A stretch of 64,000 nucleotides of DNA from Planctomycetota bacterium (GTDB taxonomy: Bacteria; Planctomycetota; PUPC01; DSUN01). The notes beneath the pieces are model-generated. The model did not search any database. It was not told the origin of the DNA and saw nothing but the letters and a program-made list of their open reading frames with translations. Positions within the stretch are counted from its first letter, which is position 1, and each line of letters begins with the position of its first letter. Below, piece by piece: positions 1 through 64,000 of this stretch. The DNA is taken from positions 8,579-72,578 of the forward strand of contig DAOOIT010000002.1 in NCBI GenBank assembly GCA_035384565.1. Direction: 5' to 3'. Made by a program: the position numbers and the translations under genes.

Positions 1-827
1 ACCGGGCCGCTCCAGGCGAGGCGGCCATCGCGGCTCGGGGTCGCGCCGCAGCCCCGGAGCCAGCGCACGGCCGTGGCGGCATCGAAGCTCATCGCCGCGA
101 TGTCCAGCACACACCGCCCGTAGCGGTCCATCCCCCCGCTCTGAGCCAGATCGGCCGGGCTGGGCTTCTGGAGGAAGCGGCGAGCCTGCCCGCCCGGGCC
201 GAGGCAGAAGACCCCGTGGCGGCTCGCCTGCTCGGGAGTGGCCAAGCAACCCAGGGCCGTCACGCCTGCCGGGGCCAGGCGCACCTCTGTCGGATCGAAC
301 TCCTTGATGTCATCGCCGGCGGCTACCACGACCTGGCCGCACCCCGGCGGGAGCGCCGGCAGGGCAAGATAGGCGGGCAACTGCCGATCGAACAGCGTCT
401 CCGCTACGCCGCTGTTCGACTCGCCGGGGACGGGCATGAACGCCTTGCCGCACGGCCCATAGGCGGGAAGACGCATCGAGTCCCCTCCCGCATGCACGAT
501 CAGGATACGGAGCCTCTCGAGGGCCGCTTGCCAGGCCGCGGGTTCGCCGAGCTCGGCTTGGCGTCCCGCCAGCTCGCGAGTGATCACTTCCATCAGGCAC
601 GCCACCGTGCTCCCACCGCTGCCGACCCGCCTTCCCGCCGGGTCGGGCACCACCAGCGCCCTGCGGATGCCGGCCAGGAGCCCCAACTCCTCGCGCACGC
701 GCAACTGCGCTTCATATGTGCGCGCCTGCCGCTCGTTCGAGGCGGTGACGATCACGTAGTCCCAGTTGTCGGCGGCGGGCCTCGAGTGGCCCCCCGCGCC
801 ATCGGGCAAGTGCGCCATGGCGCTCAT
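1..827 (-). CDS. Partial CDS (runs off the window start; 3' end not seen): fucokinase-domain-like sugar-1-phosphate nucleotidyltransferase/kinase family protein
   Basis: Not in the ORF track because no stop lies inside the window. Manual minus-strand translation from ATG (revcomp of 825-827) is open to position 1: MSAMAHLPDGAGGHSRPAADNWDYVIVTASNERQARTYEAQLRVREELGLL...GSGGSTVACL...ILIVHAGGDSMRLP. The WD(Y/A)(I/V)VLTA.NE.QA..YE.QL N-terminus is reminiscent of the L-fucokinase/GDP-fucose pyrophosphorylase (Fuc_kinase) family. The start overlaps the stop of the upstream Wzy_C gene (ATGA at 824-827). Confidence 0.45.
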   Translation of the reverse strand, partial: MSAMAHLPDGAGGHSRPAADNWDYVIVTASNERQARTYEAQLRVREELGLLAGIRRALVVPDPAGRRVGSGGSTVACLMEVITRELAGRQAELGEPAAWQAALERLRILIVHAGGDSMRLPAYGPCGKAFMPVPGESNSGVAETLFDRQLPAYLALPALPPGCGQVVVAAGDDIKEFDPTEVRLAPAGVTALGCLATPEQASRHGVFCLGPGGQARRFLQKPSPADLAQSGGMDRYGRCVLDIAAMSFDAATAVRWLRGCGATPSRDGRLAWSGP

Positions 828-2209
828 CCCACCCCTCCACGGCTCCAGGCACTGCGCCCAACCAGGGCGGCCGGTTGGCCGGCCACAGGCAGGCGACAGT
901 GCCTCCCGCTCCCCGGCTGAGGCGGACTCTGACGGGCCCGGGCTTGCCTCAGACTGCGGTCGAGGACCTCGAGATAGGCCAGTATGGGAACGATCACGAG
1001 CAGGTCCACCGAGAACGCAGCAGCCGTAGTCTCGGGGATGCTGCGAACGGTGAAGAAGGCCAGGACCGCGCCCGCTTCAATCAGAAGGGTCCGGTGCTGC
1101 GCCGAGAGCGCTGCCAGACTCCGGAGGCTGCGGAAGAACAGCCGCCACCCGACCACCCACGACGCGACGAAGAAGGCCGTGCCGGCCACCCCGGCCTGCA
1201 TCAGCGCGAGGAGCCAGGTGTTGTGCACGTGTTGGAGGCCCATGTGGAACCTGTCTGCCAGGGGCCCAAGACCCAGCACGGGCGATCGCAGGAAGACCTC
1301 CCAGCCCTCCCGCCACACCTCGGTTCGTCCTGTCATCCGCATCAGGTTCTCGCCGGGTCCGCGCCGGTACACGATGCCCTCTATTCTCTCCGCCATGGTG
1401 GCATCTGCAAGCATGGCCAAACCTGCGACGCCCATCGTGAGGAACAATGCACCCTTGCCTCTCTGCACCGACAGCATGAAGAGAGCGGCGACCACGAAGC
1501 CGATGAGCGGCGTTCGGGCGCGTGTGGCGAGCATCAGCACGATGGACGCACCGCACACGGCCCCCCAGAGCACCCGGCCCGGGCCTCTCGCCTGCCACAT
1601 CCGGCTGAAGGCGAACACGGCCGGCACGGCCGCCAGGCGTCCGATGCCCGTGGACCGCGACATGGTCACTCCCCCCACCGCAGGGATCACATTGACAACC
1701 TCGACGTCCGAAGACCACCAATCGCCCGAGCTGAACAGAACATCCCAGGCCACGATCGCCAGCCCCACGGCCAGGGTGGCCACCATCACCCACGTGAGCG
1801 TGAGAAGCTGAGCACTGCCAGACAACGGATCGCTTCGGGCCACCACAGCCTCCAGCACGATGAACACCGACAGGTACAGCGCCCCCCAGTAGAGGGCCTC
1901 GAATGGCGACGCAGAGAGCAGCGAAGTGCCCAGCATGAACAGGCCATACACGGCCATGAGCCGAACGGGACCCGACCTGCCGAAGACGCCGAGCGTGCCC
2001 CGCCGACGAACGAAGAGATAGGCCCCCACGGCAGCGGCGAACGCCAGCAGCGACCGGGCGAAGTGCAGGTATCCAACCAGCCCGGTCGGATTGCGCCAAT
2101 GCCGAGGGTCGGCCTCGATATTGAGCCAGAGCATCACCCAGAGGAGCAAACTCCAGGACAGCGCTCCTCCCAGGGCGGGTCGTCTTACTGCGGGTGCCGC
2201 AGGCCCCAT
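824..2209 (-). CDS. O-antigen ligase / Wzy_C-domain polytopic membrane protein (WaaL/PglL/Wzy-like)
   Basis: 461-aa multi-transmembrane ORF with a Wzy_C-type loop, ...LGLGPLADRFHMGLQHVHNTWLLALMQAGVAGTAFFVASWVV...; it is the last complete gene of the minus-strand cluster. Confidence 0.65.
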   Translation of the reverse strand: MGPAAPAVRRPALGGALSWSLLLWVMLWLNIEADPRHWRNPTGLVGYLHFARSLLAFAAAVGAYLFVRRRGTLGVFGRSGPVRLMAVYGLFMLGTSLLSASPFEALYWGALYLSVFIVLEAVVARSDPLSGSAQLLTLTWVMVATLAVGLAIVAWDVLFSSGDWWSSDVEVVNVIPAVGGVTMSRSTGIGRLAAVPAVFAFSRMWQARGPGRVLWGAVCGASIVLMLATRARTPLIGFVVAALFMLSVQRGKGALFLTMGVAGLAMLADATMAERIEGIVYRRGPGENLMRMTGRTEVWREGWEVFLRSPVLGLGPLADRFHMGLQHVHNTWLLALMQAGVAGTAFFVASWVVGWRLFFRSLRSLAALSAQHRTLLIEAGAVLAFFTVRSIPETTAAAFSVDLLVIVPILAYLEVLDRSLRQARARQSPPQPGSGRHCRLPVAGQPAALVGRSAWSRGGVG

Positions 2210-2219
2210 CGAGTTTCCC

Positions 2220-3419
2220 TCAGGGCGCCTCGGCGCGTCCCAGGGCGAGCGCTTTCTGATAGACCCACATCAGCCGTTCATAGCACCGGTCGCGCGAGTA
2301 CTCGGTCGTGGCCTTCTGGCGGCCCGCCATGCCCATCTCCCGACACAGGCCAGGCTCGGCCCACAAGCGGCGGAGTCTCTCCACCAACTGGGGCACATTG
2401 CCGGGCTCGTAGAGCAGGCCGGTGACCCCTTCTTCCACGATCTCTGGCAGCGCACCGATCCGTGTGGCCACCACGGGCCGCCCCGCGCACATCGCCTCGA
2501 CCAGCACATTGGGGAAGCCCTCGAACCACTTGCTGCAACAGACCAGGATTCGGGTCTCCCGGTAGAACTCCGCGAGCCGTTCCCCTGACAGAAAGCCATG
2601 GAACAACACGTTCGGAGGGGCGCCCGCCACGGCCTCCGGCATCGCGGAGGCGTCGCCCGCCACGGCGAAGCGAAGCTCGGGCAGCGCCCGGGCCGCCGCC
2701 AGAAAGTCCGCGATCCCCTTCTCGGGGCTGAGCCGCCCGACGAAGGAGATCGTGCTGCCTTCCCCAGGCTCCGCCGGTGGGGCTAGCGCCGACCCCGCGA
2801 TCATGTTCGGGACGACCTCGACCCTGTCGGCGGGGATTCCTCGATCAATGAACCGCCTTCGCTGGAACTCTGACAGCACCACAAACACGGCCACGTTCTC
2901 TCGGATCATCCCCGTGATTCTGGCGAAAGCGTTCCGCAGCGCATACCCGAGGCTCTTCGGCAGGCTGCCGGCGCAGTTCTTCAGCACGCACCACAGCTCG
3001 CCCCCTGTGCCCATGCACTTCTCGCACAGGCGGCCGCCCGAGAGCAAGAGGCCGGTCGGGCAGAAGAGGCGGTAGTTCGGGCAGCGCATGACTATGGGGA
3101 TTCCCCGCCTCCGCACCGGCGCCAGAATCGAGGGCGAGAGCAATGGATAGAGATTCTGAACCTGGACGATGTCGAAGTCGCTCCCGCGAAGGAGTTCAGC
3201 CATCTCGCGGCGCGACCTGAAGCTGTGGATGCCGGAGAAGAACGCCCGCGTCTTGCCTGCCAGGGATCCAGGAATACCCGCGGACGACTTCCCGAACCAC
3301 GTCACGCAATGGCCCCGCTCCTCGAGCAGCCGCGCAATGCTCTCGCACGCATGCTCCTCGCCACTCGGCCTAGCGTAGTCATTGTGAACCAAGAGAACTC
3401 TCACCGCATGGCTCCCCAA
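2220..3419 (-). CDS. Glycosyltransferase family 4 (GT-B, group 1)
   Basis: 399 aa; C-terminal GT4 signature EGFPNVLVEAMCAGRPVVATRIGALPEIVEEGVTGLLYEPGN; 11 nt from the next gene. Confidence 0.85.
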   Translation of the reverse strand: MGSHAVRVLLVHNDYARPSGEEHACESIARLLEERGHCVTWFGKSSAGIPGSLAGKTRAFFSGIHSFRSRREMAELLRGSDFDIVQVQNLYPLLSPSILAPVRRRGIPIVMRCPNYRLFCPTGLLLSGGRLCEKCMGTGGELWCVLKNCAGSLPKSLGYALRNAFARITGMIRENVAVFVVLSEFQRRRFIDRGIPADRVEVVPNMIAGSALAPPAEPGEGSTISFVGRLSPEKGIADFLAAARALPELRFAVAGDASAMPEAVAGAPPNVLFHGFLSGERLAEFYRETRILVCCSKWFEGFPNVLVEAMCAGRPVVATRIGALPEIVEEGVTGLLYEPGNVPQLVERLRRLWAEPGLCREMGMAGRQKATTEYSRDRCYERLMWVYQKALALGRAEAP

Positions 3420-3487
3420 CGCATCCTAAGCGGCGTCTGCCACAGGGCGCTGACGACTCCGTGATCGGGGACAGAGCAGAGGACGCG

Positions 3488-5485
3488 CTACTTCCTCAGT
3501 TCGCGCAAGTACCAGTCAGCCCCGAGATGCACATCATCAGCAAGGCCGCGTGGGTACCCTTCGCCGTAGAGAAGGTAATCAGCATCAGTCGGGATGGGCT
3601 GCGTGCCCTTGCCGTAGACGTTCAGCGGGATGATCCTCCTCGTCAGTGTCGCGCCGAAGAGCGGATACTCGTAGCTTCGCGCCGCCAACCACACGGCCAC
3701 TGTCGCGCATTTCGGGACAAGCTCCTCATATCTCCTCATGGCGGGCGCATATCTCCTGTTGTGCGCCATAAGCTGGCTGATCCTATCTCTCCTGAACACC
3801 GACTCCCAGACACTCCCCTGGTAGTGCAGAGCTACCAACGGTCGGTCCGGTCTCACGGTGACAGCAGAGAGGGCCGAGGCACAGCCGATCAGCACGACGA
3901 TGGCAACATAGGCCCGAAGGAACCCCGATCGTGCTCTGAGGCACAAACCCACCACGGGGACCGCGCACACCGCGCAGGGTGGGAAGTACCTGCTGACATC
4001 TGTGCCGTATCTGACACCAAAGGAAACCCCGACAAAGAACAATAGGGAGGCAAAGGAAAACGGCCTGAATCTCCAGTAGCCCATGACCCCGGCTACTGAC
4101 ATAGCCACAGCAATCCATATGAGACCGAAGCCAAGAATCCCCCAATAGGACATGTCCTCATGGATCGTCGGCGGCCTGTTGTAGTTGAACCAGCGGTTTG
4201 GATGGCCGCCGATGGAGAACGGCAGATTCATCCCGATCTTCTCTGCTGCCGTCCTCGGAATCAGCCGCACGAGGACCTGCACTCCGGATACGGGGCTGAC
4301 CGGGGGAAGCCCGTCAAGAGACAGGAACCCAAAACCGATACGCGCGGCGTTCTTCACCCCTTCCCACGCACTGCTACCATAGGAACTGTAGGAACGTTCC
4401 GACACGCCAAGGAGCTGCCGCACCTCTGGGGGACCGATCGGGTTCCCGAACACCCGGTAGTTCTCCAGGTACCCTGAGGGAAGTCCAAAGACAGCGATAC
4501 CAAGAGACACCGAAGCGGCAAAGACAAGCAGGGCCCGCAACCGTCCTCGGGCTGGCTGACAGGTTCCCACAAGGCAGTACAGAAACACTGGCGTCATCGC
4601 TAGGAGGGCAAGCAATGCGGTCACCTTCGTGCCGACGGAGAGGCCCGCCGCCAACCCTGAGAAAGCGAGGTACCTCCATTGGTGGGTTCGCCTGAAGACC
4701 AGGAGGAAGTAGCTAAGTGAGCCAGAGTACGCTGCCACGAGCAAGTCCTGCTGCGTGGTGACCGCCTGGAGCAGGCACTGTGGAAGCAGTGCGAACACAA
4801 GAGAGGCGAATAGGGCTTCCTTCCTGCTGCAACCAAGGCTCGCCGTGATGCCGTAGACGGCGCAGGTAGCAACCCAGTAGGAAAGATACTGAATCAGCTG
4901 GCAAGCGTTCTCGTTCCTTCCAGAAACGAGCAAGGTATACAGCGCAAGCACCGCGTGGTTCTTCGGTGTAGCAATCTGCGCGTAGAAGTTGGCATCATAG
5001 TGCGCGAGGCTACCGTGTTGCAGGTAGTAGGCTACCCTCGCGAGATAGCATGTCATACCGTCCCAGTGAGTGGGCGCTGTGAACAGGGCTACTGCCAAGT
5101 TGGCCAAACCACATGCCGCGGCTGCGGCGAACATTGCGAGAAGGGTGGTTCGCTCATACCATGACCACGACCGCACTTGGGCTGTGAACCAAGAGACGCT
5201 GACCTTGGGCAATAACCTTCTCCGTGGAAGGACCAGTTGCCCGAGCCGACCGTTGACGACAGCAAGCGCGAAGCACAGCGAAGCTGTGATCACGCCATAG
5301 AGTGACCAGTAACCGAGATCACTCAAGCGGTTGATGGCGGACAGAAGGTATCCTCCGAGGACAATCTCTGCGGTCAACAGACAGAAAGAGAGAAGGATGG
5401 TTGCCACATGTCCCCGAGGTCGAAATAGAACGAGCAAGAAGTAGCAGCACAGAAACAGACTCACTGTGGCCAGAATGTTGTGCAA
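3488..5485 (-). CDS. Large polytopic membrane protein, GT-C fold glycosyltransferase-like (ArnT/PMT_2-like)
   Basis: 665 aa with more than 10 predicted TM helices in the N-terminal half and a soluble C-terminal domain; first periplasmic loop HWDGMTCYLARVAYY resembles the D-x-x-x-Y-x-x-A-R loop of ArnT/PMT GT-C enzymes. Lies immediately downstream of a DPM1-like GT2. Confidence 0.5.
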   Translation of the reverse strand: MHNILATVSLFLCCYFLLVLFRPRGHVATILLSFCLLTAEIVLGGYLLSAINRLSDLGYWSLYGVITASLCFALAVVNGRLGQLVLPRRRLLPKVSVSWFTAQVRSWSWYERTTLLAMFAAAAACGLANLAVALFTAPTHWDGMTCYLARVAYYLQHGSLAHYDANFYAQIATPKNHAVLALYTLLVSGRNENACQLIQYLSYWVATCAVYGITASLGCSRKEALFASLVFALLPQCLLQAVTTQQDLLVAAYSGSLSYFLLVFRRTHQWRYLAFSGLAAGLSVGTKVTALLALLAMTPVFLYCLVGTCQPARGRLRALLVFAASVSLGIAVFGLPSGYLENYRVFGNPIGPPEVRQLLGVSERSYSSYGSSAWEGVKNAARIGFGFLSLDGLPPVSPVSGVQVLVRLIPRTAAEKIGMNLPFSIGGHPNRWFNYNRPPTIHEDMSYWGILGFGLIWIAVAMSVAGVMGYWRFRPFSFASLLFFVGVSFGVRYGTDVSRYFPPCAVCAVPVVGLCLRARSGFLRAYVAIVVLIGCASALSAVTVRPDRPLVALHYQGSVWESVFRRDRISQLMAHNRRYAPAMRRYEELVPKCATVAVWLAARSYEYPLFGATLTRRIIPLNVYGKGTQPIPTDADYLLYGEGYPRGLADDVHLGADWYLRELRK

Positions 5486-5570
5486 TCTACTGCCCTAACA
5501 CGCGAAGAGTCTCATACCGGGCCTCGCCCCTGCGCAATCACGTCGGCTCTCGCCGCAACAAACCCGGGGC

Positions 5571-6464
5571 TCACCGGTACTGCGGGCATCGGTCCTCCCC
5601 AGGCTGCGCCCCAGGGTGGTGGCGAACAGGTCCGGGGAGCCTCCAGCGCCGCACGGCAAGGCAGAGGCCCAGGTAACCGCCGATGGTCCGGAGAATGCGC
5701 ATACGGCTCTTGCCGCGGCGGGCGGCGGTGTCGAGGCGAAACGGGACTTCGGAGATGCTGAGGCGCAGGTTCATTGCCTTCTTGAGCATCTCGACGACGC
5801 CCTCGAACCCAGCGCGCTCGATGATTCGAGGGCCGTAAGCAGCCTGGAGGGCAAGGACGGCCCGCCCGCGGAAAACGCGGAAGAAGGAACTCATCGTGTG
5901 GATGCCTGTCATACCCAGGAGACCCCGAAGCACGATGGCGTTCGCCCCGAAGCTCAGGAACCGCCGCCACCAGCTTGTGTGCTCAAACCCGCCACCGTAG
6001 GCGTAGGGTGAGGCGAGGACGACGTCGAGGTCCTCCCGTTCGCACCGTTCGAGCATGCGAAGAAGAGTCTCGACTCGCCCCGTGTTGTCACCCTCCACCG
6101 TGGCGACGAAGTCCGTGGGTTCGAGGTCGCCGGCGAGGTGTTCGAAGGCGGTCCCGAACGCACTCCCTGGTCCCATGTTTCCCTCGTGCTTCAGTACAGC
6201 CAGAGCGAGGCCATGGCCCAGGGCCGCGGCCAGCTCGGGTGTGCCATCGTTGCTCCCATCGTCCACGAGGATGACGCAAGTCCCGTAACGCCCCGCTTGC
6301 GAAGCCGCAAGTTCCCGGAAACTGGCGAAGAGACCCTCGAGATTGGGGGCCTCATTGAGCACCGGTACGATAACGTGCAACGATCGTAACGGGGCGTCCG
6401 CGGCATAGCGCGCACCCTCAAGCATGTTAGCTCTCCGAAGACTCTGTGCTGGGATTCCCATCAA
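5571..6464 (-). CDS. GT2 polyprenyl-phosphate sugar synthase (DPM1/GtrB-like)
   Basis: LHVIVPVLNEAPNLE...CVILVDDGSNDGT...VVLASPYAYGGG: classic GT-A/DXD family 2 similar to dolichyl-/undecaprenyl-phosphate mannose/glucose synthases. True start is probably Met14 (about 6425), giving a 1-nt gap from the upstream gene. Confidence 0.8.
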   Translation of the reverse strand: MMGIPAQSLRRANMLEGARYAADAPLRSLHVIVPVLNEAPNLEGLFASFRELAASQAGRYGTCVILVDDGSNDGTPELAAALGHGLALAVLKHEGNMGPGSAFGTAFEHLAGDLEPTDFVATVEGDNTGRVETLLRMLERCEREDLDVVLASPYAYGGGFEHTSWWRRFLSFGANAIVLRGLLGMTGIHTMSSFFRVFRGRAVLALQAAYGPRIIERAGFEGVVEMLKKAMNLRLSISEVPFRLDTAARRGKSRMRILRTIGGYLGLCLAVRRWRLPGPVRHHPGAQPGEDRCPQYR

Positions 6465-7386
6465 GAACCCCTCGAAGCGCCATGGGGATCATGATTAGGA
6501 ACGCGGGTAGAAACTTCGCTAGTTCGCGCAGCAGCCCATTGAAGAAGAACAGGATCGTATAGGGGAGCAGGCTTAAGAACGCCAGGCGATGGAATGCGTC
6601 GCTCTTCCTGAACGCGACCGTAGACAGAAGGGCAAAGCCCGCCACCTCCACTGTCCATAGTGGGACAATCGATGTCAACAGGTCGTGCACGTTGGAGTTG
6701 GACGCGATGTGGAAGGCAGTGGTGAACTGAGTCGGCTTGGCCCCGTAGTACGCCCGGGTGCCAAGCATAGCGACCGCCCACAGCAGGAGACTCGCTAGAG
6801 CGAGAAGAATCCCGCGTCTGTCCAGCCTCCGTTGGGCGACGAGGTCGATGACATACCACACAATGAGAAAGGCTATCTGCTCGCGATTGAGGGCTCCCAA
6901 AAAGACGATCACGGGCAAGTACTGAACCCTGCCACTTCGGAACAGGGCCAACCCCAGTGTGTAAAACCAGAGCGTGATGAAATCGCCTTCCATGTAGTAC
7001 CCTGTTACCGATAGGGGTATTACAACCTGCAACAGAAGCACGCCCACTATCGCGCCGCTCTGGCCGAAGCCTCTCCACAGGTACCGGTGAAAGCAGATGA
7101 AGATGGCCAGAAACGTAACCATGGAGATCGACGCATAGGAGAAGACATGCTGCATACGCCTGTTCCGCACAACTGTTGAGGCCATGGTTTCGACAACCGT
7201 TCCAAGCAGGGGTTTCAGAATCCTGAACTGATAGGGCGATTGCGCCTGCCCGGTCAGGATCCTGTCAACATGTGCGATACGCTTCTCGACGTTTGGCAAT
7301 ATCACGGTCCTGCAGACATAATATGTCGATATCATCGCCAGCATCACGGGTACTACAAGACCATGTAGCCCTCTCGGTTGCATCGC
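6427..7386 (-). CDS. Polytopic membrane protein of unknown function (candidate flippase/GtrA-like partner)
   Basis: Hydrophobic ORF (MISTYYVC...FLAIFICFHRYLW...LLLQVVIPLSVTGYY...). The listed ORF reaches 7647, but the first ~85 codons are Arg-rich and non-protein-like; start proposed at MQPRGLHG (about 7386). Confidence 0.4.
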   Translation of the reverse strand, partial: AMQPRGLHGLVVPVMLAMISTYYVCRTVILPNVEKRIAHVDRILTGQAQSPYQFRILKPLLGTVVETMASTVVRNRRMQHVFSYASISMVTFLAIFICFHRYLWRGFGQSGAIVGVLLLQVVIPLSVTGYYMEGDFITLWFYTLGLALFRSGRVQYLPVIVFLGALNREQIAFLIVWYVIDLVAQRRLDRRGILLALASLLLWAVAMLGTRAYYGAKPTQFTTAFHIASNSNVHDLLTSIVPLWTVEVAGFALLSTVAFRKSDAFHRLAFLSLLPYTILFFFNGLLRELAKFLPAFLIMIPMALRGVLDGNPSTESSES

Positions 7387-7643
7387 CTCCAACCAGCGCC
7401 GACAGCTGGTAAGCCTGTTGAGACACCACCGTCCTCGCATGGTATTGACTGCTCCATGCCGACTGCTAGCTCTCGTAATCCTGTGGGGCGCTGCAAGCCT
7501 GCACTGCTCCGACAAGGCCGTTCTCCTGCATCCTCGGGTCATCAGGCGGGGCGATTGATTGCGCGCGCTCAGTTGGTGAGGAGTATGCCGACGTTGGCGC
7601 TCTCGTTCAGGACGCGGCGATGGGGATAAGGCGTTCCATCGGC

Positions 7644-8642
7644 TCACACGGCTTCAGTGGGAATCTGGAGGTTCCGCCGGGCTTCGGCGAGGCAGAGGCG
7701 AATGGCGTCCGCCATCGAGTGCTTCGGCTCGTAGCCGAGCAGGGTGTGGGCCTTGGTAAGGTCGGGCCGCCGTCGCATGATGTCTTTGTACCTGCCGAAG
7801 ACTTCCTGGAAGGGGATGAACTTGAGCTTGAGGGGCCTCCCCGTGTCGGCCAGGCGGTGGATGAGGCGCGCGGCGTCGAGGACGCTCATCTCCTCGGGGC
7901 TGCCGAGGTTGATGATCTGGCCGACGGCCCGCTCGTTCTCCATCGCCAGAATGGTGCCCTGGATGAGGTCGTCCACGTAGGCCATCGAGCGGGTCTGGGA
8001 ACCGTCGCCGTGGATGGGCACCTCCTCATGGCGCAGGATCTTGTGAATGAAGATGGGGATGTGGCCGCCGACCCAAGTGAAGCTGGAGCGAGGGCTGAAT
8101 CCGCCGAAGTAGCGGAGGACGACCACGGGCACGGCGTAGTCGTGATGGTAGGCGAACGCAAGCTGCTCGCCGTATAGCTTGGCCACGGCATAGCTCCAGC
8201 GGCGGATGAGGCTGGGGCCGAGCAGCAGGTCGCCGTCCTCGCGGAAGGGCAGGTCGGGCGACATGCCATAGACGTCCGACGTGGAGGCGAAGATGACCTT
8301 CTTCCGCCACATCCGCGCGGCATCGAGGACGTTCTCGGTGCCCTGGGCGTTCACCTTGAGGGTGGCCATGCTCGAATCGGCCTCGGCCACCTTCTTCACG
8401 GCAGCCAGATGCACGAGGGTGTCGGCCTCCCGGGCGAGAATCTTGAGGGTGTCCATGTCCAGAATGTCAACGGGGTAGAACCTGAATGCCTCGTTGGCGA
8501 GCTGATGCCGGATGTTCTCCATCCGGCCGAAGGACATGTTGTCAATACCGATGACGCGGCAGCCGCGCCCGAGCAAGGCATCAAGCAGGTGTGAGCCGAT
8601 CATCCCGGCCACGCCCGTAATCAGTACTACTCCATCTGACAT
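7644..8642 (-). CDS. NAD-dependent epimerase/dehydratase (extended SDR; UDP-sugar 4-epimerase / UDP-glucuronate decarboxylase family)
   Basis: N-terminal Rossmann VLITGVAGMIGSHLLDALL, catalytic YAVAKLYGE (YxxxK), 332 aa. Confidence 0.85.
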   Translation of the reverse strand: MSDGVVLITGVAGMIGSHLLDALLGRGCRVIGIDNMSFGRMENIRHQLANEAFRFYPVDILDMDTLKILAREADTLVHLAAVKKVAEADSSMATLKVNAQGTENVLDAARMWRKKVIFASTSDVYGMSPDLPFREDGDLLLGPSLIRRWSYAVAKLYGEQLAFAYHHDYAVPVVVLRYFGGFSPRSSFTWVGGHIPIFIHKILRHEEVPIHGDGSQTRSMAYVDDLIQGTILAMENERAVGQIINLGSPEEMSVLDAARLIHRLADTGRPLKLKFIPFQEVFGRYKDIMRRRPDLTKAHTLLGYEPKHSMADAIRLCLAEARRNLQIPTEAV

Positions 8643-8817
8643 TCGTTGTCTCCCTGCTGACCGTTGGCCAATACCCTGGTGTTCTCACGAGGCCATCGTG
8701 CCGGCCGACTGGAGGGCAGGTCGAGATGACATTGGCTCTCGTGTTCGTCCACACGCTTGCGAGGAAGCCTGAAGTGCCTCATGTGACAGCCCCCCGATTG
8801 TTGCCTGTCGCCGCAAC

Positions 8818-10056
8818 TTAGCCACCCGCAAGCTGTTGATAGATCTCGCTCACCGCCTCAGCCTTGCGCTCGAAGGTGAACAGGCCCGCGCGCTCCAGCG
8901 CCCCGGCGGCCAGCTTCTGCCGCTCGGCCTCGTGCGCCCAGAGATGCCCGAGGGCGTCCGCGAACCGAGAGCAGATGGAGGCCCGGCCCTCGACGGGAAC
9001 CTTCACGCCACACTCCGAGGTCACGACGTCGGCGAAGCCGCAGTGGTCGAGGCACACGACCGGCACGCCCTGTGAGAGGGCCTCCATCACCACCGTCGTC
9101 GTGAGGTCCTTGATGCTGGTGAGCGCGAAAACGTGGGAGTTCCCGAGGAGGGCGATCGCCTGCGGCCGCGGCAGGCGCCCGTGCCACGTGCAGCGGGCGT
9201 CCACGTCCAGCCTTCGGGCGATGCGCCGCCACTCCGTGGTGCAGGGCCCCTCGCCCAGGATGTGCAGCTCCCATCCCACCGAAGCCGGCAGGCGCGCGAC
9301 CGCGTGCAGCAGGAGCGGGAGCGCCTTGCCGGGGTCGTGCGCGCCGCTCCACGAGATGCGGAGCGGCTCGCCGTCGAGCCGAATGGAATGGGCCGCCGCG
9401 ATCGGCTCCGGAGGGGCCGTCTCGCAGATGACCTGGCTGTCCTCGCCATAGTGCCTCTGAATCTCGCGCCGAATGCCTTCGGTGGCGGCGATGATTCCGC
9501 CGCGAGCCCTGGGGAAGGCTCTCCTGGGGCGAGGCAGCCACCTCTTGTGCAGCGTGTTGAGCACGTTCCGGCTGGCGAAATGGACGAGTCCTCGCAAACC
9601 CAGCATCGGCAGGAGCCGCCAGGGGGTGTTCTCCAAGCCGCCGATCGGCCCCCAGACGAACGGCACGTCCAGCCTCCACAGGTAGCCGGGCTCTCGGAAG
9701 GTCACCCACGTGAGCTGGTGCACCAAGTCGAAGCCCGGGTCCCGTTGAAGCTGGAGGGCGAGCCGGTAGGCGTCCCTCTGCCAGCGCCGGCAGGTCCAGA
9801 GCAGGGCCGGCTTCCACAGGCGCGAGAGCCGGAGATAGCGCGTCCTGGGCACATAGCAGAACTGAAGATGGTCCCGAAGCGCCGGATCGCGATGCAGTTC
9901 CGCCTCGATGTTGGCGCGGAAGAGATCGCTCGTGAGGACCAGGAGGTCGTGGTGCCTGGAGAGCGCCTTGACCCAACCCCAGCCCACGCCCGGCTCCGAC
10001 CCGCGCGTCGGGTCGCAGGAGTAGGCCGAGACGAGGACTCTGAGACGCCGTTTCAT
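8818..10056 (-). CDS. Glycosyltransferase family 4
   Basis: Real start at MKRRLRVLVSAYSCDP (ATG 10054-10056; the 573-aa track ORF has a spurious Arg/Gly-rich N-extension); ...GFADVVTSECGVKVP... GT-B C-terminal domain. ATGA overlap with the upstream YdjC gene. Confidence 0.8.
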   Translation of the reverse strand: MKRRLRVLVSAYSCDPTRGSEPGVGWGWVKALSRHHDLLVLTSDLFRANIEAELHRDPALRDHLQFCYVPRTRYLRLSRLWKPALLWTCRRWQRDAYRLALQLQRDPGFDLVHQLTWVTFREPGYLWRLDVPFVWGPIGGLENTPWRLLPMLGLRGLVHFASRNVLNTLHKRWLPRPRRAFPRARGGIIAATEGIRREIQRHYGEDSQVICETAPPEPIAAAHSIRLDGEPLRISWSGAHDPGKALPLLLHAVARLPASVGWELHILGEGPCTTEWRRIARRLDVDARCTWHGRLPRPQAIALLGNSHVFALTSIKDLTTTVVMEALSQGVPVVCLDHCGFADVVTSECGVKVPVEGRASICSRFADALGHLWAHEAERQKLAAGALERAGLFTFERKAEAVSEIYQQLAGG

Positions 10057-10814
10057 CCACCGCTCCGAGCCGAAGGTCCCGTGGCCGCGAGCCGCAGGAG
10101 GTCCGCACAGTCGGCCAACGGACGCTGGCTCAGCCTGTCCACAAGAACCCCCGAGGCGTCGTACATGGGATGGATCATGACTTCCGCGGACTGCGTCCGC
10201 GGCGTCACGCCTCTCCTGGCGAGAAGGTGCCGGTAGTCCTCGGCCGAGCCGAAGTAGTTCGTCCACGCGAGCCCCGCGCGTCTCAGGCGCAGGTTCGCCA
10301 GCTTGCGATAGGCCCAGGTGCCGAGGGATCGGCGCGGCCCGCAGTTCCGGGCGATCCGCACGTGCGGAATGCCCTCCTCGAGGCAGAGCCGCACCACCAC
10401 GGAGGCGATGGCCCACTCCTCGTGCACATGCTCGTGGGAGTCTGCGTGGGAGATCGGAATGCCACGCCTGCGGCACGCGGCAACCTGCGCCCCGAGTTCC
10501 CCCCGCAGCGCCGTCGTTTCGCTCGCGGACAGCCGCCACACGTGGGGGCGTTTGCGCAGGACGAAGGCGCCGTCTTCGTTGCAGAACCGCCGGCAGCGTC
10601 GGATCTCCTCGGTGAGGGGCAGGCCGTCAGTGAGGACGAGATGAACGCCCACGCGATGGGCAAGCCCGCGCTCGTGAGCCAGCTCGCACGCCTCCTCGAA
10701 CCCGGGCATGTTCGGCATGATCGTGGTGTCGGAGCAGTACCCGCGCTCGAAGCTCTCGAGGACGGCCCGGTTCACGTTCCCATCGAGCCCGAAGTCGTCG
10801 GCATTAACGACCAT
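10053..10814 (-). CDS. YdjC/ChbG/HpnK-family carbohydrate deacetylase
   Basis: MVVNADDFGL...HRVGVHLVLTDG... is the hallmark N-terminus of YdjC-like polysaccharide deacetylases; 253 aa. Confidence 0.8.
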   Translation of the reverse strand: MVVNADDFGLDGNVNRAVLESFERGYCSDTTIMPNMPGFEEACELAHERGLAHRVGVHLVLTDGLPLTEEIRRCRRFCNEDGAFVLRKRPHVWRLSASETTALRGELGAQVAACRRRGIPISHADSHEHVHEEWAIASVVVRLCLEEGIPHVRIARNCGPRRSLGTWAYRKLANLRLRRAGLAWTNYFGSAEDYRHLLARRGVTPRTQSAEVMIHPMYDASGVLVDRLSQRPLADCADLLRLAATGPSARSGG

Positions 10815-11730
10815 CGCGCTGGCCTCGGGGCAGCCCGCGGCAGATGCCCGCCAGATTGCCGCAGACCCGTTTGAAGCTCTCGCCCGGCCTTCGGCAGGTC
10901 ACGACTCGCCCGATGGAGAGCAGCATCCTGGCCAGCAGGCCCAGGTAGCACCGTGGCACGGAGAGCCCGTGTTTCCTCACCAGGTAGAGGCGGTTGCGTA
11001 CCTCGAGCTTCCCGAACCGGTAGGCATCGAGTCTTCCTGAAGGCGAAGGGTAGTGGCAGAAGCCCGCCTGCGCGACCACGGCCAGCCTGTACCGCCTGCT
11101 GACGGAGTAACTGAAGTCCACGTCCTCGAGATAGCTGTAGCCGTCGAACCACTCGTCGAAGCGGAACTCGTCAAGCACGGCCCGACGCCACACCGAGGCG
11201 CCGCTCGGCAGCCACTCGGTGAACATCGTCTCGGACACCCTGCCGACGATGGTCTGCCACCCGCTGGGCATGACCACGCCTTTCTCCTTGCTGTAGAGCC
11301 CCAGCCAGGAAGCCAGGCGGGAGGACTTGAGCCAGGATGCGGCTCTCGGCGGGCAGTTCGCCCAGTTGAAGGCCGCGCCGCCGACGTCTGCCGGGGCTTC
11401 CTCCCAGAAGCGCAGCATAGCCTCCATCGCCCCGGGCTCCAGCACGGCGTCGTCGTCCAGGAAACCGATCAGCCCGATGCCGCGGTCCACGGCGTCCACG
11501 CCCGCGTTCCGTTGCCGGGTCGCCGAAGGAGGCAGGTGGCGGACGTAGGCGACGTTCAGCGCGCCACGCTCCGCCGCGACCCACTCGACCGGCTCCTCGC
11601 TCGCATCCACGATCACCACTTGGGAGGGCGGACAGGACTGGGCGGCCAGGCTCGCCAGCATGCGGCGGAGGTCGTCCGGCCGGTCCTTCGTCGCCACCAC
11701 GAGGGCCACCTTGTTCCGGAAGCTGCTCAT
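10804..11730 (-). CDS. Glycosyltransferase family 2
   Basis: Start at MSSFRNKVALVVATKDRPDDLRRMLASLAAQ (ATG 11728-11730), ...VVIVDASEEP..., DXD-like FLDDDAV. Overlaps neighbours by 4 and 11 nt. Confidence 0.75.
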   Translation of the reverse strand: MSSFRNKVALVVATKDRPDDLRRMLASLAAQSCPPSQVVIVDASEEPVEWVAAERGALNVAYVRHLPPSATRQRNAGVDAVDRGIGLIGFLDDDAVLEPGAMEAMLRFWEEAPADVGGAAFNWANCPPRAASWLKSSRLASWLGLYSKEKGVVMPSGWQTIVGRVSETMFTEWLPSGASVWRRAVLDEFRFDEWFDGYSYLEDVDFSYSVSRRYRLAVVAQAGFCHYPSPSGRLDAYRFGKLEVRNRLYLVRKHGLSVPRCYLGLLARMLLSIGRVVTCRRPGESFKRVCGNLAGICRGLPRGQRDGR

Positions 11731-12911
11731 GCGGCCGAATGCCCGCCCATGCGCCTCCTCTGGAGGAACCTCGCCACGGCGTCCCGCATGCCGGCCGTGA
11801 AGCTCGGGATCGAGAATGCCTTGCCCCGCTCGGCCAGGTGCCGGCACAGCTCCTGCTGAAGCTCCGTCCGGCGCAACACGGTGTCAATCTTGGCCACGGC
11901 ATCGTCCAGGCCGGCAAAGGTGAGCAGGGGATGAGCGACAATCTCCGCCTGTCCACCTTCAGAGGGCACGAACACGATGCTGCCTGCCTTGACCAGTTCC
12001 GCCACGGATATGCCAAAGCCTTCCCGCGGACAGGCGTTGATGCCAAAGCGATGGGTGCTGAGCAGCTCCCTCTTCGTCTCCCCGCTGCACGGCCCTCGGG
12101 CTGTAACCCAGCGCCCCTGCTCGGCGCAGAGGCGGCTGACCTTTCGTCCGTACGGGTCGCGCCCGATCGCCCCTGCGATGTGCAGGTGGATGTCGTGGCC
12201 GCGGCTCCGCACGTGCAAGAGCACAGCGATGATGTCCTCGATGCGCTTCTCGGGCGAGATGCGCCCGATGTAGACGAAGCCATGCTCCTTCGCGGGGAAT
12301 GGGACCTCGGGGAAATCCCCCGCCACGGGCGGGTACAGCACGTCGGCCTCCACGCCGTGACGGCGCTTCATCAGGGCGGCCGTCCACTGTGAATTGGCCA
12401 GGAACAGGTTGTCGCGTGCGAAGGGTTCTCGTCCCGATGGCTTCCGAAGCATGCGGGCGCAGGCGAGGTAGCCTCTGCGGAGGGGGTTGTCGCGGTACGC
12501 CAGGCCCGCCCACCCCGGAGCAGGGGGGGTGCACGCCCGTCGGAGCGCCTCGTCCCAGGAGAAGTCCGCAATCAGGTGGATCCCGGGAACCCCGAAATCC
12601 GCGACGTTGTACCCGCTGATGAGCACGTCGAAGTCGGCCGCCAGCGCGCGGCACAGGCGGGCGTGGATCGCTCCACGCCAGGCGGCGAACCGGGCGGTCC
12701 GCCCCAGGAGGAAAGAGAGGGGATGCCGCCTCACGCGGAAGTCTTCCGGGGCCAGCCGCGTCGCGTAGGCCTCATTCAGCCTGGCGATGTCCACTGGCCC
12801 ACAGGTGGCCAGAGTTACGTCATGCTCGTGCCGGAGCTCTTCGATTGCCCACAGCACGGCCGCCTCGGAACCGCCGAGCCGAAGAGAGGGATGGGCGATG
12901 GCAATCCTCAT
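11727..12911 (-). CDS. Glycosyltransferase family 4
   Basis: Start MRIAIAHPSLRLGGSEAAVLW (ATG 12909-12911); C-terminal REGFGISVAELVKAGSIVFVPSEGGQAEIV. Confidence 0.8.
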   Translation of the reverse strand: MRIAIAHPSLRLGGSEAAVLWAIEELRHEHDVTLATCGPVDIARLNEAYATRLAPEDFRVRRHPLSFLLGRTARFAAWRGAIHARLCRALAADFDVLISGYNVADFGVPGIHLIADFSWDEALRRACTPPAPGWAGLAYRDNPLRRGYLACARMLRKPSGREPFARDNLFLANSQWTAALMKRRHGVEADVLYPPVAGDFPEVPFPAKEHGFVYIGRISPEKRIEDIIAVLLHVRSRGHDIHLHIAGAIGRDPYGRKVSRLCAEQGRWVTARGPCSGETKRELLSTHRFGINACPREGFGISVAELVKAGSIVFVPSEGGQAEIVAHPLLTFAGLDDAVAKIDTVLRRTELQQELCRHLAERGKAFSIPSFTAGMRDAVARFLQRRRMGGHSAA

Positions 12912-12915
12912 TGCC

Positions 12916-13719
12916 TCATGATCCGCCGCCCGGAGGCAGTGCCTGGGCATGAGCGCCCGGATGCCTCCGGCAGACGTAGATCACCTCGTCCTCGTCCAGA
13001 GCATGGCGGGCAGCATCCAGGTGGCGAACGTAATCTTCGACTGCGACGGCGAAGCCCGCGTCCTCCAGCCGGCTCCTGTAGTCGAGGCCATAGAGCCTGA
13101 CCTCGTCGGAGAAGCCGAAGTGCCTGGCCCGTTCCTCAGGGGAGAAACCGGGGTCCTCCAGAGTGTGCTCGCGCCGCCGGTCTACATCCACCTGAAGGAT
13201 GGCATAGCCTCCGGGACGGAGCACGCGGTACACCTCGCGAAGCGCGCGGCGGTCATCCTCCACCTGCTCCAGCACGTGGTTGGCGATGACGACGTCGAAC
13301 GTCTCGTCGCCGAAGCCGATGTGTGTGATGGACATGACGAGATCGGGCGCCTCGCACAGCTCGTGGATGAACGAGACCATCAGGTCGGCCGTCACGTACT
13401 CGATGGCCGGATGCCGGCGAATCTCGCGCGCGAGACACCGCTCGGGCGCGAAGTGGAGCACACGCAATCGGCTCCGGAAGAACGCCATCCGGTCCCTCAG
13501 GAACAGGTAGAGCAGGCGGTGCCGCCCGAGAGACAGGCAGGAGGGGCACCAGTCGTTCTCTCTGCCGCCGAAGGGCAGGAACTTCGAGAAGCGATGGCCG
13601 CAGATCGGGCACTCCACCCGGTTGCCGCAGCGGTACCACAGACCCAGGAGCATCCGCTGGCCGCTGCGGAGCCCTCGGCACACGCGTGGCCCCAGGAGCC
13701 GTTTGAGAAGCCTCTTCAT
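12916..13719 (-). CDS. Class I SAM-dependent methyltransferase
   Basis: Start MKRLLKRLLG; ...VLHFAPE... DVVIANHVLEQVEDDRRALREVYRVLRPGGYAIL (Methyltransf_11/23-like motifs). The upstream part of the 456-aa track ORF is Arg/Pro-rich junk. Confidence 0.75.
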   Translation of the reverse strand: MKRLLKRLLGPRVCRGLRSGQRMLLGLWYRCGNRVECPICGHRFSKFLPFGGRENDWCPSCLSLGRHRLLYLFLRDRMAFFRSRLRVLHFAPERCLAREIRRHPAIEYVTADLMVSFIHELCEAPDLVMSITHIGFGDETFDVVIANHVLEQVEDDRRALREVYRVLRPGGYAILQVDVDRRREHTLEDPGFSPEERARHFGFSDEVRLYGLDYRSRLEDAGFAVAVEDYVRHLDAARHALDEDEVIYVCRRHPGAHAQALPPGGGS

Positions 13720-13726
13720 GCGTCGG

Positions 13727-14608
13727 TCAGCCTTCCCCCGCGCTGGCGGGCGTGGCCCCAGAGGGCGTGAAGAAGACCTCGCTCGGCGCCTCGAAAGGGG
13801 CCGCGAAGCCAGGAGGCAGGACTCCGATGTACGGCTTGCCGCACCGCGGGGCGACGGCCTGGCGGTAACAGCGGATCGCCTGACGCTTGGCAGACAGCAC
13901 CGGCGCGATGTCCAGCTTCCAGGCATTCGCCAGGCCCGGCTCGGCGAGCCGGCGAAGGGGCAGTTTGTACCATCCCCAGACCAGGTACCAGTGCACCGCG
14001 CACGGAAAGCCGCTTCGGCGAACGGCTTGCGCCACAATCTCGCTGGCGGCCGCATGGTCGGCCCAGCAGTCCAGAGGATGGGGCGCGTAGACCTCCTGGG
14101 GGGCCGCCTGGCGCAGGACCTCGGCCACCGCGGACACCGCCGTGGCAAACCCCTCCTGCCCGTTGCGGGGCAAGCGGCCGTCGGGCAGTCCAAGCCAGTG
14201 CATGGCCTGGGGGCCGAGCCCCAGGCGCGCGCCCGCCTCGCAGGCCAGAAGACGGCGCGCCCGGGCGATCTCCTCGACAGGCGCACCGCAGCAGCGCTGG
14301 TGCGATGCCTCGCCGCTGGTCAGGAAGGCCACGCCCACGCGGGCGTCGGCCTGAGCCTTGAGGGCGAGAAGTCCTGCCGTGGCGAATACCTCGTCATCGG
14401 GGTGAGGGGCAATCACCAGGGCAGGACCCCCGGGGAGGGCCTCCGGCCTGGCGCGGCGGGCCAGAACCCATTGCAGAACGCGGCGCCTCGGCGCCCCCTG
14501 CCAGGCGCGAAGCTGCGCCACAACTGTGTCGCCCAGCGCGCGTTTGAGGAGGGACTTCACCCCACCCGCCTGCACAGCCGCCTTCGCGGTGAGAGGCAAC
14601 GGACGCAT
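13727..14608 (-). CDS. PIG-L/LmbE-family N-acetylglucosaminyl deacetylase
   Basis: LVIAPHPDDEVFATAGLL...H (the PIG-L zinc-binding HPDDE motif); start MRPLPLTAKAA (ATG 14606-14608), overlapping the stop of the upstream gene. Confidence 0.75.
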   Translation of the reverse strand: MRPLPLTAKAAVQAGGVKSLLKRALGDTVVAQLRAWQGAPRRRVLQWVLARRARPEALPGGPALVIAPHPDDEVFATAGLLALKAQADARVGVAFLTSGEASHQRCCGAPVEEIARARRLLACEAGARLGLGPQAMHWLGLPDGRLPRNGQEGFATAVSAVAEVLRQAAPQEVYAPHPLDCWADHAAASEIVAQAVRRSGFPCAVHWYLVWGWYKLPLRRLAEPGLANAWKLDIAPVLSAKRQAIRCYRQAVAPRCGKPYIGVLPPGFAAPFEAPSEVFFTPSGATPASAGEG

Positions 14609-15444
14609 CACTCGTACTTCCTGAGTCCGCTCAGTTCCAGAAGCACATGGCCGAGGAATCGCGGGCCGTCCAGAAAGTCCCGACGCCAGACCTTTCTGGG
14701 TTCGTGGACGAGGCGCCATAGCCACTCGAACCCGCAGCGGCCCACCCAGGCCGGCGCCCGCTTGACTCTGCCGCTCAGGAACCCGAAGGCCGCTCCGACC
14801 CCGACCGCGACGGGGACCCTCAAGCGTTTCTGGTGCTCGGCAATCCACCTCTCCTGCTTCGGCAGACCGAGCCCGACCCAGAGAACATCGGGCCGGGCCT
14901 CGTTGATCATCCTGACATGGGCTTCATCTTCCTCGGGCGAAACGGCCCCGAAGGGCGGGGAGAACGTGCCGGCCACCCCGTGGTTCGGGTACTCGCGCTC
15001 CAGACGCTGGCGCAGAAGGGAGAGGGTCTCCGGTCGGTCCCCATAGAAGAAGCTGCTGTAGCCGCGTTCGTTTGCGCGCTCGAGGAACGCCCGCATCAGG
15101 TCGGCCCCGGGAATGCGCTGGATGCCGCGGAATCCCTTCAGGCGAGCGACCCAGACGGGCGCAATCCCATCGGGGACCCAGAGATCCGCCGAGTTCAGCA
15201 CGGCCTTGAGGTCCGGGCTCTTGTGCGCTTCCCAGATGCCGTGGAACCCTGTGACCACGATCCGCCGGCACTGGTGTTCGCGCGCCTCGACCCAGCCGGC
15301 CATCTCCTGGATCACCTGGCGAGGGCTCGTCAGGTGCACCCGGGCCCCCAGGATCCTGACCGCCGGAGCGCGCGTTCCTGCGCCGCCGTCTGCGTTCGAG
15401 GCGCGGGCGTGGGTGTCAGGCGATGGGCAAGAGCCTGCGGGCAT
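14608..15444 (-). CDS. WecB/TagA/CpsF-family glycosyltransferase (GT26)
   Basis: ...VTGFHGIWEAHKSPDLKAVLNSADLWVPDGIAPVWVARL...VLWVGLGLPKQERWIAEH... matches the GT26 family (TagA/WecG); start uncertain between 15444 and 15483. Confidence 0.8.
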   Translation of the reverse strand: MPAGSCPSPDTHARASNADGGAGTRAPAVRILGARVHLTSPRQVIQEMAGWVEAREHQCRRIVVTGFHGIWEAHKSPDLKAVLNSADLWVPDGIAPVWVARLKGFRGIQRIPGADLMRAFLERANERGYSSFFYGDRPETLSLLRQRLEREYPNHGVAGTFSPPFGAVSPEEDEAHVRMINEARPDVLWVGLGLPKQERWIAEHQKRLRVPVAVGVGAAFGFLSGRVKRAPAWVGRCGFEWLWRLVHEPRKVWRRDFLDGPRFLGHVLLELSGLRKYE

Positions 15445-16285
15445 CCTGTCCCTCGGGATTCGAGGAGAGCGCGACGAAGTCATACCCGCTCTCCAACTGA
15501 GCGGAGTCGCGCAGCTCCCGCAGTTGGACGCGGAAGAGGTTCTTCTGCCTGATCTGGAGAAATCGGTATCCCAGGCGAGACATCAACCGCACCTCCCCGC
15601 GCTCGAAGAAGGGCTGGCTCTTGTACGATTCGAAGATGATGGCCGCGGGGCGGTTCGAATCGAGCAGGCCGAGCGCGCCCGCCAGCACCTCCTCCTCGTG
15701 CCCCTCCACATCGAGCTTGAGGAGCCGGAGCGGGGGCAGATGCAGCGCCTCGAGATACGCGCTGGCTTGCCGCACCTGCACCGGAGTCGGGTCCGCCTCG
15801 GGGCCGGGGCGGATGAAGGAGCCGCAGCCTCGGTTGCCACGCGGGATGAAGAGGTCCACCTCACCATCCTTGTCCGACAGCGCGAGCGCGTGCGTCTGGA
15901 CATGGCGGAAGCCATTCAGCTCGGCCGACCGCCGGATGCACTCCGCCAATTGCGGCTGCGGCTCGAAAATGTGCACCTGCCCGGTGGGGCCGACGAATGT
16001 CGCGGCATACATGCCCACTTCGCCATAGCCGCCGCCAACATCCAGGAAGCAGTCGCCAGGCCGCAGGAGGCGCCGGCAAATCCACGTGATCTTCCTGTCG
16101 TAATCGCCCCAGTAGTAGATGGCCCGGCCGCAGTAGTCGTTGGGGTGCACCAGCAGGCGCGGGCCGCCTCGCAGGCGCGTCAGCACCAGGTTCCCATCCT
16201 GGGTGAGCCGGCGAGGCAGGGCCATGTGGGCCAGGCGCACGCCGCCTCTGTAGAGAGGGTAGGCGCGGATGAGCGCCCTGACCAT
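15416..16285 (-). CDS. FkbM-family methyltransferase
   Basis: Start MVRALIRAYPLYRGG...; ...CFLDVGGGYGEVGMYAATFVGPTGQVHIFEPQPQ...LKLDVEGHEEEVLAGALGLL... (Methyltransf_21/FkbM). Confidence 0.7.
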   Translation of the reverse strand: MVRALIRAYPLYRGGVRLAHMALPRRLTQDGNLVLTRLRGGPRLLVHPNDYCGRAIYYWGDYDRKITWICRRLLRPGDCFLDVGGGYGEVGMYAATFVGPTGQVHIFEPQPQLAECIRRSAELNGFRHVQTHALALSDKDGEVDLFIPRGNRGCGSFIRPGPEADPTPVQVRQASAYLEALHLPPLRLLKLDVEGHEEEVLAGALGLLDSNRPAAIIFESYKSQPFFERGEVRLMSRLGYRFLQIRQKNLFRVQLRELRDSAQLESGYDFVALSSNPEGQDARRLLPIA

Positions 16286-16326
16286 CGCCCGAACCAGGGG
16301 ACGCACCAGCGGAACTCCCCCATCGC

Positions 16327-18072
16327 TCAGCGCGCTCTGCGCCCCAGGCGGCGCCGCGCGAACCTGGCGACCTTGACAGCCAGCGCCCCCAGGAAGAGCG
16401 CGGCCAACTCGACCCCCTTGCGCACGGCCCCGATGGGCCGGAACTTCAACCTCACTCGCCCCGCATCTCCGAGCGCCCGGAGCTGAGCAGCAGCCTCGTA
16501 GGCAAAGCAGATGGACCTTGATAGCGTCGGCATCGAGAAGCCGAAGAGGTGCCTGTAGACGGGGTAGGCCTCCGCCAGCCTGCGGTAGCTCCCGAAGCCC
16601 CACCAGGGGTGATAGAAGGGCAGCTTCTCCAGCCGCCAGTTTCCCTCGAAGGCGTCGCGCCCGCGGGCGGTGCGGCGGAGATCGCGGAAGTCGTCCTGGG
16701 ATATGCCCAGCTCGGAGAACAGAACCCTGTTGACGTACGCATTGTACAGCCGCTGGCCCAGCCTGAGGCGGAGGGGCACCCGCGCCCAGAAGTCGCACAT
16801 GGCGCTGTCCCACAGCGGGATGCGCCAGTCATAGCCCCAGAACTCGTAGGCGCGACAGAAATTGACGATGAACTTCGCCTGGCGTTCCTGCCACTCCCAG
16901 CACTCGAGGGCGCTGGCCGCCTCCTCGGGGGTCTCGGTCGGCAGGTCGCCAATGCAGCGAAGGACCCGTTCCGCCATCACCGCGTGGAGAGCGCCGCGGC
17001 GCCGAGGCCAGCGCCACAGGCCGTAGTGGTCGTGAAGCAGTATCCTCAGCAGGTCCTGCGCGCCAACGGTCGTTCTGTCCGCAAAGTCACGTGGGATGTG
17101 GCTGCCGGAGATCACGTCGCCCGTATGGCCAGGGACTATAACCGCGTCGTCCGGGATCTTGCCGGCTGCTTTCAGTGCCCAAATCGCTGGCCAGTCCTGC
17201 ACACTGGCCAGGGAACTGAGTCCGCCGCGGTAGCTGTGGTATGCCTTGGCCTCCTCGCTGAGCAGTTGCTGCCGCCATTGCGAGCAGCACGCTGGCACGA
17301 ACTCCCAGGCGTATCCCAGCTTGAGAGCCACGGCTTGGCTGACCCTCGACTCCCAGTTGTTGGGACGGCCATAGGAGAGGCACAGGACGTCGCTCCTGCC
17401 CAGGCGGCGAAGCATGGCCACGACGAGCCGGGAATCCTGGCCTCCGCTGAGCGGCACAACCAGGGGGCGGCCTGCCGTGGAGGCGAGAAGACGCTCGAAG
17501 ACGCCCACGAGCATCTCATCCATCGTGGCAAGGAGCGCCTCCTCATTTGCCTCCAGGTAGTCGCCATGTACGAACCGGTAGTACCGGTGCGTTCTCACCC
17601 GGGGCACACGCTCGCGCTTGTCGGCGATCAGGCATTCCCCAGCCTGCAACTGCTTCACCCTGGGGCAGAGGGTATCTTGCCCCGTGACATACCCCGTGAG
17701 GAGGAACTCCGCCAGGGCGTCCTGATCCGCCGCATCGTCGGCCACCTGCGATCGCACCCATTCGGCGTCGTCACTAACGAACAGCTTCCCATTGGATTCG
17801 GCGTAGAAGAGCGGCCGGCTGCGCAGCCGATCGACCGCCGCGAAGCACACGCGGTCGGTCTCCACAGCAAGAGCGAACGAGCCGTTCAACCCACGCAGCC
17901 AGCGGCAGACCGCCTGTGCCTCCGGGGCTTCCTCGCCGAGGATTCGCGATAGCGCGCCTGCGAGAGCGGTTCCTTCGAGCAGCGCGTTCGGGCTGAAGGC
18001 GAAGCCAGTAGCCGCCACATGGTTAGCCTGCGACGTACTCGGCGAGCAGGGCTGCGCCAAGTCACAGAGCAT
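16327..18072 (-). CDS. Asparagine synthetase B-like amidotransferase (PP-loop ATP pyrophosphatase)
   Basis: DRLRSRPLFYAESNGKLFVSDDAEW (AsnB glutaminase-domain motif) and PLSGGQDSRLVVAML (the SGGxDS PP-loop). N-terminus is M-L-C-D, so there is no Cys2. Confidence 0.8.
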   Translation of the reverse strand: MLCDLAQPCSPSTSQANHVAATGFAFSPNALLEGTALAGALSRILGEEAPEAQAVCRWLRGLNGSFALAVETDRVCFAAVDRLRSRPLFYAESNGKLFVSDDAEWVRSQVADDAADQDALAEFLLTGYVTGQDTLCPRVKQLQAGECLIADKRERVPRVRTHRYYRFVHGDYLEANEEALLATMDEMLVGVFERLLASTAGRPLVVPLSGGQDSRLVVAMLRRLGRSDVLCLSYGRPNNWESRVSQAVALKLGYAWEFVPACCSQWRQQLLSEEAKAYHSYRGGLSSLASVQDWPAIWALKAAGKIPDDAVIVPGHTGDVISGSHIPRDFADRTTVGAQDLLRILLHDHYGLWRWPRRRGALHAVMAERVLRCIGDLPTETPEEAASALECWEWQERQAKFIVNFCRAYEFWGYDWRIPLWDSAMCDFWARVPLRLRLGQRLYNAYVNRVLFSELGISQDDFRDLRRTARGRDAFEGNWRLEKLPFYHPWWGFGSYRRLAEAYPVYRHLFGFSMPTLSRSICFAYEAAAQLRALGDAGRVRLKFRPIGAVRKGVELAALFLGALAVKVARFARRRLGRRAR

Positions 18073-18166
18073 ATTGATGTCTGCCTGGATATGCGTGCCT
18101 CAGTTGCCAGAGAAGTCCTATCGCGCACTGCAAGCAGCGTGGTCTGGTGTTGGAAGGCCGCATGAG

Positions 18167-18775
18167 CTACCGAACCCCGGCCCTGGCCACCACGACAAGT
18201 GTCTTGCAGAACCACTGGCGCAGGTAGCCAGGCAACCTGCCGAGGCCCCAGTATCTGGTGGAGTCCGTTACGTAGTGCATCGCCACCTCCGTGAATCCCT
18301 CCCTCGAGAGAAGATGTCGCAGAGTCCCAGGGCAATACCAGCAGGTGTGCTCATGGTTGAGCGAGACCCTTCCGTACCTCAACACTTCCCAGACCAGTTT
18401 CGGGTAGAAGGCGTTCGGCGTGGTCAAGATCAGCGCTCCCCCAGGCACGAGATGGCGTTTCATGTTCCTCAGGAACAGACCCGGGTTTGACAGGTGCTCG
18501 ATCACCTCCCCCGCGACAATGCAGTCGAACTCCTCGCCAAGCGTCACCATCTCAGCATCGCCGTGGAGAATGCTGTACCCCTTGCGACACAAAGCCTGCA
18601 CACCACGCTCATCTTTGTCGAGGCCAATGACCCGCCGCGCGTGCTTGCGGACAATGTGATGAAGCCACGCGGGGTTTGCTTCCCTGTCGGCATCTCTGCC
18701 AATGCACCCCACATCAAGCACGTTCTTCCCTCTGATGGTCTCCGCAACGATGCTCTCTCTTGTCTCCCTGCCCAT
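18167..18775 (-). CDS. Class I SAM-dependent methyltransferase
   Basis: VLDVGCIGRDAD...DCIVAGEVIEHLSNPGLFLRNMKRHLVPGGALILTTPN (motif I/post-I/II); 202 aa. Confidence 0.8.
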   Translation of the reverse strand: MGRETRESIVAETIRGKNVLDVGCIGRDADREANPAWLHHIVRKHARRVIGLDKDERGVQALCRKGYSILHGDAEMVTLGEEFDCIVAGEVIEHLSNPGLFLRNMKRHLVPGGALILTTPNAFYPKLVWEVLRYGRVSLNHEHTCWYCPGTLRHLLSREGFTEVAMHYVTDSTRYWGLGRLPGYLRQWFCKTLVVVARAGVR

Positions 18776-18850
18776 GGGCCTTATGCTCCGCTTGTGGCCC
18801 GATGCGCTGAGGATAAGCGCCGCAACGCCAACCCTCAGATAGGAGGCATG

Positions 18851-20431
18851 TTACCTCGAAACTGCATAGACCGTGCCGTCGTCGAGCTCCGCGACCTCGT
18901 GCAACCTCACCCTCTGCCGAAGCTGCTCCACTGTGAAGAGGTGCCTCGCCCGCCCTCGCCTGAACCACACAAGATATGCCTTCTCCTCCTCCGGCCACGG
19001 GCCACTGAACGCGTGGGATTCACCCATCGCTTCGCGCGAGTTGTACATGCCCTTTGCAGGGCTCTCGCTTGCGGGCATCTTTGTCTGAATGTAGAGCGCG
19101 TAAGGCGCGTTGCTGTAGACTCTGCACTCGGGCTCCAGAGGATGGCTCCGTAGCCACTGGATGGTTCGGCTCTGCGTCCACGGCTTGCTGGTGTATCCCT
19201 CTGGCCCCTCTCGCCACAGAGCCAGGAGACGAGACCCACTCGCGACGACCGGGTATAGCAGCCATATTGCGGCGCCTACAGCCAGCAGGCGAGTTCGCAT
19301 CGGGCGAGCGGGGCGGAGATTCCGTATGTGTCGCTCAAACTCCCCTGCGGCACGGAGGAGGAGTACTGTCAAGGGGACATACACAGGCGATACCAACCTG
19401 CTGTTAGGCGGGTCGTAGGCTGTGGTGGCCGAGGTCACAGCTAGGAATAGGACGTAGACCCCGATGAACACGAGAAGGGGAGACATAGACGCCCCGGAAC
19501 CTCCTTGGCCGGTGCCGACGTGTTCGGCTACCAGGGTTGGCACCGCAATGCAACACAGGGCAAGCTGGGGCGACAGATGCACAAGCCTACAGAACTCAAC
19601 GATGGGGACATACCACGACACAATCACAGCGGCAACTAGCATGCAGGTCTGATGCAGCCCGTATACGGAGCTTGCACGTGGCCCCAAGAGTGTGCCCGTC
19701 AGTGCATAGTTCCTGATCGCCCATGCACCCAGCGGAGCTGCCGCTATAGGCAGCAGGAGGCAGACATGCGCGATCCGCGTGCGCCATTCGCGCCCTACAG
19801 CGAAGAGGATGACCGCCACGCCGGTGGCGATGATCGTCACGCCGGCATACCTGGTCGCAGCAGCGAAGCCGGCAGCCATGGCGGCTGCCATCAGGAAGCG
19901 GACCCGCGGCTCTCGCAGATACGACTCCACGGCCAGCAGGAAACACACGGACAAGGCGATGAAGAGGGGCTCGGACCATGCCATCACTGACACAGAGAGC
20001 AGCGGTTTCGAGAACAGCACGAGGGCCTGCACAAGGACCACGAGAACCGGCGAGGCTCTGAGGTGCCGGGCGGCCAACTCCCCTGAGAGGTACACGATCA
20101 GACCGAAGAGCACGGCATTGACCACGTGAGCCGAGCCCAGGGGGTCAGCCCCAGTACTCCACTGGACCGTTGCCAGGAGCATTGGATAGAGTGGGGGCTG
20201 CATGACCAGAGGGGTGCCATCCCAAATGGTGGCGCCCGCTCCCGCGGCCATGTGCCTTGCTGCTGCAATATAGCCCACGGAGTCGGGCGAGATTCCGGCC
20301 CCGTGATGGCCGATGCAGAACAGGACCATGCATGTCCCGATGAGACCCAGCAATCCGCCGGCTATTCTACATCTCACCGGGTGTGTCATTGCAGACCTCG
20401 CTGTCGGGGTCCGAGAGCCATCCACCACCAC
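18851..20431 (-). CDS. GT-C membrane glycosyltransferase, ArnT/PMT-like (lipid-linked-sugar-dependent)
   Basis: 526 aa, about 11 TM helices; first loop SPDSVGYIAAARHMAAGAG resembles ArnT's D-E-x-R-Y-A-E-I-S-R-E-M loop; soluble C-terminal domain. Start possibly at MTHPV (about 20389). Confidence 0.6.
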   Translation of the reverse strand: MVVDGSRTPTARSAMTHPVRCRIAGGLLGLIGTCMVLFCIGHHGAGISPDSVGYIAAARHMAAGAGATIWDGTPLVMQPPLYPMLLATVQWSTGADPLGSAHVVNAVLFGLIVYLSGELAARHLRASPVLVVLVQALVLFSKPLLSVSVMAWSEPLFIALSVCFLLAVESYLREPRVRFLMAAAMAAGFAAATRYAGVTIIATGVAVILFAVGREWRTRIAHVCLLLPIAAAPLGAWAIRNYALTGTLLGPRASSVYGLHQTCMLVAAVIVSWYVPIVEFCRLVHLSPQLALCCIAVPTLVAEHVGTGQGGSGASMSPLLVFIGVYVLFLAVTSATTAYDPPNSRLVSPVYVPLTVLLLRAAGEFERHIRNLRPARPMRTRLLAVGAAIWLLYPVVASGSRLLALWREGPEGYTSKPWTQSRTIQWLRSHPLEPECRVYSNAPYALYIQTKMPASESPAKGMYNSREAMGESHAFSGPWPEEEKAYLVWFRRGRARHLFTVEQLRQRVRLHEVAELDDGTVYAVSR

Positions 20432-20479
20432 GAAGCGCGATCCAGGGCACCATGTCCGCTTGAGTGTTCTGCTGGCCTC

Positions 20480-21742
20480 TCAGCGCCAACCCGCCGCCAG
20501 CGGGCACGGGGTGCCAGGCGGGGACGCCGAATCCAGCACCGCCCCCAGCGCGCCCGCTTGCTCCCGGCGGCTCCACTTCTGGATTTCGGCGGGCCTTCGG
20601 TCCATCCGGATATCCCCCGTGCCCTTCCACTCGCGATGCCACCCCAGGAGCACGGCCTTGGCCTCCGCCACCGAGCCACACGCCCGGCCGATCCCGGTGC
20701 TCGCAAGGAGAGGGTCCACGCCCTCCGGGTCGCTGGGATATGCCAGGACGGGCCGGCCCGCGGCCATGTACTCGAAGAGCTTGCCCGGCAACACGCACGG
20801 CGCGCCCGGAATGCCCAGCGACAGGAGCACCGTGGCCCCGCGCTGCACCCGCAGGGCCTCGGCATTCGGCACCCAGGGCAACTGCCTCACCGGCGCGGCC
20901 GACCGGCGCGCCTCGGGCAGGCACGCCCGCCGCGCCCGACGGCCCAGGCAGCCGTGAAACTCCACGGCGATCTCGCTCGCCGGAATGGCGCCGTCGCGCA
21001 CCAGCTCATCCACGGCCTGGAGGATCGGCCCTGGGTCCTGCCGGCCCTGGATGGTGCCCGTGTAGACGATGCGGAAGACATCTCCCTCGGGCCGCCCGGG
21101 GGCCTCGCACAGTTGCTCAGGGTCGAAGCCGTTCGAGATGAACGTGATGGGCGCGCGGTGCCGGCGGCTCAGAATGTGTGCATTCGGCTCGATGGTGGTG
21201 ATCCGCGCCGCGGTGCGGCAGAAGCGCGCCTCGCGCCACGCCATCACCTTGCGCACCCACCAGGGGTAGACGACGTACTTCTCCGCAATGTCACGAAAGT
21301 CCGCCACCCACGGCACGCCCAGCCGCCGCGAGAGGCCCGAGGCGATGAGGAACACGCTGTAGCCGGGCGCCGTCGCCCAGATCGCATCCACGTCCAGAGA
21401 CAGCCCGCGCGCCTGCCGGAGGCCCTGGCGGGCCGTGCGGCTGTTGTCGGAGCCTGGCAGCACCCAGTATTCGGCGATGCCCCGCATCGCCTTCAGGAGC
21501 GGGTTGGCCGACAGCGGCCGCACGCTCCGCACGATTCGGAGGACGCGCGACTCGTCGAGGCCCGCCTCGCGGCGCAGTTCCTCGGGGCTCACGGGGTCGC
21601 GCAGGTGTGCGGGCTCGCACTGCGTCAGCACCGTCACCTCCCAGCCGAACTCCCTCAGGTACTTCGCCAGGCCGGCGGGGCGGCGGGCCGAGATGTGGTT
21701 CTCGGGCAGGAAGGCGGGCGTGACGAAGAGCACCCTCCTCAC
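20480..21742 (-). CDS. Glycosyltransferase family 4 (tandem paralog A)
   Basis: Conserved N-terminus RRVLFVTPAFLPE begins at a GTG (21740-21742) that overlaps the TGA of the upstream gene (GTGA); C-terminal KLFEYMAAGRPVLAYPSDPEG. About 45% identical at a glance to the next gene. Confidence 0.8.
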   Translation of the reverse strand: MRRVLFVTPAFLPENHISARRPAGLAKYLREFGWEVTVLTQCEPAHLRDPVSPEELRREAGLDESRVLRIVRSVRPLSANPLLKAMRGIAEYWVLPGSDNSRTARQGLRQARGLSLDVDAIWATAPGYSVFLIASGLSRRLGVPWVADFRDIAEKYVVYPWWVRKVMAWREARFCRTAARITTIEPNAHILSRRHRAPITFISNGFDPEQLCEAPGRPEGDVFRIVYTGTIQGRQDPGPILQAVDELVRDGAIPASEIAVEFHGCLGRRARRACLPEARRSAAPVRQLPWVPNAEALRVQRGATVLLSLGIPGAPCVLPGKLFEYMAAGRPVLAYPSDPEGVDPLLASTGIGRACGSVAEAKAVLLGWHREWKGTGDIRMDRRPAEIQKWSRREQAGALGAVLDSASPPGTPCPLAAGWR

Positions 21743-22977
21743 GCGCCGCGTCCCTTGTGCTCGGCCACCACGCGGTCGAGCACTGCCGCCAGCGTCTTGG
21801 CCTGTTCCTTGCGGCTGTACTTCATGATCTCGTCCGGATTGCGGCTCATGCGGATGTCGCCCGTCTGCTTCCACTCCCGATACCACCGCAACAGCACCGT
21901 CTTCAGCTCCTCTACGGAGTCGCACGAGACCCCAATCCCCGTCGCCTCCAGCACACGGTCCAGGCACTCGGGATGTTTGGGGTAGGACAATACAGGACGC
22001 CCGGCAGCCATATACTCGAAGACCTTGCTCGTCAGCACCCCCGGTGTGTCTGGCATGCCGAGCACGAGCAGCACCGTCGCCTCACGCTGTGCGCGGAGAA
22101 TCTCGGTCAGGGACAGCTTCGGCAGGATGCGGGGCGGCTTGCGGAATGAATTGAGTCCGTGCTCCCGCAGGAACTCAGCGGAAAGCGAGTAGAGCAGGAT
22201 CTCCACTTCTTCCGCTGGTACAGCACCCTCGGTGATCAACTCATTCATCGCCCTGGTCACTGGCAGCACGTCCCGAGAACCCCACGCTGAACCCGTGTAG
22301 GCGATTGTGAACGTGCCCACCCTCGGCCGGGGAGGCTCTGCACACAGCCAGTCCGGGTCAAAGCCGTTCGGGATCACCGTGACAGGAACGGCGGCTCTCT
22401 GCCGCAGCAGCGCGGCCCAGGGCTCCGATACCGCGATCTGGTGCGAGGCGGTTCGACAGATGCGCCTCTCGCGCCAGGCCACCAGCCTCCTGAGGGCTTG
22501 GTTCTGGACGATCAGATCCACCGGATCCCTGTGGTCAGCCACCCAGGGCACACCGTGCTCTCTCGCTGCGATCGTGGCCGCGACGAACGGGCCCCAATGC
22601 GGTCCAGTGGCCCAGATCACCTCAGGGGCGCACGGCTGGCGCCCCAGTTCTGCCAGCACCTGCCGCGCCCATCGCGAGCTGCGGGATCCAGGAAGACACA
22701 GAATGTCGATCACCCCGAGCCACCTTCGTGCCAGCCTGCCCATCGAGGCGGCGCGTTCCGCGGGGAGGTGCTTGCGGATGATCTGCGATTCGGGAATGCC
22801 GACGTTGGCTCGGACCTCCTCATCAGACATCGGGCCCAGGCAGTCTGCGGGCAGCGACGTCAGCACGGTGACGTGCCAGCCGCAGGCCGGGAGGTACTTG
22901 GCCATCGCCGCCGCGCGGCGGGACGACTGCCGGTTCATCGGCGGGAAGTCGGGGGCGATGAGGAGGACGCTTCTCAT
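21739..22977 (-). CDS. Glycosyltransferase family 4 (tandem paralog B)
   Basis: Start MRSVLLIAPDFPPMN (ATG 22975-22977, ATGA overlap); KVFEYMAAGRPVLSYPKHPE; C-terminal ...MKYSRKEQAKTLAAVLD paralogous to the previous gene. Confidence 0.8.
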   Translation of the reverse strand: MRSVLLIAPDFPPMNRQSSRRAAAMAKYLPACGWHVTVLTSLPADCLGPMSDEEVRANVGIPESQIIRKHLPAERAASMGRLARRWLGVIDILCLPGSRSSRWARQVLAELGRQPCAPEVIWATGPHWGPFVAATIAAREHGVPWVADHRDPVDLIVQNQALRRLVAWRERRICRTASHQIAVSEPWAALLRQRAAVPVTVIPNGFDPDWLCAEPPRPRVGTFTIAYTGSAWGSRDVLPVTRAMNELITEGAVPAEEVEILLYSLSAEFLREHGLNSFRKPPRILPKLSLTEILRAQREATVLLVLGMPDTPGVLTSKVFEYMAAGRPVLSYPKHPECLDRVLEATGIGVSCDSVEELKTVLLRWYREWKQTGDIRMSRNPDEIMKYSRKEQAKTLAAVLDRVVAEHKGRGA

Positions 22978-24188
22978 GGTCCTGCCCCAGGCCGAGCGCC
23001 GGCTCCCGGGCCGCGGGTACCGGCGCCGCCCGAGGCACCGAATGGGACGGCGGGCCGGTTCAGGCATTCCTCGTACGCGGCGTGCAATTGCCGGCCCACG
23101 CTCGCGAGGCTGAAGCGCTGGGCCGCGTACTCCGAGAGCCGACTCGGCGGGAAGTCGCTCAGATGGTCGAGCATGTAGTCAATTCCTCGGCACAGCGCGG
23201 CCTCGTCGTTCGGAGGCACGAGCATGCCGACCTCGGGGGTGATGAACTCCTCGGGCCCGCCGCAGCGGGTCGCCAGCACGGGCGTGCCGGTGGCCAGGGC
23301 CTCAATGGCGACGATGGAGAAGGTCTCGCACAGGCTGCTGACGACCACGAGGTCGGCTCCCCGCATCCTTTCGGCGACCTCCCCGTGCGGTCGGGCGCCC
23401 AGGAAGCTCACCTTGTCCAGAAGACCGAGATCGGCGGCCGTCTTCACGTATCCCTCCCGAGCCGGGCCGTCGCCCACAATGTCTAGCCGCCAATCCGCGC
23501 GTGTGCCCCGGAGGGCCGCCAACGAGCGGAGCAGAACGGGTATCCCTTTGAGGTGCCGTCCGTCGTAGAAGCCGACCGAAAGGAGGCGCCTCGCCGGCTC
23601 AGCAGGCGGCGCCACCTTGGGACGGAAGGTCGCCGTGTCCACAGGATTCGGCACGACGCGAAAGCGCGCACGGATGCCGTATGCTTCGATAGCGTGCTGC
23701 AAGGCGAGGCTTATCGGCAACACCAGCCGCGCTCTCGCGAAGGCGAACCTGGCCTTGCGAACCTGGCGTCTCGACAGGGTCTTCATCAGGAAGGAGCTGA
23801 AGTGCTCCGAGATGACCACGGGGAGGCCATAGCGCTTGCCAAGGAGCACCGCCGCGAACCCGGCATCGAACACGTGCGCGTGAAGAAGGTCCGGCCTGAA
23901 CCCGCCGGCCCAGAGCTGTCGGAACGCTCGGAACGTGCTGTACGTTTCCCAGAGAAACGACCAGCCTGGAACCGCGGCACAGCGGTGCCGGACGCGATAG
24001 GTCGGGATGCCCGCGGTGAGGGCTTCATCCGGCTCGCGTTCCACGAGGTAGCGCCGGCGCAGGTGCGGGCAGCGGCCGGCCATGTGAAGCACCACGACCT
24101 CGTTGTGCAGGGCAGCGGCCTTGGCGTGCGCCCGAACGAAGCCGCCAGCTCCGGGAGGATACCAGGGGGTGAGCAGCAGAACCCTCAG
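22974..24188 (-). CDS. Glycosyltransferase family 4 (no canonical start codon at the conserved N-terminus)
   Basis: GT4 core LRVLLLTPWYPPGAGGF...ISEHFSSF...SLCETFSIVAIEALATGTPVLATRCGGPEEF. In-frame codons at the N-terminal beta-strand are CTG-AGG-GTT, with the CTG overlapping the TGA of the upstream GT2 (CTGA). The nearest upstream ATG would overlap the GT2 by more than 300 nt. Confidence 0.65.
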   Translation of the reverse strand: MRVLLLTPWYPPGAGGFVRAHAKAAALHNEVVVLHMAGRCPHLRRRYLVEREPDEALTAGIPTYRVRHRCAAVPGWSFLWETYSTFRAFRQLWAGGFRPDLLHAHVFDAGFAAVLLGKRYGLPVVISEHFSSFLMKTLSRRQVRKARFAFARARLVLPISLALQHAIEAYGIRARFRVVPNPVDTATFRPKVAPPAEPARRLLSVGFYDGRHLKGIPVLLRSLAALRGTRADWRLDIVGDGPAREGYVKTAADLGLLDKVSFLGARPHGEVAERMRGADLVVVSSLCETFSIVAIEALATGTPVLATRCGGPEEFITPEVGMLVPPNDEAALCRGIDYMLDHLSDFPPSRLSEYAAQRFSLASVGRQLHAAYEECLNRPAVPFGASGGAGTRGPGAGARPGAGP

Positions 24189-25300
24189 GCGCCATCCTCC
24201 GCGGGGTCTTCTGGGGTCGGGGTGTGGCGCGCTGTCCCGCTTCTTCCCTGATGGGCAGGCAGGAAGTGCGCGCGCTTGATGCCCAGAAGGCGCCCGACCT
24301 GCTTTACGGCGGCCAGGGTTGCCATTCGGGGCGGCCAGAGACGGAGGGCTCGCCAGAACAGCCGGCGGCTTGCCGCGCTGTTGCGTCGAACGAGAGCGAT
24401 GGACTGCTGGAGGAGCGACGCTGATGCTGCTCTCCTGAGCCAGGCGAAAGTGGAGCTGGACTCGCGCGCTCTGGCCTGGAGGAGCAGTTCGGCAAGGAGC
24501 GAGAGGACGAGAGGCAGTAGGTCGGCTTTGATCGGGCCATGACCACACAGAAGCCATCTTAGCCCCGCGGCCTCCGGCCCGCCAAGCTCGCGCCCGAGGT
24601 AGCGAGACATCAGGCGCCGGGAGACGCTGCAACCAAGCTCTCTGCCAGCAAGCCCGCGGGTGGCCGCGCTCGAACGGGGATGGGATCGGTGTCTCATCAG
24701 GGGGGCAGAGAGGTTGCCGAAGATCGTATGGTCACGGAGTCTCGCCCACAGGTCATAGTCCTGCGCAACCCAGAACCTCTCATCGTATCCGCCGAAGGTC
24801 AGAACCAGCTCGCGCCGGAAGATGGCCAGGGGGTGAGAGAGGCAGGCGGTCCAGAGAAGCATCAGCCTGATCTGTTCATCTCTGCACGGAGGCGAGTGAC
24901 GCTCAAGAATCCCTCCCTTCTCGTCAGTAGTCCAGAAAGCGGCGGACGATGCACCGATCTGCTGGCTGCGTTCCATGTAGCTCACCTGCCTGGCCAGGCG
25001 GGTGGGGACGTAGACATCATCCGCGTCCGCACGTGCCACAAGGGGGGCGCGCGCCGCCCGAAGGCCCCGGTTCAGCGACACAGGCAGCGTGAGGCAACGG
25101 TCATTGCGTACGACCACAACCCTGGGATCCGAGTAGCTGCGCAGAATCGCCCCTGTGCCGTCCGTGCTGCCATCGTCCACGATGAGGAACTCGAAATCCC
25201 GGAACGTCTGGGCGAGGATGCTATCCACCGCCTGGCGAAGGAAGGCCTCGCCGTTGTGAACGGACATCAGCACTGTCACCGCTGGCGCCGTCATGAACAC
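24185..25300 (-). CDS. Glycosyltransferase family 2
   Basis: VTVLMSVHNGEAFLRQAVDSILAQTFRDFEFLIVDDGSTDGT... is a canonical GT2 N-terminus; 371 aa. Confidence 0.85.
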   Translation of the reverse strand: MFMTAPAVTVLMSVHNGEAFLRQAVDSILAQTFRDFEFLIVDDGSTDGTGAILRSYSDPRVVVVRNDRCLTLPVSLNRGLRAARAPLVARADADDVYVPTRLARQVSYMERSQQIGASSAAFWTTDEKGGILERHSPPCRDEQIRLMLLWTACLSHPLAIFRRELVLTFGGYDERFWVAQDYDLWARLRDHTIFGNLSAPLMRHRSHPRSSAATRGLAGRELGCSVSRRLMSRYLGRELGGPEAAGLRWLLCGHGPIKADLLPLVLSLLAELLLQARARESSSTFAWLRRAASASLLQQSIALVRRNSAASRRLFWRALRLWPPRMATLAAVKQVGRLLGIKRAHFLPAHQGRSGTARHTPTPEDPAEDGA

Positions 25301-25313
25301 TTCACCATCGGTG

Positions 25314-25952
25314 TCACTTGACCGCTATGATCCAGGTGACAATGGGCCACCGTGGATCGTTTCTTGTGGCCAGTCGGTGGAAAGGGTGCCACCTGGCGTG
25401 CGGGACCCCTTCGTACCTGAGACCATCACCTTCGTCGCCCACTATCGGCCACACTTCTCTGTTCCCCCAGCTACCGACCTCGATAACCCTTGTCCAAGCT
25501 CGGTGGAGCAGAGACAAGCCTTGGGGTGTGAATCGCCAGAAGTCCTCTGGGGCGCCATGGATTGGGTGGAGCAGACAGGTGGTGTGGACAGCTATGCCGC
25601 CCCTTCTCAGAACTCGGTGGCATTCATCTATGGCCTGTTGTGGACTTCCCTCGACATGCTCCAGCACTTGGTCCGATAGCACGTGGTCAAAGCTGGCATC
25701 TGGGTAGTCAAGGTGGAGAATGCTGTGCTCTGGGTAGTTGGCCTCGACAACTGCCGTTGGCTTCAGGCTGAGGAGTCCGCAGAGATTGGCCGAATGACTG
25801 ATAGCGAGCACGCATCCTGTTCGGTGCGGCAAGAGCGTTCCGACAGCACGGAGTCGTTCATACATGAAGTAGCGGGTAATGCGAGGCCCACGACGCAGGC
25901 CCCTCATTGACAGGCGCCACACAAGTTCGCGCACCTTCTGTAAGATACGCAT
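25314..25952 (-). CDS. Class I SAM-dependent methyltransferase (small)
   Basis: Start MRILQKVRELV; ...FDHVLSDQVLEHVEGSPQQAIDECHRVLRRGGIAV (Methyltransf_11-like). Confidence 0.6.
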   Translation of the reverse strand: MRILQKVRELVWRLSMRGLRRGPRITRYFMYERLRAVGTLLPHRTGCVLAISHSANLCGLLSLKPTAVVEANYPEHSILHLDYPDASFDHVLSDQVLEHVEGSPQQAIDECHRVLRRGGIAVHTTCLLHPIHGAPEDFWRFTPQGLSLLHRAWTRVIEVGSWGNREVWPIVGDEGDGLRYEGVPHARWHPFHRLATRNDPRWPIVTWIIAVK

Positions 25953-25954
25953 CG

Positions 25955-26803
25955 CTACCTTGGTGTTTCGGGCAGAAGGGGGCGCGTGGCCACCACGACC
26001 TGGGTGAGCCAATACTTTCCTGTAGGGTTGAACTTGTAGAGGAGGTTCTTTCCAAACCAGATATTGGCAAGACTCATCAGCCAGCGGAAGACGGGTCTTC
26101 GGAGGAACAACCTGGGGTACCAGTAGTACAGATCGAGCGCGAACAACGATGTGCAGAAGGCATGCTGTGTGACGCAGAGGGACTCGCCGACAAGACGGCT
26201 GAACTCGCCGGGAAAGAACTCTCGCACGTGTTCCCTGGCCTGTACGAATTCGGTAAGGCGGACCGGGGTGGATAGGACGAGACGTCCGTTCGGCCGCATG
26301 ACCCGCCGCATGTCGGCCAGCAATCCTCGGGCGTCCGCGACGTGTTCGATCACGTCCGCGCAGACCACAACATCCTGTGTTCCGTCTCCGACGAGGGCCA
26401 GAGCATCCAGAACTTTGACTGATGCGCCCTTCCTACGCAGCATCTCGGCAGCCAGTGCCCTGCCTGTGAGGTCCGGCTCGACGCACGATGTCTGACCATT
26501 CGGGTTGCGGCGATACAGCATGTAAGTGAGCGCGCCATCACCAGAGCCGACGTCCAGAACGGACATGCCGTCCCGGATACGTACAGCATCCAGCACTGCG
26601 CGGTACCGAGCGGCCGTGAGGAGGTCATGGTTCCTGGGGTCGCGGCTGAACGCGAGCCAATGATAGGCTCCCCGCCTGACGTACTTGCTGAACGGAGGCA
26701 CACTTGGCTGTGTCTCACCGCTCACGTGCTCACCATCAGTTGCCTCGCGCATCGCAGTGTCCCTGCCGGATCGGCAGTCGCTAGTGGGATACGTGTGCTG
26801 CAT
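25955..26803 (-). CDS. Class I SAM-dependent methyltransferase
   Basis: VLDVGSGDGALTYML...DVVVCADVIEHVADARGLLADMRRVMRPNGRLVLSTP; 282 aa. Confidence 0.75.
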   Translation of the reverse strand: MQHTYPTSDCRSGRDTAMREATDGEHVSGETQPSVPPFSKYVRRGAYHWLAFSRDPRNHDLLTAARYRAVLDAVRIRDGMSVLDVGSGDGALTYMLYRRNPNGQTSCVEPDLTGRALAAEMLRRKGASVKVLDALALVGDGTQDVVVCADVIEHVADARGLLADMRRVMRPNGRLVLSTPVRLTEFVQAREHVREFFPGEFSRLVGESLCVTQHAFCTSLFALDLYYWYPRLFLRRPVFRWLMSLANIWFGKNLLYKFNPTGKYWLTQVVVATRPLLPETPR

Positions 26804-26892
26804 GCAGGCTGGCCCGCCAACGACCTCCCCATGTATCTGACCCGGAGTCAGCTCGGCGCGCCGGCCGCATCAGGCGAAGACATTCTCTAAGC

Positions 26893-28194
26893 TCACGGCT
26901 GAGCAATGTCGCCTGCCAGATGGGTGTCCACATCCCGGTACGACCAGTCAGCGAGCTGGAAGACGACGCCCTTTGCCTTGAGAAGTGGTCGTCTCACCCG
27001 AGGATTCGATTGGTCAACAGTGAAGCTGAGGCAACCATCTGCAAGGTCGGCTCGATTCCCGATGGTGTCGCCAACCCAGAACGACACCCTGTAGCGGTCG
27101 GGAACAAGCTGAAGCTGGGGAATGCATGCGCGGACCACACGCTGGCGAGCCGGGTGGAGAGCACTCGACCTTGAGTCGACGTCCCAAAGGTGATAGACTG
27201 GAGTTCCGTCGCTGTTGACGATGAGGATGCCGTGGCTATAGTGCTGAGAAGGCGACAAGTAGCGAACAGCAAACTCAAAGACGATGGACTCGCCAAGGCT
27301 GAAGTTGACCTTAGGGTTGCCCTCCCTATCACGGATGGAACCCTCAAGAATCCTGGCAGATCCATCACCGCTCTCCTCCGTCCTGGTCCGCAGACACACA
27401 CTCGCTCCGCTGCTTTCGCCTAGAGTCCGCAGGTAGAGCCTGACAGCCGCGCCTGGATCGAGATCCGCCACAAGGCTGCCCGCGTCCAGCACCAAGGCTC
27501 GACGACATAAGTGTGCAATCGCGGCCATGTTGTGGCTCACGAAGAGCACCGTTCGGCCGCCGTGCGCGACCTCGCTCATCTTCCCCAGGCACTTCTGTTG
27601 GAACCCCGCATCCCCCACGGCGAGCACCTCGTCCACGAGCAGGATCTCGGGCTCGAGGTGGGCGGCGACGGCGAAGGCGAGACGGACGTACATGCCCGAG
27701 GAATACCGCTTGACGGGGGTGTCTATGAACTTGTCCAGCTCGGCGAAGGCGACAATCTCGTCGAACTTGCGGGCGATCTCGGCCCTGCTCATGCCGAGGA
27801 TGGCGCCGTTGAGGTAGATGTTCTCGCGGCCCGTGAGCTCGGGATGGAAGCCGGTGCCGACCTCCAGGAGGCTGGCGACACGGCCCCGTATGCGGGCGCG
27901 GCCCTCGGTCGGCTCGGTGATGCGGGAGAGGATCTTGAGCAGGGTGCTCTTGCCGGCGCCGTTGCGGCCAATGATGCCAAGCACCTCGCCTTGCTGGACC
28001 TCGAAGGAGACGTCTTTGAGGGCCCAGATGGTGTCGTCGCCGCCGCTCGGGGCGCGGCCGAGGTTCCGAAGCCTTCTGAACGGTGCGGCGAGGGCGTCGG
28101 TGATGGCCTCGCGGAAGGTGTGGTAGCTCTCGCGCGCGCCGATGCGGTAGCTCTTGGAGAGGCCCTCGACTCGGATGACGGGCTCAGGCATCCG
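26893..28194 (-). CDS. wzt: Wzt/TagH-type polysaccharide ABC exporter ATPase with C-terminal carbohydrate-binding (Wzt_C-like) domain
   Basis: Start [15 protein letters not shown]; Walker [10 protein letters not shown], signature [14 protein letters not shown], Walker [14 protein letters not shown]-loop SHNM; about 180-aa C-terminal beta-rich extension (...[31 protein letters not shown]...VSFWVGD...). Confidence 0.85.
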
Positions 28195-28373
28195 AGGGCC
28201 TCCGGCATGGGTCTGCGGACCTACAGTGGGCTGTGGTGTCACAGAGGGCAGCCCCTAGGGGCTGGGGGCGCCAGAGGGCCTCCCCTAGGAACCGGGAACT
28301 CTGGGAGAGTCTGGGAGACTTAGACCATGTTGTGGTGATGGTCTGCTGGCCTCCCAATGGGTGGGGGAGTGGG

Positions 28374-29225
28374 CTAGATGATGTCTGCAAAGCGCCGCTC
28401 GGTCTTGCGGAAGTAGAGGGTGCCGATGAGGATGGCGAGCAGGATGACGCCCGTGGAGACGGCGAGCTGGCCCCAGTGGAACGGCTTGCCGAGGATGGCG
28501 GAGCGGTAGGCGTCCACGATGCCGGTGAGGGGGTTGAGCAGGAGCAGCCACTGCCACCTCGGTGGCACGATCTGGACGGGGTAGAGGACGGGGGTGAGGA
28601 ACATCCAGATCTGGATGACGAAGGGGATCATGTAGCGGAAGTCGCGGTAGGTGACGTCGAGGGCGCTGAGCAGACACCCTACGCCGAAGGCGGCGAAGAT
28701 GGTGAGGGCGACCAGGGGCACGACGAGCAGCGTGGCCAGGGTGGGCGGGATGCTGTAGTAGAGCATCAGGCCGATGAGGATGGTGAAGGAGATCGCAAAG
28801 TCCACCAGGCATGCTCCGATGGCGGAGAGGGGGATGATGAGGCGTGGGAAGTAGACTTTGGTGATGAGGTTGGAGGAGCCGACGACGCTGCTGCTGCTGC
28901 GGCTGAGCGATTCGGAGAAGAATTGCCAGGGCAGCAGGCCGGCGTAGAGGAAGATGGGGTAGGGGAAGCCCTCGGAGTCGATCTTGGCCAGGCCGCCGAA
29001 GATGGCGCTGAAGATGACCATCTTGGTGAAGGGCTGGAGGAAGGCCCAGAGGAAGCCGAGCACGGTCTGCTTGTAGCGGACCTTGACGTCGCGCCAGGCG
29101 AGGAAGTAGAGGAGTTCGCGGTAGCGCCAGATTTCGCGGAAGTTGATGGGGAGCCAGCCCTTGCAGGGCTTGATGACCAGCTCGGGCAGCGGGGCCGGAG
29201 GGGCGGATGGCTCAGCGACGGCCAT
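28374..29225 (-). CDS. wzm: ABC-2 type polysaccharide exporter permease (Wzm-like)
   Basis: Start MAVAEPSAP...; 6-TM ABC-2 permease (WRDVKVRYKQTVLGFLWAFLQP...). The upstream part of the 402-aa track ORF is Pro/Ser/Arg-rich non-coding. Confidence 0.8.
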   Translation of the reverse strand: MAVAEPSAPPAPLPELVIKPCKGWLPINFREIWRYRELLYFLAWRDVKVRYKQTVLGFLWAFLQPFTKMVIFSAIFGGLAKIDSEGFPYPIFLYAGLLPWQFFSESLSRSSSSVVGSSNLITKVYFPRLIIPLSAIGACLVDFAISFTILIGLMLYYSIPPTLATLLVVPLVALTIFAAFGVGCLLSALDVTYRDFRYMIPFVIQIWMFLTPVLYPVQIVPPRWQWLLLLNPLTGIVDAYRSAILGKPFHWGQLAVSTGVILLAILIGTLYFRKTERRFADII

Positions 29226-30732
29226 GGGACTGTGCGGCTCCGGGGGCTGGATCGGGCGTGGCGGGGTCCGGGGCGTGAACGGGGCGCGACGGGGCGGGCA
29301 GGGAGGCCGGGTTGTGCTCGTCGAGGAGACGGGTGAAGTAGGCGAGCGTCTGGCCGGCGATTTCGAGCGAGCCGTTGACGGGGGCCTCGACCTGGGCATC
29401 GAGGCTCGCGCCGCTGCGGCGGTGGCGCACGGGGATGGTGGCCTTGAGGGTGGGGTGGCCCTGGGGGTTCGCCTGGCTCCAGGTGAGGGTGCGTTGCGTG
29501 CCGTCGCGGTTGTCGAGGGTGAGGGTGAGAGCGGCGAGCTGCATTTGGGCGGCGGCCGCGCAGAGGGCCTGCCACCATTCATCGAACGTGGTCGCTCGGC
29601 GGAGGCCCAGCTCGGCGCTCTCGAACTCGCGCCGGCCCTGTTGGATGGCGCGGGAGATGGCCAGCTTGCGCTGGATGCCCGCCATCGTGTCGCTCAGGGA
29701 CACGGAGCCCGCGATCCCGAAGACCAGGAGCAGGAGCACGAGGACGCCGGCGAGAACGAGAAGCTGCCCGGCGTCGCGCGTGAGCATCATGAACAGGCCC
29801 ATTCCTGCGGCAAGGATGGTGACGAGGTAGAGGATCAGGACGACGTGGCGGTGCTGGACGCCCATGTCGATCAGGCGGTGATGGATGTGGCCGCGGTCGG
29901 GCGCGAAGATCGAGCGGCGCTCGAGGAAGCGTCGGAGCATGCTGAACAGCGTGTCGAAGATGGGCACGCCCAGGGCGAGGGCGGGGAGCGCGAGACCCAC
30001 TATGGTGGATGCCTTGGTGGCGCAGAAGACGCTCGCGGTGGCCAGGACGAAGCCGAGGAAATAGGTGCCGCAGTCGCCCATGAAGACCTTGGCGGGGTTG
30101 AAGTTGTGGTAGAGGAAGCCCAGAAGGCTGCCCAGGAGAGCCGCCATGAGCACGGCCATGACCGCCTGGTTGGTGTGGATGGCGAAGATGCCGATGACCG
30201 CGCAGGCCGCCGCGCAGATGCCGGCGCACAGGCCGTCCAGGCCGTCAATCAGGTTCACGGCGTTGGTGATCCCGACGATCCAGAGGACTGTGAGGGGCCA
30301 CGAGAGCCAGCCGAGGTCGAGCGAGAGGACCCCCTTGACGACGATGGCCTCGATGCGGATGCCGAAGGCGCACACGCCGCAGGCGGCGGCCACCTGTATC
30401 AGGAGCTTGTAGCGGGCGCGAAGGCCGCGAACATCGTCCACCAGGCCCGCGACGGCGACCAGTCCGGCGAAGGCCAGAATCACAAGGAGGCCCTTCTGGG
30501 CGGCGCGCAGCGCGGTCCCGATGATGTTCGTCAGCGTCATCCCGAGGAGCACGGCAGCCGCCGTGGCCACGATGATGGCGACCCCGCCGACGCGGGGAAT
30601 GGCCCCGGAGTGGACCTTTCGGGGGTCCGGCCTGTCCACCAGGCGGATTCGGCGCGCAATCCATGCCACCAGGGGGGTGATGGCTAGCGAGAGCCCCGCC
30701 GCGGCGGCTACGGTGGCCACATAGGTCTTCAT
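29212..30732 (-). CDS. Polyprenyl-phosphate HexNAc-1-phosphate transferase, WecA/WbpL/TagO (MraY-family GT4 PNPT) with C-terminal extension
   Basis: ...ITNAVNLIDGLDGLCAG...FMGDCGTYFLGF...HIHHRLI... are the PNPT motifs; 11 TM helices plus a roughly 150-aa soluble C-terminal tail. Confidence 0.85.
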   Translation of the reverse strand: MKTYVATVAAAAGLSLAITPLVAWIARRIRLVDRPDPRKVHSGAIPRVGGVAIIVATAAAVLLGMTLTNIIGTALRAAQKGLLVILAFAGLVAVAGLVDDVRGLRARYKLLIQVAAACGVCAFGIRIEAIVVKGVLSLDLGWLSWPLTVLWIVGITNAVNLIDGLDGLCAGICAAACAVIGIFAIHTNQAVMAVLMAALLGSLLGFLYHNFNPAKVFMGDCGTYFLGFVLATASVFCATKASTIVGLALPALALGVPIFDTLFSMLRRFLERRSIFAPDRGHIHHRLIDMGVQHRHVVLILYLVTILAAGMGLFMMLTRDAGQLLVLAGVLVLLLLVFGIAGSVSLSDTMAGIQRKLAISRAIQQGRREFESAELGLRRATTFDEWWQALCAAAAQMQLAALTLTLDNRDGTQRTLTWSQANPQGHPTLKATIPVRHRRSGASLDAQVEAPVNGSLEIAGQTLAYFTRLLDEHNPASLPAPSRPVHAPDPATPDPAPGAAQSHGRR

Positions 30733-30740
30733 CGGAGCGC

Positions 30741-31241
30741 CTAGTCCACAGGCTCCAGGAGGTCAGCGTCCACCAGGAGCGCTGCACCGACACGAAGGAG
30801 GCTCACCTCGAGCACCAGTTGCGCGCGGGCCCGGCGGTCTACGACAACGCCCTCCAGGTCCGCGAAGGGCCCTGCTCTGACGCGGCATCGGCGGCCGACG
30901 GCGGCCTGAGGGTAAGGCTCCAGGTCGGCGCTGGCGGATATCGCGCGCTGGACGGCCGACAGCTCGCGGACCAGGCGTTCCTGGTCGGCCACCTCCAGGG
31001 TTCGGCAGACGCGGTTCGTCGTCAGCGCCGCGCGCCGAGCGGCCTCGTCGCCGCAGAAGAAGACATAAGAAGTGAAGAGGGGGATCAGCGTCCGGCGCTT
31101 GCGGCCGCCGGAGAAGAACACGTGCTGGCACAGCGGAAGGAAGTACCCGATGCCGTGGCGCAGCAGGTCCCAGGCGAGCGCCTTCTCGTTGCGGGCCTTG
31201 GTGTGCGCCACCCACCAGCGGCCCCGCAGGCCCGCCGGCAC
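30741..31241 (-). CDS. NusG/RfaH-family specialised transcription antitermination paralog
   Basis: ...RWWVAHTKARNEKALAWDLLRHGIGYFLP... (NGN domain) plus a C-terminal KOW-like CRVRAGPFADLEGVVVD. Sits 9 nt upstream of wecA at the head of the cluster. Start proposed at a GTG about 31241; the track ORF extends to 31622 through non-coding-like sequence. Confidence 0.65.
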   Translation of the reverse strand: MPAGLRGRWWVAHTKARNEKALAWDLLRHGIGYFLPLCQHVFFSGGRKRRTLIPLFTSYVFFCGDEAARRAALTTNRVCRTLEVADQERLVRELSAVQRAISASADLEPYPQAAVGRRCRVRAGPFADLEGVVVDRRARAQLVLEVSLLRVGAALLVDADLLEPVD

Positions 31242-32265
31242 CTCGACGCCGGGCGGCAGACTCGGCGGGTTCTCGGCAGCTTTCAGCACCAGCCAGTCCC
31301 CTTTGGGCCACACTCCGTCCCTGTCGGTGCACCGGCGGAGCCGGAAACCGAGGATACGTGTCCGCCGGTGCCAGTTCCTTCGGCGCCCCGGGCCCGCGGG
31401 GGGAGCCGGGCCAGAACGCCCGCGTGTTGCGCGCCGTGAGGGGGCACCCTCTCTTTGGACGGCAATGCCGCCCCTGGCCGGCCGCACAACCAAGCCGGCG
31501 GGCGACACGCCATGCCCGCCCCGCCGCCGGCCATGGCAGGCCCTTCTGCGGCGGGAGCCGGGGTGGACTGCAACTGCCGTATAGCCCGCATACACTATAG
31601 TGCATGGCGCCGAGCTTGTCAACGGAGCGCGGCCCGGCGTGGGGGAGAAGGCAGAGGGGGCGCGGAGCGCTGTGCTCAGCCCCTCCCTGCGCGTCGGGCC
31701 ACCTGGAGGTGCTTCTGCGAGGCGCCGGCGCGCCTGGTACTGAGGCGGTCGCGATGTGAGCTTCCGCCTTCGCCAGGGGCGCAGACTGCGCCCGGACCCG
31801 ACCCGCGAGCCGCCCCTCCCGAACGTTCCAATACGTTTCCCTCGTCCCTACGCTTTGCTCCTTCCTCTCGTCCCTACGCTCTGCGTGGGGACGCGCCTCT
31901 TGGCCGCTCCGCGGCCTCTTCGCTTCCGCGCGCGTCGGAGTGGGAACCTCCCGCGGGTTGCGAACCCGCGGGAGGTTGTCGGACGCGGGAGCGTCCGGAC
32001 CTCCGCCCCCACGCGGAGCATAGGGGCGAGAGAGAGGAATAGTTCCGGCCGCTGCAAACTGATTCACGGCCGGAGTAGTGGGGATCGCACCAGAGCGGAT
32101 GCCGCATTCCAGAAAGGCCATGAATTGCCAGACGCCGGCGGCAGGTTGGGGGACAGTTCTCGGAAGCCGCGCGCAAGTGATCCGCGTTCCACACCCTCAG
32201 ACATCGCAGCCGCCTTCCTGCCACTCAGCGATCGGCTTTGACAAACCGCTCCAAAGCTGCTACCG
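31242..32265. promoter_or_regulatory. Roughly 1 kb divergent leader/intergenic region upstream of the NusG paralog and the ABC binding-protein gene, holding direct and inverted repeats
   Basis: No convincing ORF (only Arg-rich shadow ORFs); contains direct repeats tcgtccctacgct (31842-31854 and 31868-31880), a 33-bp palindrome at 31935-31967 and the palindrome ggacgcgggagcgtcc at 31971-31986. Confidence 0.4.
31935..31967. repeat. Palindromic element aacctcccgcgggtt-gcg-aacccgcgggaggtt (copy 1; copy 2 at 57766-57799)
   Basis: 15-bp perfect inverted-repeat arms; a near-identical palindrome recurs inside a CDS at 57766-57799. Confidence 0.6.
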
Positions 32266-33636
32266 GTGGGGGCGCTCTGGGTCCCTTGCGCCTTGCAGGA
32301 GGCCGCATTGGCTCGCCACGGTGAACGCCTGCTGGCCGCCCTGTTGCTGGCCGCGGCCGGCTGCGAGAAGGCACAGACTGGCTCGGACGGCCCGGCGACG
32401 CTCGAGTTCGCCATCTTCGAGGGCGGCTACGGCCTCGGCTGGCACGAGCGGACCAGCCGCGCCTACGAGGCGCTCGCGCCCGGCGTGCGCGTGAGCCTGT
32501 GGGGCTCGCCACGCGTGAGCGAGAAGCTGCGGCCGCGCATTCTCCGGGGCAATCCGCCCGAGCTCGCGCTGTGCGACCTGCCGATCTGGCTGCTGATGCA
32601 GGGCGGCAAGCTCCGCCCGCTCGACCTCTCGCGCCCCGCGTACGGCCAGCCCGGCAAGACGTGGGGCGACACCTTCCTGCCCGGCGTGCTCGACCTCACC
32701 ACCTATCAGGGCCACTGCCTCGCCATTCCCACGGAGTTCGGCGGGTGGGTGATCTGGTACGACCGGAAGCTCTGGCGCGACCGCGGCTGGCAGGTGCCGC
32801 GCACGTGGGCCGACTTCGAGCGCGTGTGCCAGGAGATCAAGAAGGCGGGCCTCGCGCCCTTCGCCTTCCAGGGCAAATACCCCAGCTACGCCATCGGCAC
32901 CTTCTTCGGCCTGGTGCAGCGCGCGGGCGGCCTCGAGGCCTTCGCCGCCACGCAGAACCTCGAGCCCGGGGCCTGGCTGGCGCCCCCCGTAGCCGAGGCC
33001 GCCCGGCTTATGCAGCATATCGCCCTCGACTACTTCGACCCCAATTGCATGGCCCTCAGCCACATCGAGAGCCAGATGGAGTTTGTGAACCGCCGCTGCG
33101 CCATGGTCGCCTGCGGCCTGTGGCTCAAGCACGAGATGGAGCAGAACACGCCGCCCGACTTCGAGTTGAGCTGCTTCGACCTGCCCCCGCTGCGCCCCGA
33201 CGTGCCCTACATGTGGCAGGGCGGCGGCAGCCACATCTGCATGGTGTTCCGCGACGCGCCCCACGCGGAGCAGGCCGAGGATTTCCTCCGCTTCCTCACC
33301 TCGCGCCAGAACATGGCCCGGTGGATCGAGCACTCGGGCAGCCTGGCGCCCGTGCGGGGCGCGGCCGACGACGTGGCGCTGCCGCCCGACCTCAAGGCCG
33401 CCAAGGAGCTGATGGACAAGGCGGCCTACTCGTTCCAGTCGCGGCTGAGCTTCTTCTACCCGGGGCTGGGCCAGACGATGGTGGACCAGATCCGCTTCCT
33501 CATCACCGGCCAGTGCCGCCCCGAGGCATTCTGCCAGGCGATGGAGGCGGCCTGCCAGACGGTGCGCGGGAACCCGCGAATCCCCAAGGCGCCGCCGATG
33601 GAGGTGCCCGCGAAGTTCCGGAGGGCGTCGCCATGA
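32266..33636 (+). CDS. Sugar ABC transporter substrate-binding lipoprotein (family 1 solute-binding protein)
   Basis: Lipoprotein signal ...RLLAALLLAAAGC (possible TTG start about 32308); the size (about 450 aa) and its position directly upstream of MalF/MalG-like permeases support a sugar-binding protein. Confidence 0.8.
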   Translation: MGALWVPCALQEAALARHGERLLAALLLAAAGCEKAQTGSDGPATLEFAIFEGGYGLGWHERTSRAYEALAPGVRVSLWGSPRVSEKLRPRILRGNPPELALCDLPIWLLMQGGKLRPLDLSRPAYGQPGKTWGDTFLPGVLDLTTYQGHCLAIPTEFGGWVIWYDRKLWRDRGWQVPRTWADFERVCQEIKKAGLAPFAFQGKYPSYAIGTFFGLVQRAGGLEAFAATQNLEPGAWLAPPVAEAARLMQHIALDYFDPNCMALSHIESQMEFVNRRCAMVACGLWLKHEMEQNTPPDFELSCFDLPPLRPDVPYMWQGGGSHICMVFRDAPHAEQAEDFLRFLTSRQNMARWIEHSGSLAPVRGAADDVALPPDLKAAKELMDKAAYSFQSRLSFFYPGLGQTMVDQIRFLITGQCRPEAFCQAMEAACQTVRGNPRIPKAPPMEVPAKFRRASP

Positions 33637-34502
33637 GGCCCTCGCGCTGGATGATCGCCCTCTTCCTGCTCCCCGCGGTGGCCCTCTACACGGTGTTCGT
33701 CCTCATCCCCGCCCTCAGCGCCTTCGGCTACAGCTTCACCGACTTCACCGGCGTCACCAGGCCGCGGTGGGTCGGCCTCGAGAACTTCGCCGAGCTGGCG
33801 GGCACGGGCAGCGATTTCACGGCGGCGCTCCTCAACAACCTCTTCATCATCCTCGTGCCGGGCACGGCCACGCTGCTCGTGGCCCTGGCCTTCGCCTTCT
33901 TCATTGACCAGCAACTGCACGGCAGCCGCCTCTTCCGGGTGGTGTTCTTCTTCCCGAACATCCTGCCGCTGGCGGCCACCGCGGCGTTGTGGATCCTCGT
34001 GTTCTCCGCCACCGACATCGGGGCGGTCAACCGCGTGCTGCGGGCGATGGGCTTCGCGCCCGTGCAGTTCATGAGCTCGGCCAACCTGCTCCGCTCCCTC
34101 GTGCCAATCCTGGTGTGGGGCGGCGCCGGCTTCTACATGATCCTCTTCCTCGCCGCGATGAGCAGCATCCCCTCGACCCTCTACGAGGCGGCGCGGATGG
34201 ACGGCGCGGGCCTCTGGCACCAGTTCCGCCACGTCACCCTCCCGCTCCTGCGCGACACCATCGCCATGTGCCTGATCTTCGCCATCATCGGCGGGCTGAA
34301 GTTCTTCGACCTCATCTGGATCTTCGAGAAGCAGTACCCGACCCAGGACTCGCACGTCGTGGCCACGCTCATCTACTCGATGGCCTTCAACCAGTACCGC
34401 AGCGGCTACGGCGCCGCGATGTCCATCGTGCAGTTCGTCCTGATCCTGGCGGTGACGCTGGTGAGCCTGAAGCTCTTCCGCAAGGAACGGCTGGAATACT
34501 GA
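33633..34502 (+). CDS. Sugar ABC transporter permease (MalF/UgpA-like)
   Basis: Start MRPSRWMIALFLLP (ATGA overlap with the binding-protein gene); conserved EAA loop ...LYEAARMDGAGLWHQFRHVTLPLL... Confidence 0.85.
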   Translation: MRPSRWMIALFLLPAVALYTVFVLIPALSAFGYSFTDFTGVTRPRWVGLENFAELAGTGSDFTAALLNNLFIILVPGTATLLVALAFAFFIDQQLHGSRLFRVVFFFPNILPLAATAALWILVFSATDIGAVNRVLRAMGFAPVQFMSSANLLRSLVPILVWGGAGFYMILFLAAMSSIPSTLYEAARMDGAGLWHQFRHVTLPLLRDTIAMCLIFAIIGGLKFFDLIWIFEKQYPTQDSHVVATLIYSMAFNQYRSGYGAAMSIVQFVLILAVTLVSLKLFRKERLEY

Positions 34503-34514
34503 GGCGGCAAGCGG

Positions 34515-35537
34515 ATGACGCGCTGGACGCTCGTGGGAACTCTCGTGCTCGGCCTGCTCGCGCTGGTCGCGGGCCTGGCCTGGCTCCTGCACCGGCGGCG
34601 GGGCCACACGCGGGGCGAGGCGCTGGTGCGGTCGGCGGGCTACGTGCTGCTCTGGACGCAGTTCCTCCTCGTCGTGACGCCGTTCCTGTGGGTGATCCTC
34701 ACGTCGCTCAAGCCGAGCCGCGAGATTCTCGAATCGCCGTTCGCCCTGCCCCGCGTGCTCCGCGAGCCCACGGCCGCGCACTGGCGGCAGACGGCCGACA
34801 ACTACGCCACGGCCTGGACGAAGTCCCACTTCCGCGACTACTTTGCCAACAGCGTGAAGATCGCGGCCTGCGCGGTGGTGCTCACGGTGGGCCTCGCGGC
34901 GATGGCGGCCTATGTGCTCGCGCGATTCGAGTTCCCCGGCCGCAAGGTCCTCTATCTGCTCTTTCTAGCCGGGATGATGTTTCCGGCTCAGCTCATCCTC
35001 GTGCCGCTCTTCTTCCAGTTCTCGTGGATGTCCGACCAGCTCTCCGCCGTCACGCTCGCCGTCAGCAGGGCGTTGGGCGTCGGGCCGTACCGGGTCCAGA
35101 TGCACAACAGCCACGTGACTCTGGTCCTGCTCTACACGGCGGTGAGCTTGCCCTTCAGCGTGTTCGTGCTCACGAACTTCATGCGCACGATCCCGTCGGA
35201 GCTCCGCGAGGCGGCGCTGATAGACGGCGCCACCGAGTGGCAGGCCTTCTGGCGGGTGATGCTGCCGATGGCGAGGCCCGGCCTCACGAGCGTGGCGATC
35301 TTCAACTTCCTCGGCGTCTGGAACGAGTACCTCTACGCCCTGGTGTTCCTCGACGACGAGGCGATGCGCACCCTGCCGCTGGGCCTCGCCAGCGTCTCGA
35401 TTCTCGCCGACTACAAGAGCGACTACGGCCTGATGTTCGCCGGCCTCGTCATCACCGTGCTGCCGATCCTCGCGGCCTACCTGCTCTTGCAGCGCCACCT
35501 GACTCGCGGCGTGACCCTCGGCGCGCTGAAGGGGTAG
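34515..35537 (+). CDS. Sugar ABC transporter permease (MalG/UgpE-like)
   Basis: EAA loop ELREAALIDGATEWQAFWRVMLPMARPGL; 340 aa. No ATPase gene follows. Confidence 0.85.
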   Translation: MTRWTLVGTLVLGLLALVAGLAWLLHRRRGHTRGEALVRSAGYVLLWTQFLLVVTPFLWVILTSLKPSREILESPFALPRVLREPTAAHWRQTADNYATAWTKSHFRDYFANSVKIAACAVVLTVGLAAMAAYVLARFEFPGRKVLYLLFLAGMMFPAQLILVPLFFQFSWMSDQLSAVTLAVSRALGVGPYRVQMHNSHVTLVLLYTAVSLPFSVFVLTNFMRTIPSELREAALIDGATEWQAFWRVMLPMARPGLTSVAIFNFLGVWNEYLYALVFLDDEAMRTLPLGLASVSILADYKSDYGLMFAGLVITVLPILAAYLLLQRHLTRGVTLGALKG

Positions 35538-35688
35538 CTCGCGGGGGGGGCGTTTGAGCCGTCGCTCAGGGCAGGCTCTTGGCCGCGGGCGGGGCGTCCG
35601 CGTTCCGGGCTGCGGGGGCTCGAGATCCAGGCGAAGAACAGCACAACGCCCCGGGCCGTCCTGATGCGGCCCGCAGGAGGCATTCACA

Positions 35689-36399
35689 ATGGGTGTGGCA
35701 GGAACCAGAACGATATGGGGAGGATGGGCAGCCGCGGGCCTCGCGGCCGGGGCCTGCCTGTTCTGCTGCGCCAGCGCGGCGGGCGAGCCCGCGCCGGGCA
35801 AAGTGGCGCTGGTCCTCGAGCTGCCCCGGCCGCGATTCATCGGCACGCCGATCAACCTCAAGACCCCCAACCTCGAGAAGCCCCGCCAGGGGAAGCGTCC
35901 GGACCTCCTGGTCCCTGCGGGCCTCACCAATGTGGCGCTCAACAAGCCGGTCACGGCCAGCGACACCTCGCCCATCATGGGCGAACTGAGCCAGGTTACG
36001 GACGGCGATAAGGATGGCATCGAGGGGAGCTATGTGGAGATCGGCCCGGGCAAGCAGTGGTTCCAGGTGGACCTCAAGGAGCGTTACCAGGTCTTCGCCG
36101 TTGTCGTATGGCATTACCACGCCCAGGCGCGGGTCTACCACGACGTGGTCGTCCAGGTCTCCGACGATCCGAAGTTCGCACGTGACGTCCGCACCCTCTA
36201 CAACAACGACCACGATAACTCACTCGGCCTCGGCGTCGGCAGGGACAAGGAGTACATAGACACCCACGAGGGGCTCCTCCTTGACGCGGGCGGCGTCGAG
36301 GCCCGCTACGTCCGCCTCTGGGGCAACGGGAACACGGAGAACGGCCTGAATCACTGCACCGAGATCGAGGTGTACGGCAGGAGGCCTGCCGCGCCGTAG
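35689..36399 (+). CDS. Secreted F5/8 type C (discoidin) domain protein
   Basis: Signal peptide; LNKPVTASDTS...GSYVEIGPGKQWFQVDL...YVRLWGNGNTENGLNHCTEIEVYG is a typical discoidin/F5-8C carbohydrate-binding fold. Confidence 0.7.
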   Translation: MGVAGTRTIWGGWAAAGLAAGACLFCCASAAGEPAPGKVALVLELPRPRFIGTPINLKTPNLEKPRQGKRPDLLVPAGLTNVALNKPVTASDTSPIMGELSQVTDGDKDGIEGSYVEIGPGKQWFQVDLKERYQVFAVVVWHYHAQARVYHDVVVQVSDDPKFARDVRTLYNNDHDNSLGLGVGRDKEYIDTHEGLLLDAGGVEARYVRLWGNGNTENGLNHCTEIEVYGRRPAAP

Positions 36400-36485
36400 T
36401 CGAGCGAGGAGCACACGGGCCATGCCGCGTCGGGCTCGACGTGCGTCTGTGCGTGACGCGGCTCTGAGCGGCGCGGGGCTGGGGG

Positions 36486-37541
36486 TTGCAGGCCCTTGGG
36501 CGAAAGGAGAAGGCCGTGAGAGCGCTCGGGAATCTCTGGGGTCTCGTGGTCGCGGCAGTGGCGCTCGGCGGCGAAGCCGTGAAGGAGCCCCCGCCCACCT
36601 GGCCCTGGCCGGGGCCTACCCCGCCAGAGCAGCGGGAGGCCATGATGAAGAGGACCTTCCTCATCCAGCCCGCGCCGCAGGACATGAAGACCATCGAGGA
36701 GCTTGCGCCGGACAAGCCTCCCGCGGCGCCACAGAAGCCCCGCAAGCTCCTCCTCTGGGGCCGGGTCTGGACCCACATGGCCAACCCCATGACCGAGGAA
36801 ACGGTGAAGACCCTGGGCCGGAAGACAGGCGCCTTCGAGGTCGTGGTCACCGACGACCCGCAGATGCTCCTGCCGGAGAAGCTCAAGGGCTTCGATGCCA
36901 TCTTCCTCAACGGCCTGCACGACCCCACCCCCTTCCTGCCGCACTGGCTGAAGAGCATGCCCAAGGAGGAGCAGGAGGCCGCGATTGCCTTGGACCAGAA
37001 GGTCAAGGCCAGCATCCTCAAGTTCGTCGGCGAGGACGGCAAGGGCATCGCCGGCATCGAGGGCTCCATCTGCGCCCTGCGGGACTGGAAGGAGTTCGGC
37101 GAGCTGATGGGCGCCTTCTACGCCGGCCACTACGTAGGCAACTTTGTTCTCAAGGTGGACGACCCGGCCCACCCGCTGACGGCCTGCCTTGCGGGGCAGG
37201 CGTTCAAGGTGTTTGATCAGGGCTATGTCCCCGGCCCACCTTACTCGCCGAAGAAGGTGCGCGTCCTCTTGAGCCTCGACCTCACTCAGACGCCTGACCC
37301 TGTCGCCGATCCAAAGGCGGCCTGGCTGAAGCCAAGCGTGGAGAAGCTGGAGCAATCCACCGGACGCAGGGAGTACCCCATCAGTTGGGTCAAGTCGTAC
37401 GGCAAGGGGCGGGTCTTCTACCTTTCGCTGGGCGTACAGAAGGCCCCCTACTCCAACCCGCTCTTCATGCGCTACCTGCTGGGCGGCATCCAGTTCGCCC
37501 TGGGTGACCTGCCAGGCGACACCACACCGAGCGAGAAGTGA
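36486..37541 (+). CDS. ThuA-like (trehalose-utilisation protein A family; class I glutamine amidotransferase-like fold) secreted protein
   Basis: ...RKLLLWGRVWTHMANPMTEETVKTL...FDAIFLNGLHDPTPF...YPISWVKSYGKGRVFYLSLG...PLFMRYLLGGIQFALGDL; signal-peptide-like N-terminus (GTG start about 36516 possible). Confidence 0.65.
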   Translation: MQALGRKEKAVRALGNLWGLVVAAVALGGEAVKEPPPTWPWPGPTPPEQREAMMKRTFLIQPAPQDMKTIEELAPDKPPAAPQKPRKLLLWGRVWTHMANPMTEETVKTLGRKTGAFEVVVTDDPQMLLPEKLKGFDAIFLNGLHDPTPFLPHWLKSMPKEEQEAAIALDQKVKASILKFVGEDGKGIAGIEGSICALRDWKEFGELMGAFYAGHYVGNFVLKVDDPAHPLTACLAGQAFKVFDQGYVPGPPYSPKKVRVLLSLDLTQTPDPVADPKAAWLKPSVEKLEQSTGRREYPISWVKSYGKGRVFYLSLGVQKAPYSNPLFMRYLLGGIQFALGDLPGDTTPSEK

Positions 37542-37555
37542 AGGAGGACACGAGG

Positions 37556-38920
37556 ATGGGAGGCCAAGTCTCGCGTCGCGAGTTCGTGCGCCGGGCCGCT
37601 CTCGGCGCCGGCGCGCTGCTGCTGGCCAACAGCCGCTCCGCGCGGACCTATGCGGCCAATGGCAAGCTGAACATCGCCCTCATCGGCGTGGGCGGGCGCG
37701 GCAAGTGGTACGTGGACGTGGTTCCCAAGATGGAGAACGTGGTGGCGCTGTGCGACGTGAACGAGAGCAAGGCCGAGGCGGCCTGCAAGCTCTTTCCCGA
37801 TCTGCCGAAGTTCCACGACTTCCGCGTCATGCTGGACAAGATGGGCAAGGAGATGGATGCCGTCTTCGTCGCCACGCCTGACTTCACGCACGCCGCCGCC
37901 GCCGTGGCCGCGATGCAAGCCGGCAAACACGTCCTGTGCGAGAAGCCGCTGACGCGGACAGTGTATGAAGCTCGCGTGATGCGCGACATAGCCCAGAAGC
38001 ATAAGGTCGCCAGCCAGATGGGGAACCAGGGCTCCGCCAGCAACTCCTTCCGCCGCGGCGTCGAGCTGGTGGAGGAGGGCGCCCTTGGCGAGGTGACGGA
38101 GTGGTACGGCTTCAATGCCGATGGCGGCCCCAACATCAAGGAGCCGCCCAAGGAGGCCGCGCCATGCCCCGAGTACCTGAAGTGGGACCTTTGGCTCGGG
38201 CCGGCCCAGTACCGCGAGTTCCATCCGCGGTGGCTCGGCTGGACCGTCTGGCGCGACTTCAGCAACTACCAGCTCGGCAACTGGGGCTCCCACGTCTGCT
38301 TCCTCGGCTGGAACGCCCTCAAGCTCGGCTCGGTGTGGGCGATGCCGCCGGAGAGCAGACCACGCATTCGCGTCCAGGCCGAAGTCTCCGAGATCAACAA
38401 GCTCTCCTTCCCGCGCTGGCAGGTTATCCGCTGGAAGGTGCCCGCCCGCGAGGGCTTCCCGCCCCTCACCTTCACCTGGGTCAATGGCCAGGGCGGCGCT
38501 GCACAACAGGCCTGGGACAAGATCGTGGACTACCGCGGGAAGAAGTTCAAAGCCTGGGCCTGTGGCGGGCTCATCGTCGGCACCAAGGGCAGAATGGAGA
38601 ACAACGCCGGCGAATGCTGGTTCGTGCCGGTCCCGGGAGAGCAGGAGAAGGGCGAGGTCATCTCCGGCCCCAAGAAGTTGCCCCCTTCGCGCGGCCACGA
38701 GGGCGACTTCTTCCAGGCCTGCCGCGGCGGCATCCCGGCCTGGGGCAACTTCGGCAACACCGGCCCCTACTGGGAGTTCATGGCCCTCGGCAGCATCGCT
38801 ACCCAGTTCCCCGATGAGCTGGAGTACGACCCGCTGGAGTGCAAGATTGTGAACAACGCCGAGGCGGACGCGCTCTTGAACCCGCCCCGCCGGGAAGGCT
38901 GGGAGTTGCCCACCCGTTGA
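37556..38920 (+). CDS. Gfo/Idh/MocA-family oxidoreductase with twin-arginine signal (ThuB/glycoside 3-dehydrogenase-like), paralog 1
   Basis: SRREFVRRAALGAGALLLA (twin-arginine motif), LNIALIGVGGRGKWYV (Rossmann), ...EKPLTRTVYEARVM...; 455 aa. Confidence 0.8.
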   Translation: MGGQVSRREFVRRAALGAGALLLANSRSARTYAANGKLNIALIGVGGRGKWYVDVVPKMENVVALCDVNESKAEAACKLFPDLPKFHDFRVMLDKMGKEMDAVFVATPDFTHAAAAVAAMQAGKHVLCEKPLTRTVYEARVMRDIAQKHKVASQMGNQGSASNSFRRGVELVEEGALGEVTEWYGFNADGGPNIKEPPKEAAPCPEYLKWDLWLGPAQYREFHPRWLGWTVWRDFSNYQLGNWGSHVCFLGWNALKLGSVWAMPPESRPRIRVQAEVSEINKLSFPRWQVIRWKVPAREGFPPLTFTWVNGQGGAAQQAWDKIVDYRGKKFKAWACGGLIVGTKGRMENNAGECWFVPVPGEQEKGEVISGPKKLPPSRGHEGDFFQACRGGIPAWGNFGNTGPYWEFMALGSIATQFPDELEYDPLECKIVNNAEADALLNPPRREGWELPTR

Positions 38921-38970
38921 ACTGCCACGGGGGAGTTGGCGACCGCAACACCGAGAAGAGGAGATGAACT

Positions 38971-40353
38971 ATGGTGGCGCAGACTCGACGCGGTTTCCTC
39001 CGCCGCGCGGCCCTGGGTGGAGCGGGACTGGTCGACCTTGCCGGCAGCCGCTCTGCACGCACCTATGCGGCCAATGGCAAGCTGAACATCGCCCTCATCG
39101 GCTGCGGCGGGCGTGGGAAGTGGTTTGTGGACGTGATGCCGAAGATGGAGAACGTGGTGGCGCTGTGCGACGTGAACGAGAGCAAGGCCGAGGCCGCCTA
39201 CAAGCTCTTCCCCGATCTGCCGAAGTTCCACGACTTCCGCAAGATGCTCGACGAGATGAGCAAGCAGATTGACGCGGTGATCGTGTCCACGCCCGACCAC
39301 ACCCACGCCGTCGCCTGCGTGGCCGCGATGAAAGCGGGCAAGCACGCCTTCGTTGAGAAGCCGATGGCCGCCTGCCCCTACGAGGCCCGCACGATGCGCC
39401 TGACGGCCGAGAAGATGAAGGTCTCCTCCCAGATGGGCAACCAGGGCTCCGCCAGCGGGGCCTTTCGCCGCGGGGTCGAACTCGTCCAGGAAGGCGCGCT
39501 CGGCGAGGTCAAGGAGGCATTCGTCTGGAACTCCGGCGGCGGCCCCGACACCAAGGAAGCGCCCAAGGAAGAACTGCCGGTGCCGCCCTACCTGAAGTGG
39601 GACATCTGGCTCGGTCCGGCTCAAGACCGTCCCTTCCACCCCAAGTGGCTTGCCTGGAGCGGGTGGCGGGACTTCGGCACCGGGCAGCTCGGCATGTGGG
39701 GCTCGCACAGCGGCTACCTCGCCTTCTTCGCCCTCCAGGTGGTGGACCTCTGGCATGCCGACCCCGCCACCAAGCCCCGCATCAAAGTGCAGGCCGAGTT
39801 CTCGGGCATCAACAGGCTCTCCTATCCCAAGTGGGAGCTGGTGCATTTCGCCATTCCCGCGCGCGGCGGCATGCCACCGGCAACGATCCACTGGGTCAAC
39901 GGCGGCGGACTGGACTCGCCCTCCCGCAAGAAGATCGAGGGGCTTGTGGGCAGGCAGTTGGACTGGGGCGACGCGGGCGAGAAGAAATGGAAGGAGTTCG
40001 CCGGCTCTCTCCTTGTCGGCTCCAAGGGAATGATCCTCGGCGGCGGCCACAGCGCCACGACCGAGCTTCTGCCCGCCGACCAGTTCAAGGATGCGCAGAA
40101 GGACGCCCCGAAGAAGCTCCTCGGCTCGCAGGGGCCGGAGCGCGACTGGGTGCGGGCCGCCAAGGGCGAGAGCGTAACGCCCATGTCCAGCTTCAGCCTT
40201 GCCGGCCCCTACATGGAGATGATGCTCCTCGCCAACGTCGCCACCCTATGCGAAGGGGAGCTTGAGTACGACCCCTTGGAGGGCAAGATCACCAACAACG
40301 CGGAGGCCGATGCCCTCTTGCGCCGCCCCTACCGCGACGGCTGGTCGCTGTGA
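38971..40353 (+). CDS. Gfo/Idh/MocA-family oxidoreductase with twin-arginine signal, paralog 2
   Basis: TRRGFLRRAALGGAGL (twin-arginine motif); about 70% identical to paralog 1 over the N-terminal 150 aa (LNIALIGCGGRGKWFVDVMPKMENVVALCDVNESKAEAA.KLFPDLPKFHDFR). Confidence 0.8.
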   Translation: MVAQTRRGFLRRAALGGAGLVDLAGSRSARTYAANGKLNIALIGCGGRGKWFVDVMPKMENVVALCDVNESKAEAAYKLFPDLPKFHDFRKMLDEMSKQIDAVIVSTPDHTHAVACVAAMKAGKHAFVEKPMAACPYEARTMRLTAEKMKVSSQMGNQGSASGAFRRGVELVQEGALGEVKEAFVWNSGGGPDTKEAPKEELPVPPYLKWDIWLGPAQDRPFHPKWLAWSGWRDFGTGQLGMWGSHSGYLAFFALQVVDLWHADPATKPRIKVQAEFSGINRLSYPKWELVHFAIPARGGMPPATIHWVNGGGLDSPSRKKIEGLVGRQLDWGDAGEKKWKEFAGSLLVGSKGMILGGGHSATTELLPADQFKDAQKDAPKKLLGSQGPERDWVRAAKGESVTPMSSFSLAGPYMEMMLLANVATLCEGELEYDPLEGKITNNAEADALLRRPYRDGWSL

Positions 40354-40378
40354 GCGCGGGGCAGCGCCTGCCCCGCGC
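40354..40378 (+). terminator. GC-rich hairpin immediately after the stop codon (candidate intrinsic terminator, no U-tract)
   Basis: gcgcggggcag-cgc-ctgccccgcgc is a perfect 11-bp stem starting 1 nt after the TGA at 40351-40353. Confidence 0.4.
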
Positions 40379-40591
40379 GGTCCTGAACCTGCGGAGTTCA
40401 TTCCCCCAGCGGCAGCCAGGGCACGTCGAGGTATCTCTCCAGCGATTGCGCGGGTTCGTCGAGCACCCATGCCCAGGCCTGCGTGGCGCCCACGGCCACC
40501 TGGGGGATGACTGACAGCCCCACACACGAGAGAAGGACGCGGGAGCGTCCCGGACCGCGCGTCCCCACACGGGAGCGCGGGGACGATTGCG

Positions 40592-40834
40592 CTACTTGGA
40601 ATGGATGAGAAGTCTTGAGAAGGCGTTCATTTCGGAGCCGAGGCCGAAGAAGCAGGCGCTCTGGTCGGTATTGCGGTTGGCGTCTACGAACTTGATCTTT
40701 CGGGCGATGGCGCGAATGAACTTGGCGAGCGCGACGCGCGAACGGGCGTATTGCGCGAAGGTTTCGTCGCGGAGCGAGATCGTGAAGTTGCGCGTCCAGC
40801 CCTTCCCGTCCAGGCGCTTCTCCAGCGCGGGCAT
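40592..40834 (-). pseudogene. Small ORF or gene fragment in a locally lower-GC stretch; the protein-like frame extends upstream without a start codon
   Basis: 80-aa ORF MPALEKRLDGKGWTRNFTISLRDETFAQYARSRVALAKFIRAIARKIKFVDANRNTDQSACFFGLGSEMNAFSRLLIHSK. The same frame stays open upstream (...QGNLALRSPAIQHWDPTGREKAGRLDSTDVDAPGYGRFLKAL-M...) to about 40995 with no ATG/GTG, and it is the +1 frame relative to the upstream 733-aa gene. Confidence 0.25.
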
Positions 40835-41081
40835 GAGGGCTTTCAGGAAGCGGCCGTAGCCTGGGGCGTCAACATCCGTGGAGTCGAGCCTGCCCGCTTT
40901 CTCGCGGCCAGTGGGGTCCCAGTGCTGGATGGCGGGCGAGCGGAGCGCGAGGTTGCCCTGGGCATCCAGGGCGTGCTCAGACGCGCAATCCCGCTGCCTG
41001 TGATGCTCCCGCCAGCCAGCACAGGACTCCCGCCCACAGAATGCGAGAAGTTCGGCCTGCCATCTGAGGTCACTCCTCCCT

Positions 41082-43283
41082 TCAGTGCCGCTGGGAAAGG
41101 GGCGCCCATCGGCTCTGGCCGGCAGCGACGAGGATGGCTCGAAGGTTCTGAAGGTAGAAGGGGTCCTGCGTCACCTCCGGCCACGGCAGGTTCTCGAGGA
41201 GCCACTCGGGCGTGCCGTCGAGGACGAATGCCTTGACCTGATAGTAGGGCGTGATCCCACCCCAGTTGTTCATCTGGTCCTGCGAGAACTGGTTGAAGGT
41301 CTCAGGCCAGAGCCAGGTGAAGAAGTCCCAAACGACGGCGACCTCGCCCTTCATGTGATCGCGCCAGAAGCGGTGCATCTCGTCGCGGGCGAGGGGGAAG
41401 ATGCCTGTCCAGGGGGCCAGGAAGAGCGTCGGGTCGCCCTCGGGGCCGGGCCCGTGGGTCGTTATCCACCAGTTCACCTTCGTGTCATAGATGATGTCGG
41501 TCTTGCGGGCGAGGTGGTCGGGCAGGACGCCGGTGAGGTGTCGGAAGCGGTTGGCGCCCGACGTGTGGTCGCGGCCCATGTAGCTGGCGATGTAGTCGGT
41601 GCCGAAGAAGTGGGCATACCAACCGACGAGGTGCTTGGCGACGAGGTAGGCGGCCTTGCCATACGCGGCTTCGTCGCCCAGGGCCTTCATCAGGCGGGCG
41701 TAGGCGATGAGGGCGTTCACCTGCGCAGTGTGGCAGAAGCCGGTCGTCGCCCAGCCTTCCACGGCAAAGCCGAGGAGCCAGTTGTGGCGGGTGAGCACGT
41801 GGTTAGCCATTGCATCCAGGAACGCCCGATTGGGCTTTACGGCGTCAAGGTCGCCCGTGTAGTGGGCGTAGGCCCAGACAGCGGAGAGCGCGATGCCGTT
41901 GTAGAGGTCCTCGGATTCCCAGACGCCGCTGATGCTGCGCTCGGACTTCGGGCGGAGGACGGCCACCTGTCCCGACGGTGTGCGGACGGTTTCCTTGAGG
42001 AAGTTGGCTTCGGCGAGGACCTCGCCCAGCATCGCCTTGGCACGTGCCTTGGCCTCTTGCCGGAGCTCGGGCTTGAGCAACGGCAGCGATTGGCAAAGGG
42101 AGAAGAGCTGCTCGTTCCTGGCCCCGAAGCGGAAGAACTGGTAGTTGGAGGAGCTTGAGAGCCAGCGGAAGGGCTTGTCGCTCTTGAGGATCTTCTCCAC
42201 CTGGGCGTTCAGCTTCGCAAGGGCCTCTTTGCTTATCGGGTCGTCGCCTGGCGTGATCTCAAGCACTTCGTCAACGTATCTGCGGCCGCCGGGGAAGCGG
42301 AGGGTGTGGCTGTCGCCTTCGCAGGCCAGGAGCGGGCCGTTGACCGTCGGATACGACAGGTCGGTTGGAGCGGGCGCGACTTCTATGGGCAGCGGCCCTT
42401 TGCCTGCGAAGGCCAGGGCAATGCCGAGCGCGGGGGGCAGAGGGGCGAGCTTCTCCCCCTTCGTGCCCCAGTCGTCTTTGATCTCTTCGCAGTCAAAGCC
42501 CTGGCGGACGCTCACCGAGCCATCGGCTCCCAGGCGGTATTCCTCCTTGCACGCAACGGGGAAGAAGCGGCTCATTCGGACGAGGCGTCGGCATCGCTCC
42601 CTCACCTCGGCCGGCAGTTCCTCCTTCCATGCGCCTGTCTCGGAGCCCCTGAGCTTCCTGGCCCCGAAGAGCGGCATCACCTGCATGACGCCGGCCGGCT
42701 TCTCGCCGAAGTCCAGCACCACCGCGCCATGGTGCCCGACGCCCTTGAGCCTCGTTTGCAGGGTGATGAGCATCGGGGCGTCCACCCCGACGACCGCCGG
42801 CGTGCCGTGGACGGCGGGAATCTGGCCGTCGCTGAACCCCTTCGCTTTGTGGAAGGAGACCAGTGCGAACGGCTCGGAGAGGGGTGCCCTGGTCTGCGTA
42901 GGGGCAGCGCCGGCGAAAAGGGCTATCTTGCGTGCATCGGTCCGAATGAGTACCGCTGGCGAAAGGTTGCTCACCCATAGCTCGAGCGCGCCGGCCGCGC
43001 TCTCGAAGCGGCACCTGGCCGCGCACCAGTCGGCGGAGACCAGTGTGGCCTTCACTGGGCCGTCGCCGGGCAGTCGGACCTCGCCAAAGCCGAGCTCGGT
43101 TCCCCGCAGGGCGAGCTCGGGCCAGGCGTTGGGCTTCAGCTTCACCGTGAGGGCCATGCCAAGCACCTCGCGGCCGGGCTGCCAGAAGGTGCCCATCGCC
43201 GCCTGGTCAACGCCGCGCGACCACTCGGCGCCGGCCGCGAGCGCGGTCAAGACTGAACAGATGGAGAAGACGATTGGCCTCAT
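41082..43283 (-). CDS. Large secreted hypothetical protein (733 aa) of unknown function
   Basis: Signal peptide MRPIVFSICSVLTALAAGAEW; start assigned by the ATGA overlap with the upstream PQQ gene (43280-43283); the 1018-aa track ORF N-extension is Arg-rich junk. No recognisable catalytic motif. Confidence 0.6.
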   Translation of the reverse strand: MRPIVFSICSVLTALAAGAEWSRGVDQAAMGTFWQPGREVLGMALTVKLKPNAWPELALRGTELGFGEVRLPGDGPVKATLVSADWCAARCRFESAAGALELWVSNLSPAVLIRTDARKIALFAGAAPTQTRAPLSEPFALVSFHKAKGFSDGQIPAVHGTPAVVGVDAPMLITLQTRLKGVGHHGAVVLDFGEKPAGVMQVMPLFGARKLRGSETGAWKEELPAEVRERCRRLVRMSRFFPVACKEEYRLGADGSVSVRQGFDCEEIKDDWGTKGEKLAPLPPALGIALAFAGKGPLPIEVAPAPTDLSYPTVNGPLLACEGDSHTLRFPGGRRYVDEVLEITPGDDPISKEALAKLNAQVEKILKSDKPFRWLSSSSNYQFFRFGARNEQLFSLCQSLPLLKPELRQEAKARAKAMLGEVLAEANFLKETVRTPSGQVAVLRPKSERSISGVWESEDLYNGIALSAVWAYAHYTGDLDAVKPNRAFLDAMANHVLTRHNWLLGFAVEGWATTGFCHTAQVNALIAYARLMKALGDEAAYGKAAYLVAKHLVGWYAHFFGTDYIASYMGRDHTSGANRFRHLTGVLPDHLARKTDIIYDTKVNWWITTHGPGPEGDPTLFLAPWTGIFPLARDEMHRFWRDHMKGEVAVVWDFFTWLWPETFNQFSQDQMNNWGGITPYYQVKAFVLDGTPEWLLENLPWPEVTQDPFYLQNLRAILVAAGQSRWAPLSQRH

Positions 43284-44635
43284 CGCTTGGCCTCCCTTGG
43301 CTTGAAGGCTCGCAGGTTGTCGCCGCCGTGGGACATTGCCGGGATGGCCCTGATGATGCCGTTGGCGAAGACCTTCCCCTCGGCGACGACGGGCGAGTAG
43401 ACGTGGAAGCCCTTGGCGCCGCCCGTGAGCTTGCCGGCGTCGGGGCATTCGCCCCAGGGCCAGGGATGGCGCCTGCTGAGCTCCAGAATCGTGCCGTCGC
43501 GGCGGCCGATGAACGACGTGCCGAAGATGAAGTCCTGCGTCAAGGCCACGTTGTTCTTGATCAGGTGCCCGCCCGTCCAGGCGCGGGTGAACTCCTCGTC
43601 CCAGAGGAGCTTCCCGGTCTTGAGGTCGAAGGCGAGGACGGGGGCGTTGTGTTCGTGATTGTAGATCGTGCAATGGGCGTAGACCACGCCATCGGCGATG
43701 GAGGGGGCGAGGCCCTGGAACTGGGCGATGGAGTAGAGCTTGCGGAACCAACTGCGGTTCCCGCCCCACTCCATCTCCTGCGGCGGCTTGGCCTCGCGGG
43801 GCCAGCTCCACAGTTCCTCGCCCGTCTTCGCATCCAGGGCGTAGAAAGTGATGCCCTTGCCCTGCTCGACGAGGGCCTTGGCGAGGTTCTCGTGGATGAA
43901 CCACTCGTAGCCGGTGCCGTCGTCCCAGACCCGCCCGAGTAGCGTGCCGATGCAGACCACGCCGTCGGCGACCGAGGGCGACGAATAGGCGATCTTCCCT
44001 TGAGTCTTGTGGCTCCATAGCTGCTTGCCGGTGGCCTTGTCGAAGGCGAAGAGCATGCCTTCGCGTGCCGCGGCGTAGACGATGCCGCCGGCGACGGCGG
44101 GGCTGGACCACACCTGGCTGCCGCAGTCGGCCTTCCACTTCTCCTCGCCAGTCTTAAGGTCCAAAGCATAGAGGTTGAAGTCGTTTGAGCCGATGAAGAC
44201 CACGCCGTCCACGATGGCGGGCGCCGACCATATCTTGTCGCCCGTCTCCTTGCGCCAGACGAGCTTGCCCGATTGCGCGTCAAGGGCGTAGACCGTCTTG
44301 TCGTCGCTGCCGAAAACGACGATGTTGGAGTTCACGGCGGCGGCGAAGCCGATCTTGCCTTTCGCATCAAAGTGCCAGAGCTCATCGCCTGTGTCGGCAT
44401 TCAGGCAGAAGAGGCGGCCGCCCCACGTGCCGATGTAGACCCTGCCGCCGGCCACGACGGGCTGCGCGGTTGAGCGGCCGATCTCCTTGTCCCACGCGAT
44501 CACCAGATCGGGGCTGATCGGCTCGTTGGAGAAGCTCGTGTGCGCGGGGTCGTGGGCGTAGCACGGCCATTCGTCCGCCAACGCGGCCCCGAGGCCGAAG
44601 GCGCCGGCGATCACGGCCAGAAGAGCGGTTCTCAC
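43280..44635 (-). CDS. Secreted PQQ-like beta-propeller repeat protein
   Basis: Signal peptide MRTALLAVIAGAFGLGAALA; repeated ...G.VY.G..DG.LYALDA.TG..LW... blades (VYIGTWGGRLFCLNADTGDELW, VFGSDDKTVYALDAQSGKLVW, VFIGSNDFNLYALDLKTGEEKW). Confidence 0.75.
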   Translation of the reverse strand: MRTALLAVIAGAFGLGAALADEWPCYAHDPAHTSFSNEPISPDLVIAWDKEIGRSTAQPVVAGGRVYIGTWGGRLFCLNADTGDELWHFDAKGKIGFAAAVNSNIVVFGSDDKTVYALDAQSGKLVWRKETGDKIWSAPAIVDGVVFIGSNDFNLYALDLKTGEEKWKADCGSQVWSSPAVAGGIVYAAAREGMLFAFDKATGKQLWSHKTQGKIAYSSPSVADGVVCIGTLLGRVWDDGTGYEWFIHENLAKALVEQGKGITFYALDAKTGEELWSWPREAKPPQEMEWGGNRSWFRKLYSIAQFQGLAPSIADGVVYAHCTIYNHEHNAPVLAFDLKTGKLLWDEEFTRAWTGGHLIKNNVALTQDFIFGTSFIGRRDGTILELSRRHPWPWGECPDAGKLTGGAKGFHVYSPVVAEGKVFANGIIRAIPAMSHGGDNLRAFKPREAKR

Positions 44636-44637
44636 GG

Positions 44638-46395
44638 TTACTCCCCCAGTCTGGCGGCTGCCTCAAGGAGCTTGCGGCGGGCCTGGTTGAACTCGGCGGG
44701 GTCGAGGGTGTAGTCGGTGAGGCTGCGGACGACGCTGCGGCAGATGGCATCGGCCTCCTGCGGCCTCTTCGCGGCCAGGAGGCGGAGGAGCTCGTAGTCC
44801 TCAATCCCGTCGCGCATCGCCTCGTAGCGGAGGCTATCGAGCGAGTGGAGCTTGTCCTCGGAGGACGGTGCGCCGCGGAGCTTGGCCACGCCGGGATAGA
44901 CGAGCGTCGCGTCGCCCGGCGGGTCGCCGGGGTTCTGAAACGGGTTTCCCCACGAGGGGTTGAAGCCCCAGTGGAGGTAGCCGGTGGTGCCCGTGGCGAA
45001 GTTGGCCCAGTGGAGGAGCCGCGTCTTGATGAGCGGGTAGTCAATCAGGCGGTTCATGTACTTGCCGCGCGGGCGCTCGCAGGTATAGAACCACACCTCG
45101 TCGCCGGCGGCCTGGCGCTCCTGGAAGAACTTCATCTGGCGGTCGAGCTGGTCAAGGAGCGGCGCCCAGATGTCAAGCGCCCCGACGATGTTGGTCGCGC
45201 GGATGGCTTCGGCGCGGCGGAGCTTCGGGGCGTACTTCTTGACGAGCTGCCCCAGCCGCACATAGGCCGCCGCGTTGCTCCCCACCGGCTCGTCGGCCTG
45301 GAGCTGGATGTAGCTCTCCACCCAGCCCTTCTCCTCAAGATGCTTCTGGAAGGCGGGGAGGAACGCAGCAAGATACTTCTCAAAGGCATCCGTCATCACG
45401 AACACCCGCTTCCTCGCCTCTTCCTTCGAGGCTGGGTCCTCGGGCGCGGGGAATTGGCCTTTGGTGCCATCGGGCTTTGTGAGCGGGAGAGGGATGGCAT
45501 AGAAGTCCTTGGACATCCATTCGTGGCGGCCTGCGAGCGCGGAGCCCATGACCCACGGCAGGCCCGCCTGGCGGAAGGTCTCGACCATACGGTCGAAGTT
45601 AGCGAAGTCAAACGCCACGGCGCCCTTCTCGTCCTGAACCGCGCGGACGGTCTCGTGAAGCGTCACGTGGCCGACGCTCTGGCGGTGGGCAGCCATGCTC
45701 GCGGCGTCGGCCTCGATCAGCTTCCAGTGCTTCTCCGACCACCACGGGGCCTGGTACATGTGGGTGAGGACGACGGGGTAGTACCAGTTGACCACCTTCA
45801 GGCTCATCTGGCGGGGGACGCGCGCGGCATAGACCCTGACACTGAGCGGCACCTTCTGTTCCACTCCGTCCGCCGCAATGGCCACGTGGCCCTCGTAGGT
45901 GCCCGGCGCCGCGTCGTCGGGGACCGCCACGGTGAGCCACACCGCGCCGGTTTGCCCGGCCTTGGCGGAAATGGAGCTGTCCTCGAGCAGCGGGTCGGGC
46001 AGGTCTACCGGCGCCTTCGCCACGAGGACCTGTTCGCCTGTTTCGGCGAGGTGTGGCTCCGTGTTCTTCTTGATGGGCACATAGCCGACGAAGCGGACCC
46101 GCGGCATTGCAAGCTCGGCGCCTGCCGCCGATTTCAGCACTGTCGCCGACGCGGCGAGCCTGGCCACATCGGCCGTTGTGCGGAAGGCGATCTGGCCATT
46201 CTCGACCTCGCTGCGGGCGGCCTCTATGATGACGCTTCTTGGTGGTGCTGCCGGCGGCTCATCCGTGCGAAGCACCTTCACCAGAGGGTCCACGGCCCAC
46301 ACCCGCAGCCCGATCTCGGCAGCGCGCGCGCCGCCCAAGCCGATCGCAAGGACGCACAGCTCTCCCACGGCGGCAGGCAGCCAAGACCCCTTCAT
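44638..46395 (-). CDS. Secreted hypothetical protein, possibly glycoside-hydrolase-like (DUF4091-type, tentative)
   Basis: Signal peptide MKGSWLPAAVGELCVLAIGLGGARA (start about 46395; the track ORF starts at 46488); C-terminal region ...DYPLIKTRLLHWANFATGTTGYLHWGFNPSW...DGIEDYELLRLL. The family call is from memory, not verified. Confidence 0.5.
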   Translation of the reverse strand: MKGSWLPAAVGELCVLAIGLGGARAAEIGLRVWAVDPLVKVLRTDEPPAAPPRSVIIEAARSEVENGQIAFRTTADVARLAASATVLKSAAGAELAMPRVRFVGYVPIKKNTEPHLAETGEQVLVAKAPVDLPDPLLEDSSISAKAGQTGAVWLTVAVPDDAAPGTYEGHVAIAADGVEQKVPLSVRVYAARVPRQMSLKVVNWYYPVVLTHMYQAPWWSEKHWKLIEADAASMAAHRQSVGHVTLHETVRAVQDEKGAVAFDFANFDRMVETFRQAGLPWVMGSALAGRHEWMSKDFYAIPLPLTKPDGTKGQFPAPEDPASKEEARKRVFVMTDAFEKYLAAFLPAFQKHLEEKGWVESYIQLQADEPVGSNAAAYVRLGQLVKKYAPKLRRAEAIRATNIVGALDIWAPLLDQLDRQMKFFQERQAAGDEVWFYTCERPRGKYMNRLIDYPLIKTRLLHWANFATGTTGYLHWGFNPSWGNPFQNPGDPPGDATLVYPGVAKLRGAPSSEDKLHSLDSLRYEAMRDGIEDYELLRLLAAKRPQEADAICRSVVRSLTDYTLDPAEFNQARRKLLEAAARLGE

Positions 46396-46504
46396 CCAGG
46401 CGCTCCTTTCAACACGAGAGCTCTCCCACAGCCGCAGTCTAGGCTGCCTGGCATCCGGAATCAAGCAGCCATAGCCACCTTCCGCCACCGCTCAGGGTGC
46501 AAGC

Positions 46505-46765
46505 CGGGTGTGGGCCGGAATTGTAGGCGGCTGCGGGAGTTCCGAAGGAGCGAAATAGGATAGCCCAGGGCAACGCCCTGGGAACAAGACCGCCCCGCGG
46601 CAGCCCTGACAGGGCGGAATCGAGAGCTTCTATCTCGCCCCTTCAGGGCTGGACTCGTGGATCCCGCTGAACCCAGGGCGTTGCCCTGGGCTATCCCATG
46701 CGAGCCCTTCAGGCTCCAGAGACAATCACCCTGCCTGCAATTCCGGCCCGCACCCGTGCAAGCCG
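46505..46765. repeat. Nested inverted-repeat element in the divergent intergenic region
   Basis: Inner arms ggatagcccagggcaacgccctggg (about 46557-46581) and cccagggcgttgccctgggctatcc (about 46669-46693) are perfect reverse complements about 90 bp apart, and each arm is itself a hairpin (cccagggc-aac-gccctggg). Outer arms ggtgcaagccgggtgtgggccggaattg (about 46505-46532) and caattccggcccgcacccgtgcaagcc (about 46737-46763) give 18 of 19 matches in the core. Confidence 0.5.
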
Positions 46766-46906
46766 CTTGACTCGCCTCGAGGCGGGGCATATCTTCTCCC
46801 TGGGGAGCATGCTGGGTGGACCGCTGCGTGACATGCTGGGGGCCCGTGATCCCGGAGATACGAGATGAAAGAGGCTGCGTGTACGCCCCGCGAAGCGGCG
46901 GCCAGC

Positions 46907-48259
46907 ATGGCCGCCTTCGCCGCAGGGATTGTGGCCGTTGTGGCGGCAGCTTGCCAGGGAGCGGATTGGCCGCAGCTCCAACACGACGCCGCGCGCAGCG
47001 GCTACACCAGCGACGGCCCAAAGCCGCCCTTCCAGCACGCCTGGAACTACGACTTCGCGGCCAAAGAGCACGACAAGATTCACCCGGTCGTGCAGGCCAT
47101 CATCTACAACGGACGCGTGTTCGTCCCGTCCAAGACTGGGCGCGTCTACGCTATTGACGCCACGACTGGCGAAAGGGCGTGGAAATGGGAGAAGGCCGGG
47201 CCGATCCTCAACTCGGTCGGATGCGCCGATGGCCTGGTCATCTTCGGCAGCCTGGACGGCAAGGTCTACGGGCTCAAGGCGGCGGATGGCTCCAAGGCCT
47301 GGGACTTCTATGGCGGCATCCGCGGCTTCTGCACCGCTCCCTGCATCGCCGAGGACAAGGTCTTCATCGGCGCGCGCGACGGCACGTTCTGCTGCCTGGA
47401 CGTGAAGACGGGCAGGCGGCTTTGGGCGACCGACACGGGCGGCTACGTGTGGCACACGGCCGCCTGTGCCGACGGCCGCGTGTTCGTCGCCAACGAGGAG
47501 ATCAGAGTTCTGTGCCTTGACGCCCGCGACGGCAAGATCCTCTGGAAGTCGAAGCGCCTCTGGGGCTTCACCTTCCGCGACGGCAACGCCTTTGTGGATC
47601 AGGGCAAGGTCGTCGTCCGCACCTGGAGCGCGATTGACGACACGGACCTCCGGATCGCGAAGGCGAGCATCCAGGAGGCCACCGACGCGGGGCATTATCT
47701 CAGGATACCCGACGAGCTTCAGGACAAGGCGCTGGAGGCCCTCCGCCGCGAGCCCGAGCTGAGGCAGGAGCTCTTCGTCCTGGACGCAAAGACGGGCGAG
47801 GAACTCTACATGCCCGTCCACAGCGGGCGGGTTTCCACCGTGGACGGGCCGGCATTCTCCGTCTGCCGCGACGGGGCGGGCAACTGGTATCTGCCGATTT
47901 TCGCCGGCCCGATTGCCGCCCCCTGGGGCAGCACGATGGCCTTCGCACGCATGGACCCGAAGACTGGGCGCCTCTCCGAGTTGCTCTGGACGCCGAAGTG
48001 CAAGCCCGCGAGCAACGACGAGGCCCACGCGCTCTCCGTCGGCGGCGATATCCTCTACGTCTCCGAGCAGGAGGAGGGCGAGGCGGGCATCTTCTGCGCC
48101 TTCGACCTCACCAGGCCTTTGAAGCTTGACATCCCGACCCCACAGATGGGCTCGGACATGGAGTACAACGCCCAGCCTCTTGCCAATCCCATCGCCATCG
48201 CGGGGAAGCGCTTCTATCGCATCACCAACCATACCCTTCGCTGCTGGGTGGGGGATTGA
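46907..48259 (+). CDS. Secreted PQQ-like beta-propeller repeat protein (paralog of 43280-44635)
   Basis: Signal peptide MAAFAAGIVAVVAAACQG; blades VFVPSKTGRVYAIDATTGERAW, VIFGSLDGKVYGLKAADGSKAW, VFIGARDGTFCCLDVKTGRRLW, VFVANEEIRVLCLDARDGKILW. Confidence 0.75.
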   Translation: MAAFAAGIVAVVAAACQGADWPQLQHDAARSGYTSDGPKPPFQHAWNYDFAAKEHDKIHPVVQAIIYNGRVFVPSKTGRVYAIDATTGERAWKWEKAGPILNSVGCADGLVIFGSLDGKVYGLKAADGSKAWDFYGGIRGFCTAPCIAEDKVFIGARDGTFCCLDVKTGRRLWATDTGGYVWHTAACADGRVFVANEEIRVLCLDARDGKILWKSKRLWGFTFRDGNAFVDQGKVVVRTWSAIDDTDLRIAKASIQEATDAGHYLRIPDELQDKALEALRREPELRQELFVLDAKTGEELYMPVHSGRVSTVDGPAFSVCRDGAGNWYLPIFAGPIAAPWGSTMAFARMDPKTGRLSELLWTPKCKPASNDEAHALSVGGDILYVSEQEEGEAGIFCAFDLTRPLKLDIPTPQMGSDMEYNAQPLANPIAIAGKRFYRITNHTLRCWVGD

Positions 48260-48262
48260 GAA

Positions 48263-50800
48263 ATGGCCGCGAGACGCACGCTCCCGCTCCTCCTGGCCTC
48301 GCTTCTCTCGAGTCCTGCCGCGCTCCCCGCGGGAGAGGATGAGTATGTGGGGCTGCACTTCACGAAGCAGCCCGACGGCAGCGTGATCGCCGGCGGTCTC
48401 GGCTGGCGAGCGGCGACCGAGAAGGACGGCATCCGCCTCGGCCGCCGCGCACACATCTGCTTTGAGGAGGGCGGCTACGGGCTGGAGGGCTGGTGCACCT
48501 ACGCCGGTTCGGATTGGGCCGACATCGGCCTCGTGCGGCCCGGCCCTGCGGCGCTCACGCCCGAGGACTCCGAGTCCTCCTGGGCCACCGTGCAGAGCTC
48601 GTTTGCCTACCAGGAGGGTGGCAAGGCTCAGACTTTCAGAGTATACGTCACGCGTCTCTCGCCTGCCGTGGTCTTCGAGCTGACGGGGAAAGAGCTGCGG
48701 CTCTTCGAGGGCGCGAAGGTCTCCAAGTTCGCCCGTGGCGATGCGAGCTGGGTGCCGCCTGAGCAGCGCCTGTCCGTCCCGCCGCCGGTGCCGAAGCACT
48801 TCGCCACCGAGGGCGCGGCGACATCCCGCGAGGAGATCGGCAACCTGGCGGTCAAGAGCTGGCTCCTGGCGTGGTACGGGGTTGACTCGCGGATTCGCGC
48901 GGAGGCCGACATCGGCCATCGCACCATCGCCGTGGACTGCCCCGTGCTTCTCGTCTTCAGCGCGCCGCCGGCCACGCTCGCCGCCGGGCCGGACGGCCTG
49001 GCCGTCGCGTTCGCAAGCGAGGGGGTTAAACGTGTCGCAGTCCTGCCGCTTCTCGGCGAGCGCTTGCCGAAGGCCGTCCCTGGCGAGAAGCCGAAACCCT
49101 ATCCGGCTCATGTCGGTGCCTTCCGGGCGAATCACGAGTTCCAATTCGCCGATCTCCCGCCAACCGAGACATGGAAAGATGGGCTACCCAAGGAGGTCGC
49201 CGCGCAGTGCGCCTGGTGGGCCGAGCACCTGAGGGAAGTGCCGGTTAGTGTGACTGAGACACACGCCTACCACGCCGCCGCCGACACGCTCACCGTAACG
49301 GGCAAGGTGGAGTTCCTGCGGCTCGCCGATGGCGGCAAGCGCTTCGCCCCGCTCCCGCCAATGCTTGCGGTGGCAGCAAGGAAGAAGTTCTCGCCGCTAA
49401 GCCTCCGGGGAGAACCCAGCAGCTCCGGCTTCATGACCAAGTGGGGGCCGTACGTGGGAATGGAAGGTGGCGACGGCTACGCCTACTCTGTGAAGGGACT
49501 AGGCCGTTACGCCTTTGAGGTTCGCTCGACCGGAGAAGGCAAGGAGCCCGAAGAAGTGCGCCGGGCCTTCGACCGCGAGGTCGCCAAGGTCATCGAGGCC
49601 GGCATCATGGCCCCCTGGTTCCCCATCCTGGCGGTCGGCGGCTTCGGCGGACGCGCCAGCCGCGCCCACAACGAGGGCCATCGCCTCCTCTGGGGCATCC
49701 CTGGCGAGAACCTGTACTTCATCGGCCAATGCCTCGACCTCGCCACCCCCGAGCACCGCGCCAAGCTCACAGAGCTGGCCCGAGCCTGGGAAGCCAAGTA
49801 CCCCTCCGAGAAGGTCGCCCACATGCCCGCCACTGCCGACGCCCAGCGCGAGCACTACCTGCCCACCATCCACAAGGTCCGCCCGTGGCCGCAGCGGGAG
49901 TTGAACTTCCACTTGCTCAACAACGTCCTCCCCTGCGAAGCCGAGTACTATCTGGCCGACTACTGCCGCTACGCGGGCGAGAAGCCCGCCGCCCTTCCGC
50001 GCATCCTGGAGCCCTACCTCGCCCGCTCGGACTGGGCGTCCCTCGGCCTCCTGCGTGGGGCCAAGACCCTGTTCAAGAACGACAAGGGCCGCGACACCTT
50101 CGACCGCGACTACGGCAAGGGCGGCGTGGACGACGCCAACCGCCTCTTCGCCGGCCTGGTCGGACGGGTTCGCCTGGCGCGTATGCTCGGCAACCAGGCC
50201 GAAGTGGAACGCGCAATGTACCATCTCGCCCGCACAGCCATCCTGCGCTTCGCCATCGAGCAGTGGAAATACATCCTCCACGAGGACAAGTTCCTCGCCC
50301 TGCGCCCCGCCGACGCGCCGCCCCGCAGCTTCTTCGGCACCGGCCTCCACACTTTCGGGCGCAAGACCCCCGACGACGACCCGCTCGTCGTCGCCGAGAT
50401 GGACGAGTTCCTCCTCACCATGCGCGAGTGCTACGTCCACGTCCACTGGCACCCCCACCGGCTCATCGCCTACCTCCACATGGTCCCGGAACTTGGCCGC
50501 TTCCTTCAAGACCACCTCAAGGCCGAAGTCGGCCACTACGTCCGCATCCTCGAGGAGAGCAACCCCGAGTGGTACACGCCCTACGCCGACTGCACGCTGT
50601 CGTTCGAAACCTACAGCCTTCATCCGGCCGACTCCTACCAGGCCTTCCTCGCGCGGGCCTGGGTGACAGGCGACCCGCCTGAGCGGCTCTGGCGCTACGC
50701 CGACCTCCCCTGGATTGGCCGCGGCGACTGGTTCTACATCCACAAGCTCGCGGAGACGATCAGGGCATACAGAGGCGAGCGATGGGAGGCGTTGAAATGA
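48263..50800 (+). CDS. Large secreted hypothetical protein (845 aa)
   Basis: Signal-like N-terminus MAARRTLPLLLASLLSSPAALPAG; long, well-behaved ORF 4 nt after the preceding gene; no family recognised. Confidence 0.6.
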   Translation: MAARRTLPLLLASLLSSPAALPAGEDEYVGLHFTKQPDGSVIAGGLGWRAATEKDGIRLGRRAHICFEEGGYGLEGWCTYAGSDWADIGLVRPGPAALTPEDSESSWATVQSSFAYQEGGKAQTFRVYVTRLSPAVVFELTGKELRLFEGAKVSKFARGDASWVPPEQRLSVPPPVPKHFATEGAATSREEIGNLAVKSWLLAWYGVDSRIRAEADIGHRTIAVDCPVLLVFSAPPATLAAGPDGLAVAFASEGVKRVAVLPLLGERLPKAVPGEKPKPYPAHVGAFRANHEFQFADLPPTETWKDGLPKEVAAQCAWWAEHLREVPVSVTETHAYHAAADTLTVTGKVEFLRLADGGKRFAPLPPMLAVAARKKFSPLSLRGEPSSSGFMTKWGPYVGMEGGDGYAYSVKGLGRYAFEVRSTGEGKEPEEVRRAFDREVAKVIEAGIMAPWFPILAVGGFGGRASRAHNEGHRLLWGIPGENLYFIGQCLDLATPEHRAKLTELARAWEAKYPSEKVAHMPATADAQREHYLPTIHKVRPWPQRELNFHLLNNVLPCEAEYYLADYCRYAGEKPAALPRILEPYLARSDWASLGLLRGAKTLFKNDKGRDTFDRDYGKGGVDDANRLFAGLVGRVRLARMLGNQAEVERAMYHLARTAILRFAIEQWKYILHEDKFLALRPADAPPRSFFGTGLHTFGRKTPDDDPLVVAEMDEFLLTMRECYVHVHWHPHRLIAYLHMVPELGRFLQDHLKAEVGHYVRILEESNPEWYTPYADCTLSFETYSLHPADSYQAFLARAWVTGDPPERLWRYADLPWIGRGDWFYIHKLAETIRAYRGERWEALK

Positions 50801-51282
50801 GGCTCCTCAGGGTCTGGCGATCCTGACGCGGCCGCTGCCGGGGAGGGTCGGAAGGGGGCTCCGGCACCCGCGAGGGCCATCGCATAACCCTCTATGTCCC
50901 ATCGCCTTACGCTCCTCATGCAGCCCCCATGGCATGCCGGCTCATCCCGCAGATGAGCGAGCATGGCCGGAGCCGCGAGAATCGCCCATTCTCGCCCATC
51001 TGCCCATGCTGTATCACTTTCCTCCTCACAGGGTTGATACAGCATGGACACGCTGCTCCCGCCCAGGCACTCGGGTGCGCCCTCCCAAGGAACTGCCAGG
51101 GCCGCGGCCCCCTCAACGGTTCAGGCGCCCGATGGCCAAGGTGCAGCGGGCCGCACAGCGGCAGACCGAGCGCGTGCAACGGGGCGTTTGACAACGGCGG
51201 CGCGGAACTGGTATCCTGCAAGGCACCTGGGGCGGCTTGCCCCGACGCAGCAGGAACCGGCCACGAAGGAACCGCAAGCCAG

Positions 51283-51368
51283 GCCGGAGTGGCGGAATGG
51301 CAGACGCGCTGGATTCAAAATCCAGTGGCCGCAAGGTCGTGAGGGTTCGACTCCCTCCTCCGGCACCA
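51283..51368 (+). tRNA. tRNA-Leu (anticodon CAA)
   Basis: GCCGGAG-TG-GCGG-AATGGCAGA-CGC-G-CTGGA-TTCAAAA-TCCAG-[long variable arm TGGCCGCAAGGTCGT]-GAGGG-TTCGACT-CCCTC-CTCCGGC-A-CCA gives a cloverleaf with a 7/7 acceptor stem, anticodon loop tt-CAA-aa, a long extra arm typical of Leu, and an encoded CCA. Confidence 0.85.
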
Positions 51369-51522
51369 ACGACGCAGCACGCGGCAGGGCAAGGAGCCAT
51401 GTCATCCTGCCCTGGCCCTCTCCCATCTCACCTCTGGTGTCTCGCTCCACAGCCCGCTTTGCCATGATCCGTCTCCAGGCAATGCCGTGCGACCCGGAAC
51501 GACCCCAGCAGGAGGAGCGCCG

Positions 51523-54500
51523 ATGAGACCGGCCGTGCGGCTATCGCTGGTTCCGCGGGTTTTGGGCGCGACGGCCATCCTGGTTCTCGCGCTGGCGGCC
51601 TCTGCGATGCGGGCACAGGCTGACCTCGTGCTTGCAGACAAGGGGGGCACCGAGGCCGTCATCGTCCACAACGGCTTCGAGAGGCAGGCGAAGGACCTCC
51701 AGGCGTACCTCCTGAAGATCACGGGGGTGGAGCTCCCCTTCGGCGCGGAGGCCCCAGGGCGGCCCGCCATTGTGCTCCAAGTGGTCGAGAGGGTGCCCGG
51801 GGCGAGCGACCGCGCCACGGCGAAACAGGCATACCGAATTCACACGGAGGGCCACCGGTTGCTCCTCACCGCCGCGACCGAGCTGGGCCTCACCTATGCC
51901 GTCTGGGGCTTCCTCGAGGACCATCTCGGCTGCCGCTTCTACAGCTACTCGGCCATGCCGTTCAACAGATACCTCGGGCCGAAGTTCGAGCTCGTCCCCC
52001 AGCGGCCCCGCCTGCGGCTGGGCCAGATAGACGAGGTGCAGGAGCCGGCCTTCCAGCTCCGCGGCTTCGTCTACTACCTGAGCCTCGGCGACTGGCTCTT
52101 CAAGAACCGCGGCGGCGGCCTGCCCATCGCACCCCACGGCGGAGCCGTGTGCGGCACCCACAACTTCTACCACTTCGCCGACCCGAAGACCTACTTCGAG
52201 AAGCACCCCGAGTGGTATCCGCTCCGCGGCGGCAAGCGCCAGCACGACTGGGCCATGGGCCTCTGCGGCACCAATGAGGAACTGGCCAGAGAGCTGGCGA
52301 AGAACCTGATGGAGAAGCAGATGGCGAAGTGGAAGGACCCCGCGTTGCCCATCCCCCTCGCCCAGGGCGACGGCTACACGGGCTGCCAGTGCCCCGCCTG
52401 CCGCGAACTGGTGGAGAGGGAGGGCACCGAGGCCGCACCGCTGCTCCTGCTCCTCAACCGCATCCTGGATATCACGACCAGGACCTATCCCGACCTCCAG
52501 ATCGTCACCTTCTCGTACTTCGAAACCCTCATCCCGCCGAAGACGATGAAGCCGCATCCGAACCTGTGGTTCAACGTCGTCTCCAGCTCCCTCTCGCAGA
52601 ACCACGCCGGCGACCAGGTCGGGCCGATTCGCGGCAACCCCGCCAACCGCGATTACCTGCGGGCCATCGAGGGCTGGCCCAGGCTCGCCCCAGGCCGCGT
52701 GACCCTCTGGGACTGGGCGCTCACCAGCAACCCCCTCGTCGAGTGGCCCAACCTCTTCTTCCTGCCCGACAACGTCCGCCTCTGGCACGAGAGCGGCGTC
52801 ACGGGCGCCGCCCTCCAGGTCTGCTGGGGCACAAGCAACTGGAACTGGCTGCGTAACTGGCTCTTCCTCAAGCTCGCCTGGAACCCCAGGGCCGATGCTG
52901 AGAAGCTCATCCGCCAGTTCCTCGACGACTACTATGGCCGCCGCGCGGCAGGGCACCTTTGGGAGTACCTGCGGCTCACCAGGCAGGCGTACGAGGACGC
53001 CTGCCACAGCTACGTCCCCAGCGGCGTCCGCTGGACCTATTGGCCCCAGAACCTGCGGGCGAAGATGTACCCGCCAGACGTGTTGGAGAAGATGGATGCC
53101 CTGATGGCCCGGGCCATGCGCGCCGCGGCGCGCGAGCGCGACCCCCTCTATGCCCAGCACGTGGCCGAAGCGCGGGCGACGAGTGTGGACCTGCTCGTGC
53201 TCGACGAGGCGCGCTGCGCCGCGCCGTTCCAGCCCGTGAGCTGCCGCGAGGACGGCCAGCGCTGGCTCGTGCCCGGCGGCCGGGCCGACCTGCCGGCCCG
53301 CATCCGCCGCATCGCCGACATCTACGCCCTGGGCGACAACAGCGAGCACGGCCCCGAGCGCGAGACCTCCTGGTTCGTCGCCTCCCAGGGCGGCCTCATC
53401 GCCTCGTTGCGAAACGCCCACTACGCCGTGGACGTCGTGCCGAACCTCCGCGGCCAGATCACCAGCATCGTCCACCTGCCCACGGGCAAGGAGATCCTGG
53501 CCGCCGACGGCGCCGAGTTCGGCTACCGGGACCTGTTCGACCGCATCAGCTCGCAGCTCTGGAGCCTGGCGGGGGAGGGGAGGCGGCCTGAAGGCCGTAC
53601 TGCGAGCGTGGAGACGGACCTCCTCCTCTCGCCGCCCTACTGGGGATTCACCAAGGCGAATCGCATGCCCCGCTCCGTCGCCTTCACGCCCGACGGCGCG
53701 GGCGTCGTTGTGTCCCGCCGTTATGAGCAGGACAAGGGCGGCGGCCTGCCGGACAAGACGCGCTTCACCACCCGCTGGATGCTCCAGTTGCCCGAGCCCG
53801 CGAGGGCGCGGGTGGCCGTCCGCGGCGGCGGCATCGAGCGAATGCTCGACCTGCGCCACGTCCGGCCCGGCGGCGTCCGCGGCGAGAGAGTCGGCGAGCG
53901 CCTGCCGGGCGCCGACTTCATGGACCAGCGCTTCGATGACGTGACGGCCGTCTCCGACGCGCAGGTCGTCTCGCTGCCCATCGCTGATCCCGAGGGCGAG
54001 GTCGCCGTGCGCCTCGACCGCGGCGACGGCCTCCTCGTCACCCTCACCCTTCCCGCGGCGGGCTGGGAGCGGATGGACCTCCAGCCCGTGGCCGAGAAGC
54101 GCCGCCTCACCGTCACCCTCGTCGGCACGCCGGCCGCGACGGACAAGGAGGCCAGAGCCATTGAGCTGCCGACGCAGACGCTACGGGTCAGCAATGCCCC
54201 CGTTCGCAGTGCGGGCTTCAGCCCCTCTCCGAGCGAAGAGAAGATACGGCCTGAAGGCCGCACTACAAGCGCCATCCGGGTTGTCGGCGACGGGCGGGCG
54301 GTGAACGAGCGCGATGGCGCCGAACTGGTCTGGGTGCCTGCGGGCGAGTTCCTGCGCGGCAGCCCGAAGGGCGAGGGCAGCGCCGACGAGCGGCCGCAGC
54401 GGAAGGTCTGCCTCGACGGCTTCTGGGTCTACAGGTTCCCCGTCACGCTCAAGCAGTACCGGGCATTCTGCGAGAAGGCCGGCCGCGAGATGCCGCCCCT

Positions 54501-55038
54501 GGCCTGGGGCCAGAGCCTGCGCGTGGATGAGAAGGCCGACGAGGGGAGCTACCCGATGCTCGTGAACTGGCACGACGCCGATGCCTACGCGAGGTGGGCG
54601 GGGGGCGCCCTGCCCACCGAGGCCCAGTGGGAGAAGGCCGCCCGGGGCACCGACGGCCGCCTCTACCCCTGGGGCAACGCCTGGGACCCCGAGCGCGCCG
54701 TGGGCATGGAACGTACCCACTACCGCCACAAGGCCGGCATGTTCCCCGTCGGCAGCTCGCCTGCGGGCGCCAGCCCCTACGGGGCCGAGGACATGGCCGG
54801 CAACGTATGGGAGTGGGTGGCCGACTGGTATGGGTATCGCTACTACGAGCGCGCTCCGCGCAACAACCCGCTCGGCCCCGAGGCCGGCTCGCACAAGGTG
54901 CTTCGCGGCGGCGACAGCATGTGGGACGAGCGCCTGGCCCGCTGCGCCGCCCGCATGGCCATGCCCCCCCACGTCCGCGACTGGGTGAAGACGGGCTTCC
55001 GCGTCGCGCTGCCCGGCGGCGCGGCTCGCGGGCGCTGA
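51523..55038 (+). CDS. Secreted multidomain protein: N-terminal DUF4838-like (glycoside-hydrolase-associated) region fused to a C-terminal formylglycine-generating-enzyme (FGE)/sulfatase-modifying-factor domain
   Basis: Signal MRPAVRLSLVPRVLGATAILVLALAASAMRAQA, then LVLADKGGTEAVIVHNGFERQAKDLQAYLLKITGVELPF (DUF4838-style N-terminus). C-terminal 250 aa: VWVPAGEFLRGSP...RPQRKVCLDGFWVYRFPVTLKQYRAFC...GNVWEWVADWYG...KVLRGGDSMWDE (FGE/SUMF1 fold motifs). An alternative start at 51487 is possible. Confidence 0.65.
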   Translation: MRPAVRLSLVPRVLGATAILVLALAASAMRAQADLVLADKGGTEAVIVHNGFERQAKDLQAYLLKITGVELPFGAEAPGRPAIVLQVVERVPGASDRATAKQAYRIHTEGHRLLLTAATELGLTYAVWGFLEDHLGCRFYSYSAMPFNRYLGPKFELVPQRPRLRLGQIDEVQEPAFQLRGFVYYLSLGDWLFKNRGGGLPIAPHGGAVCGTHNFYHFADPKTYFEKHPEWYPLRGGKRQHDWAMGLCGTNEELARELAKNLMEKQMAKWKDPALPIPLAQGDGYTGCQCPACRELVEREGTEAAPLLLLLNRILDITTRTYPDLQIVTFSYFETLIPPKTMKPHPNLWFNVVSSSLSQNHAGDQVGPIRGNPANRDYLRAIEGWPRLAPGRVTLWDWALTSNPLVEWPNLFFLPDNVRLWHESGVTGAALQVCWGTSNWNWLRNWLFLKLAWNPRADAEKLIRQFLDDYYGRRAAGHLWEYLRLTRQAYEDACHSYVPSGVRWTYWPQNLRAKMYPPDVLEKMDALMARAMRAAARERDPLYAQHVAEARATSVDLLVLDEARCAAPFQPVSCREDGQRWLVPGGRADLPARIRRIADIYALGDNSEHGPERETSWFVASQGGLIASLRNAHYAVDVVPNLRGQITSIVHLPTGKEILAADGAEFGYRDLFDRISSQLWSLAGEGRRPEGRTASVETDLLLSPPYWGFTKANRMPRSVAFTPDGAGVVVSRRYEQDKGGGLPDKTRFTTRWMLQLPEPARARVAVRGGGIERMLDLRHVRPGGVRGERVGERLPGADFMDQRFDDVTAVSDAQVVSLPIADPEGEVAVRLDRGDGLLVTLTLPAAGWERMDLQPVAEKRRLTVTLVGTPAATDKEARAIELPTQTLRVSNAPVRSAGFSPSPSEEKIRPEGRTTSAIRVVGDGRAVNERDGAELVWVPAGEFLRGSPKGEGSADERPQRKVCLDGFWVYRFPVTLKQYRAFCEKAGREMPPLAWGQSLRVDEKADEGSYPMLVNWHDADAYARWAGGALPTEAQWEKAARGTDGRLYPWGNAWDPERAVGMERTHYRHKAGMFPVGSSPAGASPYGAEDMAGNVWEWVADWYGYRYYERAPRNNPLGPEAGSHKVLRGGDSMWDERLARCAARMAMPPHVRDWVKTGFRVALPGGAARGR

Positions 55039-55087
55039 ACCACGCCCGGGGCGCTCTGCCTGCGAACCGGCCGCGCGGGGCCCGCGT

Positions 55088-56521
55088 CTACCGCTTGGGT
55101 CCCCGCTCCGCAAGGAACGCCCGAAGATAGGCTTGGCGGAACTTCTCCATCGCCTCGCCGCTCGCGACGCAATCGTCCCACGGCAGGTCGGGCCTCACGG
55201 GCGGCTCATAGGCGGGGGGCTGGGCGCGGTGCCGCGCCGCCAGCTCGCGGAAGACGCGGCCCCAGGCCTTCTCCCTGCCGTCCACCGTGAACAACCCCGT
55301 CAGCCGGCTCACGTCCCTCGCTTCGGGGTGGTCGTACAGGCCCCAGTTGAGCCAGCCGCAGGCGATGGGCGCGGTGACCTCGACCACGCGCCGGCACCAC
55401 TGCGCTTGCTGCTCCTCGGTGGCAGGCTTGCCTCCGGCGTCGAGCGGCCCGCCGCCGTACCAGCCGAACTCCGCGATGACGAGCGGCAGCCCGGGCCTTG
55501 CCGCCTCGCGCGCCATGGCCTCCAGCACCGCCAGGTTGGCGGCTTCGGCCTCCGGGCTCTCGTACCTGTAGGCCCCGCTCGCCAGCGGGTAGAAGTGCAG
55601 GGACATGAAGTCCAGGTGCTTCGCGATGGCGGCCGGCCGGAAACCCGCATATTGGTCCAGGCCGATCTTCTGCGCCGGAACCGACCATTGGATCAGGCCC
55701 ACTGTCACCAGCGCATCGGGGTCGGCGGCACGAATCGCCTGGGCCTGGCGCGCGACCCACTTTTCGGCCGCGCTCTCGCGGAACCGCTGGTAGTCGCCCG
55801 CGTGAGCCGCGGGCGGCTGCGCCTTCGGGTCGGGCACGGGGACTGGCTCCTGGCCGTGCTGCTTCCGCCAGGCGTCCCACTGGGTGCGCAGGTGAGGCGT
55901 GTCCCAGGCCACGGACGGCTCGTTGCGGAGGTCATAGGCCCAGAGGGTGGTCCGCCCCCGATAGCGCGTGGCGAACAACCGCCAGTAGTCGTCGAGGGCC
56001 TGGAGGCAGGCCTCGTGGGCATCGAGGCTGAAGAAGTTCATCCCCTTGGCCCACGGCGGCATGCCCTCCCAATGGTCGGGCCCCGTGGGATGGACGTACA
56101 GCCCCGCCTCGTCGGCCAGGTCGAGCAGCTTGTCGAACTTCGCCAGCCCCTCGGGGTCGAGCCTGTCGGGCTCCTTGAAGAACGAGCCGAAGGATGCGAA
56201 GACCCGCACCACGTTGGCGCCGAGCTTCCGCAGCAGGGCGAAGTCTCTGCGGGTGGCCTCCGCATCGAACTGCTTCCACAACTGCGGCGCCCAGCCTGTC
56301 CCCGGCCGGTAGTAGCTCACCCCGAAGGGCACGAAGGGCCGGCCGGCGGCGTCCACGAAGCCGCGGCGGGCAGTGTCCACTCGCACCTTCGGCAGACGCG
56401 TCCCCGGCGGAACGGCGGCGTCTGGCTCCCCTGGTGCGGCCAGGAGGACAAGGGGTACCATTGCGGTGAGCAACACGGTTCGCGCCTCGCTGTGTTCGAG
56501 ATGGGTTGTCCGCCCGCGCAC
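55088..56521 (-). CDS. Secreted glycoside hydrolase family 5
   Basis: Signal peptide; GANVVRVF..., acid/base LRNEPS, nucleophile region LVIAEFGW (the GH5 NEP/E(F)G motifs); 477 aa. Confidence 0.75.
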   Translation of the reverse strand: MRGRTTHLEHSEARTVLLTAMVPLVLLAAPGEPDAAVPPGTRLPKVRVDTARRGFVDAAGRPFVPFGVSYYRPGTGWAPQLWKQFDAEATRRDFALLRKLGANVVRVFASFGSFFKEPDRLDPEGLAKFDKLLDLADEAGLYVHPTGPDHWEGMPPWAKGMNFFSLDAHEACLQALDDYWRLFATRYRGRTTLWAYDLRNEPSVAWDTPHLRTQWDAWRKQHGQEPVPVPDPKAQPPAAHAGDYQRFRESAAEKWVARQAQAIRAADPDALVTVGLIQWSVPAQKIGLDQYAGFRPAAIAKHLDFMSLHFYPLASGAYRYESPEAEAANLAVLEAMAREAARPGLPLVIAEFGWYGGGPLDAGGKPATEEQQAQWCRRVVEVTAPIACGWLNWGLYDHPEARDVSRLTGLFTVDGREKAWGRVFRELAARHRAQPPAYEPPVRPDLPWDDCVASGEAMEKFRQAYLRAFLAERGPKR

Positions 56522-56676
56522 ACGCGGCCCCTTCAGACATGCCTTGGCGCCACCCGCGAGTCAAGTGCCCCGTGCTGGCGCTCTCGGGGGCCGAGGGCGG
56601 GGTTCTTGACACGGCATTGGGGGTGTGCATGATGGCAGCCGGCGGCTGAACGAGAGAGCGGTCCCTTGCGCAAGGA

Positions 56677-59600
56677 GTGAACCCGATGGGGCGAACCCTG
56701 GTGTGTGGCCTGGCTTTCCTGCTGTGCGCGGCGGCCCAGGCCGGCAGCCTGGCGGATACGCCGACGCAGTACCTGATCCGCAAGCCGCCGAAGCCCGTGG
56801 TGATTGACGGCAGGCTGGACGAGTGGGACCTGGCGGCCTCGCCCTACGTCATCAGCCCGACGAGCAAGGACCCGCTCTCCAGCATCCACGCCAACGAGCC
56901 GACGAATCCGCCGAAGGGCGATGCCGACATCAGCGGCCGGGCCGCTCTCGCCTGGGACGAGCAGTGTCTCTACGTGGCCGGCCAGATGGTGGACGACCAT
57001 CTCGTGGGCATCAAGCCCGACAGCGCCGGCAACCAGGGGCCGCCCGGCTGGGGCTGCGACAGCCTGATGCTGCTCGTCCACTCCTTCCGCCAGCCGATGA
57101 AGACCAACTCGCCCTACAGCAAGACCCCCTTCCTCGGTCTCCGCTACGCGCCCACCGGCCCGAATCCGCGCGGGAGGCTGCTGCCCGACGCCGCGGCCCT
57201 CGACAAGCGCGACGCCTATTGGGTGCTCACCGAGAACTCGAAGTGGGCCTGCACCGAGACGCCCCAGGGCTACAACGTCGAGGCGGCCATCCCGTGGAAG
57301 GACCTCGCCTTCGCGCCGCGGCCCGGCGAGAGGCTCTTCATGGCATTCCTCGCCGCCGACATTGATCCCGATGAGGCCCTCAACCAGGTCGGCTGGGGCT
57401 TCCACGGCGAGCCGAAGGACTGCCCGATCTTCCGCCTCGTGGAGCAGGACGACGCCCTCGGCCTCCTCACCCTCTCGATGGACGATGTGCCCTCCAACAA
57501 GGGGCTGGCCGTTCGCGCCGAGCTGGACGCCCTGAAGGACGGTGTTCGCATCGAGGCCATCGTCGTGCGGAACGCCCAGGACAAGGTGGTGCAGGAGGCG
57601 AAGGCACCCCTGGATGTGCCGAAGGGCAAGACCGGCCAGGCACTCGTCGAGCTTTCGCCCATCGCCGAACCGGGCGGCTATCTTGCAGAGCTGGTGGCGC
57701 GGACGCCGCGGGGCGGGGTCGTCGCCGCGAGGGAGCCGTTCTGTGTCGTCGCGCCCGAGAGCGTTAACCTCCCGCAGGTTTCGAAACCTGCGGGAGGTTT
57801 CCCGGGCGAAATTCATCACATGCCGCCCGACCGCATCGCGCACAACGCCTGGAGCGCCCACCGCACCGGCTTCTACAAGCACGGCTACGTCAAGGGCAAG
57901 GAGGACTACGTGCCCTGGCTCCGCAAGTACGTCGAGCCCGGCCTCAAAGGGCGGGCGCAGCAGTACGCCAAAGGCGGCAACCCCTGGGCCTACCGCGAAG
58001 CCTTCCAGTGCCTGGCCATGCACCGTCTCACTGCCGACCCCGAATATGCCGCCCTCGCCCGCGACGTGATGGACGCCATGCTCAAGATCGAGGAAGAGAA
58101 GGGGATGGGCTGGTTCCAGTTCACCAGCACCGCCATGTACCGCTACCTCACGTGGCTGAAGGACCCGAAGAGCCCCTTCGCCCCGCCCGACGCCGAGAAG
58201 CGCTATCGGGCGATTCTGCTCAAGGTCGCCGCACAGCCCGAACCGCACCTTTTCAACGAATCGGGCACCCACAATCGCGTGTGGCACCGCTATTCGATTC
58301 AGAAGGCCGCCCGCCAGGTGGCCGAGGCCGACGGCAAGCCGATTGACCCGCGCATCATCGAATACACCAACTACCACGACAAGCTGATCGGCGCGGTGGG
58401 CGACGACGACGACAACTCGGCGGGCTATCACTGGGTCTTCTTCGATGCCGCCGCCGCGCTCTACTTCCACACGGGCGACTGGGGGGCGTTTGCCCAGCAC
58501 AAGGGCTTCCGCCGCACCCTCGCCCGCTACGTTGAAATGGTCGCCCCCAGCGGCGCCTGCGTCCCCTTCGGCTCCGGCTCCGGCTGGCCCGAGGTCGGCC
58601 ACTCGATGTGGGCCTACGAGTGGATGTCCAACATCACCCGCGACGGCCGCTTCCGCTGGACCAGCCACCGCATCGCCGAGTACTTCTATAATCACATGGA
58701 TTACCGCGCGAACCAGTACCACCTGCCGTTTGACAACGCCCGCGACAACTTCGTCCTCGCCTACCTCTTCGCCGACGATGCGGTGCAGCCGGCCCCGCCC
58801 TCGGGCCAGAGCCGCATCACCTGGCGCCACCCGATGGCCAGGGTGCCGCTCGAGGAGTTGAAGGCCCGGCCCGGCCTGTGGCACCTGCGGATGGACGGCT
58901 CGCAGTGGGTGCCCGACAAGCTGGTGCTCGCCAGCGGCGCCCAGGCGCAGGACCTCTGGGGCCTCGTGGAGCTGTTGCCCCACGGCGGCCACTGCGGCGA
59001 GCTGCCAGGCAACCTCACCAACCTGATGATCCACGACGGCGCGCTCCTCGCCGGCAACGGCTACTACGAGCTGACGCCCGACTTCAATAACATTCTGTGG
59101 GTGGAAGACCTGGACGGCCTGGCCGCCGACCCGCGGCCCATGACCACCGAGGTGCCGGTCTTCGTGGAAGACCCCGCCTTCACCTTCGCCCGCATCAGGA
59201 CCACCGCCTACCAGCACCTGCCGCTCACCTACACCCGCGACATCCTGTTCGTCAAGAACGGCTTCATCGTGGTGAAGGACCGCGTGGAGTTCGGGGCGAC
59301 GATGAAGGTGCGGCTCGGCCCCTGCTACCAGACCCGCAGCCTCGGCCCCGAGTGCGGCGAGAACTGGTTCAACGCCTGGTTCGACCAGCTCTACTACACC
59401 GGCCTCGGCCTCGGACGCGGCGTCCAGGCCATCCGCAATCCCTCTTGGGACCTCCTGGTCTACTTCACGCCGCGTGCCGACCGCACGCACACGGTGCAGG
59501 ACAAGACGATGGAGAACGTGTGGCGGAACGCCCCCGTGCAGTTGCGGCAGGTGTGGTCGGGCATGGCCAGGGCGGGGCAGACGCTCACGTTCACCAGCAT

Positions 59601-59961
59601 CCTCCTGCCGCACGTCCCCTCCATGACCCCGAGCGAGTTCCTCAAGGACCAGAAGCGCATCGAAGTAGCGCACGATGATGACGACCTGACCGTGCTCAAG
59701 GCCACAAGCGAGATGGACCCGATGAACAAGCTCCGCAGTGACACGTGGGTGATGCTCAACACCACGGGCAAGCCCGCCTCCGCCGGCCCGCTGGCGAGCG
59801 ATGGCATGCTCGCCGTCATCGGCCACGACCACATTGGGCAGATTCAGTCCCGCGTCGTCGTTGGCGGCAAGTCGCTCACCTATCGCGGCGCCGACGAATC
59901 GCCCAAGGCCCGCACGCACGAGGCCAAGCCCGCCCAACTTCCCCAGGAACTCCTCGAGTGA
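56677..59961 (+). CDS. Large secreted protein with N-terminal CBM9-like domain and C-terminal lyase/hydrolase-like region (heparinase II/III-like, tentative)
   Basis: Signal MGRTLVCGLAFLLCAAAQA; VIDGRLDEWDLAASPYVISP...GYNVEAAIPWKDLAF is CBM9-like; the rest (about 900 aa) has no firm family call. Contains the in-CDS palindrome at 57766-57799. Confidence 0.6.
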   Translation: MNPMGRTLVCGLAFLLCAAAQAGSLADTPTQYLIRKPPKPVVIDGRLDEWDLAASPYVISPTSKDPLSSIHANEPTNPPKGDADISGRAALAWDEQCLYVAGQMVDDHLVGIKPDSAGNQGPPGWGCDSLMLLVHSFRQPMKTNSPYSKTPFLGLRYAPTGPNPRGRLLPDAAALDKRDAYWVLTENSKWACTETPQGYNVEAAIPWKDLAFAPRPGERLFMAFLAADIDPDEALNQVGWGFHGEPKDCPIFRLVEQDDALGLLTLSMDDVPSNKGLAVRAELDALKDGVRIEAIVVRNAQDKVVQEAKAPLDVPKGKTGQALVELSPIAEPGGYLAELVARTPRGGVVAAREPFCVVAPESVNLPQVSKPAGGFPGEIHHMPPDRIAHNAWSAHRTGFYKHGYVKGKEDYVPWLRKYVEPGLKGRAQQYAKGGNPWAYREAFQCLAMHRLTADPEYAALARDVMDAMLKIEEEKGMGWFQFTSTAMYRYLTWLKDPKSPFAPPDAEKRYRAILLKVAAQPEPHLFNESGTHNRVWHRYSIQKAARQVAEADGKPIDPRIIEYTNYHDKLIGAVGDDDDNSAGYHWVFFDAAAALYFHTGDWGAFAQHKGFRRTLARYVEMVAPSGACVPFGSGSGWPEVGHSMWAYEWMSNITRDGRFRWTSHRIAEYFYNHMDYRANQYHLPFDNARDNFVLAYLFADDAVQPAPPSGQSRITWRHPMARVPLEELKARPGLWHLRMDGSQWVPDKLVLASGAQAQDLWGLVELLPHGGHCGELPGNLTNLMIHDGALLAGNGYYELTPDFNNILWVEDLDGLAADPRPMTTEVPVFVEDPAFTFARIRTTAYQHLPLTYTRDILFVKNGFIVVKDRVEFGATMKVRLGPCYQTRSLGPECGENWFNAWFDQLYYTGLGLGRGVQAIRNPSWDLLVYFTPRADRTHTVQDKTMENVWRNAPVQLRQVWSGMARAGQTLTFTSILLPHVPSMTPSEFLKDQKRIEVAHDDDDLTVLKATSEMDPMNKLRSDTWVMLNTTGKPASAGPLASDGMLAVIGHDHIGQIQSRVVVGGKSLTYRGADESPKARTHEAKPAQLPQELLE
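57766..57799. repeat. Perfect 34-bp palindrome aacctcccgcaggtt-tcga-aacctgcgggaggtt inside the CDS (copy 2 of the element at 31935-31967)
   Basis: The exact reverse complement of itself; arms differ from copy 1 by one compensated position (G/A); encodes ...NLPQVSKPAGGF... in frame. Confidence 0.6.
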
Positions 59962-62393
59962 GCGCATTTGTAGTGCGGGCTTCAGCCCGTATCTTGCTTC
60001 TCGCTTCCACGGCGCTGGCTTACGAGGCTCCGCTGGCCGGCGACGCTGCGACGCTGTTGGATTGGCGCTGGCTTGCGAGGCCGCTGGTGGGGCAAAGGGT
60101 GGTGAGCAACGACCCCTGGGGCAAGCGGAAGCTGGAGCCGACCGAAGGCGGCTTCGTCGCCCTCGACGTCCCCGGGCCTGGAGTGCTCGATCATCTGTGG
60201 ACGCCATCGTCGGCCGGCGCCCTTCCCATCGTCGAGGCAGACGGCAAACGGCAGGAGCACCCGCCCGAGCCGTTGGCCTTCGAGGGCGGCGGGATGCGGC
60301 ATCTCGTCGCGCCCATCGGCTTCCAGAATCGGTTGCGGGTCATTGCGGGCAAGCCGCAATACGCGCACTTCGCCAGCTACCGCGTGTTCCCCAAGGGCAC
60401 GCCGGTGGCCGTGCCTGATGCCGAGAAGCTGAGGGCGGCAGCCGAAGCCTGGAAGATGGGCGGCTTCGGCCTGCACGAGGGCAAGCCATTCACAGAGCGC
60501 CCATTCGTGCTGCCTGCCCATGGCCGCGTCGTAGCGTTTGAGCAAGAGGGGAGCGGGGAGGTCGTTGCCCTTGAGTTCCACATGAACCCCGCTCTGACCG
60601 GCACGCTGCGGGAGGTCGTGGCCGAGTTCACCTGTGATGGGGCGATGGCTCCGTCGCTGCGCATGCCGTTGACCGACCTCGCCGGCGTGCCGCACCCGTG
60701 GCCGACCGGGCGCTGGGACCGCTATAACGGCGACCTGGCGGCCGGCCTGCGGTACCCGTGGTATCTGAACGCGCCGCGCGTCCATTTCCCCCAGGCCACG
60801 GTGCACTTCAACCTTCCCATTCCCTTCGCGCGCGGCTTGCGGATCGAACTGGTCAACCGCTCCAGCCTCACGCAGTTCGTGGGGCACACGCGGGCGGCCG
60901 TGCTGCCTCTGAGCGAGGACGAAGCGGCCCGCTGCGGGCGGCTGTGTGGCACGCGGCTCATCGCGCCCATTCGCCCCGCTGCCGAGCCCCAGCCCCTCGT
61001 CGCGTTGCCAGGGCCGGGCCAGGTCGTGGGCCTTGGGCTGTTCCTCACCGGCAACGCCTTCTGGCCGCCGGCCGTGCACGAGAGCTTTGTGTCGCTCGCG
61101 GCGGATGGCCGCGAGCCGGTCGTCGGCCATGGGTTGCTGCCCCTGTGGTTCCAGGGCATCTACGGCGGGCCGATCACCGGGCTGCCGCTCTGGAACCATC
61201 CGCGGCTGGAAGAAGGCTATGCAGGCGTGATGCGCCACTTCCTCACCGACCCCATTCTGTTCGAGCGCGAGGCCGTGTTCGGCTTCACGCCTGGGCCGAA
61301 GGCCGAGGGCGCGCCCACAAGCGGCACCGTGCTCGCCCTCTGGTATCGCTTCGGCCCGAAGCCCTACGAGGCGCCCGCGCTGCCCGACAGGGCGGAGCCG
61401 CTTCCACACTCCGTCTACCCCGACGAGGCTCCGCCGCCGACCTGGGCGGCGGAGGCCGAGGACCTCGCCCCAATGGCCACGGCCCACGAGACCGAGCTGC
61501 GCGTGGTGGAGGACACGGACCACAACTACCACCCGAACGGCGGGAAGTATCTGCACATCGTGGCCGACAGGCCGGGCGGTTACGTGGACTTTGCGGTGCG
61601 GTTGCCCGCCAGCCGCTACGTCGCCATCGGCGTCTACCCGCTCTGGGGGCCGGGGCGCGGGACGTTCGAGCTGGACCTCCTCTCGCGCGCGGAGGCGCGG
61701 GAGGGGCCGAGCTTTCCCCAGACCGATGCCTTCATTCAGGGGCGCATCCTCGGATCGGTGCCCGTGAAGGCGCCGGTGTTCACTGGCAACGCGCTCGACC
61801 TCCGCCGCGACCCCGGCTGCCACCGCACCCCGCCCATCCTCAATCCCGCTCCTGACCAGCAGGGTGTCCTCCGCCTGGTCTGCCAGGGAAAGCCGCTCGA
61901 CAGCAACAGCCATCTGCTCAAGCTCGACCGCCTCCGCTGCGACACCCCGCCGCCGACGGCCCCTGGGTGGCACGAGTTCGAGGAGCTGCCGATGCCCGCC
62001 ACCTCGGGCGGCCTCGTGGCCGCCGTGCCGAAGTACGGGCGGTTCGAGTGGTCGGGCTGGGGCGCCCTGCTCCTCGAGTCGCCCCCCGGCGGCAAGGCGG
62101 CGATGGTGGCGCTCGCGCCCACGGGCCCCGCTCGCCCGAGGGCGATCACGCTCAAGGGCTGCCTGGGGCCCGAGCAGGGGCGCTGGGCCGCGCGGGCCTG
62201 GGGGGAGGCGGCGGCCGCCGTCGAGCTCTCCCCGGGCAAGGATGCGGCCACCGTGGTCTCCTGGACCCTGCCCGCGGGCGCCCTGAGGCTGCCTGCCCCT
62301 GTCATCCTGGAGCTGACTTGCCTGGCGGCGGGGAAGGGGCAGGAGCGGGAGGCGAAGGCGCAGTTGGTTCTCGACGCCTGGGAGATGCCATAG
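59958..62393 (+). CDS. Large secreted hypothetical protein (about 810 aa)
   Basis: GTG start at 59958 overlapping the TGA of the upstream gene (GTGA); hydrophobic N-terminus VSAFVVRASARILLLASTALA; long clean ORF; no family recognised. Confidence 0.55.
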   Translation: MSAFVVRASARILLLASTALAYEAPLAGDAATLLDWRWLARPLVGQRVVSNDPWGKRKLEPTEGGFVALDVPGPGVLDHLWTPSSAGALPIVEADGKRQEHPPEPLAFEGGGMRHLVAPIGFQNRLRVIAGKPQYAHFASYRVFPKGTPVAVPDAEKLRAAAEAWKMGGFGLHEGKPFTERPFVLPAHGRVVAFEQEGSGEVVALEFHMNPALTGTLREVVAEFTCDGAMAPSLRMPLTDLAGVPHPWPTGRWDRYNGDLAAGLRYPWYLNAPRVHFPQATVHFNLPIPFARGLRIELVNRSSLTQFVGHTRAAVLPLSEDEAARCGRLCGTRLIAPIRPAAEPQPLVALPGPGQVVGLGLFLTGNAFWPPAVHESFVSLAADGREPVVGHGLLPLWFQGIYGGPITGLPLWNHPRLEEGYAGVMRHFLTDPILFEREAVFGFTPGPKAEGAPTSGTVLALWYRFGPKPYEAPALPDRAEPLPHSVYPDEAPPPTWAAEAEDLAPMATAHETELRVVEDTDHNYHPNGGKYLHIVADRPGGYVDFAVRLPASRYVAIGVYPLWGPGRGTFELDLLSRAEAREGPSFPQTDAFIQGRILGSVPVKAPVFTGNALDLRRDPGCHRTPPILNPAPDQQGVLRLVCQGKPLDSNSHLLKLDRLRCDTPPPTAPGWHEFEELPMPATSGGLVAAVPKYGRFEWSGWGALLLESPPGGKAAMVALAPTGPARPRAITLKGCLGPEQGRWAARAWGEAAAAVELSPGKDAATVVSWTLPAGALRLPAPVILELTCLAAGKGQEREAKAQLVLDAWEMP

Positions 62394-62505
62394 AGGCTGC
62401 CTGTGCGGACCGGGCCGAACCCCCTCGGGCGGCGTGCAGGGCCGCGCCCCCTGCGCGGCGCGGTGGCGCGGCGCCGGGTCGGCGCGGCTGCTCTTCTTTC
62501 TGCGC

Positions 62506-63759
62506 CTATTGGCGCACCGTAATGACTCGCCCCGTCTTGCGCGCCTTCTCCGCTGCGAAGACGATGAGGTGGCTCTCGAGCGTCTCCTGCGGGCCGGACA
62601 GGACGAGGCCCGGGTCGCCCTTCGCCACGGCGGCCAGGAAGCTGTGCATCAGGCCGAAGTCGCCGCCGCCGTGGCCGCCCAGAATGCTGGGGTCGGGCGC
62701 GGTCGTGTCAATCTCCTGCGTGCGGTCGGTGAGGAAGTCGTAGTGGGTGAGCCTCGAGCCGTCGCCGTGGATTTCGCCGCGGGTGCCGAACAGGCGCGTG
62801 CGGCGGTTGCCGCCGCGGTTGAAGGCGGTCATGGTGAACGTGGCCGTGCGGCCGCCCGCGAACTCCATCGAGACGACCTGGTGGTCCACCACGTCGTTGT
62901 CGCAGGCGTAGACGCAGCGGCCGTAGGGGCCGGTGCGGAGGGCGTCGAGCACGCTCTCGCGCGTGGGCTGGGGCGTCAGCACGTCGAGCGGCCAGCCGAG
63001 GTGGCCGCGTTCGAGGCGGTCGCGGACGTAGATCTTCAGTGCGGAATAGGGGCAGGCGGCCTCCACGGGGCAGTCGAGGCAGCGGGCCGTGGCGCCCCGG
63101 GGCGCCTCCTCCTTGCGGAAGTGCTTGAGCGTGCCGAACGAGGCCACGCGGCAGCAGGGCACGCCCATCATGTAGCGAATCCAATCGAGGTCGTGGCACG
63201 ACTTGGCCAGTAGCATGGGCGAGGACAGGGCGGAGTTGCGCCAGTTGCCGCGCACGAACGAGTGGGCCTGGTGCCAGTAGCCGACCGGCTCGAGGTGCTG
63301 AAGGCTCACGAGGTCGCCCACCGCGCCCGCGTCGAGCAGGGCCTTGAGCTTCTGCGTGTAACGCGTGTAGCGCATCACGTGGCCCACGGCGAACACGACC
63401 CCCGCCTTCGTCACCGCCGCCACGATGCGGCGGCAGTCGCGCTCGCTCGGCGCCATCGGCTTCTCGAGCAGGATGTGGTAGCCCTTGCGGGCCAGCGCGA
63501 TGGCGGGGCCGGCGTGCATGTCGTCCTGCGTGGCCACCACGGCCGCGTCGGCGAAGCGCTTGCGGCGGGCCAGCGCCCGCCAGTCGGTGAACACGTGCTG
63601 CTTCGGAATGTCGTGAACGCGCGCGAGGTTCTCGCGGTAGTAGTCGCGCGGCTCGGCCACGCCGACCACCTTCGCCTCGTCCGGGTACTTCGCGGCGTAC
63701 GACGCATAGCCGGTGCCTCGGCCGCCGGCTCCCACGATCACCAGGGTCACGGGGGGCAT
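62506..63759 (-). CDS. Gfo/Idh/MocA-family oxidoreductase (cytoplasmic type, no signal peptide)
   Basis: Start MPPVTLVIVGAGGRGTGYA (Rossmann), ...LLEKPMAPSERDCRRIV...; about 418 aa. Confidence 0.8.
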   Translation of the reverse strand: MPPVTLVIVGAGGRGTGYASYAAKYPDEAKVVGVAEPRDYYRENLARVHDIPKQHVFTDWRALARRKRFADAAVVATQDDMHAGPAIALARKGYHILLEKPMAPSERDCRRIVAAVTKAGVVFAVGHVMRYTRYTQKLKALLDAGAVGDLVSLQHLEPVGYWHQAHSFVRGNWRNSALSSPMLLAKSCHDLDWIRYMMGVPCCRVASFGTLKHFRKEEAPRGATARCLDCPVEAACPYSALKIYVRDRLERGHLGWPLDVLTPQPTRESVLDALRTGPYGRCVYACDNDVVDHQVVSMEFAGGRTATFTMTAFNRGGNRRTRLFGTRGEIHGDGSRLTHYDFLTDRTQEIDTTAPDPSILGGHGGGDFGLMHSFLAAVAKGDPGLVLSGPQETLESHLIVFAAEKARKTGRVITVRQ

Positions 63760-63889
63760 AGGCTCTCCTTTCCGCGGGGTCCGCTGCGCACGCAGCCTAT
63801 CATACGTCTCGGTTCCCTGCAATACGGAGACGCTGGGCCACTTGCTTGTCTGGGCTTGCCTGGCTAGGATGGGGGCGAAAGGAGCGTGC

Positions 63890-64000
63890 CATGCAGATGA
63901 GAGTGTGTGCGCTGCTCAGCCTGATCGCCCCATGCGTGTTCGCTGCCGAGGAGGCCCCGATGAAGCCCAGGCTCGACCCGCCCGATGCCTTGCCCCCCGC
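63890..64000 (+). CDS. 5' end of a secreted-protein gene (partial, runs off the window end)
   Basis: ATG 63890: MQMRVCALLSLIAPCVFAAEEAPMKPRLDPPDALPP is a signal-peptide-like start; it is open at the window end. Confidence 0.35.

Follow-up and report, generated by a model that had tools for sequence, protein, structure and literature searches.

The window analysed here is a 64,000-nucleotide stretch of DNA, and its source is an uncultured Planctomycetota bacterium. From 31289 to position 1 it carries 28 consecutive minus-strand glycan genes (Table 1). GC3 frame analysis together with Pfam and NCBIfam scans found no credible plus-strand gene among the 28, in agreement with the original prediction that all genes down to the window start lie on the minus strand, and upheld its count. 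The array continues on the same strand for ~2.4 kb beyond the window start, so that its 28 genes span ~33.7 kb (~34 kb) from the head to the stop codon of the Fkp-like gene. A 390-nt gap, a same-strand GH95 fucosidase gene that is possibly a 29th member, and a convergent histidine kinase gene follow. There is a 14-nt overlap between the WecA (g27) and Wzm (g26) genes, and further along the array neighbours overlap or almost abut at many junctions. Where at least eight 4-nt overlaps had been claimed, six are firm (g21/g20, g20/g19, g14/g13, g11/g10, g9/g8 and g2/g1), or seven with the long g6 ORF. The claim that gaps reach 175 nt at most hinges on start choice; because the 305-aa form of g6, the product given by public gene calls, is preferred over a long ORF whose 5′ 100 codons are Arg-rich and without GC3 signal, the largest gap is probably ~300 nt (g7/g6, 7345–7643), alongside others of 131 and 175 nt. 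Between 1 and 32300 the minus strand has a single promoter-like site, which lies at the head, none being found inside the operon, and terminator-like matches are rarer than in shuffles. These genes likely form essentially one operon, for which a single transcript is predicted.

Table 1 Features of the glycan-assembly array and its leader, from head to window start
Feature	Position	Strand	Evidence
Predicted sigma-70-type promoter, TTGACA-17-TATAGT, 11/12 to consensus	31594..31622	-	One site vs 0.1 expected in shuffles
Candidate extended ops-like loading/pause site, 28-29 nt, CGGTGCACCGACAGGGACGGAGTGTGGCC	31306..31334	-	k-mer enrichment, PWM
g28, specialised NusG paralog (NGN + KOW), 182 aa, GTG start	30741..31289	-	Pfam, AlphaFold2, family profile
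g27, WecA/MraY-type polyprenyl-phosphate HexNAc-1-P transferase, 506 aa, ~9 TM	29212..30732	-	Pfam Glycos_transf_4 141.5 bits
g26, Wzm, ABC-2 permease	28374..29225	-	Pfam ABC2_membrane 83.8 bits
g25, Wzt ATPase + C-terminal carbohydrate-binding domain	26893..28242	-	Pfam ABC_tran 84.1, Wzt_C 47.3 bits; NCBIfam Wzt/TagH-like
g24, class I SAM methyltransferase	25955..26803	-	Pfam/NCBIfam scans
g23, class I SAM methyltransferase	25314..25952	-	Pfam/NCBIfam scans
g22, GT2 glycosyltransferase	24185..25300	-	Pfam/NCBIfam scans
g21, GT4 glycosyltransferase	22974..24095	-	Pfam/NCBIfam scans
g20, GT4-like glycosyltransferase	21739..22977	-	Pfam/NCBIfam scans
g19, GT4-like glycosyltransferase	20480..21742	-	Pfam/NCBIfam scans
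g18, ~10 TM protein, weakly LA_3751/3752 putative glycosyltransferase family-like	18851..20431	-	33.8 bits, cut-off 200
g17, SAM methyltransferase	18167..18775	-	Pfam/NCBIfam scans
g16, AsnB-like amidotransferase	16327..18072	-	Pfam/NCBIfam scans
g15, FkbM-family methyltransferase	15416..16306	-	Pfam/NCBIfam scans
g14, WecG/TagA/CpsF-family glycosyltransferase, acting on Und-PP-GlcNAc primer	14608..15483	-	Pfam 203.9 bits
g13, PIG-L family de-N-acetylase	13727..14611	-	Pfam/NCBIfam scans
g12, methyltransferase, N-terminal zinc ribbon; start revised to ATG 13719	12916..13719	-	Pfam/NCBIfam scans
g11, GT1-fold glycosyltransferase	11727..12950	-	Pfam/NCBIfam scans
g10, GT2 glycosyltransferase	10804..11730	-	Pfam/NCBIfam scans
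g9, YdjC-family carbohydrate deacetylase	10053..10814	-	Pfam 146.4 bits
g8, GT4 glycosyltransferase	8818..10056	-	Pfam/NCBIfam scans
g7, NDP-sugar epimerase/4,6-dehydratase	7644..8642	-	Pfam/NCBIfam scans
g6, polytopic membrane protein without assigned family	6427..7344	-	
g5, GT2 glycosyltransferase	5571..6464	-	Pfam/NCBIfam scans
g4, GT-C (PMT_2/ArnT-like) glycosyltransferase	3488..5485	-	Pfam/NCBIfam scans
g3, GT4 glycosyltransferase	2220..3419	-	Pfam/NCBIfam scans
g2, Wzy_C-family protein (WaaL-type ligase or polymerase)	824..2209	-	Pfam Wzy_C 54.4 bits
g1, 5′ part of 1075-aa Fkp-like fucokinase/GDP-fucose pyrophosphorylase (fucose-1-P guanylyltransferase)	1..827	-	Runs off window

Pfam and NCBIfam agree with the earlier assignments of WecA-type, Wzm, Wzt with Wzt_C, PIG-L, YdjC, AsnB-like, PMT_2 (GT-C) and Wzy_C proteins, g27 scoring 133 bits, under the cut-off, against NCBIfam WecA. 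Six methyltransferases had been claimed and Pfam supports five. Of the two proposed GT-C enzymes, g4 holds up in Pfam, its long form having four additional N-terminal TM segments (gene callers put the start at 5056), but g18, without a Pfam match, is only weakly glycosyltransferase-like. The cluster was also said to match no textbook example; its genes are recognisably of the ABC-transporter-dependent O-antigen type, with a fucose-salvage enzyme, and that description therefore does not apply. Like the ABC-transporter O-polysaccharide pathways of E. coli O8/O9a and Klebsiella, it combines a WecA initiator, Wzm/Wzt with a Wzt C-terminal carbohydrate-binding domain, cytoplasmic GT2/GT4 enzymes, possibly chain-capping methyltransferases and a Wzy_C/WaaL-type protein, and the Pfam/NCBIfam scans detected no Wzx flippase in the operon. 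Unlike them, it adds PIG-L and YdjC deacetylases, an AsnB-like amidotransferase, five methyltransferases, a WecG/TagA second-step enzyme, GT-C enzyme(s), and Fkp then the GH95 fucosidase. The gene set is best explained by a methylated, Und-PP-GlcNAc-primed glycan that takes an ABC-transporter-dependent route and probably contains fucose. WecA-like initiation would be followed by the WecG/TagA step and by cytoplasmic glycosyltransferases; the chain, probably capped by methylation, would be exported by Wzm/Wzt together with the Wzt carbohydrate-binding domain, and GT-C enzymes and the WaaL/Wzy_C protein would act on the periplasmic side.

The NusG paralog and its clade

The first gene, g28, is almost certainly a NusG paralog. 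As originally proposed for an NGN+KOW protein, it passes the Pfam NusG/NGN model (30.6 bits, cut-off 22.2), and it falls just below the KOW cut-off (21.3 bits, cut-off 22.3). The AlphaFold2 model (pLDDT 94) has an NGN + beta-barrel KOW fold, and both the family profile and the model match solved NusG and RfaH chains in the PDB. The start, earlier placed at 31241, is revised to the GTG at 31289, which yields the commonest family length; gene callers prefer 31313 (190 aa). The 24 residues dropped by the 31241 start hold an N-terminal ‘NPP’ motif that is invariant in the family.

We assign g28 to a large clade of specialised NusG paralogs that is spread across the Planctomycetota and marked by a conserved basic hairpin, SGGRKRR, and an N-terminal extension, ‘MLKxxxNPP’. 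The clade comprises >774 proteins (E ≤ 1e-5), with identities to the query of ~57–99%, mostly 57–75%, among the 120 matches listed; a scan of species genomes gave at least 553 confirmed matches, and 79 of 80 loci among the matches listed are labelled Planctomycetota. Of 68 evaluable loci, 45 have a WecA-like gene as the immediate 3′ neighbour of the paralog, in the same orientation. The synteny expected in relatives thus holds for the paralog–WecA pair but not for the full 28-gene order, the remainder of the cluster being variable.

Because only this pair is conserved, the factor may chiefly serve the first genes. In its strongest form, this would mean that paralog and element govern the paralog–WecA module alone and that the 26 downstream genes are a separately promoted, horizontally exchanged cassette. 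Unrelated genes (TatD, UbiA and others) come after the pair in locus L006, for example, and the downstream cluster is lower in GC and GC3 than its flanks. The 131-, 175- and ~300-nt gaps point the same way, and any of them may hold an internal promoter, which would count against our main reading, operon-wide antitermination by the paralog. We nevertheless regard a module-only role as improbable, given the WecA/Wzm overlap, the tight later junctions and the lack of any internal promoter-like site on the minus strand. Moreover, Wzm/Wzt or glycosyltransferase genes directly follow the paralog, without WecA, in L034, L050, L059, L063 and L072, and carrying polymerase through long, foreign-looking operons is the very role for which specialised NusG paralogs are known (PMC7593976).

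A 28-nt element upstream of the paralog

K-mer enrichment upstream of homologous genes uncovered a 28-nt element with the consensus GGTGCACCGAC-rGGGAC-GGAGT-GCGCGC and an information content of ~40 bits; G1, C6, C16, G20, T21 and G24 are its invariant positions. The window holds one copy, with a PWM score of 39.4 bits, and this element is the only conserved leader block in an alignment with the closest relative. An ops-like leader signal conserved in relatives had been suggested, and a strand-specific candidate thus exists. The direct repeats and palindromes first proposed for that role are real (31836–32038), but they lie upstream of the sole strong promoter-like site, are not conserved in relatives and are not the conserved signal. 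Across loci the element sits 30–75 nt upstream of the paralog start (31–38 nt in several). A PWM scan of both strands of 1.62 Mb found every copy co-oriented with genes, most of them just upstream of the paralog and a few weak extras before other genes.

The association also holds when the element is the starting point. Among 50 metagenome loci retrieved by an element 22-mer alone, 42 have the paralog 38–278 nt downstream; in all four evaluable loci without an adjacent paralog, the element directly precedes a glycan gene (Glycos_transf_4 in three, Poly_export/SLBB in one). L034 and L071 carry weaker copies upstream of distant WecA genes. A recognisable glycan gene comes next in 41 of 48 loci with the element, compared with 10 of 20 without it (Fisher p = 0.0045). 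About a quarter of paralog genes lack a recognisable element, which counts against our main reading. The element is conserved across the phylum, is apparently undescribed so far, and is very probably a cis-regulatory signal tied to the g28 clade.

DNA, RNA and pausing readings of the element

The 3′ half of the element fits the consensus pause signal, G-11 G-10 ... T-3 G-2 Y-1 G+1. Position -1 is a pyrimidine throughout (C/T, 38/15), +1 G and -3 T are invariant, and -11/-10 are only G or A, placing the predicted pause in the window at T 31310 (-1) and G 31309 (+1). Because GG-N6-TGYG also occurs in 2.7% of consensus shuffles, the fit gives modest support only. The predicted promoter lies ~260 nt upstream of the element, and the closest relatives, L009 and L104, have TTGACA-17-TAGCAT 190 nt upstream of theirs. 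Across relatives, the DNA upstream of the element shows no enrichment of sigma-70-like promoters (7 same-strand vs 9 opposite-strand), and transcription of the element is therefore less secure in many genomes. A terminator-like hairpin at 31512–31496, upstream of the element and out of the factor’s reach, also counts against our main reading.

The lack of promoter enrichment would suit a double-stranded operator for a conventional DNA-binding regulator or an unusual promoter, for instance one for an alternative sigma factor, controlling transcription start at the paralog/WecA operon in place of loading the paralog. The 5′ half of the consensus is a 14-bp palindrome, GTCGGTGCACCGAC, and both arms of the 8-bp core, GGTGCACC, are well conserved; the distance to the start codon is typical of promoters and operators; and positions -12 to -8 from the first base of the element are weakly A-rich, which counts for this alternative and against our main reading. 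We still find it unlikely. The element has a strongly asymmetric sequence and, relative to the gene, keeps strictly to one strand. Conservation in the outer left arm falls far short of that in the right arm, and in contrast to -35/-10 promoters no variable spacer interrupts the 28 positions, all of which are conserved. By eye it fits neither sigma-54 nor typical ECF patterns, a near-consensus sigma-70 promoter lies 190–260 nt upstream in the window and the closest relatives, and a promoter at the 31–38-nt distances would leave a 5′ UTR of just ~0–10 nt in several loci.

The nearness of the start codon and of the Shine-Dalgarno region would suit an element that acts as RNA, bound either by the paralog’s KOW domain, in the manner suggested for LoaP, or by another factor or sRNA. 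Such an element would control the first cistron through its translation initiation or its stability, or would tether the factor via the nascent transcript. The ‘NusG-RNA complex’ 8f5g is the best PDB match of the family profile and fourth in the Foldseek search, and the sequence permits two small hairpins (GUCGG-UGCA-CCGAC, and GUGCAC with GUGCGC). This role appears improbable, since RNAalifold found no consensus structure in 53 sequences, covariation in the two hairpins does not exceed shuffled controls, and a frequent G-to-C/U change at one candidate-stem position is never compensated. Taken in full, the leader is no more stably folded than its shuffles (z = 0.32), and the element has no Rfam match. 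With neither covariation nor a consensus fold, the element is taken to be read as sequence, and we incline slightly towards an ops-like loading site for the paralog.

Relation to UpxY, RfaH and LoaP, and a proposed mechanism

RfaH, UpxY and LoaP are specialised NusG paralogs tied to long operons or clusters. UpxY is the best NCBIfam match of g28, at 66.7 bits, below the family cut-off of 100. As in Bacteroides UpxY/opsX, the paralog heads a polysaccharide operon, has a basic NGN beta-hairpin and follows a long (~30–40 nt), sequence-read element with a consensus-type pause, tens of nucleotides before the start codon. UpxY ops sites are ~40-bp and multipartite, lie 9–111 nt before the upxY start codon, and are read as non-template DNA plus upstream duplex by the basic hairpin (PMC11685472). 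Unlike UpxY, with its locus-specific variable sites, the planctomycetes have one near-identical element phylum-wide, without a supported pause hairpin and also found before operons that lack the paralog gene; the N-terminal ‘MLKxxxNPP’ sets the clade apart, and the WecA-like initiator takes second place in the operon, which has no UpxZ anti-factor gene.

With enterobacterial RfaH/ops (JUMPstart) the locus shares an LPS/O-antigen/capsule-type operon and a leader element, here predicted to act through the non-template strand, over a consensus pause. Aligned by hand in the same pause register with the ops sequence, GGCGGTAGCGTG, the element is identical at 7 of 12 positions and keeps the pyrimidine at two more. 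It differs in element length (28 nt vs 12), in RfaH score (26.3 bits, cut-off 144.5), in usually encoding the paralog in cis at the operon head, and in the predicted beta-barrel KOW, as opposed to the autoinhibitory alpha-hairpin of RfaH. LoaP of Firmicutes and Actinobacteria, a proposed binder of an RNA hairpin, likewise adjoins its target cluster and depends on a leader element, and the 8f5g match bears on this comparison. Unlike LoaP, g28 scores 18.1 bits against a cut-off of 125, its element shows neither structure nor covariation, and its predicted targets are glycan rather than polyketide clusters.

As first suggested from the sequence, g28 is probably an operon-specific antiterminator, and we place the whole chain, from operon through recruitment at the element to antitermination, a shade above an even chance. 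Transcription would probably start at the sigma-70-type promoter, and RNA polymerase would then meet the element just before the paralog start codon and pause in its 3′ half. Through its NGN domain, the paralog would read the non-template strand where it is exposed, together with the upstream duplex carrying the GGTGCACC half, displace housekeeping NusG and stay on the polymerase, which would then resist pausing as well as Rho-dependent or intrinsic termination over the length of the lower-GC operon. With its own site upstream, the paralog gene would be positively autoregulated, as for UpxY. The presence of the element before WecA or Wza genes that have no paralog beside them suggests that a paralog encoded elsewhere may also be recruited in trans, as RfaH is.

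The 28-nt element upstream of the paralog

By k-mer counting over the 600 nt upstream of homologues of the NusG paralog that heads the operon, we find a shared sequence with the consensus G-GTGCACCGAC-GGGGAC-GGAGT-GCGCGC, which covers 28 positions and carries about 40 bits. This element is nearly invariant across Phycisphaerae, Sedimentisphaerales, Tepidisphaerales, and Pirellulales and is retained even in AT-rich genomes with unrelated flanks. The 64-kb window holds a single copy (Table), with zero chance matches expected, and when the leader is compared with that of the closest relative (83% protein identity), no block other than the element is conserved. In a position-weight scan of both strands of 1.62 Mb of fetched DNA, all copies are co-oriented with the paralog and most matches lie just upstream of it, with a few weak extras before other genes. 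Two loci carry two tandem copies upstream of the paralog, 36 and 47 nt apart, respectively (L045, 9925–9989, and L067, 1796–1871).

The strongest evidence for the association of element and paralog comes from the reverse test, in which contigs were fetched by the 22-mer alone: a paralog gene lies 38–278 nt downstream in 42 of the 50 metagenome loci. Of the other loci, where the sequence downstream is long enough to judge, three have the element directly before a Glycos_transf_4 gene, with no paralog within ~10 kb (two of them, L094 and L123, are identical in sequence around the element), and one has it before a Poly_export/SLBB (Wza-type) gene. In two genomes whose paralog lies away from WecA, weaker copies occur 100–190 nt upstream of the distant WecA gene. 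A recognisable glycan gene comes next at 41 of 48 loci with the element versus 10 of 20 without it (p = 0.0045). Taken together, the 22-mer fetch, its exceptions, the copies at distant WecA genes, and the association with glycan genes indicate that the element sits at the 5′ end of operons of the WecA or polysaccharide type, of which the paralog is usually the first cistron, and the element is very probably a cis-regulatory signal functionally tied to the paralog clade. Among 17 loci without the element no other shared motif was found, and two of them (L055 and L066) carry degenerate versions.

A Planctomycetota clade of NusG paralogs

The first gene had been read from the sequence as an NGN+KOW NusG paralog, and the Pfam profiles bear this out for the NGN domain (PF02357, 30.6 bits against a cut-off of 22.2), with the KOW domain just under its threshold (21.3 against 22.3 bits). 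An AlphaFold2 model built on a 100-sequence alignment combines an NGN domain with a beta-barrel KOW (pLDDT 94, pTM 0.89), the latter with five beta strands at 124–180 (pLDDT > 90). The modelled NGN fold matches the NGN of solved NusG and RfaH, and the pTM suggests a fixed inter-domain arrangement in the predicted structure. Against the PDB, the family profile finds NusG at E = 4.8e-8 and isolated NusG KOW chains at E of about 1e-3, the best solved relatives being NusG, a NusG–RNA complex (8f5g), and RfaH. Among named paralog families UpxY scores best (NF033644, 66.7 bits, under its cut-off of 100), and both the RfaH equivalog model (TIGR01955, 26.3 bits against 144.5) and the LoaP model (NF033641, 18.1 bits against 125) remain far under theirs. 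The gene lies outside the secE-nusG-rplK-rplA context, between the glycan cluster and a divergently oriented ABC transporter for sugars. On these HMM scores and this genomic context, the predicted protein is a NusG-family member, specialised by context, that falls outside the UpxY, RfaH, and LoaP families.

Homologues are typically 182 aa long and begin with MLKxxxNPPxLxP, in which NPP is invariant. Their N-termini point to a GTG at 31289 as the corresponding start in the window; gene callers use 31313, and the start originally placed at 31241 is too far downstream. An exact-sequence lookup of the 166-aa ORF that begins there retrieves no recorded gene, as would be expected if the longer start is correct. 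A basic hairpin, SGGRKRR, is conserved in the clade.

The exact protein is present on metagenome contigs (ENA ERZ795050 and others), and homology search returns at least 774 proteins at E ≤ 1e-5 or better. Identity to the query is ~57–99%, mostly 57–75%, among the 120 homologues listed of these, and the named homologues among the matches listed are Planctomycetes or Phycisphaerae. Scanning one genome per species gives at least 553 confirmed matches, 80 loci of which are labelled Phycisphaerae, Sedimentisphaerales, Tepidisphaerales, Pirellulales, or other Planctomycetota, with one exception. This is a 2.5-kb contig (L029, JALGSS010000861.1) that carries paralog, element, and WecA and is binned in a ‘Candidatus Zipacnadia’ (Armatimonadota) MAG; since all other loci among the 80 are labelled Planctomycetota, the contig was probably misbinned and is unlikely to represent a second phylum.

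When the window's 28 proteins are mapped onto the relatives' loci, the full cluster, whose synteny had been expected to extend to related genomes, is not kept. What is kept is the pair of paralog and WecA, a WecA-like gene of ~510 aa directly following the paralog on the same strand at 45 of 68 evaluable loci. Where this pair is missing, Wzm/Wzt or glycosyltransferase genes come next at some loci and the paralog is an orphan at a minority; glycan genes lie downstream of the paralog in most relatives. One MAG, M_DeepCast_400m_m2_195, contains two paralog loci: in L009 the paralog shares 83% identity with the window protein and the element is present; in L061 the identity is only 56% and no element occurs within the 250 nt available, yet the Wzm and Wzt proteins encoded downstream are 92% and 76% identical to those of the window. 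Such a combination could reflect exchange of the cassette behind a paralog that has diverged, or a bin of mixed origin.

Extent and content of the probable glycan operon

The window has a GC content of ~67%, and plain ORF lists are therefore crowded with shadow frames. Third-position GC analysis resolves a 28-gene minus-strand chain that runs from ~31.3 kb down to position 1 and encloses no plausible gene on the plus strand; Pfam and NCBIfam scans assigned functions to its genes, several gene starts being uncertain (Table).

Features of the probable glycan operon, its leader, and the adjoining region, in window positions
Feature	Position	Strand	Description
Transcribed genes 1–4		minus	NusG paralog; WecA/MraY-type Glycos_transf_4; Wzm; Wzt with Wzt_C
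Transcribed genes 5–11		minus	2 methyltransferases; GT2; 3 GT4-type; ~10-TM protein without family
Transcribed genes 12–15		minus	methyltransferase; AsnB-like amidotransferase; FkbM methyltransferase; WecG/TagA
Transcribed genes 16–20		minus	PIG-L deacetylase; methyltransferase; GT1-fold enzyme; GT2; YdjC deacetylase
Transcribed genes 21–24		minus	GT4; NDP-sugar epimerase/dehydratase; polytopic protein without family; GT2
Transcribed genes 25–28		minus	PMT_2 (GT-C); GT4; Wzy_C protein; start of fucose pyrophosphorylase
Gap with g6 taken as 305 aa	7345–7643		~300 nt
Region of high GC skew	28001–30000	plus	skew +0.265; WecA/Wzm genes
28-nt element	31334–31306	minus	17–45 nt before paralog start codon
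GC-rich stem	31496–31512	minus	GGCGGGC...GCCCGCC then GCTTGGTTGT; between predicted promoter and element
Sigma-70-type promoter-like site	31622–31594	minus	near-perfect TTGACA-17-TATAGT
Direct repeats	31836–31884		two of 23 nt, 26 nt apart
Inverted repeat	31945–31977		perfect, 15 bp, 3-nt spacer
Outer arms	31859–31893 / 32004–32038		35 nt each, 83% complementary, flanking the perfect inverted repeat
Divergent sugar-uptake/oxidation cluster	32242–40350	plus	SBP_bac_1; 2 BPD_transp_1 permeases; F5/8 type C protein; ThuA; 2 GFO/IDH/MocA oxidoreductases

Junction analysis counts six firm 4-nt overlaps, rather than the eight or more originally claimed, along with other short overlaps and gaps, plus gaps of 131 and 175 nt. 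The long form of g6 (genes are numbered g1–g28 from the window start, g28 being the paralog) has an Arg-rich 5′ extension without coding signal, and public gene calls give 305 aa; a gap of ~300 nt therefore precedes this gene, and the earlier upper limit of 175 nt does not hold. The operon continues past the window start, as seen on two contigs that encode an identical Wzy_C protein (L139, 8660–15025; L140, 11383–17481). On these, the operon's last gene, g1, encodes a 1075-aa Fkp-like bifunctional fucokinase/GDP-fucose pyrophosphorylase and is followed by a 390-nt gap, a same-strand GH95 alpha-fucosidase gene, and a convergent histidine kinase gene.

A consensus scan of positions 1–32300 finds a single minus-strand sigma-70-type promoter-like site, at the operon head, and terminator-like sites are rarer in the operon than in shuffled sequence, both scans registering consensus matches only. 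The sole head promoter-like site and the few terminator-like sites fit one transcription unit, short of proof, and it is likely that the region is essentially one operon, which would be one of the longest of the paralog-headed glycan type. GC3 is 0.70–0.89 in the glycan operon versus 0.87–0.95 in the flanks, the divergent cluster (0.87–0.95) lying much above the operon. The plus-strand GC skew over the WecA and Wzm genes is far above that of the rest of the window, and C-ending hydrophobic codons of minus-strand polytopic membrane proteins are its likely cause.

The initiator matches Glycos_transf_4 at 141.5 bits, with WecA as its best NCBIfam match, below that model's cut-off, and the transporter domains ABC2_membrane (83.8 bits), ABC_tran (84.1), and Wzt_C (47.3) all exceed their cut-offs. 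A Polysacc_synt/Wzx Pfam match occurs in 0 of the 28 proteins, two polytopic ones (g6 and g18) having no family. Methyltransferases number five by Pfam, not six, with none specifically identified as a WbdD-type terminator. The Wzy_C domain (54.4 bits) belongs to a family that spans both ligases and polymerases. The cluster follows the logic of ABC-transporter-dependent O-polysaccharide assembly established for E. coli O8/O9a and Klebsiella, with its WecA-type initiator, WecG/TagA, cytoplasmic GT2 and GT4 enzymes, methyltransferases, Wzm/Wzt with the carbohydrate-binding domain of Wzt, and Wzy_C/WaaL-type protein. Since this combination is the standard one for that pathway, the view that the gene set matches no textbook cluster is unsupported. 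Tailoring beyond the standard set comes from a pair of deacetylases, one amidotransferase, the GT-C enzyme(s), and fucose salvage through Fkp. Scavenging of L-fucose into glycan is described for Bacteroides, and the Fkp-like gene, with the GH95 fucosidase gene adjoining, suggests by analogy that scavenged L-fucose may likewise feed into this glycan.

The original prediction had also proposed the repeats and palindromes of the leader (D1, I1, and I4; 31836–32038) as possible recruitment signals. The repeats themselves are real; as recruitment signals they do not stand, lying upstream of the predicted promoter and being absent from relatives. They may act as an upstream activator site for one or other of the divergent operons, or represent a small repeat element, and a weak HDV-ribozyme Rfam match to them is probably chance. 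The GC-rich stem nearer the element may form a weak terminator- or attenuator-like structure, at a point where the paralog could not yet act.

The element as a candidate loading site

An RNA structure for the element is not supported: RNAalifold gives zero pairs, covariation in hairpins A (5 bp with a UGCA loop) and B (GUGCAC with GUGCGC) is not above shuffled controls, and a frequent substitution in one candidate stem is never compensated. The window leader folds no better than shuffles (z = 0.32), and an Rfam scan of 30700–32400 at E ≤ 10 returns nothing at the element and only sub-threshold chance hits, such as an HDV ribozyme at 24.5 bits (gathering score, 50) on the palindrome at 31904–31983. 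Inspection also rejects a coding or uORF role, the variable positions being purine transitions that, whatever the frame, affect the first and second positions of codons, and by eye the sigma-54 and ECF promoter patterns do not fit. The element might instead be a promoter or operator, as its palindromic 5′ half and the general lack of a consensus sigma-70 promoter upstream of it in relatives would allow. This is unlikely, as the element is asymmetric and has a strict orientation, its conservation is not broken by a variable spacer, and a near-consensus promoter lies 190–260 nt upstream in the window and its nearest relatives. Across 96 loci, the sequence upstream of the element shows no excess of sigma-70-like promoters, so the position of the promoter relative to it does not generalise.

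The 3′ half of the element fits the consensus elemental pause, with G−11, G−10, T−3, G−2, Y−1, and G+1; in this register, −1 is only C or T (38/15), and both G+1 and T−3 are invariant. Because the pause pattern also appears in 2.7% of consensus shuffles, the support that it lends is modest. So placed, the element spans about −23 to +4 and lies 8–52 nt before the start codon.

A class of NusG paralogs encoded at envelope-glycan operons or close by is already known (PMC7819879, PMC7593976), and for most specialised paralogs outside RfaH the recruitment mode is unknown (PMC7593976), with UpxY now also solved. Bacteroides UpxY is recruited at ~40-bp ‘opsX’ sites, 9–111 nt before the upxY start codon, that comprise a consensus-type pause, an exposed non-template strand, and upstream duplex to about −34; the UpxY NGN reads opsX, and a basic beta-hairpin has been suggested to orient the DNA upstream (Saba et al. 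2024, PMC11685472). Like UpxY, the planctomycete paralog heads a polysaccharide operon and has a conserved leader element before its start, with a putative role in recruitment, whereas the second gene, which in UpxY operons encodes the inhibitor UpxZ, here and in the same 45 of 68 relatives encodes a WecA-like Glycos_transf_4. Target leaders of RfaH carry the 12-nt ops element GGCGGTAGnnTG; the 28-nt element is a different sequence that, compared by hand, resembles ops only at pause-consensus positions. The KOW of RfaH is alpha-helical, autoinhibited, and refolding; for the paralog a single AlphaFold2 prediction gives a beta KOW, which would be compatible with fold switching as well. LoaP is proposed to target a structured RNA hairpin, in contrast to an element without consensus fold or covariation.

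All functional statements made here rest on sequence, comparative genomics, and analogy. RNA polymerase from the operon promoter would pause within the element, and the paralog would read the paused complex via the non-template strand and upstream duplex, displacing housekeeping NusG such that elongation resists pausing and termination through the long operon. As the paralog gene lies downstream of its own site, this would create a self-reinforcing loop; a paralog encoded elsewhere would act in trans. We lean slightly towards a specific loading-site role for the element, and see an even chance that it is a phylum-wide extended ops-type loading site, read by the clade both at its own operon, in cis, and at other operons headed by WecA or Wza, in trans.

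A full-text literature search for NusG paralogs in Planctomycetota and for a 10-mer of the element found nothing relevant. Three features seem to be undescribed: a paralog clade that extends across Planctomycetota and has an N-terminal extension, the fixed pairing of this clade with a WecA-like initiator, and, most notably, a 28-nt element that hardly varies. Comparison across genomes gives an exceptionally clear signal that links one element, one paralog clade, and the initiating enzyme of an Und-P-linked glycan, and yields an immediately testable protein–DNA pair. Set beside the 12-nt ops and the ~40-nt variable opsX, an invariant 28-nt element would show how recruitment specificity evolves. 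To our knowledge, the surface polysaccharides of Planctomycetota are poorly understood, and the element provides a simple sequence marker for envelope-glycan operons in their genomes. If the proposed role is true, these operons would form an elongation-control regulon devoted to envelope glycans, in a phylum for which no such regulation is known to have been described, governed by a ~40-bit code that holds across classes and is testable with one protein and one oligonucleotide.

Follow-up and report, generated by a model that had tools for sequence, protein, structure and literature searches.

A Wzy_C-family protein gene overlaps a fucokinase/fucose-1-P guanylyltransferase-like gene at the end of a putative ABC-dependent surface-glycan operon in Planctomycetota

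The 64,000-nt window analyzed here comes from a Planctomycetota MAG, 72 kb of which were examined. It opens inside a fucokinase-like reading frame (FKP) that abuts the gene for a Wzy_C-domain membrane protein, and this pairing raises two questions: which step the Wzy_C protein carries out on a glycan, and whether a fucose-like sugar feeds the pathway. An earlier note on this DNA had called both domains, and both calls were right. The minus-strand ORF at 824-2209 scored 54.4 bits against Pfam PF04932 (cutoff 31.7, residues 219-348), and the minus-strand frame at 1-827 scored 95.9 bits against PF07959 Fucose_pyrophosphorylase (cutoff 34) and matched NCBIfam NF009948 (bifunctional fucokinase/fucose-1-P guanylyltransferase) with E 4e-29. 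Both proteins are recognizable members of known families, and the finding is real but fairly ordinary. The note also had the cluster ending with a Wzy_C ligase, which did not hold. The genes in 1-31622 form a single-strand surface-glycan operon of ∼31-35 kb in which the Wzy_C gene is second-to-last and FKP is last, and a GH95 fucosidase gene follows as a separate unit.

All genes of the array lie on the minus strand. At its head are a NusG/KOW-domain paralog (30741-31622; Pfam NusG 29 bits plus KOW), which is a candidate operon-specific antiterminator, and a WecA/MraY-family polyprenyl-phosphate HexNAc-1-phosphate transferase (29212-30732; Glycos_transf_4 141.5 bits; TIGR02380 133 bits, below cutoff), the single initiating transferase. 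The ABC export expected by the earlier note was found next to them: the ABC-2 permease Wzm (28374-29190, start approximate; ABC2_membrane 82.4 bits) had Wzm/RfbD as its best NCBIfam match, and the ATPase Wzt (26893-28242; ABC_tran 84.1 bits) carries a C-terminal Wzt_C carbohydrate-binding domain (47.3 bits). The best NCBIfam matches of Wzt, a teichoic-acid export ATP-binding subunit and galactan-export Wzt/RfbE, were all below cutoff, and its homologues carry the name "lipopolysaccharide transport system ATP-binding protein". Since one cluster holds Wzm, Wzt and the polyprenyl-phosphate initiating transferase, the array is, by its gene content, an ABC-dependent polysaccharide locus. No Wzx (Polysacc_synt/MOP), PCP (Wzz/GNVR) or OPX (Poly_export) domain was detected in any ORF scanned in the 64-kb window, or within 10 kb in planctomycete relatives. 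The Wzm/Wzt genes are 25 kb away from the Wzy_C gene, a distance that speaks against a ligase.

Between exporter and Wzy_C gene the array encodes ∼10 GT-A/GT-B glycosyltransferases, at least six methyltransferases, two deacetylases, one amidotransferase and two ArnT/PMT-like GT-C enzymes. Downstream of Wzt are two SAM methyltransferase genes (25314-26012 and 25955-26803; Pfam), which are candidates for chain-end capping, a GT2 gene (24185-25300; Glycos_transf_2 102.7 bits) and three GT4 genes in 20480-24632 (Pfam; the mechanical ORFs 20480-21967, 21739-23067 and 22974-24632 are longer than the real genes, whose starts lie further in). A 12-TM protein (18851-20431, hydropathy) gave no Pfam match itself, and PF13231 or PF02366 matches and ArnT-like names are found among its homologues; we considered it as a Wzx flippase and rejected this, the family being ArnT/PMT_2-like. 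It is followed by a SAM methyltransferase (18167-18775; Methyltransf_23 and Methyltransf_11), an asparagine-synthase-like amidotransferase (16327-18072; Pfam Asn_synthase, weak in NCBIfam) and an FkbM-family methyltransferase (15416-16310, start approximate; Methyltransf_21, TIGR01444 93.2 bits). The predicted role of the WecG/TagA/CpsF-family glycosyltransferase at 14608-15483 (Glyco_tran_WecG 203.9 bits, TIGR00696 159.7 bits) is attachment of the second sugar to Und-PP-GlcNAc.

Next come a PIG-L family de-N-acetylase (13727-14560, start approximate; PIG-L 76.1 bits, with an orthologue in the relative L031) and a SAM methyltransferase (12916-13707; Methyltransf_11) whose approximate start was set by comparison with a 263-aa orthologue in L031. 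Three glycosyltransferases assigned by Pfam make up a conserved core set: GT4 at 11727-12950 (homologues 38-54% identical at many loci), GT2 at 10804-11730 (43-63%, many loci) and GT4 at 8818-10056 (42-64%, near Wzy_C family members in more than 20 loci). A YdjC-like carbohydrate deacetylase (10053-10814; 146.4 bits) lies among them. The SDR-type NAD-dependent sugar epimerase/dehydratase at 7644-8642 matched Pfam GDP_Man_Dehyd and Epimerase, with sub-threshold NCBIfam matches only. The 305-aa protein at 6427-7344 (∼6 TM helices by hydropathy) had no Pfam or NCBIfam match and no homologue in any related locus, and its gene is part of a lineage-specific cassette. A GT2 protein resembling polyprenyl-phosphate sugar synthases (5571-6425; Glycos_transf_2; best NCBIfam match PpgS at 44.8 bits, far below cutoff) likely makes the donor for the adjacent PMT_2 GT-C enzyme (3488-5485; 34.3 bits). 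The ORF of the latter starts at a TTG and is longer than the public gene call of 522 aa, by four N-terminal TM helices that hydropathy supports. Directly upstream of the Wzy_C gene, with a 10-nt gap, is a GT4 gene (2220-3404; Glycos_transf_1 108.7 bits) whose homologues, 75-77% identical, adjoin Wzy_C in three planctomycete relatives. For four neighboring glycosyltransferases the best NCBIfam names were EPS EpsA/D/E/H, all far sub-threshold.

The FKP frame runs from 827 to 1 without a stop (275 codons), open to the window start as the note had said; it is absent from the ORF track because ORFs running off the window are not listed there. Of the proposed fucokinase gene the window covers just the pyrophosphorylase half; the kinase-coding half continues past position 1. 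We extended the gene on public contigs, of which L001 is 100% identical to window positions 1-9486, and obtained the full gene at L001:8660-11887. The 1075-aa product contains both domains (PF07959 184.8 bits, GHMP_kinases_N 39.7 and GHMP_kinases_C 35.5) and scored 614.7 bits against NF009948, under the equivalog cutoff of 721. FKP is, by this profile score, a member of the NF009948 family that falls short of equivalog level. It matched B. fragilis FKP (PDB 5YYS) with E 4e-124, the kinase domain being aligned end to end. In the HMMER alignment it kept all the mutationally defined catalytic and fucose-binding residues of BfFKP, namely D31, H73, R80, K89, D136, H168, Q186, K187, R592, W599, D601, T602, E751, Q761 and D762 (roles from PMC11982464).

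The junction with the Wzy_C gene reads gtggaggggtgggATGAgcgcc: the FKP ATG (827-825) and the Wzy_C TGA (826-824) have 4 nt in common, which is the ATGA overlap (824-827) described earlier, and 6 nt upstream there is a GGAGG run resembling a Shine-Dalgarno site. The same 4-nt overlap was present in independent gene calls on four public contigs (identical protein). Is it of any consequence for the ligase? It seems rather probable to us that it is not, that the overlap is an ordinary compact junction of a high-GC operon and that FKP is a supply gene appended in one sublineage, which is compatible with any of the roles weighed below. In the gene calls on contig L002, overlaps of 4 or 11 nt occur at other junctions of the array too, and the part of the Wzy_C protein encoded in the overlap region is a low-confidence, non-conserved C-terminal tail. 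Wzy_C-FKP adjacency was retained in relatives at 89% and 60% identity; in the latter a 132-nt gap separates the two genes. FKP was not found in relatives at 66% and 58% identity, one of which has a GDP-fucose-synthase-like gene nearby (238 bits, below cutoff), and no FKP homologue was present within 6-10 kb at 21 distant genome loci, nor on two further contigs. Against this, both the overlap and the GGAGG run were retained in the 89%-identical relative, which implies at least short-term maintenance.

The feed of a 6-deoxyhexose into the glycan pathway, hinted at in the earlier note, is well supported by the full-length FKP and its conserved residues. FKP would be co-transcribed with the Wzy_C gene and would turn free L-fucose into GDP-L-fucose, from which a glycosyltransferase of the cluster could add fucose to the glycan. 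Points that count against this are the score under the equivalog cutoff, an Asp at the position of BfFKP V137 and the acceptance of D-arabinose by some FKPs. Beyond FKP, the extended contigs carry a gene for a GH95 alpha-L-fucosidase (528 bits) with a promoter-like site upstream. If secreted, this enzyme may free fucose from environmental glycans in the source strain.

The Wzy_C ORF starts with ATG and encodes a 461-aa integral membrane protein; NCBI places the start at a TTG at codon 21, giving 441 aa. All 18 aligned homologues matched PF04932. The AF2 model (pTM 0.78) has 12 long helices with a big loop between helices 9 and 10, and the protein is predicted to adopt the 12-TM, GT-C(B) fold of WaaL. 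Conserved periplasmic residues are R191, R232, R295, D319, R320, H329, R389 and E393. Across 126 family members, the WaaL-equivalent Arg positions are 96-100% conserved and D319/R320 98%. The H329 equivalent is 88% conserved and is Q, S or E in 15 members. D319 sits 10 residues upstream of H329. Polymerases and SEDS enzymes rely on an Asp as the base (PMC10920833), so that the near-invariant D319 speaks against a ligase.

The family is found beside the same GT orthologues (38-64% identity) in at least six phyla, and at the 21 genome loci retrieved it occurs in diderm, LPS-bearing phyla only. Co-inheritance with such a GT set suggests that the enzyme recognizes a specific glycan, as is commoner for Wzy than for a ligase. 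Some distant members lie amid glycosyltransferases in Acidobacteria-type loci with Wzx (two loci), others in loci with a Wzc-type tyrosine-kinase co-polymerase (three contigs). The Wzx/Wzc loci of other phyla hold a second, divergent Wzy_C gene, which is located at the cluster edge after WecA and also bears the WaaL-like HxHND motif.

The best reading of the Wzy_C protein, to which we give an even chance, is a ligase that transfers a glycan en bloc once the ABC transporter has exported it. Assembly would take place in the cytoplasm on undecaprenyl-PP-HexNAc, followed by methyl capping and export through Wzm/Wzt. The glycan may then receive periplasmic decoration from the GT-C enzymes before the Wzy_C protein moves it en bloc from Und-PP to the final acceptor. 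The periplasmic site would comprise R232, R295 and H329 together with the family-invariant R191, D319/R320 and E393. Lipid A-core is the most likely acceptor, we infer, and the protein would then be a WaaL-type O-antigen ligase. In the hhalign comparison with E. coli WaaL, a weak match (probability 9.8%, E 0.003), R232/R295/H329 aligned with the mutationally defined R215/R288/H338, and the two proteins have an HxHN-x9-GxxG motif in common; E. coli Wzy(O16) gave E 0.24 and no comparable match. In WaaL two Arg bind Und-PP and the His is catalytic (R191/R265/H313 in Cm, R215/R288/H338 in Ec), and CAZy analysis places D/E at the His position in related polymerases (PMC10920833). Since the family is found in both ABC and Wzx/Wzc contexts, and the Wzx/Wzc loci hold the second Wzy_C gene as well, it is most economically the ligase.

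The main rival is a Wzy-type polymerase, whose substrates would be the Und-PP-linked repeat units that the conserved WecG-GT4-GT2-GT4 set produces. In that case Wzm/Wzt would serve a second glycan pathway, fused with the first, and the gene for the flippase would be located elsewhere. The replaceable His and near-invariant D319 fit this proposal, as do the co-inherited glycosyltransferases and the distant family members in Wzx or Wzc loci, where the separate Wzy_C gene holds the typical ligase position. In addition, Wzt homologues elsewhere lead self-contained ABC clusters without a Wzy_C module, and three of the four M. xanthus Wzy_C proteins were assigned as polymerases (PMC7484181). We nevertheless consider a polymerase rather unlikely. 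The Wzx and PCP partners of a Wzy polymerase, and OPX, were not detected in the ORFs scanned in the array and the rest of the window, nor within 10 kb in the planctomycete relatives. The genes of the array moreover all run on one strand as a unit, and only one initiating transferase is among them. WaaL was the top structural match, with no solved Wzy of the clan among the matches. Inverting BP-Pols (clan GT-C1) have Asp/Glu where the Wzy_C protein has H329, a difference that is suggestive, not decisive, with D319 nearby.

Could the glycan be transferred to protein instead? The earlier note proposed a PglL-type enzyme, of special interest if the host lacks classical LPS. O-oligosaccharyltransferases do have a Wzy_C domain and His motif, and two PMT/ArnT-like GT-C enzymes are in the cluster. 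In Firmicutes, ABC-dependent pathways whose last enzyme is a Wzy_C transferase produce S-layer glycans (Geobacillus WsaB), and Bacteroides puts FKP-derived fucose on both capsules and glycoproteins. In planctomycetes, the Kuenenia S-layer protein is heavily O-glycosylated, and its paper names no transferase (PMC5088730). The premise about the host finds no support in published work on the phylum: Speth et al. 2012 (PMC3422733) detected LptD and BamA in every planctomycete genome that they examined, and LPS in Gemmata is cited in a 2025 review (PMC12673574). With LPS machinery in the phylum no alternative acceptor is needed, and the restriction of the family to LPS-bearing phyla, at the 21 genome loci retrieved, points the same way. 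O-OTases are marked by PglL_A (PF15864) and Wzy_C_2 (PF11846), and neither was detected in any of the 18 family members, even at E≤1, which leaves the PglL-type proposal unsupported. No NCBIfam O-glycosylation ligase model matched the Wzy_C protein, and no candidate glycoprotein gene was found linked. A WsaB/PglL-like transfer to S-layer or other surface proteins thus appears distinctly unlikely. We regard as very improbable a further version, in which the family is a dedicated transferase that places a conserved methylated/fucosylated glycan, the product of the co-inherited WecG-GT4-GT2-GT4 set, on a non-LPS acceptor (surface or S-layer proteins) through D319/R320, not the WaaL His. If true, it would supply an O-oligosaccharyltransferase for planctomycete glycoproteins and reveal a surface-glycan system, spread over several phyla, that draws on fucose salvaged from the environment.

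Set beside known systems, the ligase-like Wzy_C protein is closest to WaaL (GT121; 7TPG/7TPJ of Cupriavidus metallidurans, and E. coli) in the modeled fold, the large TM9-TM10 periplasmic loop and the Arg/Arg/His triad. WaaL acts downstream of an ABC-transporter-dependent pathway in E. coli O8/O9a, and the Wzy_C protein would be likewise placed. It differs in lacking significant similarity to characterized ligases or curated models: the family profile matched no PDB chain at E≤10 and the protein matched no NCBIfam model. Its His is not invariant in the family, and R191, D319/R320 and E393 are additional invariant residues. Its gene belongs to the glycan cluster and is inherited along with particular glycosyltransferases, whereas E. 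coli waaL is in the core-oligosaccharide cluster. The likeness to Wzy polymerases such as M. xanthus WzyEPS (MXAN_7442) is one of Pfam domain, clan and position among glycosyltransferases; the ABC exporter and the His set it apart. With the E. coli O8/O9a-type pathways, which are ABC-dependent and cap the chain end, the array has in common WecA-type initiation, Wzm, a Wzt with C-terminal carbohydrate-binding domain and methyltransferases, and neither requires Wzy or Wzx. The planctomycete array is far richer in glycosyltransferases, adds two GT-C enzymes, deacetylases and an amidotransferase, includes the ligase-like and nucleotide-sugar salvage genes, and has the NusG paralog at its head.

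Planctomycete cell surfaces are poorly characterized, and for Rhodopirellula an older genome paper, as quoted in PMC3422733, even described the O-antigen pathway as absent. A complete, NusG-led, ABC-dependent operon with a ligase-like enzyme and fucose salvage indicates that at least some planctomycetes make an elaborate capped surface polysaccharide. The Wzy_C clade, with the same glycosyltransferases in at least six phyla and a His that is not invariant, may matter more than this locus. It is relevant to an old problem, that sequence alone hardly separates ligases from polymerases. Gut Bacteroides decorates itself with scavenged fucose, and the FKP and GH95 pair suggests an environmental polysaccharide degrader doing the same. 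FKPs accept clickable fucose analogues, and FKP is a practical handle here: fucose-analogue labeling could show whether the glycan goes to LPS or to proteins. Clade B FKPs accept C5-modified fucose derivatives, and some FKPs also accept D-arabinose (PMC12732313).

Compared with B. fragilis FKP (5YYS, 9IIT), which has the same two-domain architecture and likewise serves salvage feeding surface glycans, the planctomycete protein is longer (1075 vs. 949 aa), comes from an environmental host and is encoded by the terminal gene of a glycan operon. Its pyrophosphorylase domain is much more divergent, and the position of BfFKP V137 is occupied by Asp. In a modeled complex, V137 is close to the fucose methyl group.

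The two genes at the start of the window (67% G+C) were compared with Pfam and NCBIfam models. The Wzy_C gene is a minus-strand ORF in the ORF listing (824..2209, ATG start, 461 aa), and its product matched Pfam PF04932 at 54.4 bits over residues 219-348 (threshold 31.7). The FKP (bifunctional L-fucokinase/GDP-fucose pyrophosphorylase) frame, on the minus strand from 827 to 1, was free of stops throughout its 275 codons; the part inside the window matched PF07959 (current name Fucose_pyrophosphorylase) at 95.9 bits, above threshold, and the NCBIfam bifunctional fucokinase/fucose-1-P guanylyltransferase model at E 4e-29. This frame is absent from the ORF list because ORFs running off the window go unlisted. 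The junction reads gtggaggggtgggATGAgcg, in which four bases (ATGA) are common to the ATG of FKP and the TGA of the Wzy_C gene, with a GGAGG run 6 nt 5' of the overlap. Direct reading of this sequence and the two domain matches confirmed all the factual elements of an earlier note: the Wzy_C domain, the fucokinase/pyrophosphorylase-like frame open to the window start, and the ATGA stop/start overlap.

The overlap probably leads to co-translation. Overlaps of 4 or 11 nt occur at other junctions of the array too (gene-call coordinates), and this one is of the compact kind usual in a high-GC operon; the 3' end of the Wzy_C gene that lies in it encodes a non-conserved cytoplasmic tail of low model confidence. 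The ATGA overlap with FKP and the GGAGG run are kept in a relative whose Wzy_C protein is 89% identical (contigs L038/L039). FKP lies downstream of Wzy_C across a 132-nt gap in a 60% relative (L031), and a small gene without assignment occupies the downstream position in the 66% relatives (L027/L028) and the 58% relative (L005). L027 also carries a GDP-fucose-synthase-like gene near Wzy_C (238 bits, sub-threshold). No FKP was found within 6-10 kb of Wzy_C in 21 distant genome loci (L006-L026) or on the distant contigs L029/L030. The overlap marks FKP as a sugar-supply gene appended recently, not as the ligase's partner.

The exact Wzy_C protein is present on eight public contigs, four of which were compared. 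One of them, L001, matches window 1-9486 at 100% identity and reaches 8 kb past window position 1. This extended the truncated frame to a full FKP of 1075 aa with Fucose_pyrophosphorylase (184.8 bits), GHMP_kinases_N and GHMP_kinases_C domains. The protein scored 614.7 bits against NF009948, under the 721-bit equivalog cutoff, and aligned over both domains with the solved B. fragilis FKP (5YYS, 9IIT; E 4e-124). Residues known from mutagenesis and crystallography (PMC11982464) were mapped onto this alignment. D31, H73, R80 and K89 of the B. fragilis pyrophosphorylase site correspond to D62, H112, R119 and K128, and D136, H168, Q186 and K187 to D172, H204, Q220 and K221. The window covers all eight positions and, of the gene as a whole, the pyrophosphorylase half only. 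The kinase-site residues R592, W599, D601, T602, E751, Q761 and D762 (B. fragilis numbering) are all kept. The single difference noted is V137 to D173, V137 facing the fucose methyl group in a modelled complex. Judged by sequence, the FKP gene is complete and apparently functional. L-fucose is strongly favoured as its substrate but not proven, since B. fragilis-clade FKPs also accept D-arabinose (PMC12732313); that phylogeny paper makes no mention of Planctomycetes or gene context.

The FKP stop is followed by 390 nt before the next gene, including a GC-rich hairpin without a T-run; no strict U-tract terminator was found 3' of FKP. A promoter-like TTGACC-17-CATACT precedes a GH95 alpha-L-fucosidase gene (L001 12278-15025, beyond window position 1; 915 aa, 528 bits), whose product has an inserted F5/8-type-C domain and an N-terminal hydrophobic leader. 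GH95 follows FKP in the window's strain only and has no counterpart in the 89%-identical relative. A Cache-domain histidine kinase gene lies beyond it on the opposite strand. The last gene of the array is therefore FKP, and the proposal that the cluster ends with the Wzy_C ligase had to be revised. The suggestion that a fucose-like sugar feeds the pathway was strengthened, as it now includes a complete salvage enzyme and a neighbouring fucosidase. The Wzy_C and FKP genes each add a member to a known family, in a phylum that has been little studied.

An AlphaFold model of the Wzy_C protein, built on 18 homologues (pLDDT 75.6, pTM 0.78), has 12 long helices, the ninth and tenth of which are joined by a large loop. 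The positive-inside rule applied to the charged loops places R191, R232, R295, D319, R320, H329, R389 and E393 in the periplasm. Foldseek against the PDB returned WaaL 7TPG at E 4e-7, the sole match below E 1e-3, with RodA and FtsW next. A family-profile search of PDB sequences gave nothing at E<=10, so the link to WaaL was made by structure comparison only; no NCBIfam model matched the protein. The hhalign alignment with E. coli WaaL was weak (E 0.003) and pairs R232, R295 and H329 with R215, R288 and H338, whereas E. coli Wzy(O16) gave no comparable alignment (E 0.24). In WaaL, R215 and R288 are the Und-PP-binding arginines and H338 is the proposed catalytic His, a position at which related inverting polymerases carry Asp/Glu (PMC10920833). 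The motif QHVHNT...G..G corresponds to VHLHNE...G..G of E. coli WaaL, and EHAHND is found in 7TPG. The public record of the identical protein, from a MAG, reads "O-antigen ligase family protein [Planctomycetota bacterium]".

Homologues of this protein form a clade of 333 representative clusters at 50% identity (E<1e-30), with hosts in Elusimicrobia, Nitrospirae, Acidobacteria, Planctomycetes, Lentisphaerota, Myxococcales and Desulfobulbus. A genome-contig scan found no same-species genome; relatives there were at most 50% identical, most 31-40%. In a 126-sequence alignment of the family, G188, R191, G294, R295, G313, G315, G340 and G343 are invariant, D319, R320 and E393 are conserved at 98% and R232 at 96%. 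H329 reaches 88%, with Gln in 9 sequences, Ser in 5 and Glu in 1. The 58%-identical planctomycete homologue P0007 (L005 10001-11386) is among these 15 members without His, all of which keep D319/R320. Such members would be either inactive paralogs or a sign that the clade's base is not the His.

Cluster genes were sought by tblastn within 6-10 kb of a family member at 27 related loci. Orthologues were found across phyla for the GT4 at 8818-10056 (42-64% identity), the GT2 at 10804-11730 (43-63%), the GT4 at 11727-12950 (38-54%) and WecG (39-62%). The WecG-GT4-GT2-GT4-Wzy_C set (window 8818-15483; loci L005-L035) spans at least 6 phyla at 38-64% protein identity, and its five genes are contiguous in one contig, L033. 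Such conservation implies that the oligosaccharide is itself conserved and that there is some specificity for the glycan. The set is far better conserved than O-antigen clusters ordinarily are, and suggests that this conserved oligosaccharide is widespread. The more interesting by-product of the analysis is this multi-phylum clade, whose accompanying glycosyltransferases are constant and whose His is dispensable. The GT2 at 10804-11730 co-occurs with FKP in L031 and L038 and was considered as a fucosyltransferase; this is unsupported, the same GT2 being common in loci that have no FKP.

The array was read upstream of Wzy_C on the minus strand, with assignments from domain and family matches. 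Nearest to Wzy_C are a GT4 (2220-3404), a PMT_2 GT-C (3488-5485), a GT2 (5571-6425) most similar to a polyprenyl-phosphate sugar synthase, a 6-TM protein without assignment (6427-7344) and an SDR epimerase/dehydratase. These are followed in order by GT4, YdjC deacetylase, GT2 and GT4; methyltransferase, PIG-L deacetylase and WecG/TagA; and FkbM methyltransferase, AsnB-like amidotransferase, methyltransferase and a 12-TM protein. Further upstream are three GT4, one GT2 and two methyltransferases, then Wzt (ABC_tran and Wzt_C), Wzm (ABC2_membrane) and a WecA/MraY-family initiating transferase. The 526-aa 12-TM ORF was considered as a hidden Wzx flippase and rejected, because its homologues have PMT_2 or PMT domains and are named as ArnT-like; it is a second GT-C. 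The signature of ABC-dependent, end-capped O-polysaccharide systems is a set of several methyltransferases plus a Wzt that carries a carbohydrate-binding domain at its C-terminus. E. coli O8/O9a are known examples, and the window array likewise combines Wzt_C with several methyltransferases. Two retrieved loci of Wzt homologues were self-contained ABC clusters without the Wzy_C module.

A NusG/KOW paralog (30741-31622, minus strand) heads this ~31-kb same-strand array, directly 5' of the WecA-type gene; a NusG gene adjoins WecA in the distant loci L029/L030 as well. It may be an RfaH/UpxY-like operon-specific antiterminator. In public calls the PMT_2 gene begins at 5056 and encodes 522 aa, which leaves 514 nt as a gap. 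The TTG-started long ORF encodes 665 aa with four extra predicted TM helices and places the Pfam match at residues 179-305, and the public call is probably too short. Gene content varies between the GT4 adjoining Wzy_C and the conserved GT4 at 8818-10056. This segment contains the epimerase, 6-TM protein, PpgS-like GT2 and PMT_2 GT-C in the window (3488-8642, minus strand), PMT_2, methyltransferase and GT2 in the 89% relative (L038 4774-8735), and a methyltransferase only in the 60% relative (L031 8282-8809). This cassette looks like a swappable module for periplasmic side-chain modification.

We give roughly even chances to the Wzy_C protein being an en bloc ligase, for which lipid A-core is the default acceptor. 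The family members of Acidobacteria-type loci lie amid glycosyltransferases, in clusters that also encode Wzx (L015, L034) or, in L029/L030 and L035, a Wzc-type kinase; a second, divergent Wzy_C gene follows WecA there. This second gene was considered as the true WaaL of those loci, but both Wzy_C types have the His motif and neither matches WaaL (7TPG) by sequence. Among the Wzy_C proteins of M. xanthus, one is WaaL and three have been assigned as polymerases (PMC7484181). A ligase would account for both contexts: the two Wzy_C genes of loci with Wzx/Wzc would be one polymerase and one ligase, and the ABC-type array of the window needs no polymerase and holds one Wzy_C only. A ligase also agrees with a His in the catalytic position and with the location of the gene near the array end. 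A polymerase would account for the Acidobacteria-type loci and for co-inheritance with specific glycosyltransferases. However, Wzx/MOP, Wzz/GNVR and Poly_export models matched no ORF scanned across the 64 kb, so the flippase and co-polymerase would have to lie outside these ORFs, and Wzm/Wzt must be assigned to another glycan; we consider a polymerase rather unlikely.

The earlier note had raised a general protein O-glycosylation enzyme, notable if its host lacked classical LPS. Among planctomycetes, the heavily O-glycosylated S-layer protein of Kuenenia is a precedent that still needs an enzyme (PMC5088730), but the analysis gave no positive evidence for an O-oligosaccharyltransferase, and PglL_A or Wzy_C_2 domains occur in none of the 18 family members scanned. 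The condition on the host has no support from evidence at the level of the phylum: the MAG belongs to Planctomycetota, LptD and BamA were present in all planctomycete genomes examined by Speth et al. 2012 (PMC3422733), and LPS has been demonstrated in Gemmata, as cited by a 2025 review (PMC12673574). The proposal is speculative and unsupported, and we regard this activity as improbable compared with either a ligase or a polymerase.

The rest of the window carries sugar-uptake and glycoside-hydrolase genes. Region 40592-62393 encodes GH123 (one full gene and one fragment), GH5, DUF2961, PQQ-like beta-propellers, an F5/8-type-C protein and a DUF4838 fused to an FGE-sulfatase domain. This density of polysaccharide-degradation genes agrees with a life of glycan scavenging, from which free fucose could come. 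Two tandem GFO_IDH_MocA oxidoreductase genes (37538-40353, plus strand), 79% identical over 680 nt, are a recent duplication; their neighbors are a ThuA-like gene and an ABC importer for sugar. An intergenic sequence of ~180 nt (32039-32219), 5' of a sugar-binding-protein gene, has an 82% copy at L001 17138-17313, 5' of the Cache histidine-kinase gene and at a distance of about 40 kb; comparison with L003 also showed shorter stretches of similar sequence at window 31857-32030 and 50940-51063.

Follow-up and report, generated by a model that had tools for sequence, protein, structure and literature searches.

The window analysed here (the whole stretch of 64,000 nucleotides) carries a 31-kb Wzm/Wzt (ABC-transporter) glycan cluster of an uncultured bacterium, and embedded in this cluster is a small cassette of genes for sugar transfer. 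It includes three co-directional genes on the minus strand, 6427-7383 (MP), 5571-6425 (GT2) and 3488-5485 (GTC1). These and the other features discussed are:

824-2209, minus strand, Wzy_C-domain protein (PF04932 at 1.6e-14)
3488-5485, minus strand, GTC1, a 665-aa PMT_2/ArnT-like GT-C protein (Pfam PF13231, 3.4e-08)
5571-6425, minus strand, GT2, 284 aa, DPM1/ArnC/PpgS class, no transmembrane helices (PF00535 Glycos_transf_2, 9.5e-19)
6427-7383, minus strand, MP, a compact membrane protein of 318 aa that has the GT-C fold, ~10 helices and no soluble domain
7644-8642, minus strand, extended SDR nucleotide-sugar enzyme (Pfam GDP_Man_Dehyd and Epimerase)
18851-20389, minus strand, GTC2, a second large, putative GT-C (~512 aa with the Met at 20389 as start, 526 aa with a GTG at 20431)
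26893-28242, minus strand, Wzt, ABC ATPase (PF00005) with a C-terminal carbohydrate-binding Wzt_C domain (PF14524)
28374-29582, minus strand, Wzm (PF01061)

A first-pass annotation had described the membrane protein, the GT2 and two large GT-C proteins. All four open reading frames are real: each is encoded on the minus strand, with coordinates equal or close to those given there, and their codon-position GC bias is that of genuine genes. The GC content of the genome is roughly 67%. Two starts had to be moved. The membrane protein gene, placed at 6427-7386, begins with the ATG at 7383, position 7386 being one codon upstream; a longer reading frame (to 7647) opens with an Arg-rich stretch that is missing from all homologues. 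The GT2 gene had been drawn from 5571 to 6464 and most likely starts with the ATG at 6425, which is preceded by GGAG and lies 1 nt past the TAA stop codon of MP. On an identical metagenome contig the GT2 gene was called with the same start, yielding a protein of 284 aa.

One strand of the cluster holds genes for NusG/UpxY-like, WecA-like, Wzm, Wzt (with Wzt_C), methyltransferase, GT4/GT2, WecG and Wzy_C proteins. The WecA-like protein belongs to PF00953, the Pfam family of polyisoprenyl-phosphate GlcNAc-1-P transferases. A Wzx-like protein was not found among the cluster proteins and the Wzy_C protein is ligase-like, so that the cluster combines Wzm, Wzt and a PF00953 transferase without Wzx and without a Wzy polymerase, as is characteristic of ABC-transporter-dependent assembly. 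The premise of an ABC-exported glycan is therefore sound, and Wzt and Wzm are the presumed exporter of the presumed acceptor glycan. The Wzy_C protein, 89% identical to the gene product at the same position in a sister cluster (L006), is a candidate WaaL/PglL-type ligase for transferring the completed glycan to its final acceptor. The only polytopic proteins encoded within 1-32 kb are Wzy_C, GTC1, MP, GTC2, Wzm and WecA, and no flippase gene (GtrA or MATE) was found in the cluster. Three of the four cassette genes have a GC content of 0.55-0.64, which is below that of the immediate flanks (0.66-0.70); the exception is GT2 (0.655). At the cassette no tRNA, integrase or repeats were found, and it is not phage-borne.

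GTC1 matches PMT_2 with 34.3 bits (cut-off 26.1). Its AlphaFold2 model (pLDDT 91.5, pTM 0.93) was compared to the PDB with Foldseek, and the best 41 matches are all GT-C proteins, among them STT3, AglB, ALG9, Pmt4, ArnT, PglB, PimE, Emb and Aft. GT-C(A) enzymes share a conserved multi-helix core and a catalytic Asp in the first extracytoplasmic loop (PMC12041525). GTC1 has both: three extra N-terminal transmembrane helices precede the core, so that the core opens with helix four, and Asp142 (NWDSMTYH) follows directly upon that helix. Among 35 homologues Asp142 is invariant in this loop, and the N-terminal helices are kept too. A strand-rich C-terminal domain of ~120 aa is predicted to be extracytoplasmic. 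The proposal that the 665-aa protein is a GT-C is supported by its PMT_2 match above the cut-off and by the GT-C fold of the model; with the invariant first-loop Asp added, GTC1 is what the GT-C-fold transferase of a Gtr system would look like.

The second GT-C proposed at 18851-20431 appears by sequence to be a GT-C relative, and its product contains the loop DSVGYIAAARHM that had been quoted for it. GTC2 of the window has no direct Pfam match, and its NCBIfam match, LA_3751/LA_3752 putative glycosyltransferase, is below the cut-off (1.6e-08); precomputed PF13231 and/or PF02366 matches are present in 23 of 96 homologues. Invariant in the family are Asp36 and Tyr40 (SPDSVGY), Glu140 and Arg180-Tyr181, such that the DSVGY loop carries the invariant Asp/Tyr. 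When the GTC2 and GTC1 families were aligned with hhalign (E 7e-05 over 219 columns, with a probability of just 63%), SPDSVGY paired with NWDSMTY. By sequence, GTC2 is a member of a second PMT_2-related family and a putative GT-C.

The GT2 had been described as DPM1/GtrB-like, and it groups with DPM1/ArnC/PpgS-type synthases and not with processive GT2s. Its PDB matches are the dolichyl-phosphate mannose synthase (DPMS) 5mlz (7e-11, residues 29-274 aligned), three ArnC sequences and one archaeal GT2; the best NCBIfam matches are PpgS (top), AglJ and ArnC, all far under their cut-offs. The cluster's two remaining GT2s served as negative controls, and neither matches polyprenyl-phosphate sugar synthases in the PDB: one matches SpsA, chondroitin synthase, heparosan synthase and TarP, the other matches nothing. 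GtrB bears two C-terminal TM helices; GT2 lacks them, and no hydrophobic segment was detected in it. On these sequence similarities GT2 is a presumed polyprenyl-phosphate sugar synthase. Synthases of this class have a GT-A catalytic domain with a metal-binding DxD and, behind it, interface helices to which the polyprenyl phosphate binds. The kinship to DPMS/ArnC is distant (45 bits), and in the DPMS alignment 'DAD' of DPMS stands opposite 'EGD' and the Arg of its 'GSRY' opposite a Pro. These mismatches, together with the weak similarity to DPMS and ArnC and the lack of an adjacent GT2 beside most GT-C homologues, would suit a GT2 that works in the cytoplasm as an ordinary Leloir transferase, with the Und-PP-linked backbone as its substrate, while the GT-Cs draw on housekeeping lipid-linked sugars made elsewhere. 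We consider this quite improbable, since the DPMS alignment spans the entire catalytic domain including its C-terminal half, ordinary GT2 structures were not matched, one of the cluster's other GT2s does match such structures, and the same cassette of the sister cluster contains an unmistakable ArnC-type enzyme. The alignment to PfDPMS covers chain residues 25-249, up to an amphipathic C-terminal region that may be the interface-helix region.

The membrane protein had been taken for a gtrA-like protein. No cluster protein matches PF04138 (GtrA), and MP, with a 10-helix GT-C fold in place of the 3-4 TM helices of GtrA, was rejected as a GtrA. MP has the GT-C core fold, and its sequence is not detectably similar to that of any solved chain. 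It is a third, unusually small GT-C-fold protein from an uncharacterised family, not a GtrA and very probably no flippase. That the three genes form a full Gtr-like system of three components, with MP flipping the lipid-linked sugar, is very improbable, even though MP is polytopic, directly upstream of GT2, translationally coupled to it (1-nt stop-start spacing) and the cluster offers no alternative flippase candidate.

The MP family comprises about 1500 clusters at 50% identity from Chloroflexota, Zixibacteria and other phyla, its members are often tandem paralogues, and there is no Pfam model for it. At 318 aa, MP is shorter than the modelled chains of PimE, PIG-M, ALG3 and ALG12 (383-479 residues). 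Unlike the compact GT-C(A) enzymes (PimE, ALG3, GPI-MT-I/PIG-M), the family does not conserve an acidic residue in the loop after helix 1, and the catalytic Asp/Glu which GT-C(A) enzymes keep where their first juxtamembrane helix has its apex has no apparent conserved counterpart. MP itself has Gln49 in the loop after helix 1, a position that was equated with the catalytic-Asp site by helix order, not by superposition; Glu or Asp occurs there in 29 of 38 close relatives (76%) and an acidic residue in 15 of 52 proteins across the wider family, and the other acids of loop 1 are not conserved. Invariant polar residues of the family (R36, Y52, R55, H80, D135, N167-R168-Q170, R211, N230 and K291) sit at predicted outer-face helix ends, and Glu168 in NRE and Glu287 are nearly invariant.

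We infer one of two roles for MP: it could be a further transferase whose active site is non-canonical, or it could serve the TM-less GT2 as a membrane partner. As a partner, MP would be a non-catalytic GT-C-fold protein that anchors or activates GT2 (compare DPM3-DPM1 and GacJ-GacI) or hands its lipid product on. PIG-U and GAB1 are precedents for non-enzymatic GT-C-fold proteins (PMC12041525); the missing membrane anchor of GT2, the stop-to-start coupling of the two genes and the Gln in place of the Glu/Asp of most close relatives point in the same direction. On the other hand, a GT2 adjoins MP homologues at just 2 of ~30 loci, the MP and GTC1 homologues of one MAG are on separate contigs, and the invariant polar residues on the outer face resemble an extracytoplasmic substrate site rather than a cytoplasmic docking surface, which makes a pure partner role rather unlikely. 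That the family is a large, unrecognised group of minimal GT-C-fold enzymes, with MP active through an acid outside the canonical first loop and adding a pentose together with the SDR and GT2, is a tentative idea that we regard as doubtful. If it were true, the family would be a new CAZy GT-C family and MP the smallest known GT-C enzyme. The MP family is the sole mildly novel element of the cassette and a reasonable biochemical target, and it holds a lesson for annotation: a polytopic neighbour of a GtrB-like gene need not be a flippase.

The SDR resembles a UDP-glucuronate decarboxylase (UDP-xylose synthase) or a 4-epimerase. Its best PDB match is human UXS1 (8e-42), followed by the bacterial epimerase-domain structure 6zl6 (3.5e-40) and, lower down, by the ArnA decarboxylase domain. 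Closely related extended SDRs adjoin the MP homologues at three other loci (L043, L050 and L004). The SDR belongs to the variable cassette and probably makes the donor sugar. In the sister cluster L006 the flanking genes are 79-89% identical to those of the window, whereas the GT-C at this slot is just 55.5% identical, the GT2 is a different one that aligns full-length to ArnC, and both the SDR and the small GT-C are absent. Between the two clusters the combination of a lipid-sugar synthase and a GT-C is retained and the parts are swapped. In L007, a GTC1 homologue lies beside a methyltransferase-GT2 fusion, GT87, PMT/PMT_2 and Wzm/Wzt. Elsewhere, most GTC1 and GTC2 homologues adjoin neither a GT2 nor a glycan cluster, and neighbourhood support for the pairing therefore comes from a few loci (the window, L006, L007, L027 and L021).

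Most GTC1 and GTC2 homologues are housekeeping-like orphan genes outside glycan clusters, which would suit a role of the GT-C enzymes in protein glycosylation. The GT-Cs would then modify proteins (S-layer or envelope proteins, by PMT-type O-glycosylation) in place of the ABC-exported glycan and share only the sugar supply with the cluster. The Pfam matches are to PMT_2, plus PMT in some homologues, and the Wzy_C protein could be a PglL-type protein O-oligosaccharyltransferase. However, ArnT-like enzymes that modify lipids and glycans also fall into PMT_2, a name that is therefore silent on the acceptor, and GTC1 occupies the sole hypervariable slot of an otherwise conserved cluster and co-varies with the GT2, as expected of side-chain seroconversion. 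Mycobacterial and actinobacterial Pmt relies on the housekeeping Ppm1 and not on a cassette-encoded synthase. A protein acceptor is, taken together, unlikely.

The region is probably a cassette of variable content for side-chain decoration, set within a surface-glycan cluster that depends on an ABC transporter. Its genes most likely serve to decorate the exported glycan of the cell surface with a side-chain sugar, which is added on the outer side of the membrane. In the proposed pathway, the backbone would be made in the cytoplasm on undecaprenyl diphosphate, started by the WecA-like and WecG/TagA-like proteins, extended by the GT4/GT2 enzymes and probably capped by one of several methyltransferases, before Wzm/Wzt, with the carbohydrate-binding domain of Wzt, would export it. 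In parallel, the UXS-like SDR would produce a modified UDP-sugar, possibly a pentose, with which the TM-less GT2 would charge polyprenyl phosphate at the inner membrane face. A flippase encoded outside the cluster would carry the lipid-linked sugar across the membrane, where GTC1 would pass it on to the exported glycan, using the first-loop Asp142 as catalytic base. A second, independent extracytoplasmic transfer may be the task of GTC2.

Decoration of an ABC-exported glycan by two different GT-C enzymes had been called an uncommon architecture, which is overstated. In-cluster GT-C decoration of ABC-transporter-dependent glycans is known from the O antigens of Klebsiella and Citrobacter (PMC11127046) and from the rhamnose polysaccharides of streptococci and lactococci (PMC8035078, PMC11754754). 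Klebsiella O2 gmlABC and Citrobacter youngae O1/O2 ORF12-15 (PMC11127046) resemble the window in that a Wzm/Wzt (CBM) cluster has its own lipid-linked sugar synthase, a presumed one in the window, and its own GT-C, that an SDR of the cassette can set the identity of the sugar and that the cassette varies between otherwise near-identical clusters, here the window and L006. They differ in that the window has no flippase gene, a TM-less GT2 as presumed synthase instead of a UbiA-type PPPRS, a PMT_2-like GT-C and three GT-C-fold proteins, with GTC2 as a putative one, instead of one.

The O-antigen glucosylation by GtrA-GtrB-Gtr(type) in Shigella and Salmonella has the same logic, with a GT2 making the Und-P-sugar and a GT-C adding it outside the membrane; here, however, GtrA is missing, the cassette is not carried by a phage and the acceptor pathway is ABC-dependent rather than Wzx/Wzy-dependent. 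With the Arn pathway (L-Ara4N on lipid A) the cassette shares a UDP-GlcA-decarboxylase-like SDR, an ArnC-like GT2, an ArnT/PMT_2-class GT-C and one transcriptional direction, but it lacks the ArnB aminotransferase, a formyltransferase domain, the ArnD deformylase and the ArnE/F flippase. Since the cassette lies inside a polysaccharide cluster, lipid A is an unlikely acceptor. A TM-less or weakly anchored GT2 synthase is also found in mycobacterial PpgS (Rv3631)/Rv3632/Rv3779 and in streptococcal GacI/GacJ/GacL; in these systems, a GT-C then decorates an ABC-exported wall polysaccharide (PMC8035078). The partner membrane proteins of PpgS and Gac are small, with 3-4 TM helices, whereas the neighbour here is the 10-helix GT-C-fold MP. 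The window extends a known strategy, a lipid-linked sugar synthase and a GT-C acting on an ABC-exported glycan, to an uncultured lineage, and the comparison with the sister cluster shows that the decoration genes fill a slot into and out of which they are swapped, as in the serotype variation of pathogens.

The window has a G+C content of about 67% and carries a single long glycan cluster on the minus strand (positions 3-31622). Cluster genes were assigned by Pfam and NCBIfam scans and are listed here from the cluster head.

Genes of the glycan cluster
30741-31622, minus: NusG/UpxY-like antiterminator (NF033644, 7.9e-18, below cut-off)
29212-30732, minus: WecA-like GlcNAc-1-P transferase (PF00953)
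28374-29582, minus: Wzm
26893-28242, minus: Wzt with Wzt_C carbohydrate-binding domain
25955-26803, minus: methyltransferase
25314-26012, minus: methyltransferase-like ORF, 232 aa (sequence motifs only)
24185-25300, minus: GT2 (control)
20480-24632, minus: three GT4-type genes
18851-20431, minus: polytopic membrane protein GTC2
18167-18775, minus: methyltransferase
16327-18072, minus: asparagine-synthase-like protein
15416-16813, minus: FkbM methyltransferase
14608-15483, minus: WecG/TagA
12916-14286, minus: methyltransferase
11727-12950, minus: GT1
10804-11847, minus: GT2 (control)
10053-10814, minus: YdjC
8818-10539, minus: GT1
7644-8642, minus: extended SDR
6427-7383, minus: membrane protein MP
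5571-6425, minus: the GT2 studied here
3488-5485, minus: GTC1
2220-3419, minus: GT4
824-2209, minus: Wzy_C ligase-like protein
3-1076, minus: fucose-pyrophosphorylase-like gene, extending past the window edge

The gene coordinates of the first-pass annotation proved correct to within one codon or start-site choice, and the same genes were called on an identical metagenome contig. The antiterminator, the first gene of the cluster, is extended N-terminally by about 135 aa that fall outside the NF033644 model. The ORF at 25314-26012 occupies an apparent 650-bp gap (25300-25955) and overlaps the end of the adjacent methyltransferase gene (25955-26803). For the GT1 gene at 8818-10539, the longest ORF runs almost 500 bp into the YdjC gene; since the GT1 orthologue in the sister cluster L006 is called at 435 aa, the start in the window is probably further downstream, near 10125. 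With the ORF at 25314-26012 included, the cluster encodes six methyltransferases, which together with the carbohydrate-binding domain of Wzt suggest a methyl-capped, length-controlled glycan.

SDR, MP, GT2 and GTC1 form the cassette analyzed here. The GT2 ATG, preceded by GGAG, lies one base past the TAA stop of MP. In the 257-bp gap upstream of MP, promoter and terminator scans gave signals at or below shuffle expectation. The idea that the cassette came from a phage or mobile element was rejected, since no tRNA was found around it and no flanking direct or inverted repeats were found beyond chance.

Comparison of GT2 (284 aa) with all PDB sequences returned only polyprenyl-phosphate glycosyltransferases, namely Pyrococcus DPMS (7e-11, nearly the whole protein aligned), three ArnC sequences and one archaeal membrane-associated GT2. 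The other two GT2s of the cluster were put through the same comparison as controls; one matched SpsA, chondroitin synthase, heparosan synthase and TarP, and the other had no PDB match, showing that the DPMS/ArnC signal is specific to the GT2 at 5571-6425. The best NCBIfam matches were PpgS, AglJ and ArnC, all well under their equivalog cut-offs, and similarity in the alignment with DPMS is weak, with the DPMS motif DAD opposite EGD and the Arg of GSRY opposite Pro. No hydrophobic segment was found in GT2, which places it among the members of the class that lack an anchor, like PpgS and human DPM1. On these matches GT2 is likely a polyprenyl-phosphate sugar synthase, and its earlier grouping with the DPM1-type enzymes stands. 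The best solved relative of SDR is human UDP-glucuronate decarboxylase (8e-42), followed by a bacterial epimerase-domain protein (6zl6) and, lower in the list, the ArnA decarboxylase domain.

GTC1 (665 aa) and MP (318 aa) were placed by fold comparison alone; PDB sequence searches with the single GTC1 sequence and with the MP-family profile yielded nothing useful. GTC1 has a Pfam PMT_2 match above the gathering score, and its AlphaFold2 model, based on 35 homologues, was confident (pLDDT 91.5, pTM 0.93). Its top 41 PDB hits in Foldseek are GT-C enzymes without exception, among them STT3, AglB, ALG9, Pmt4, ArnT, PglB, PimE, Emb, AftA and AftB, so that structure prediction upholds the GT-C fold originally proposed for GTC1. 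Asp142 in the motif NWDSMTYH is invariant in the family alignment and lies immediately past the first GT-C core helix; the equivalent position is the catalytic-base site in PimE, ALG6, ArnT and PglB (PMC12041525). GTC1 and 34 of 34 aligned homologues have three extra N-terminal transmembrane helices (product residues 1-86), which in GTC1 are joined to the core by a low-confidence, positively charged linker.

The second large membrane protein, GTC2, has no direct Pfam match and a sub-threshold NCBIfam match to the LA_3751/LA_3752 putative glycosyltransferase family; searching PDB sequences with its family profile gave nothing useful. PF13231 and/or PF02366 were detected in 23 of 96 homologues. 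The loop quoted in the first-pass annotation holds Asp36 and Tyr40, both invariant in the family, and profile-profile comparison with the GTC1 family (E 7e-05, 219 columns) placed SPDSVGY on NWDSMTY. Taken together, the homologues, the loop and the profile match indicate that GTC2 is most probably a GT-C, as had been suggested.

MP had been taken for the GtrA counterpart of a Gtr-like module. It belongs to no Pfam or NCBIfam family, and each of its 56 close homologues is roughly 310-330 aa long. The very confident AlphaFold2 model (pLDDT 93.5, pTM 0.91) has about ten membrane helices without a soluble domain.

Table values for MP
ALG12: 17.5
Pmt4: 17.3
AglB: 16.5
AftA: 15.9
AftD: 15.5
ArnT: 15.4
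STT3B: 15.3
PIG-M: 14.1
PIG-U/GAB1: 11.7-13.0
PimE: 11.0

A GtrA-like role was rejected on the GT-C fold of about ten helices in the model, on the size of the protein and on synteny. MP showed no significant hhalign match to GTC1 or GTC2. A hydropathy scan of all cluster ORFs of ≥70 aa revealed no small polytopic protein, and a flippase hidden in the apparent gap at 25300-25955 was discarded as a candidate, since this region holds the methyltransferase-like ORF instead.

An exhaustive profile search for the MP family recovered 1536 representative clusters (50% identity) at E ≤ 1e-3 and 631 at E ≤ 1e-10. Almost all of them match over their full length and measure 300-350 aa; a small number of representatives, 581-670 aa long, are fused duplicates. 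Pfam coverage of the family consists of weak matches to PMT_2 (3/52) and GT87 (1/52). Polar positions conserved in the family are R36, Y52, R55, H80, D135, N167-R168-E169-Q170, R211, N230, E288 and K291. Helix order and the positive-inside pattern would place all of them at extracytoplasmic helix ends in the model, as would suit a substrate site facing outward. Conservation does not extend to the canonical first-loop acid; position 49 is Gln in the window and Glu or Asp in 29 of 38 close relatives and in 15 of 52 proteins across the wider family. Near-invariant acids across the wider family are Glu168 and Glu287. MP may be an enzyme whose catalytic acid has shifted, or it may resemble PIG-U in having the GT-C fold without enzymatic activity.

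Locus L006 is a sister copy of this cluster with unchanged order, and the proteins encoded on either side of the cassette are 79-89% identical to those of the window. We compared the cassette region (window 3488-8642, L006 9494-13962) between these two metagenome-derived genomes. Between the conserved GT1 and GT4 genes, L006 encodes a 91-aa ORF, a GTC1 orthologue with only 55.5% identity, a methyltransferase and a GT2 of 354 aa alignable to ArnC along its full length; SDR, MP and a counterpart of the window GT2 are all absent. In both clusters most cassette genes are lower in GC than the immediate flanking genes; in the window MP (0.55), GTC1 (0.58) and SDR (0.64) compare with 0.66-0.70 in the flanks, and GT2 (0.655) is not clearly below them. 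Such a pattern is the mark of a variable side-chain slot, hypervariable between the two clusters, in which the logic of lipid-sugar synthase plus GT-C is retained and the parts are swapped. This comparison is the strongest evidence for GT2 and GTC1 acting jointly on the cluster's own glycan.

Loci from other genomes did not contain a conserved MP-GT2-GTC1 trio. On four long genomic contigs the MP homologues stand alone: no GT2, GT-C or glycan gene lies close by. The pattern repeats in 54 metagenome loci, where most homologues are orphans and one or two tandem paralogues frequently lie alongside; two or three copies occur, for example, in L005/L049, L050, L054, L056, L069 and L071. A module-type GT2 lies near an MP homologue in only two of the 54 loci (L043 and L079), and about 6 of 27 GTC1 loci have a GT2 within 10 kb. 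One Anaerolineales MAG (GCA_034436515.1) carries MP and GTC1 homologues on separate contigs, and both GTC2 homologues checked (2/2) are stand-alone genes. From these neighbourhoods, the trio does not form a conserved module. The GTC1 family occurs in Chloroflexota (Anaerolineales, Thermoflexales), Ignavibacteria/Bacteroidota, Verrucomicrobiota, Acidobacteriota, Leptospirales and others. In locus L007 a GTC1 relative lies beside a methyltransferase-GT2 fusion, GT87, a PMT/PMT_2 protein and Wzm/Wzt, showing that multiple GT-Cs in Wzm/Wzt clusters recur in these lineages. Closely related extended SDRs flank MP homologues in L050 and L004, and L043 (1-5647) has the order SDR-MP-UbiA family-B12-binding radical SAM-TM-less GT2. 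In published pentofuranose systems polyprenyl-phosphoribose is made by UbiA-type enzymes (PMC11127046), so by analogy the MP family might use pentofuranose donors, a link drawn from the single locus L043.

We propose that the backbone would be built in the cytoplasm on Und-PP and, once capped, exported by Wzm/Wzt-CBM; one of the cluster's numerous methyltransferases would add the cap, in line with the terminator/CBM logic of the O9a type (PMC11127046). A modified UDP-sugar, perhaps a pentose, would come from SDR, and GT2 would turn it into a polyprenyl-phosphate sugar. After translocation by a flippase encoded elsewhere, GTC1 would move this sugar onto the glycan outside the membrane, where GTC2 may add something else, and the Wzy_C protein would ligate the product to the final acceptor. 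For the GT-C action, 'extracytoplasmic' is safer wording than 'periplasmic'.

The strategy as such is established from the Gtr systems of Shigella and Salmonella. It is used in an ABC-dependent pathway by gmlABC of Klebsiella O2, and in the Citrobacter youngae pentofuranose system the sugar identity is set by an SDR (PMC11127046). Several independent GT-C decorations of ABC-exported rhamnans are documented for GacI/J/L and for the lactococcal and S. mutans systems (PMC8035078, PMC11754754). With these precedents, the architecture can no longer be called uncommon. Mildly new are the presence of three GT-C-fold proteins together and the absence of a flippase from the cluster; the compact, uncharacterised GT-C-fold family of MP, with its non-canonical conservation pattern and no Pfam model, is also new.

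Positions 32266-59961, downstream of the glycan cluster, carry sugar-uptake and glycan-degradation genes, mostly on the plus strand. Two large proteins encoded there (845 and 1018 aa) have no Pfam match; the others include a solute-binding protein and permease, F5/8-type-C, ThuA, two GFO_IDH_MocA oxidoreductases, GH123, GH5, two PQQ-like beta-propellers and a DUF4838 protein fused to an FGE-sulfatase domain.
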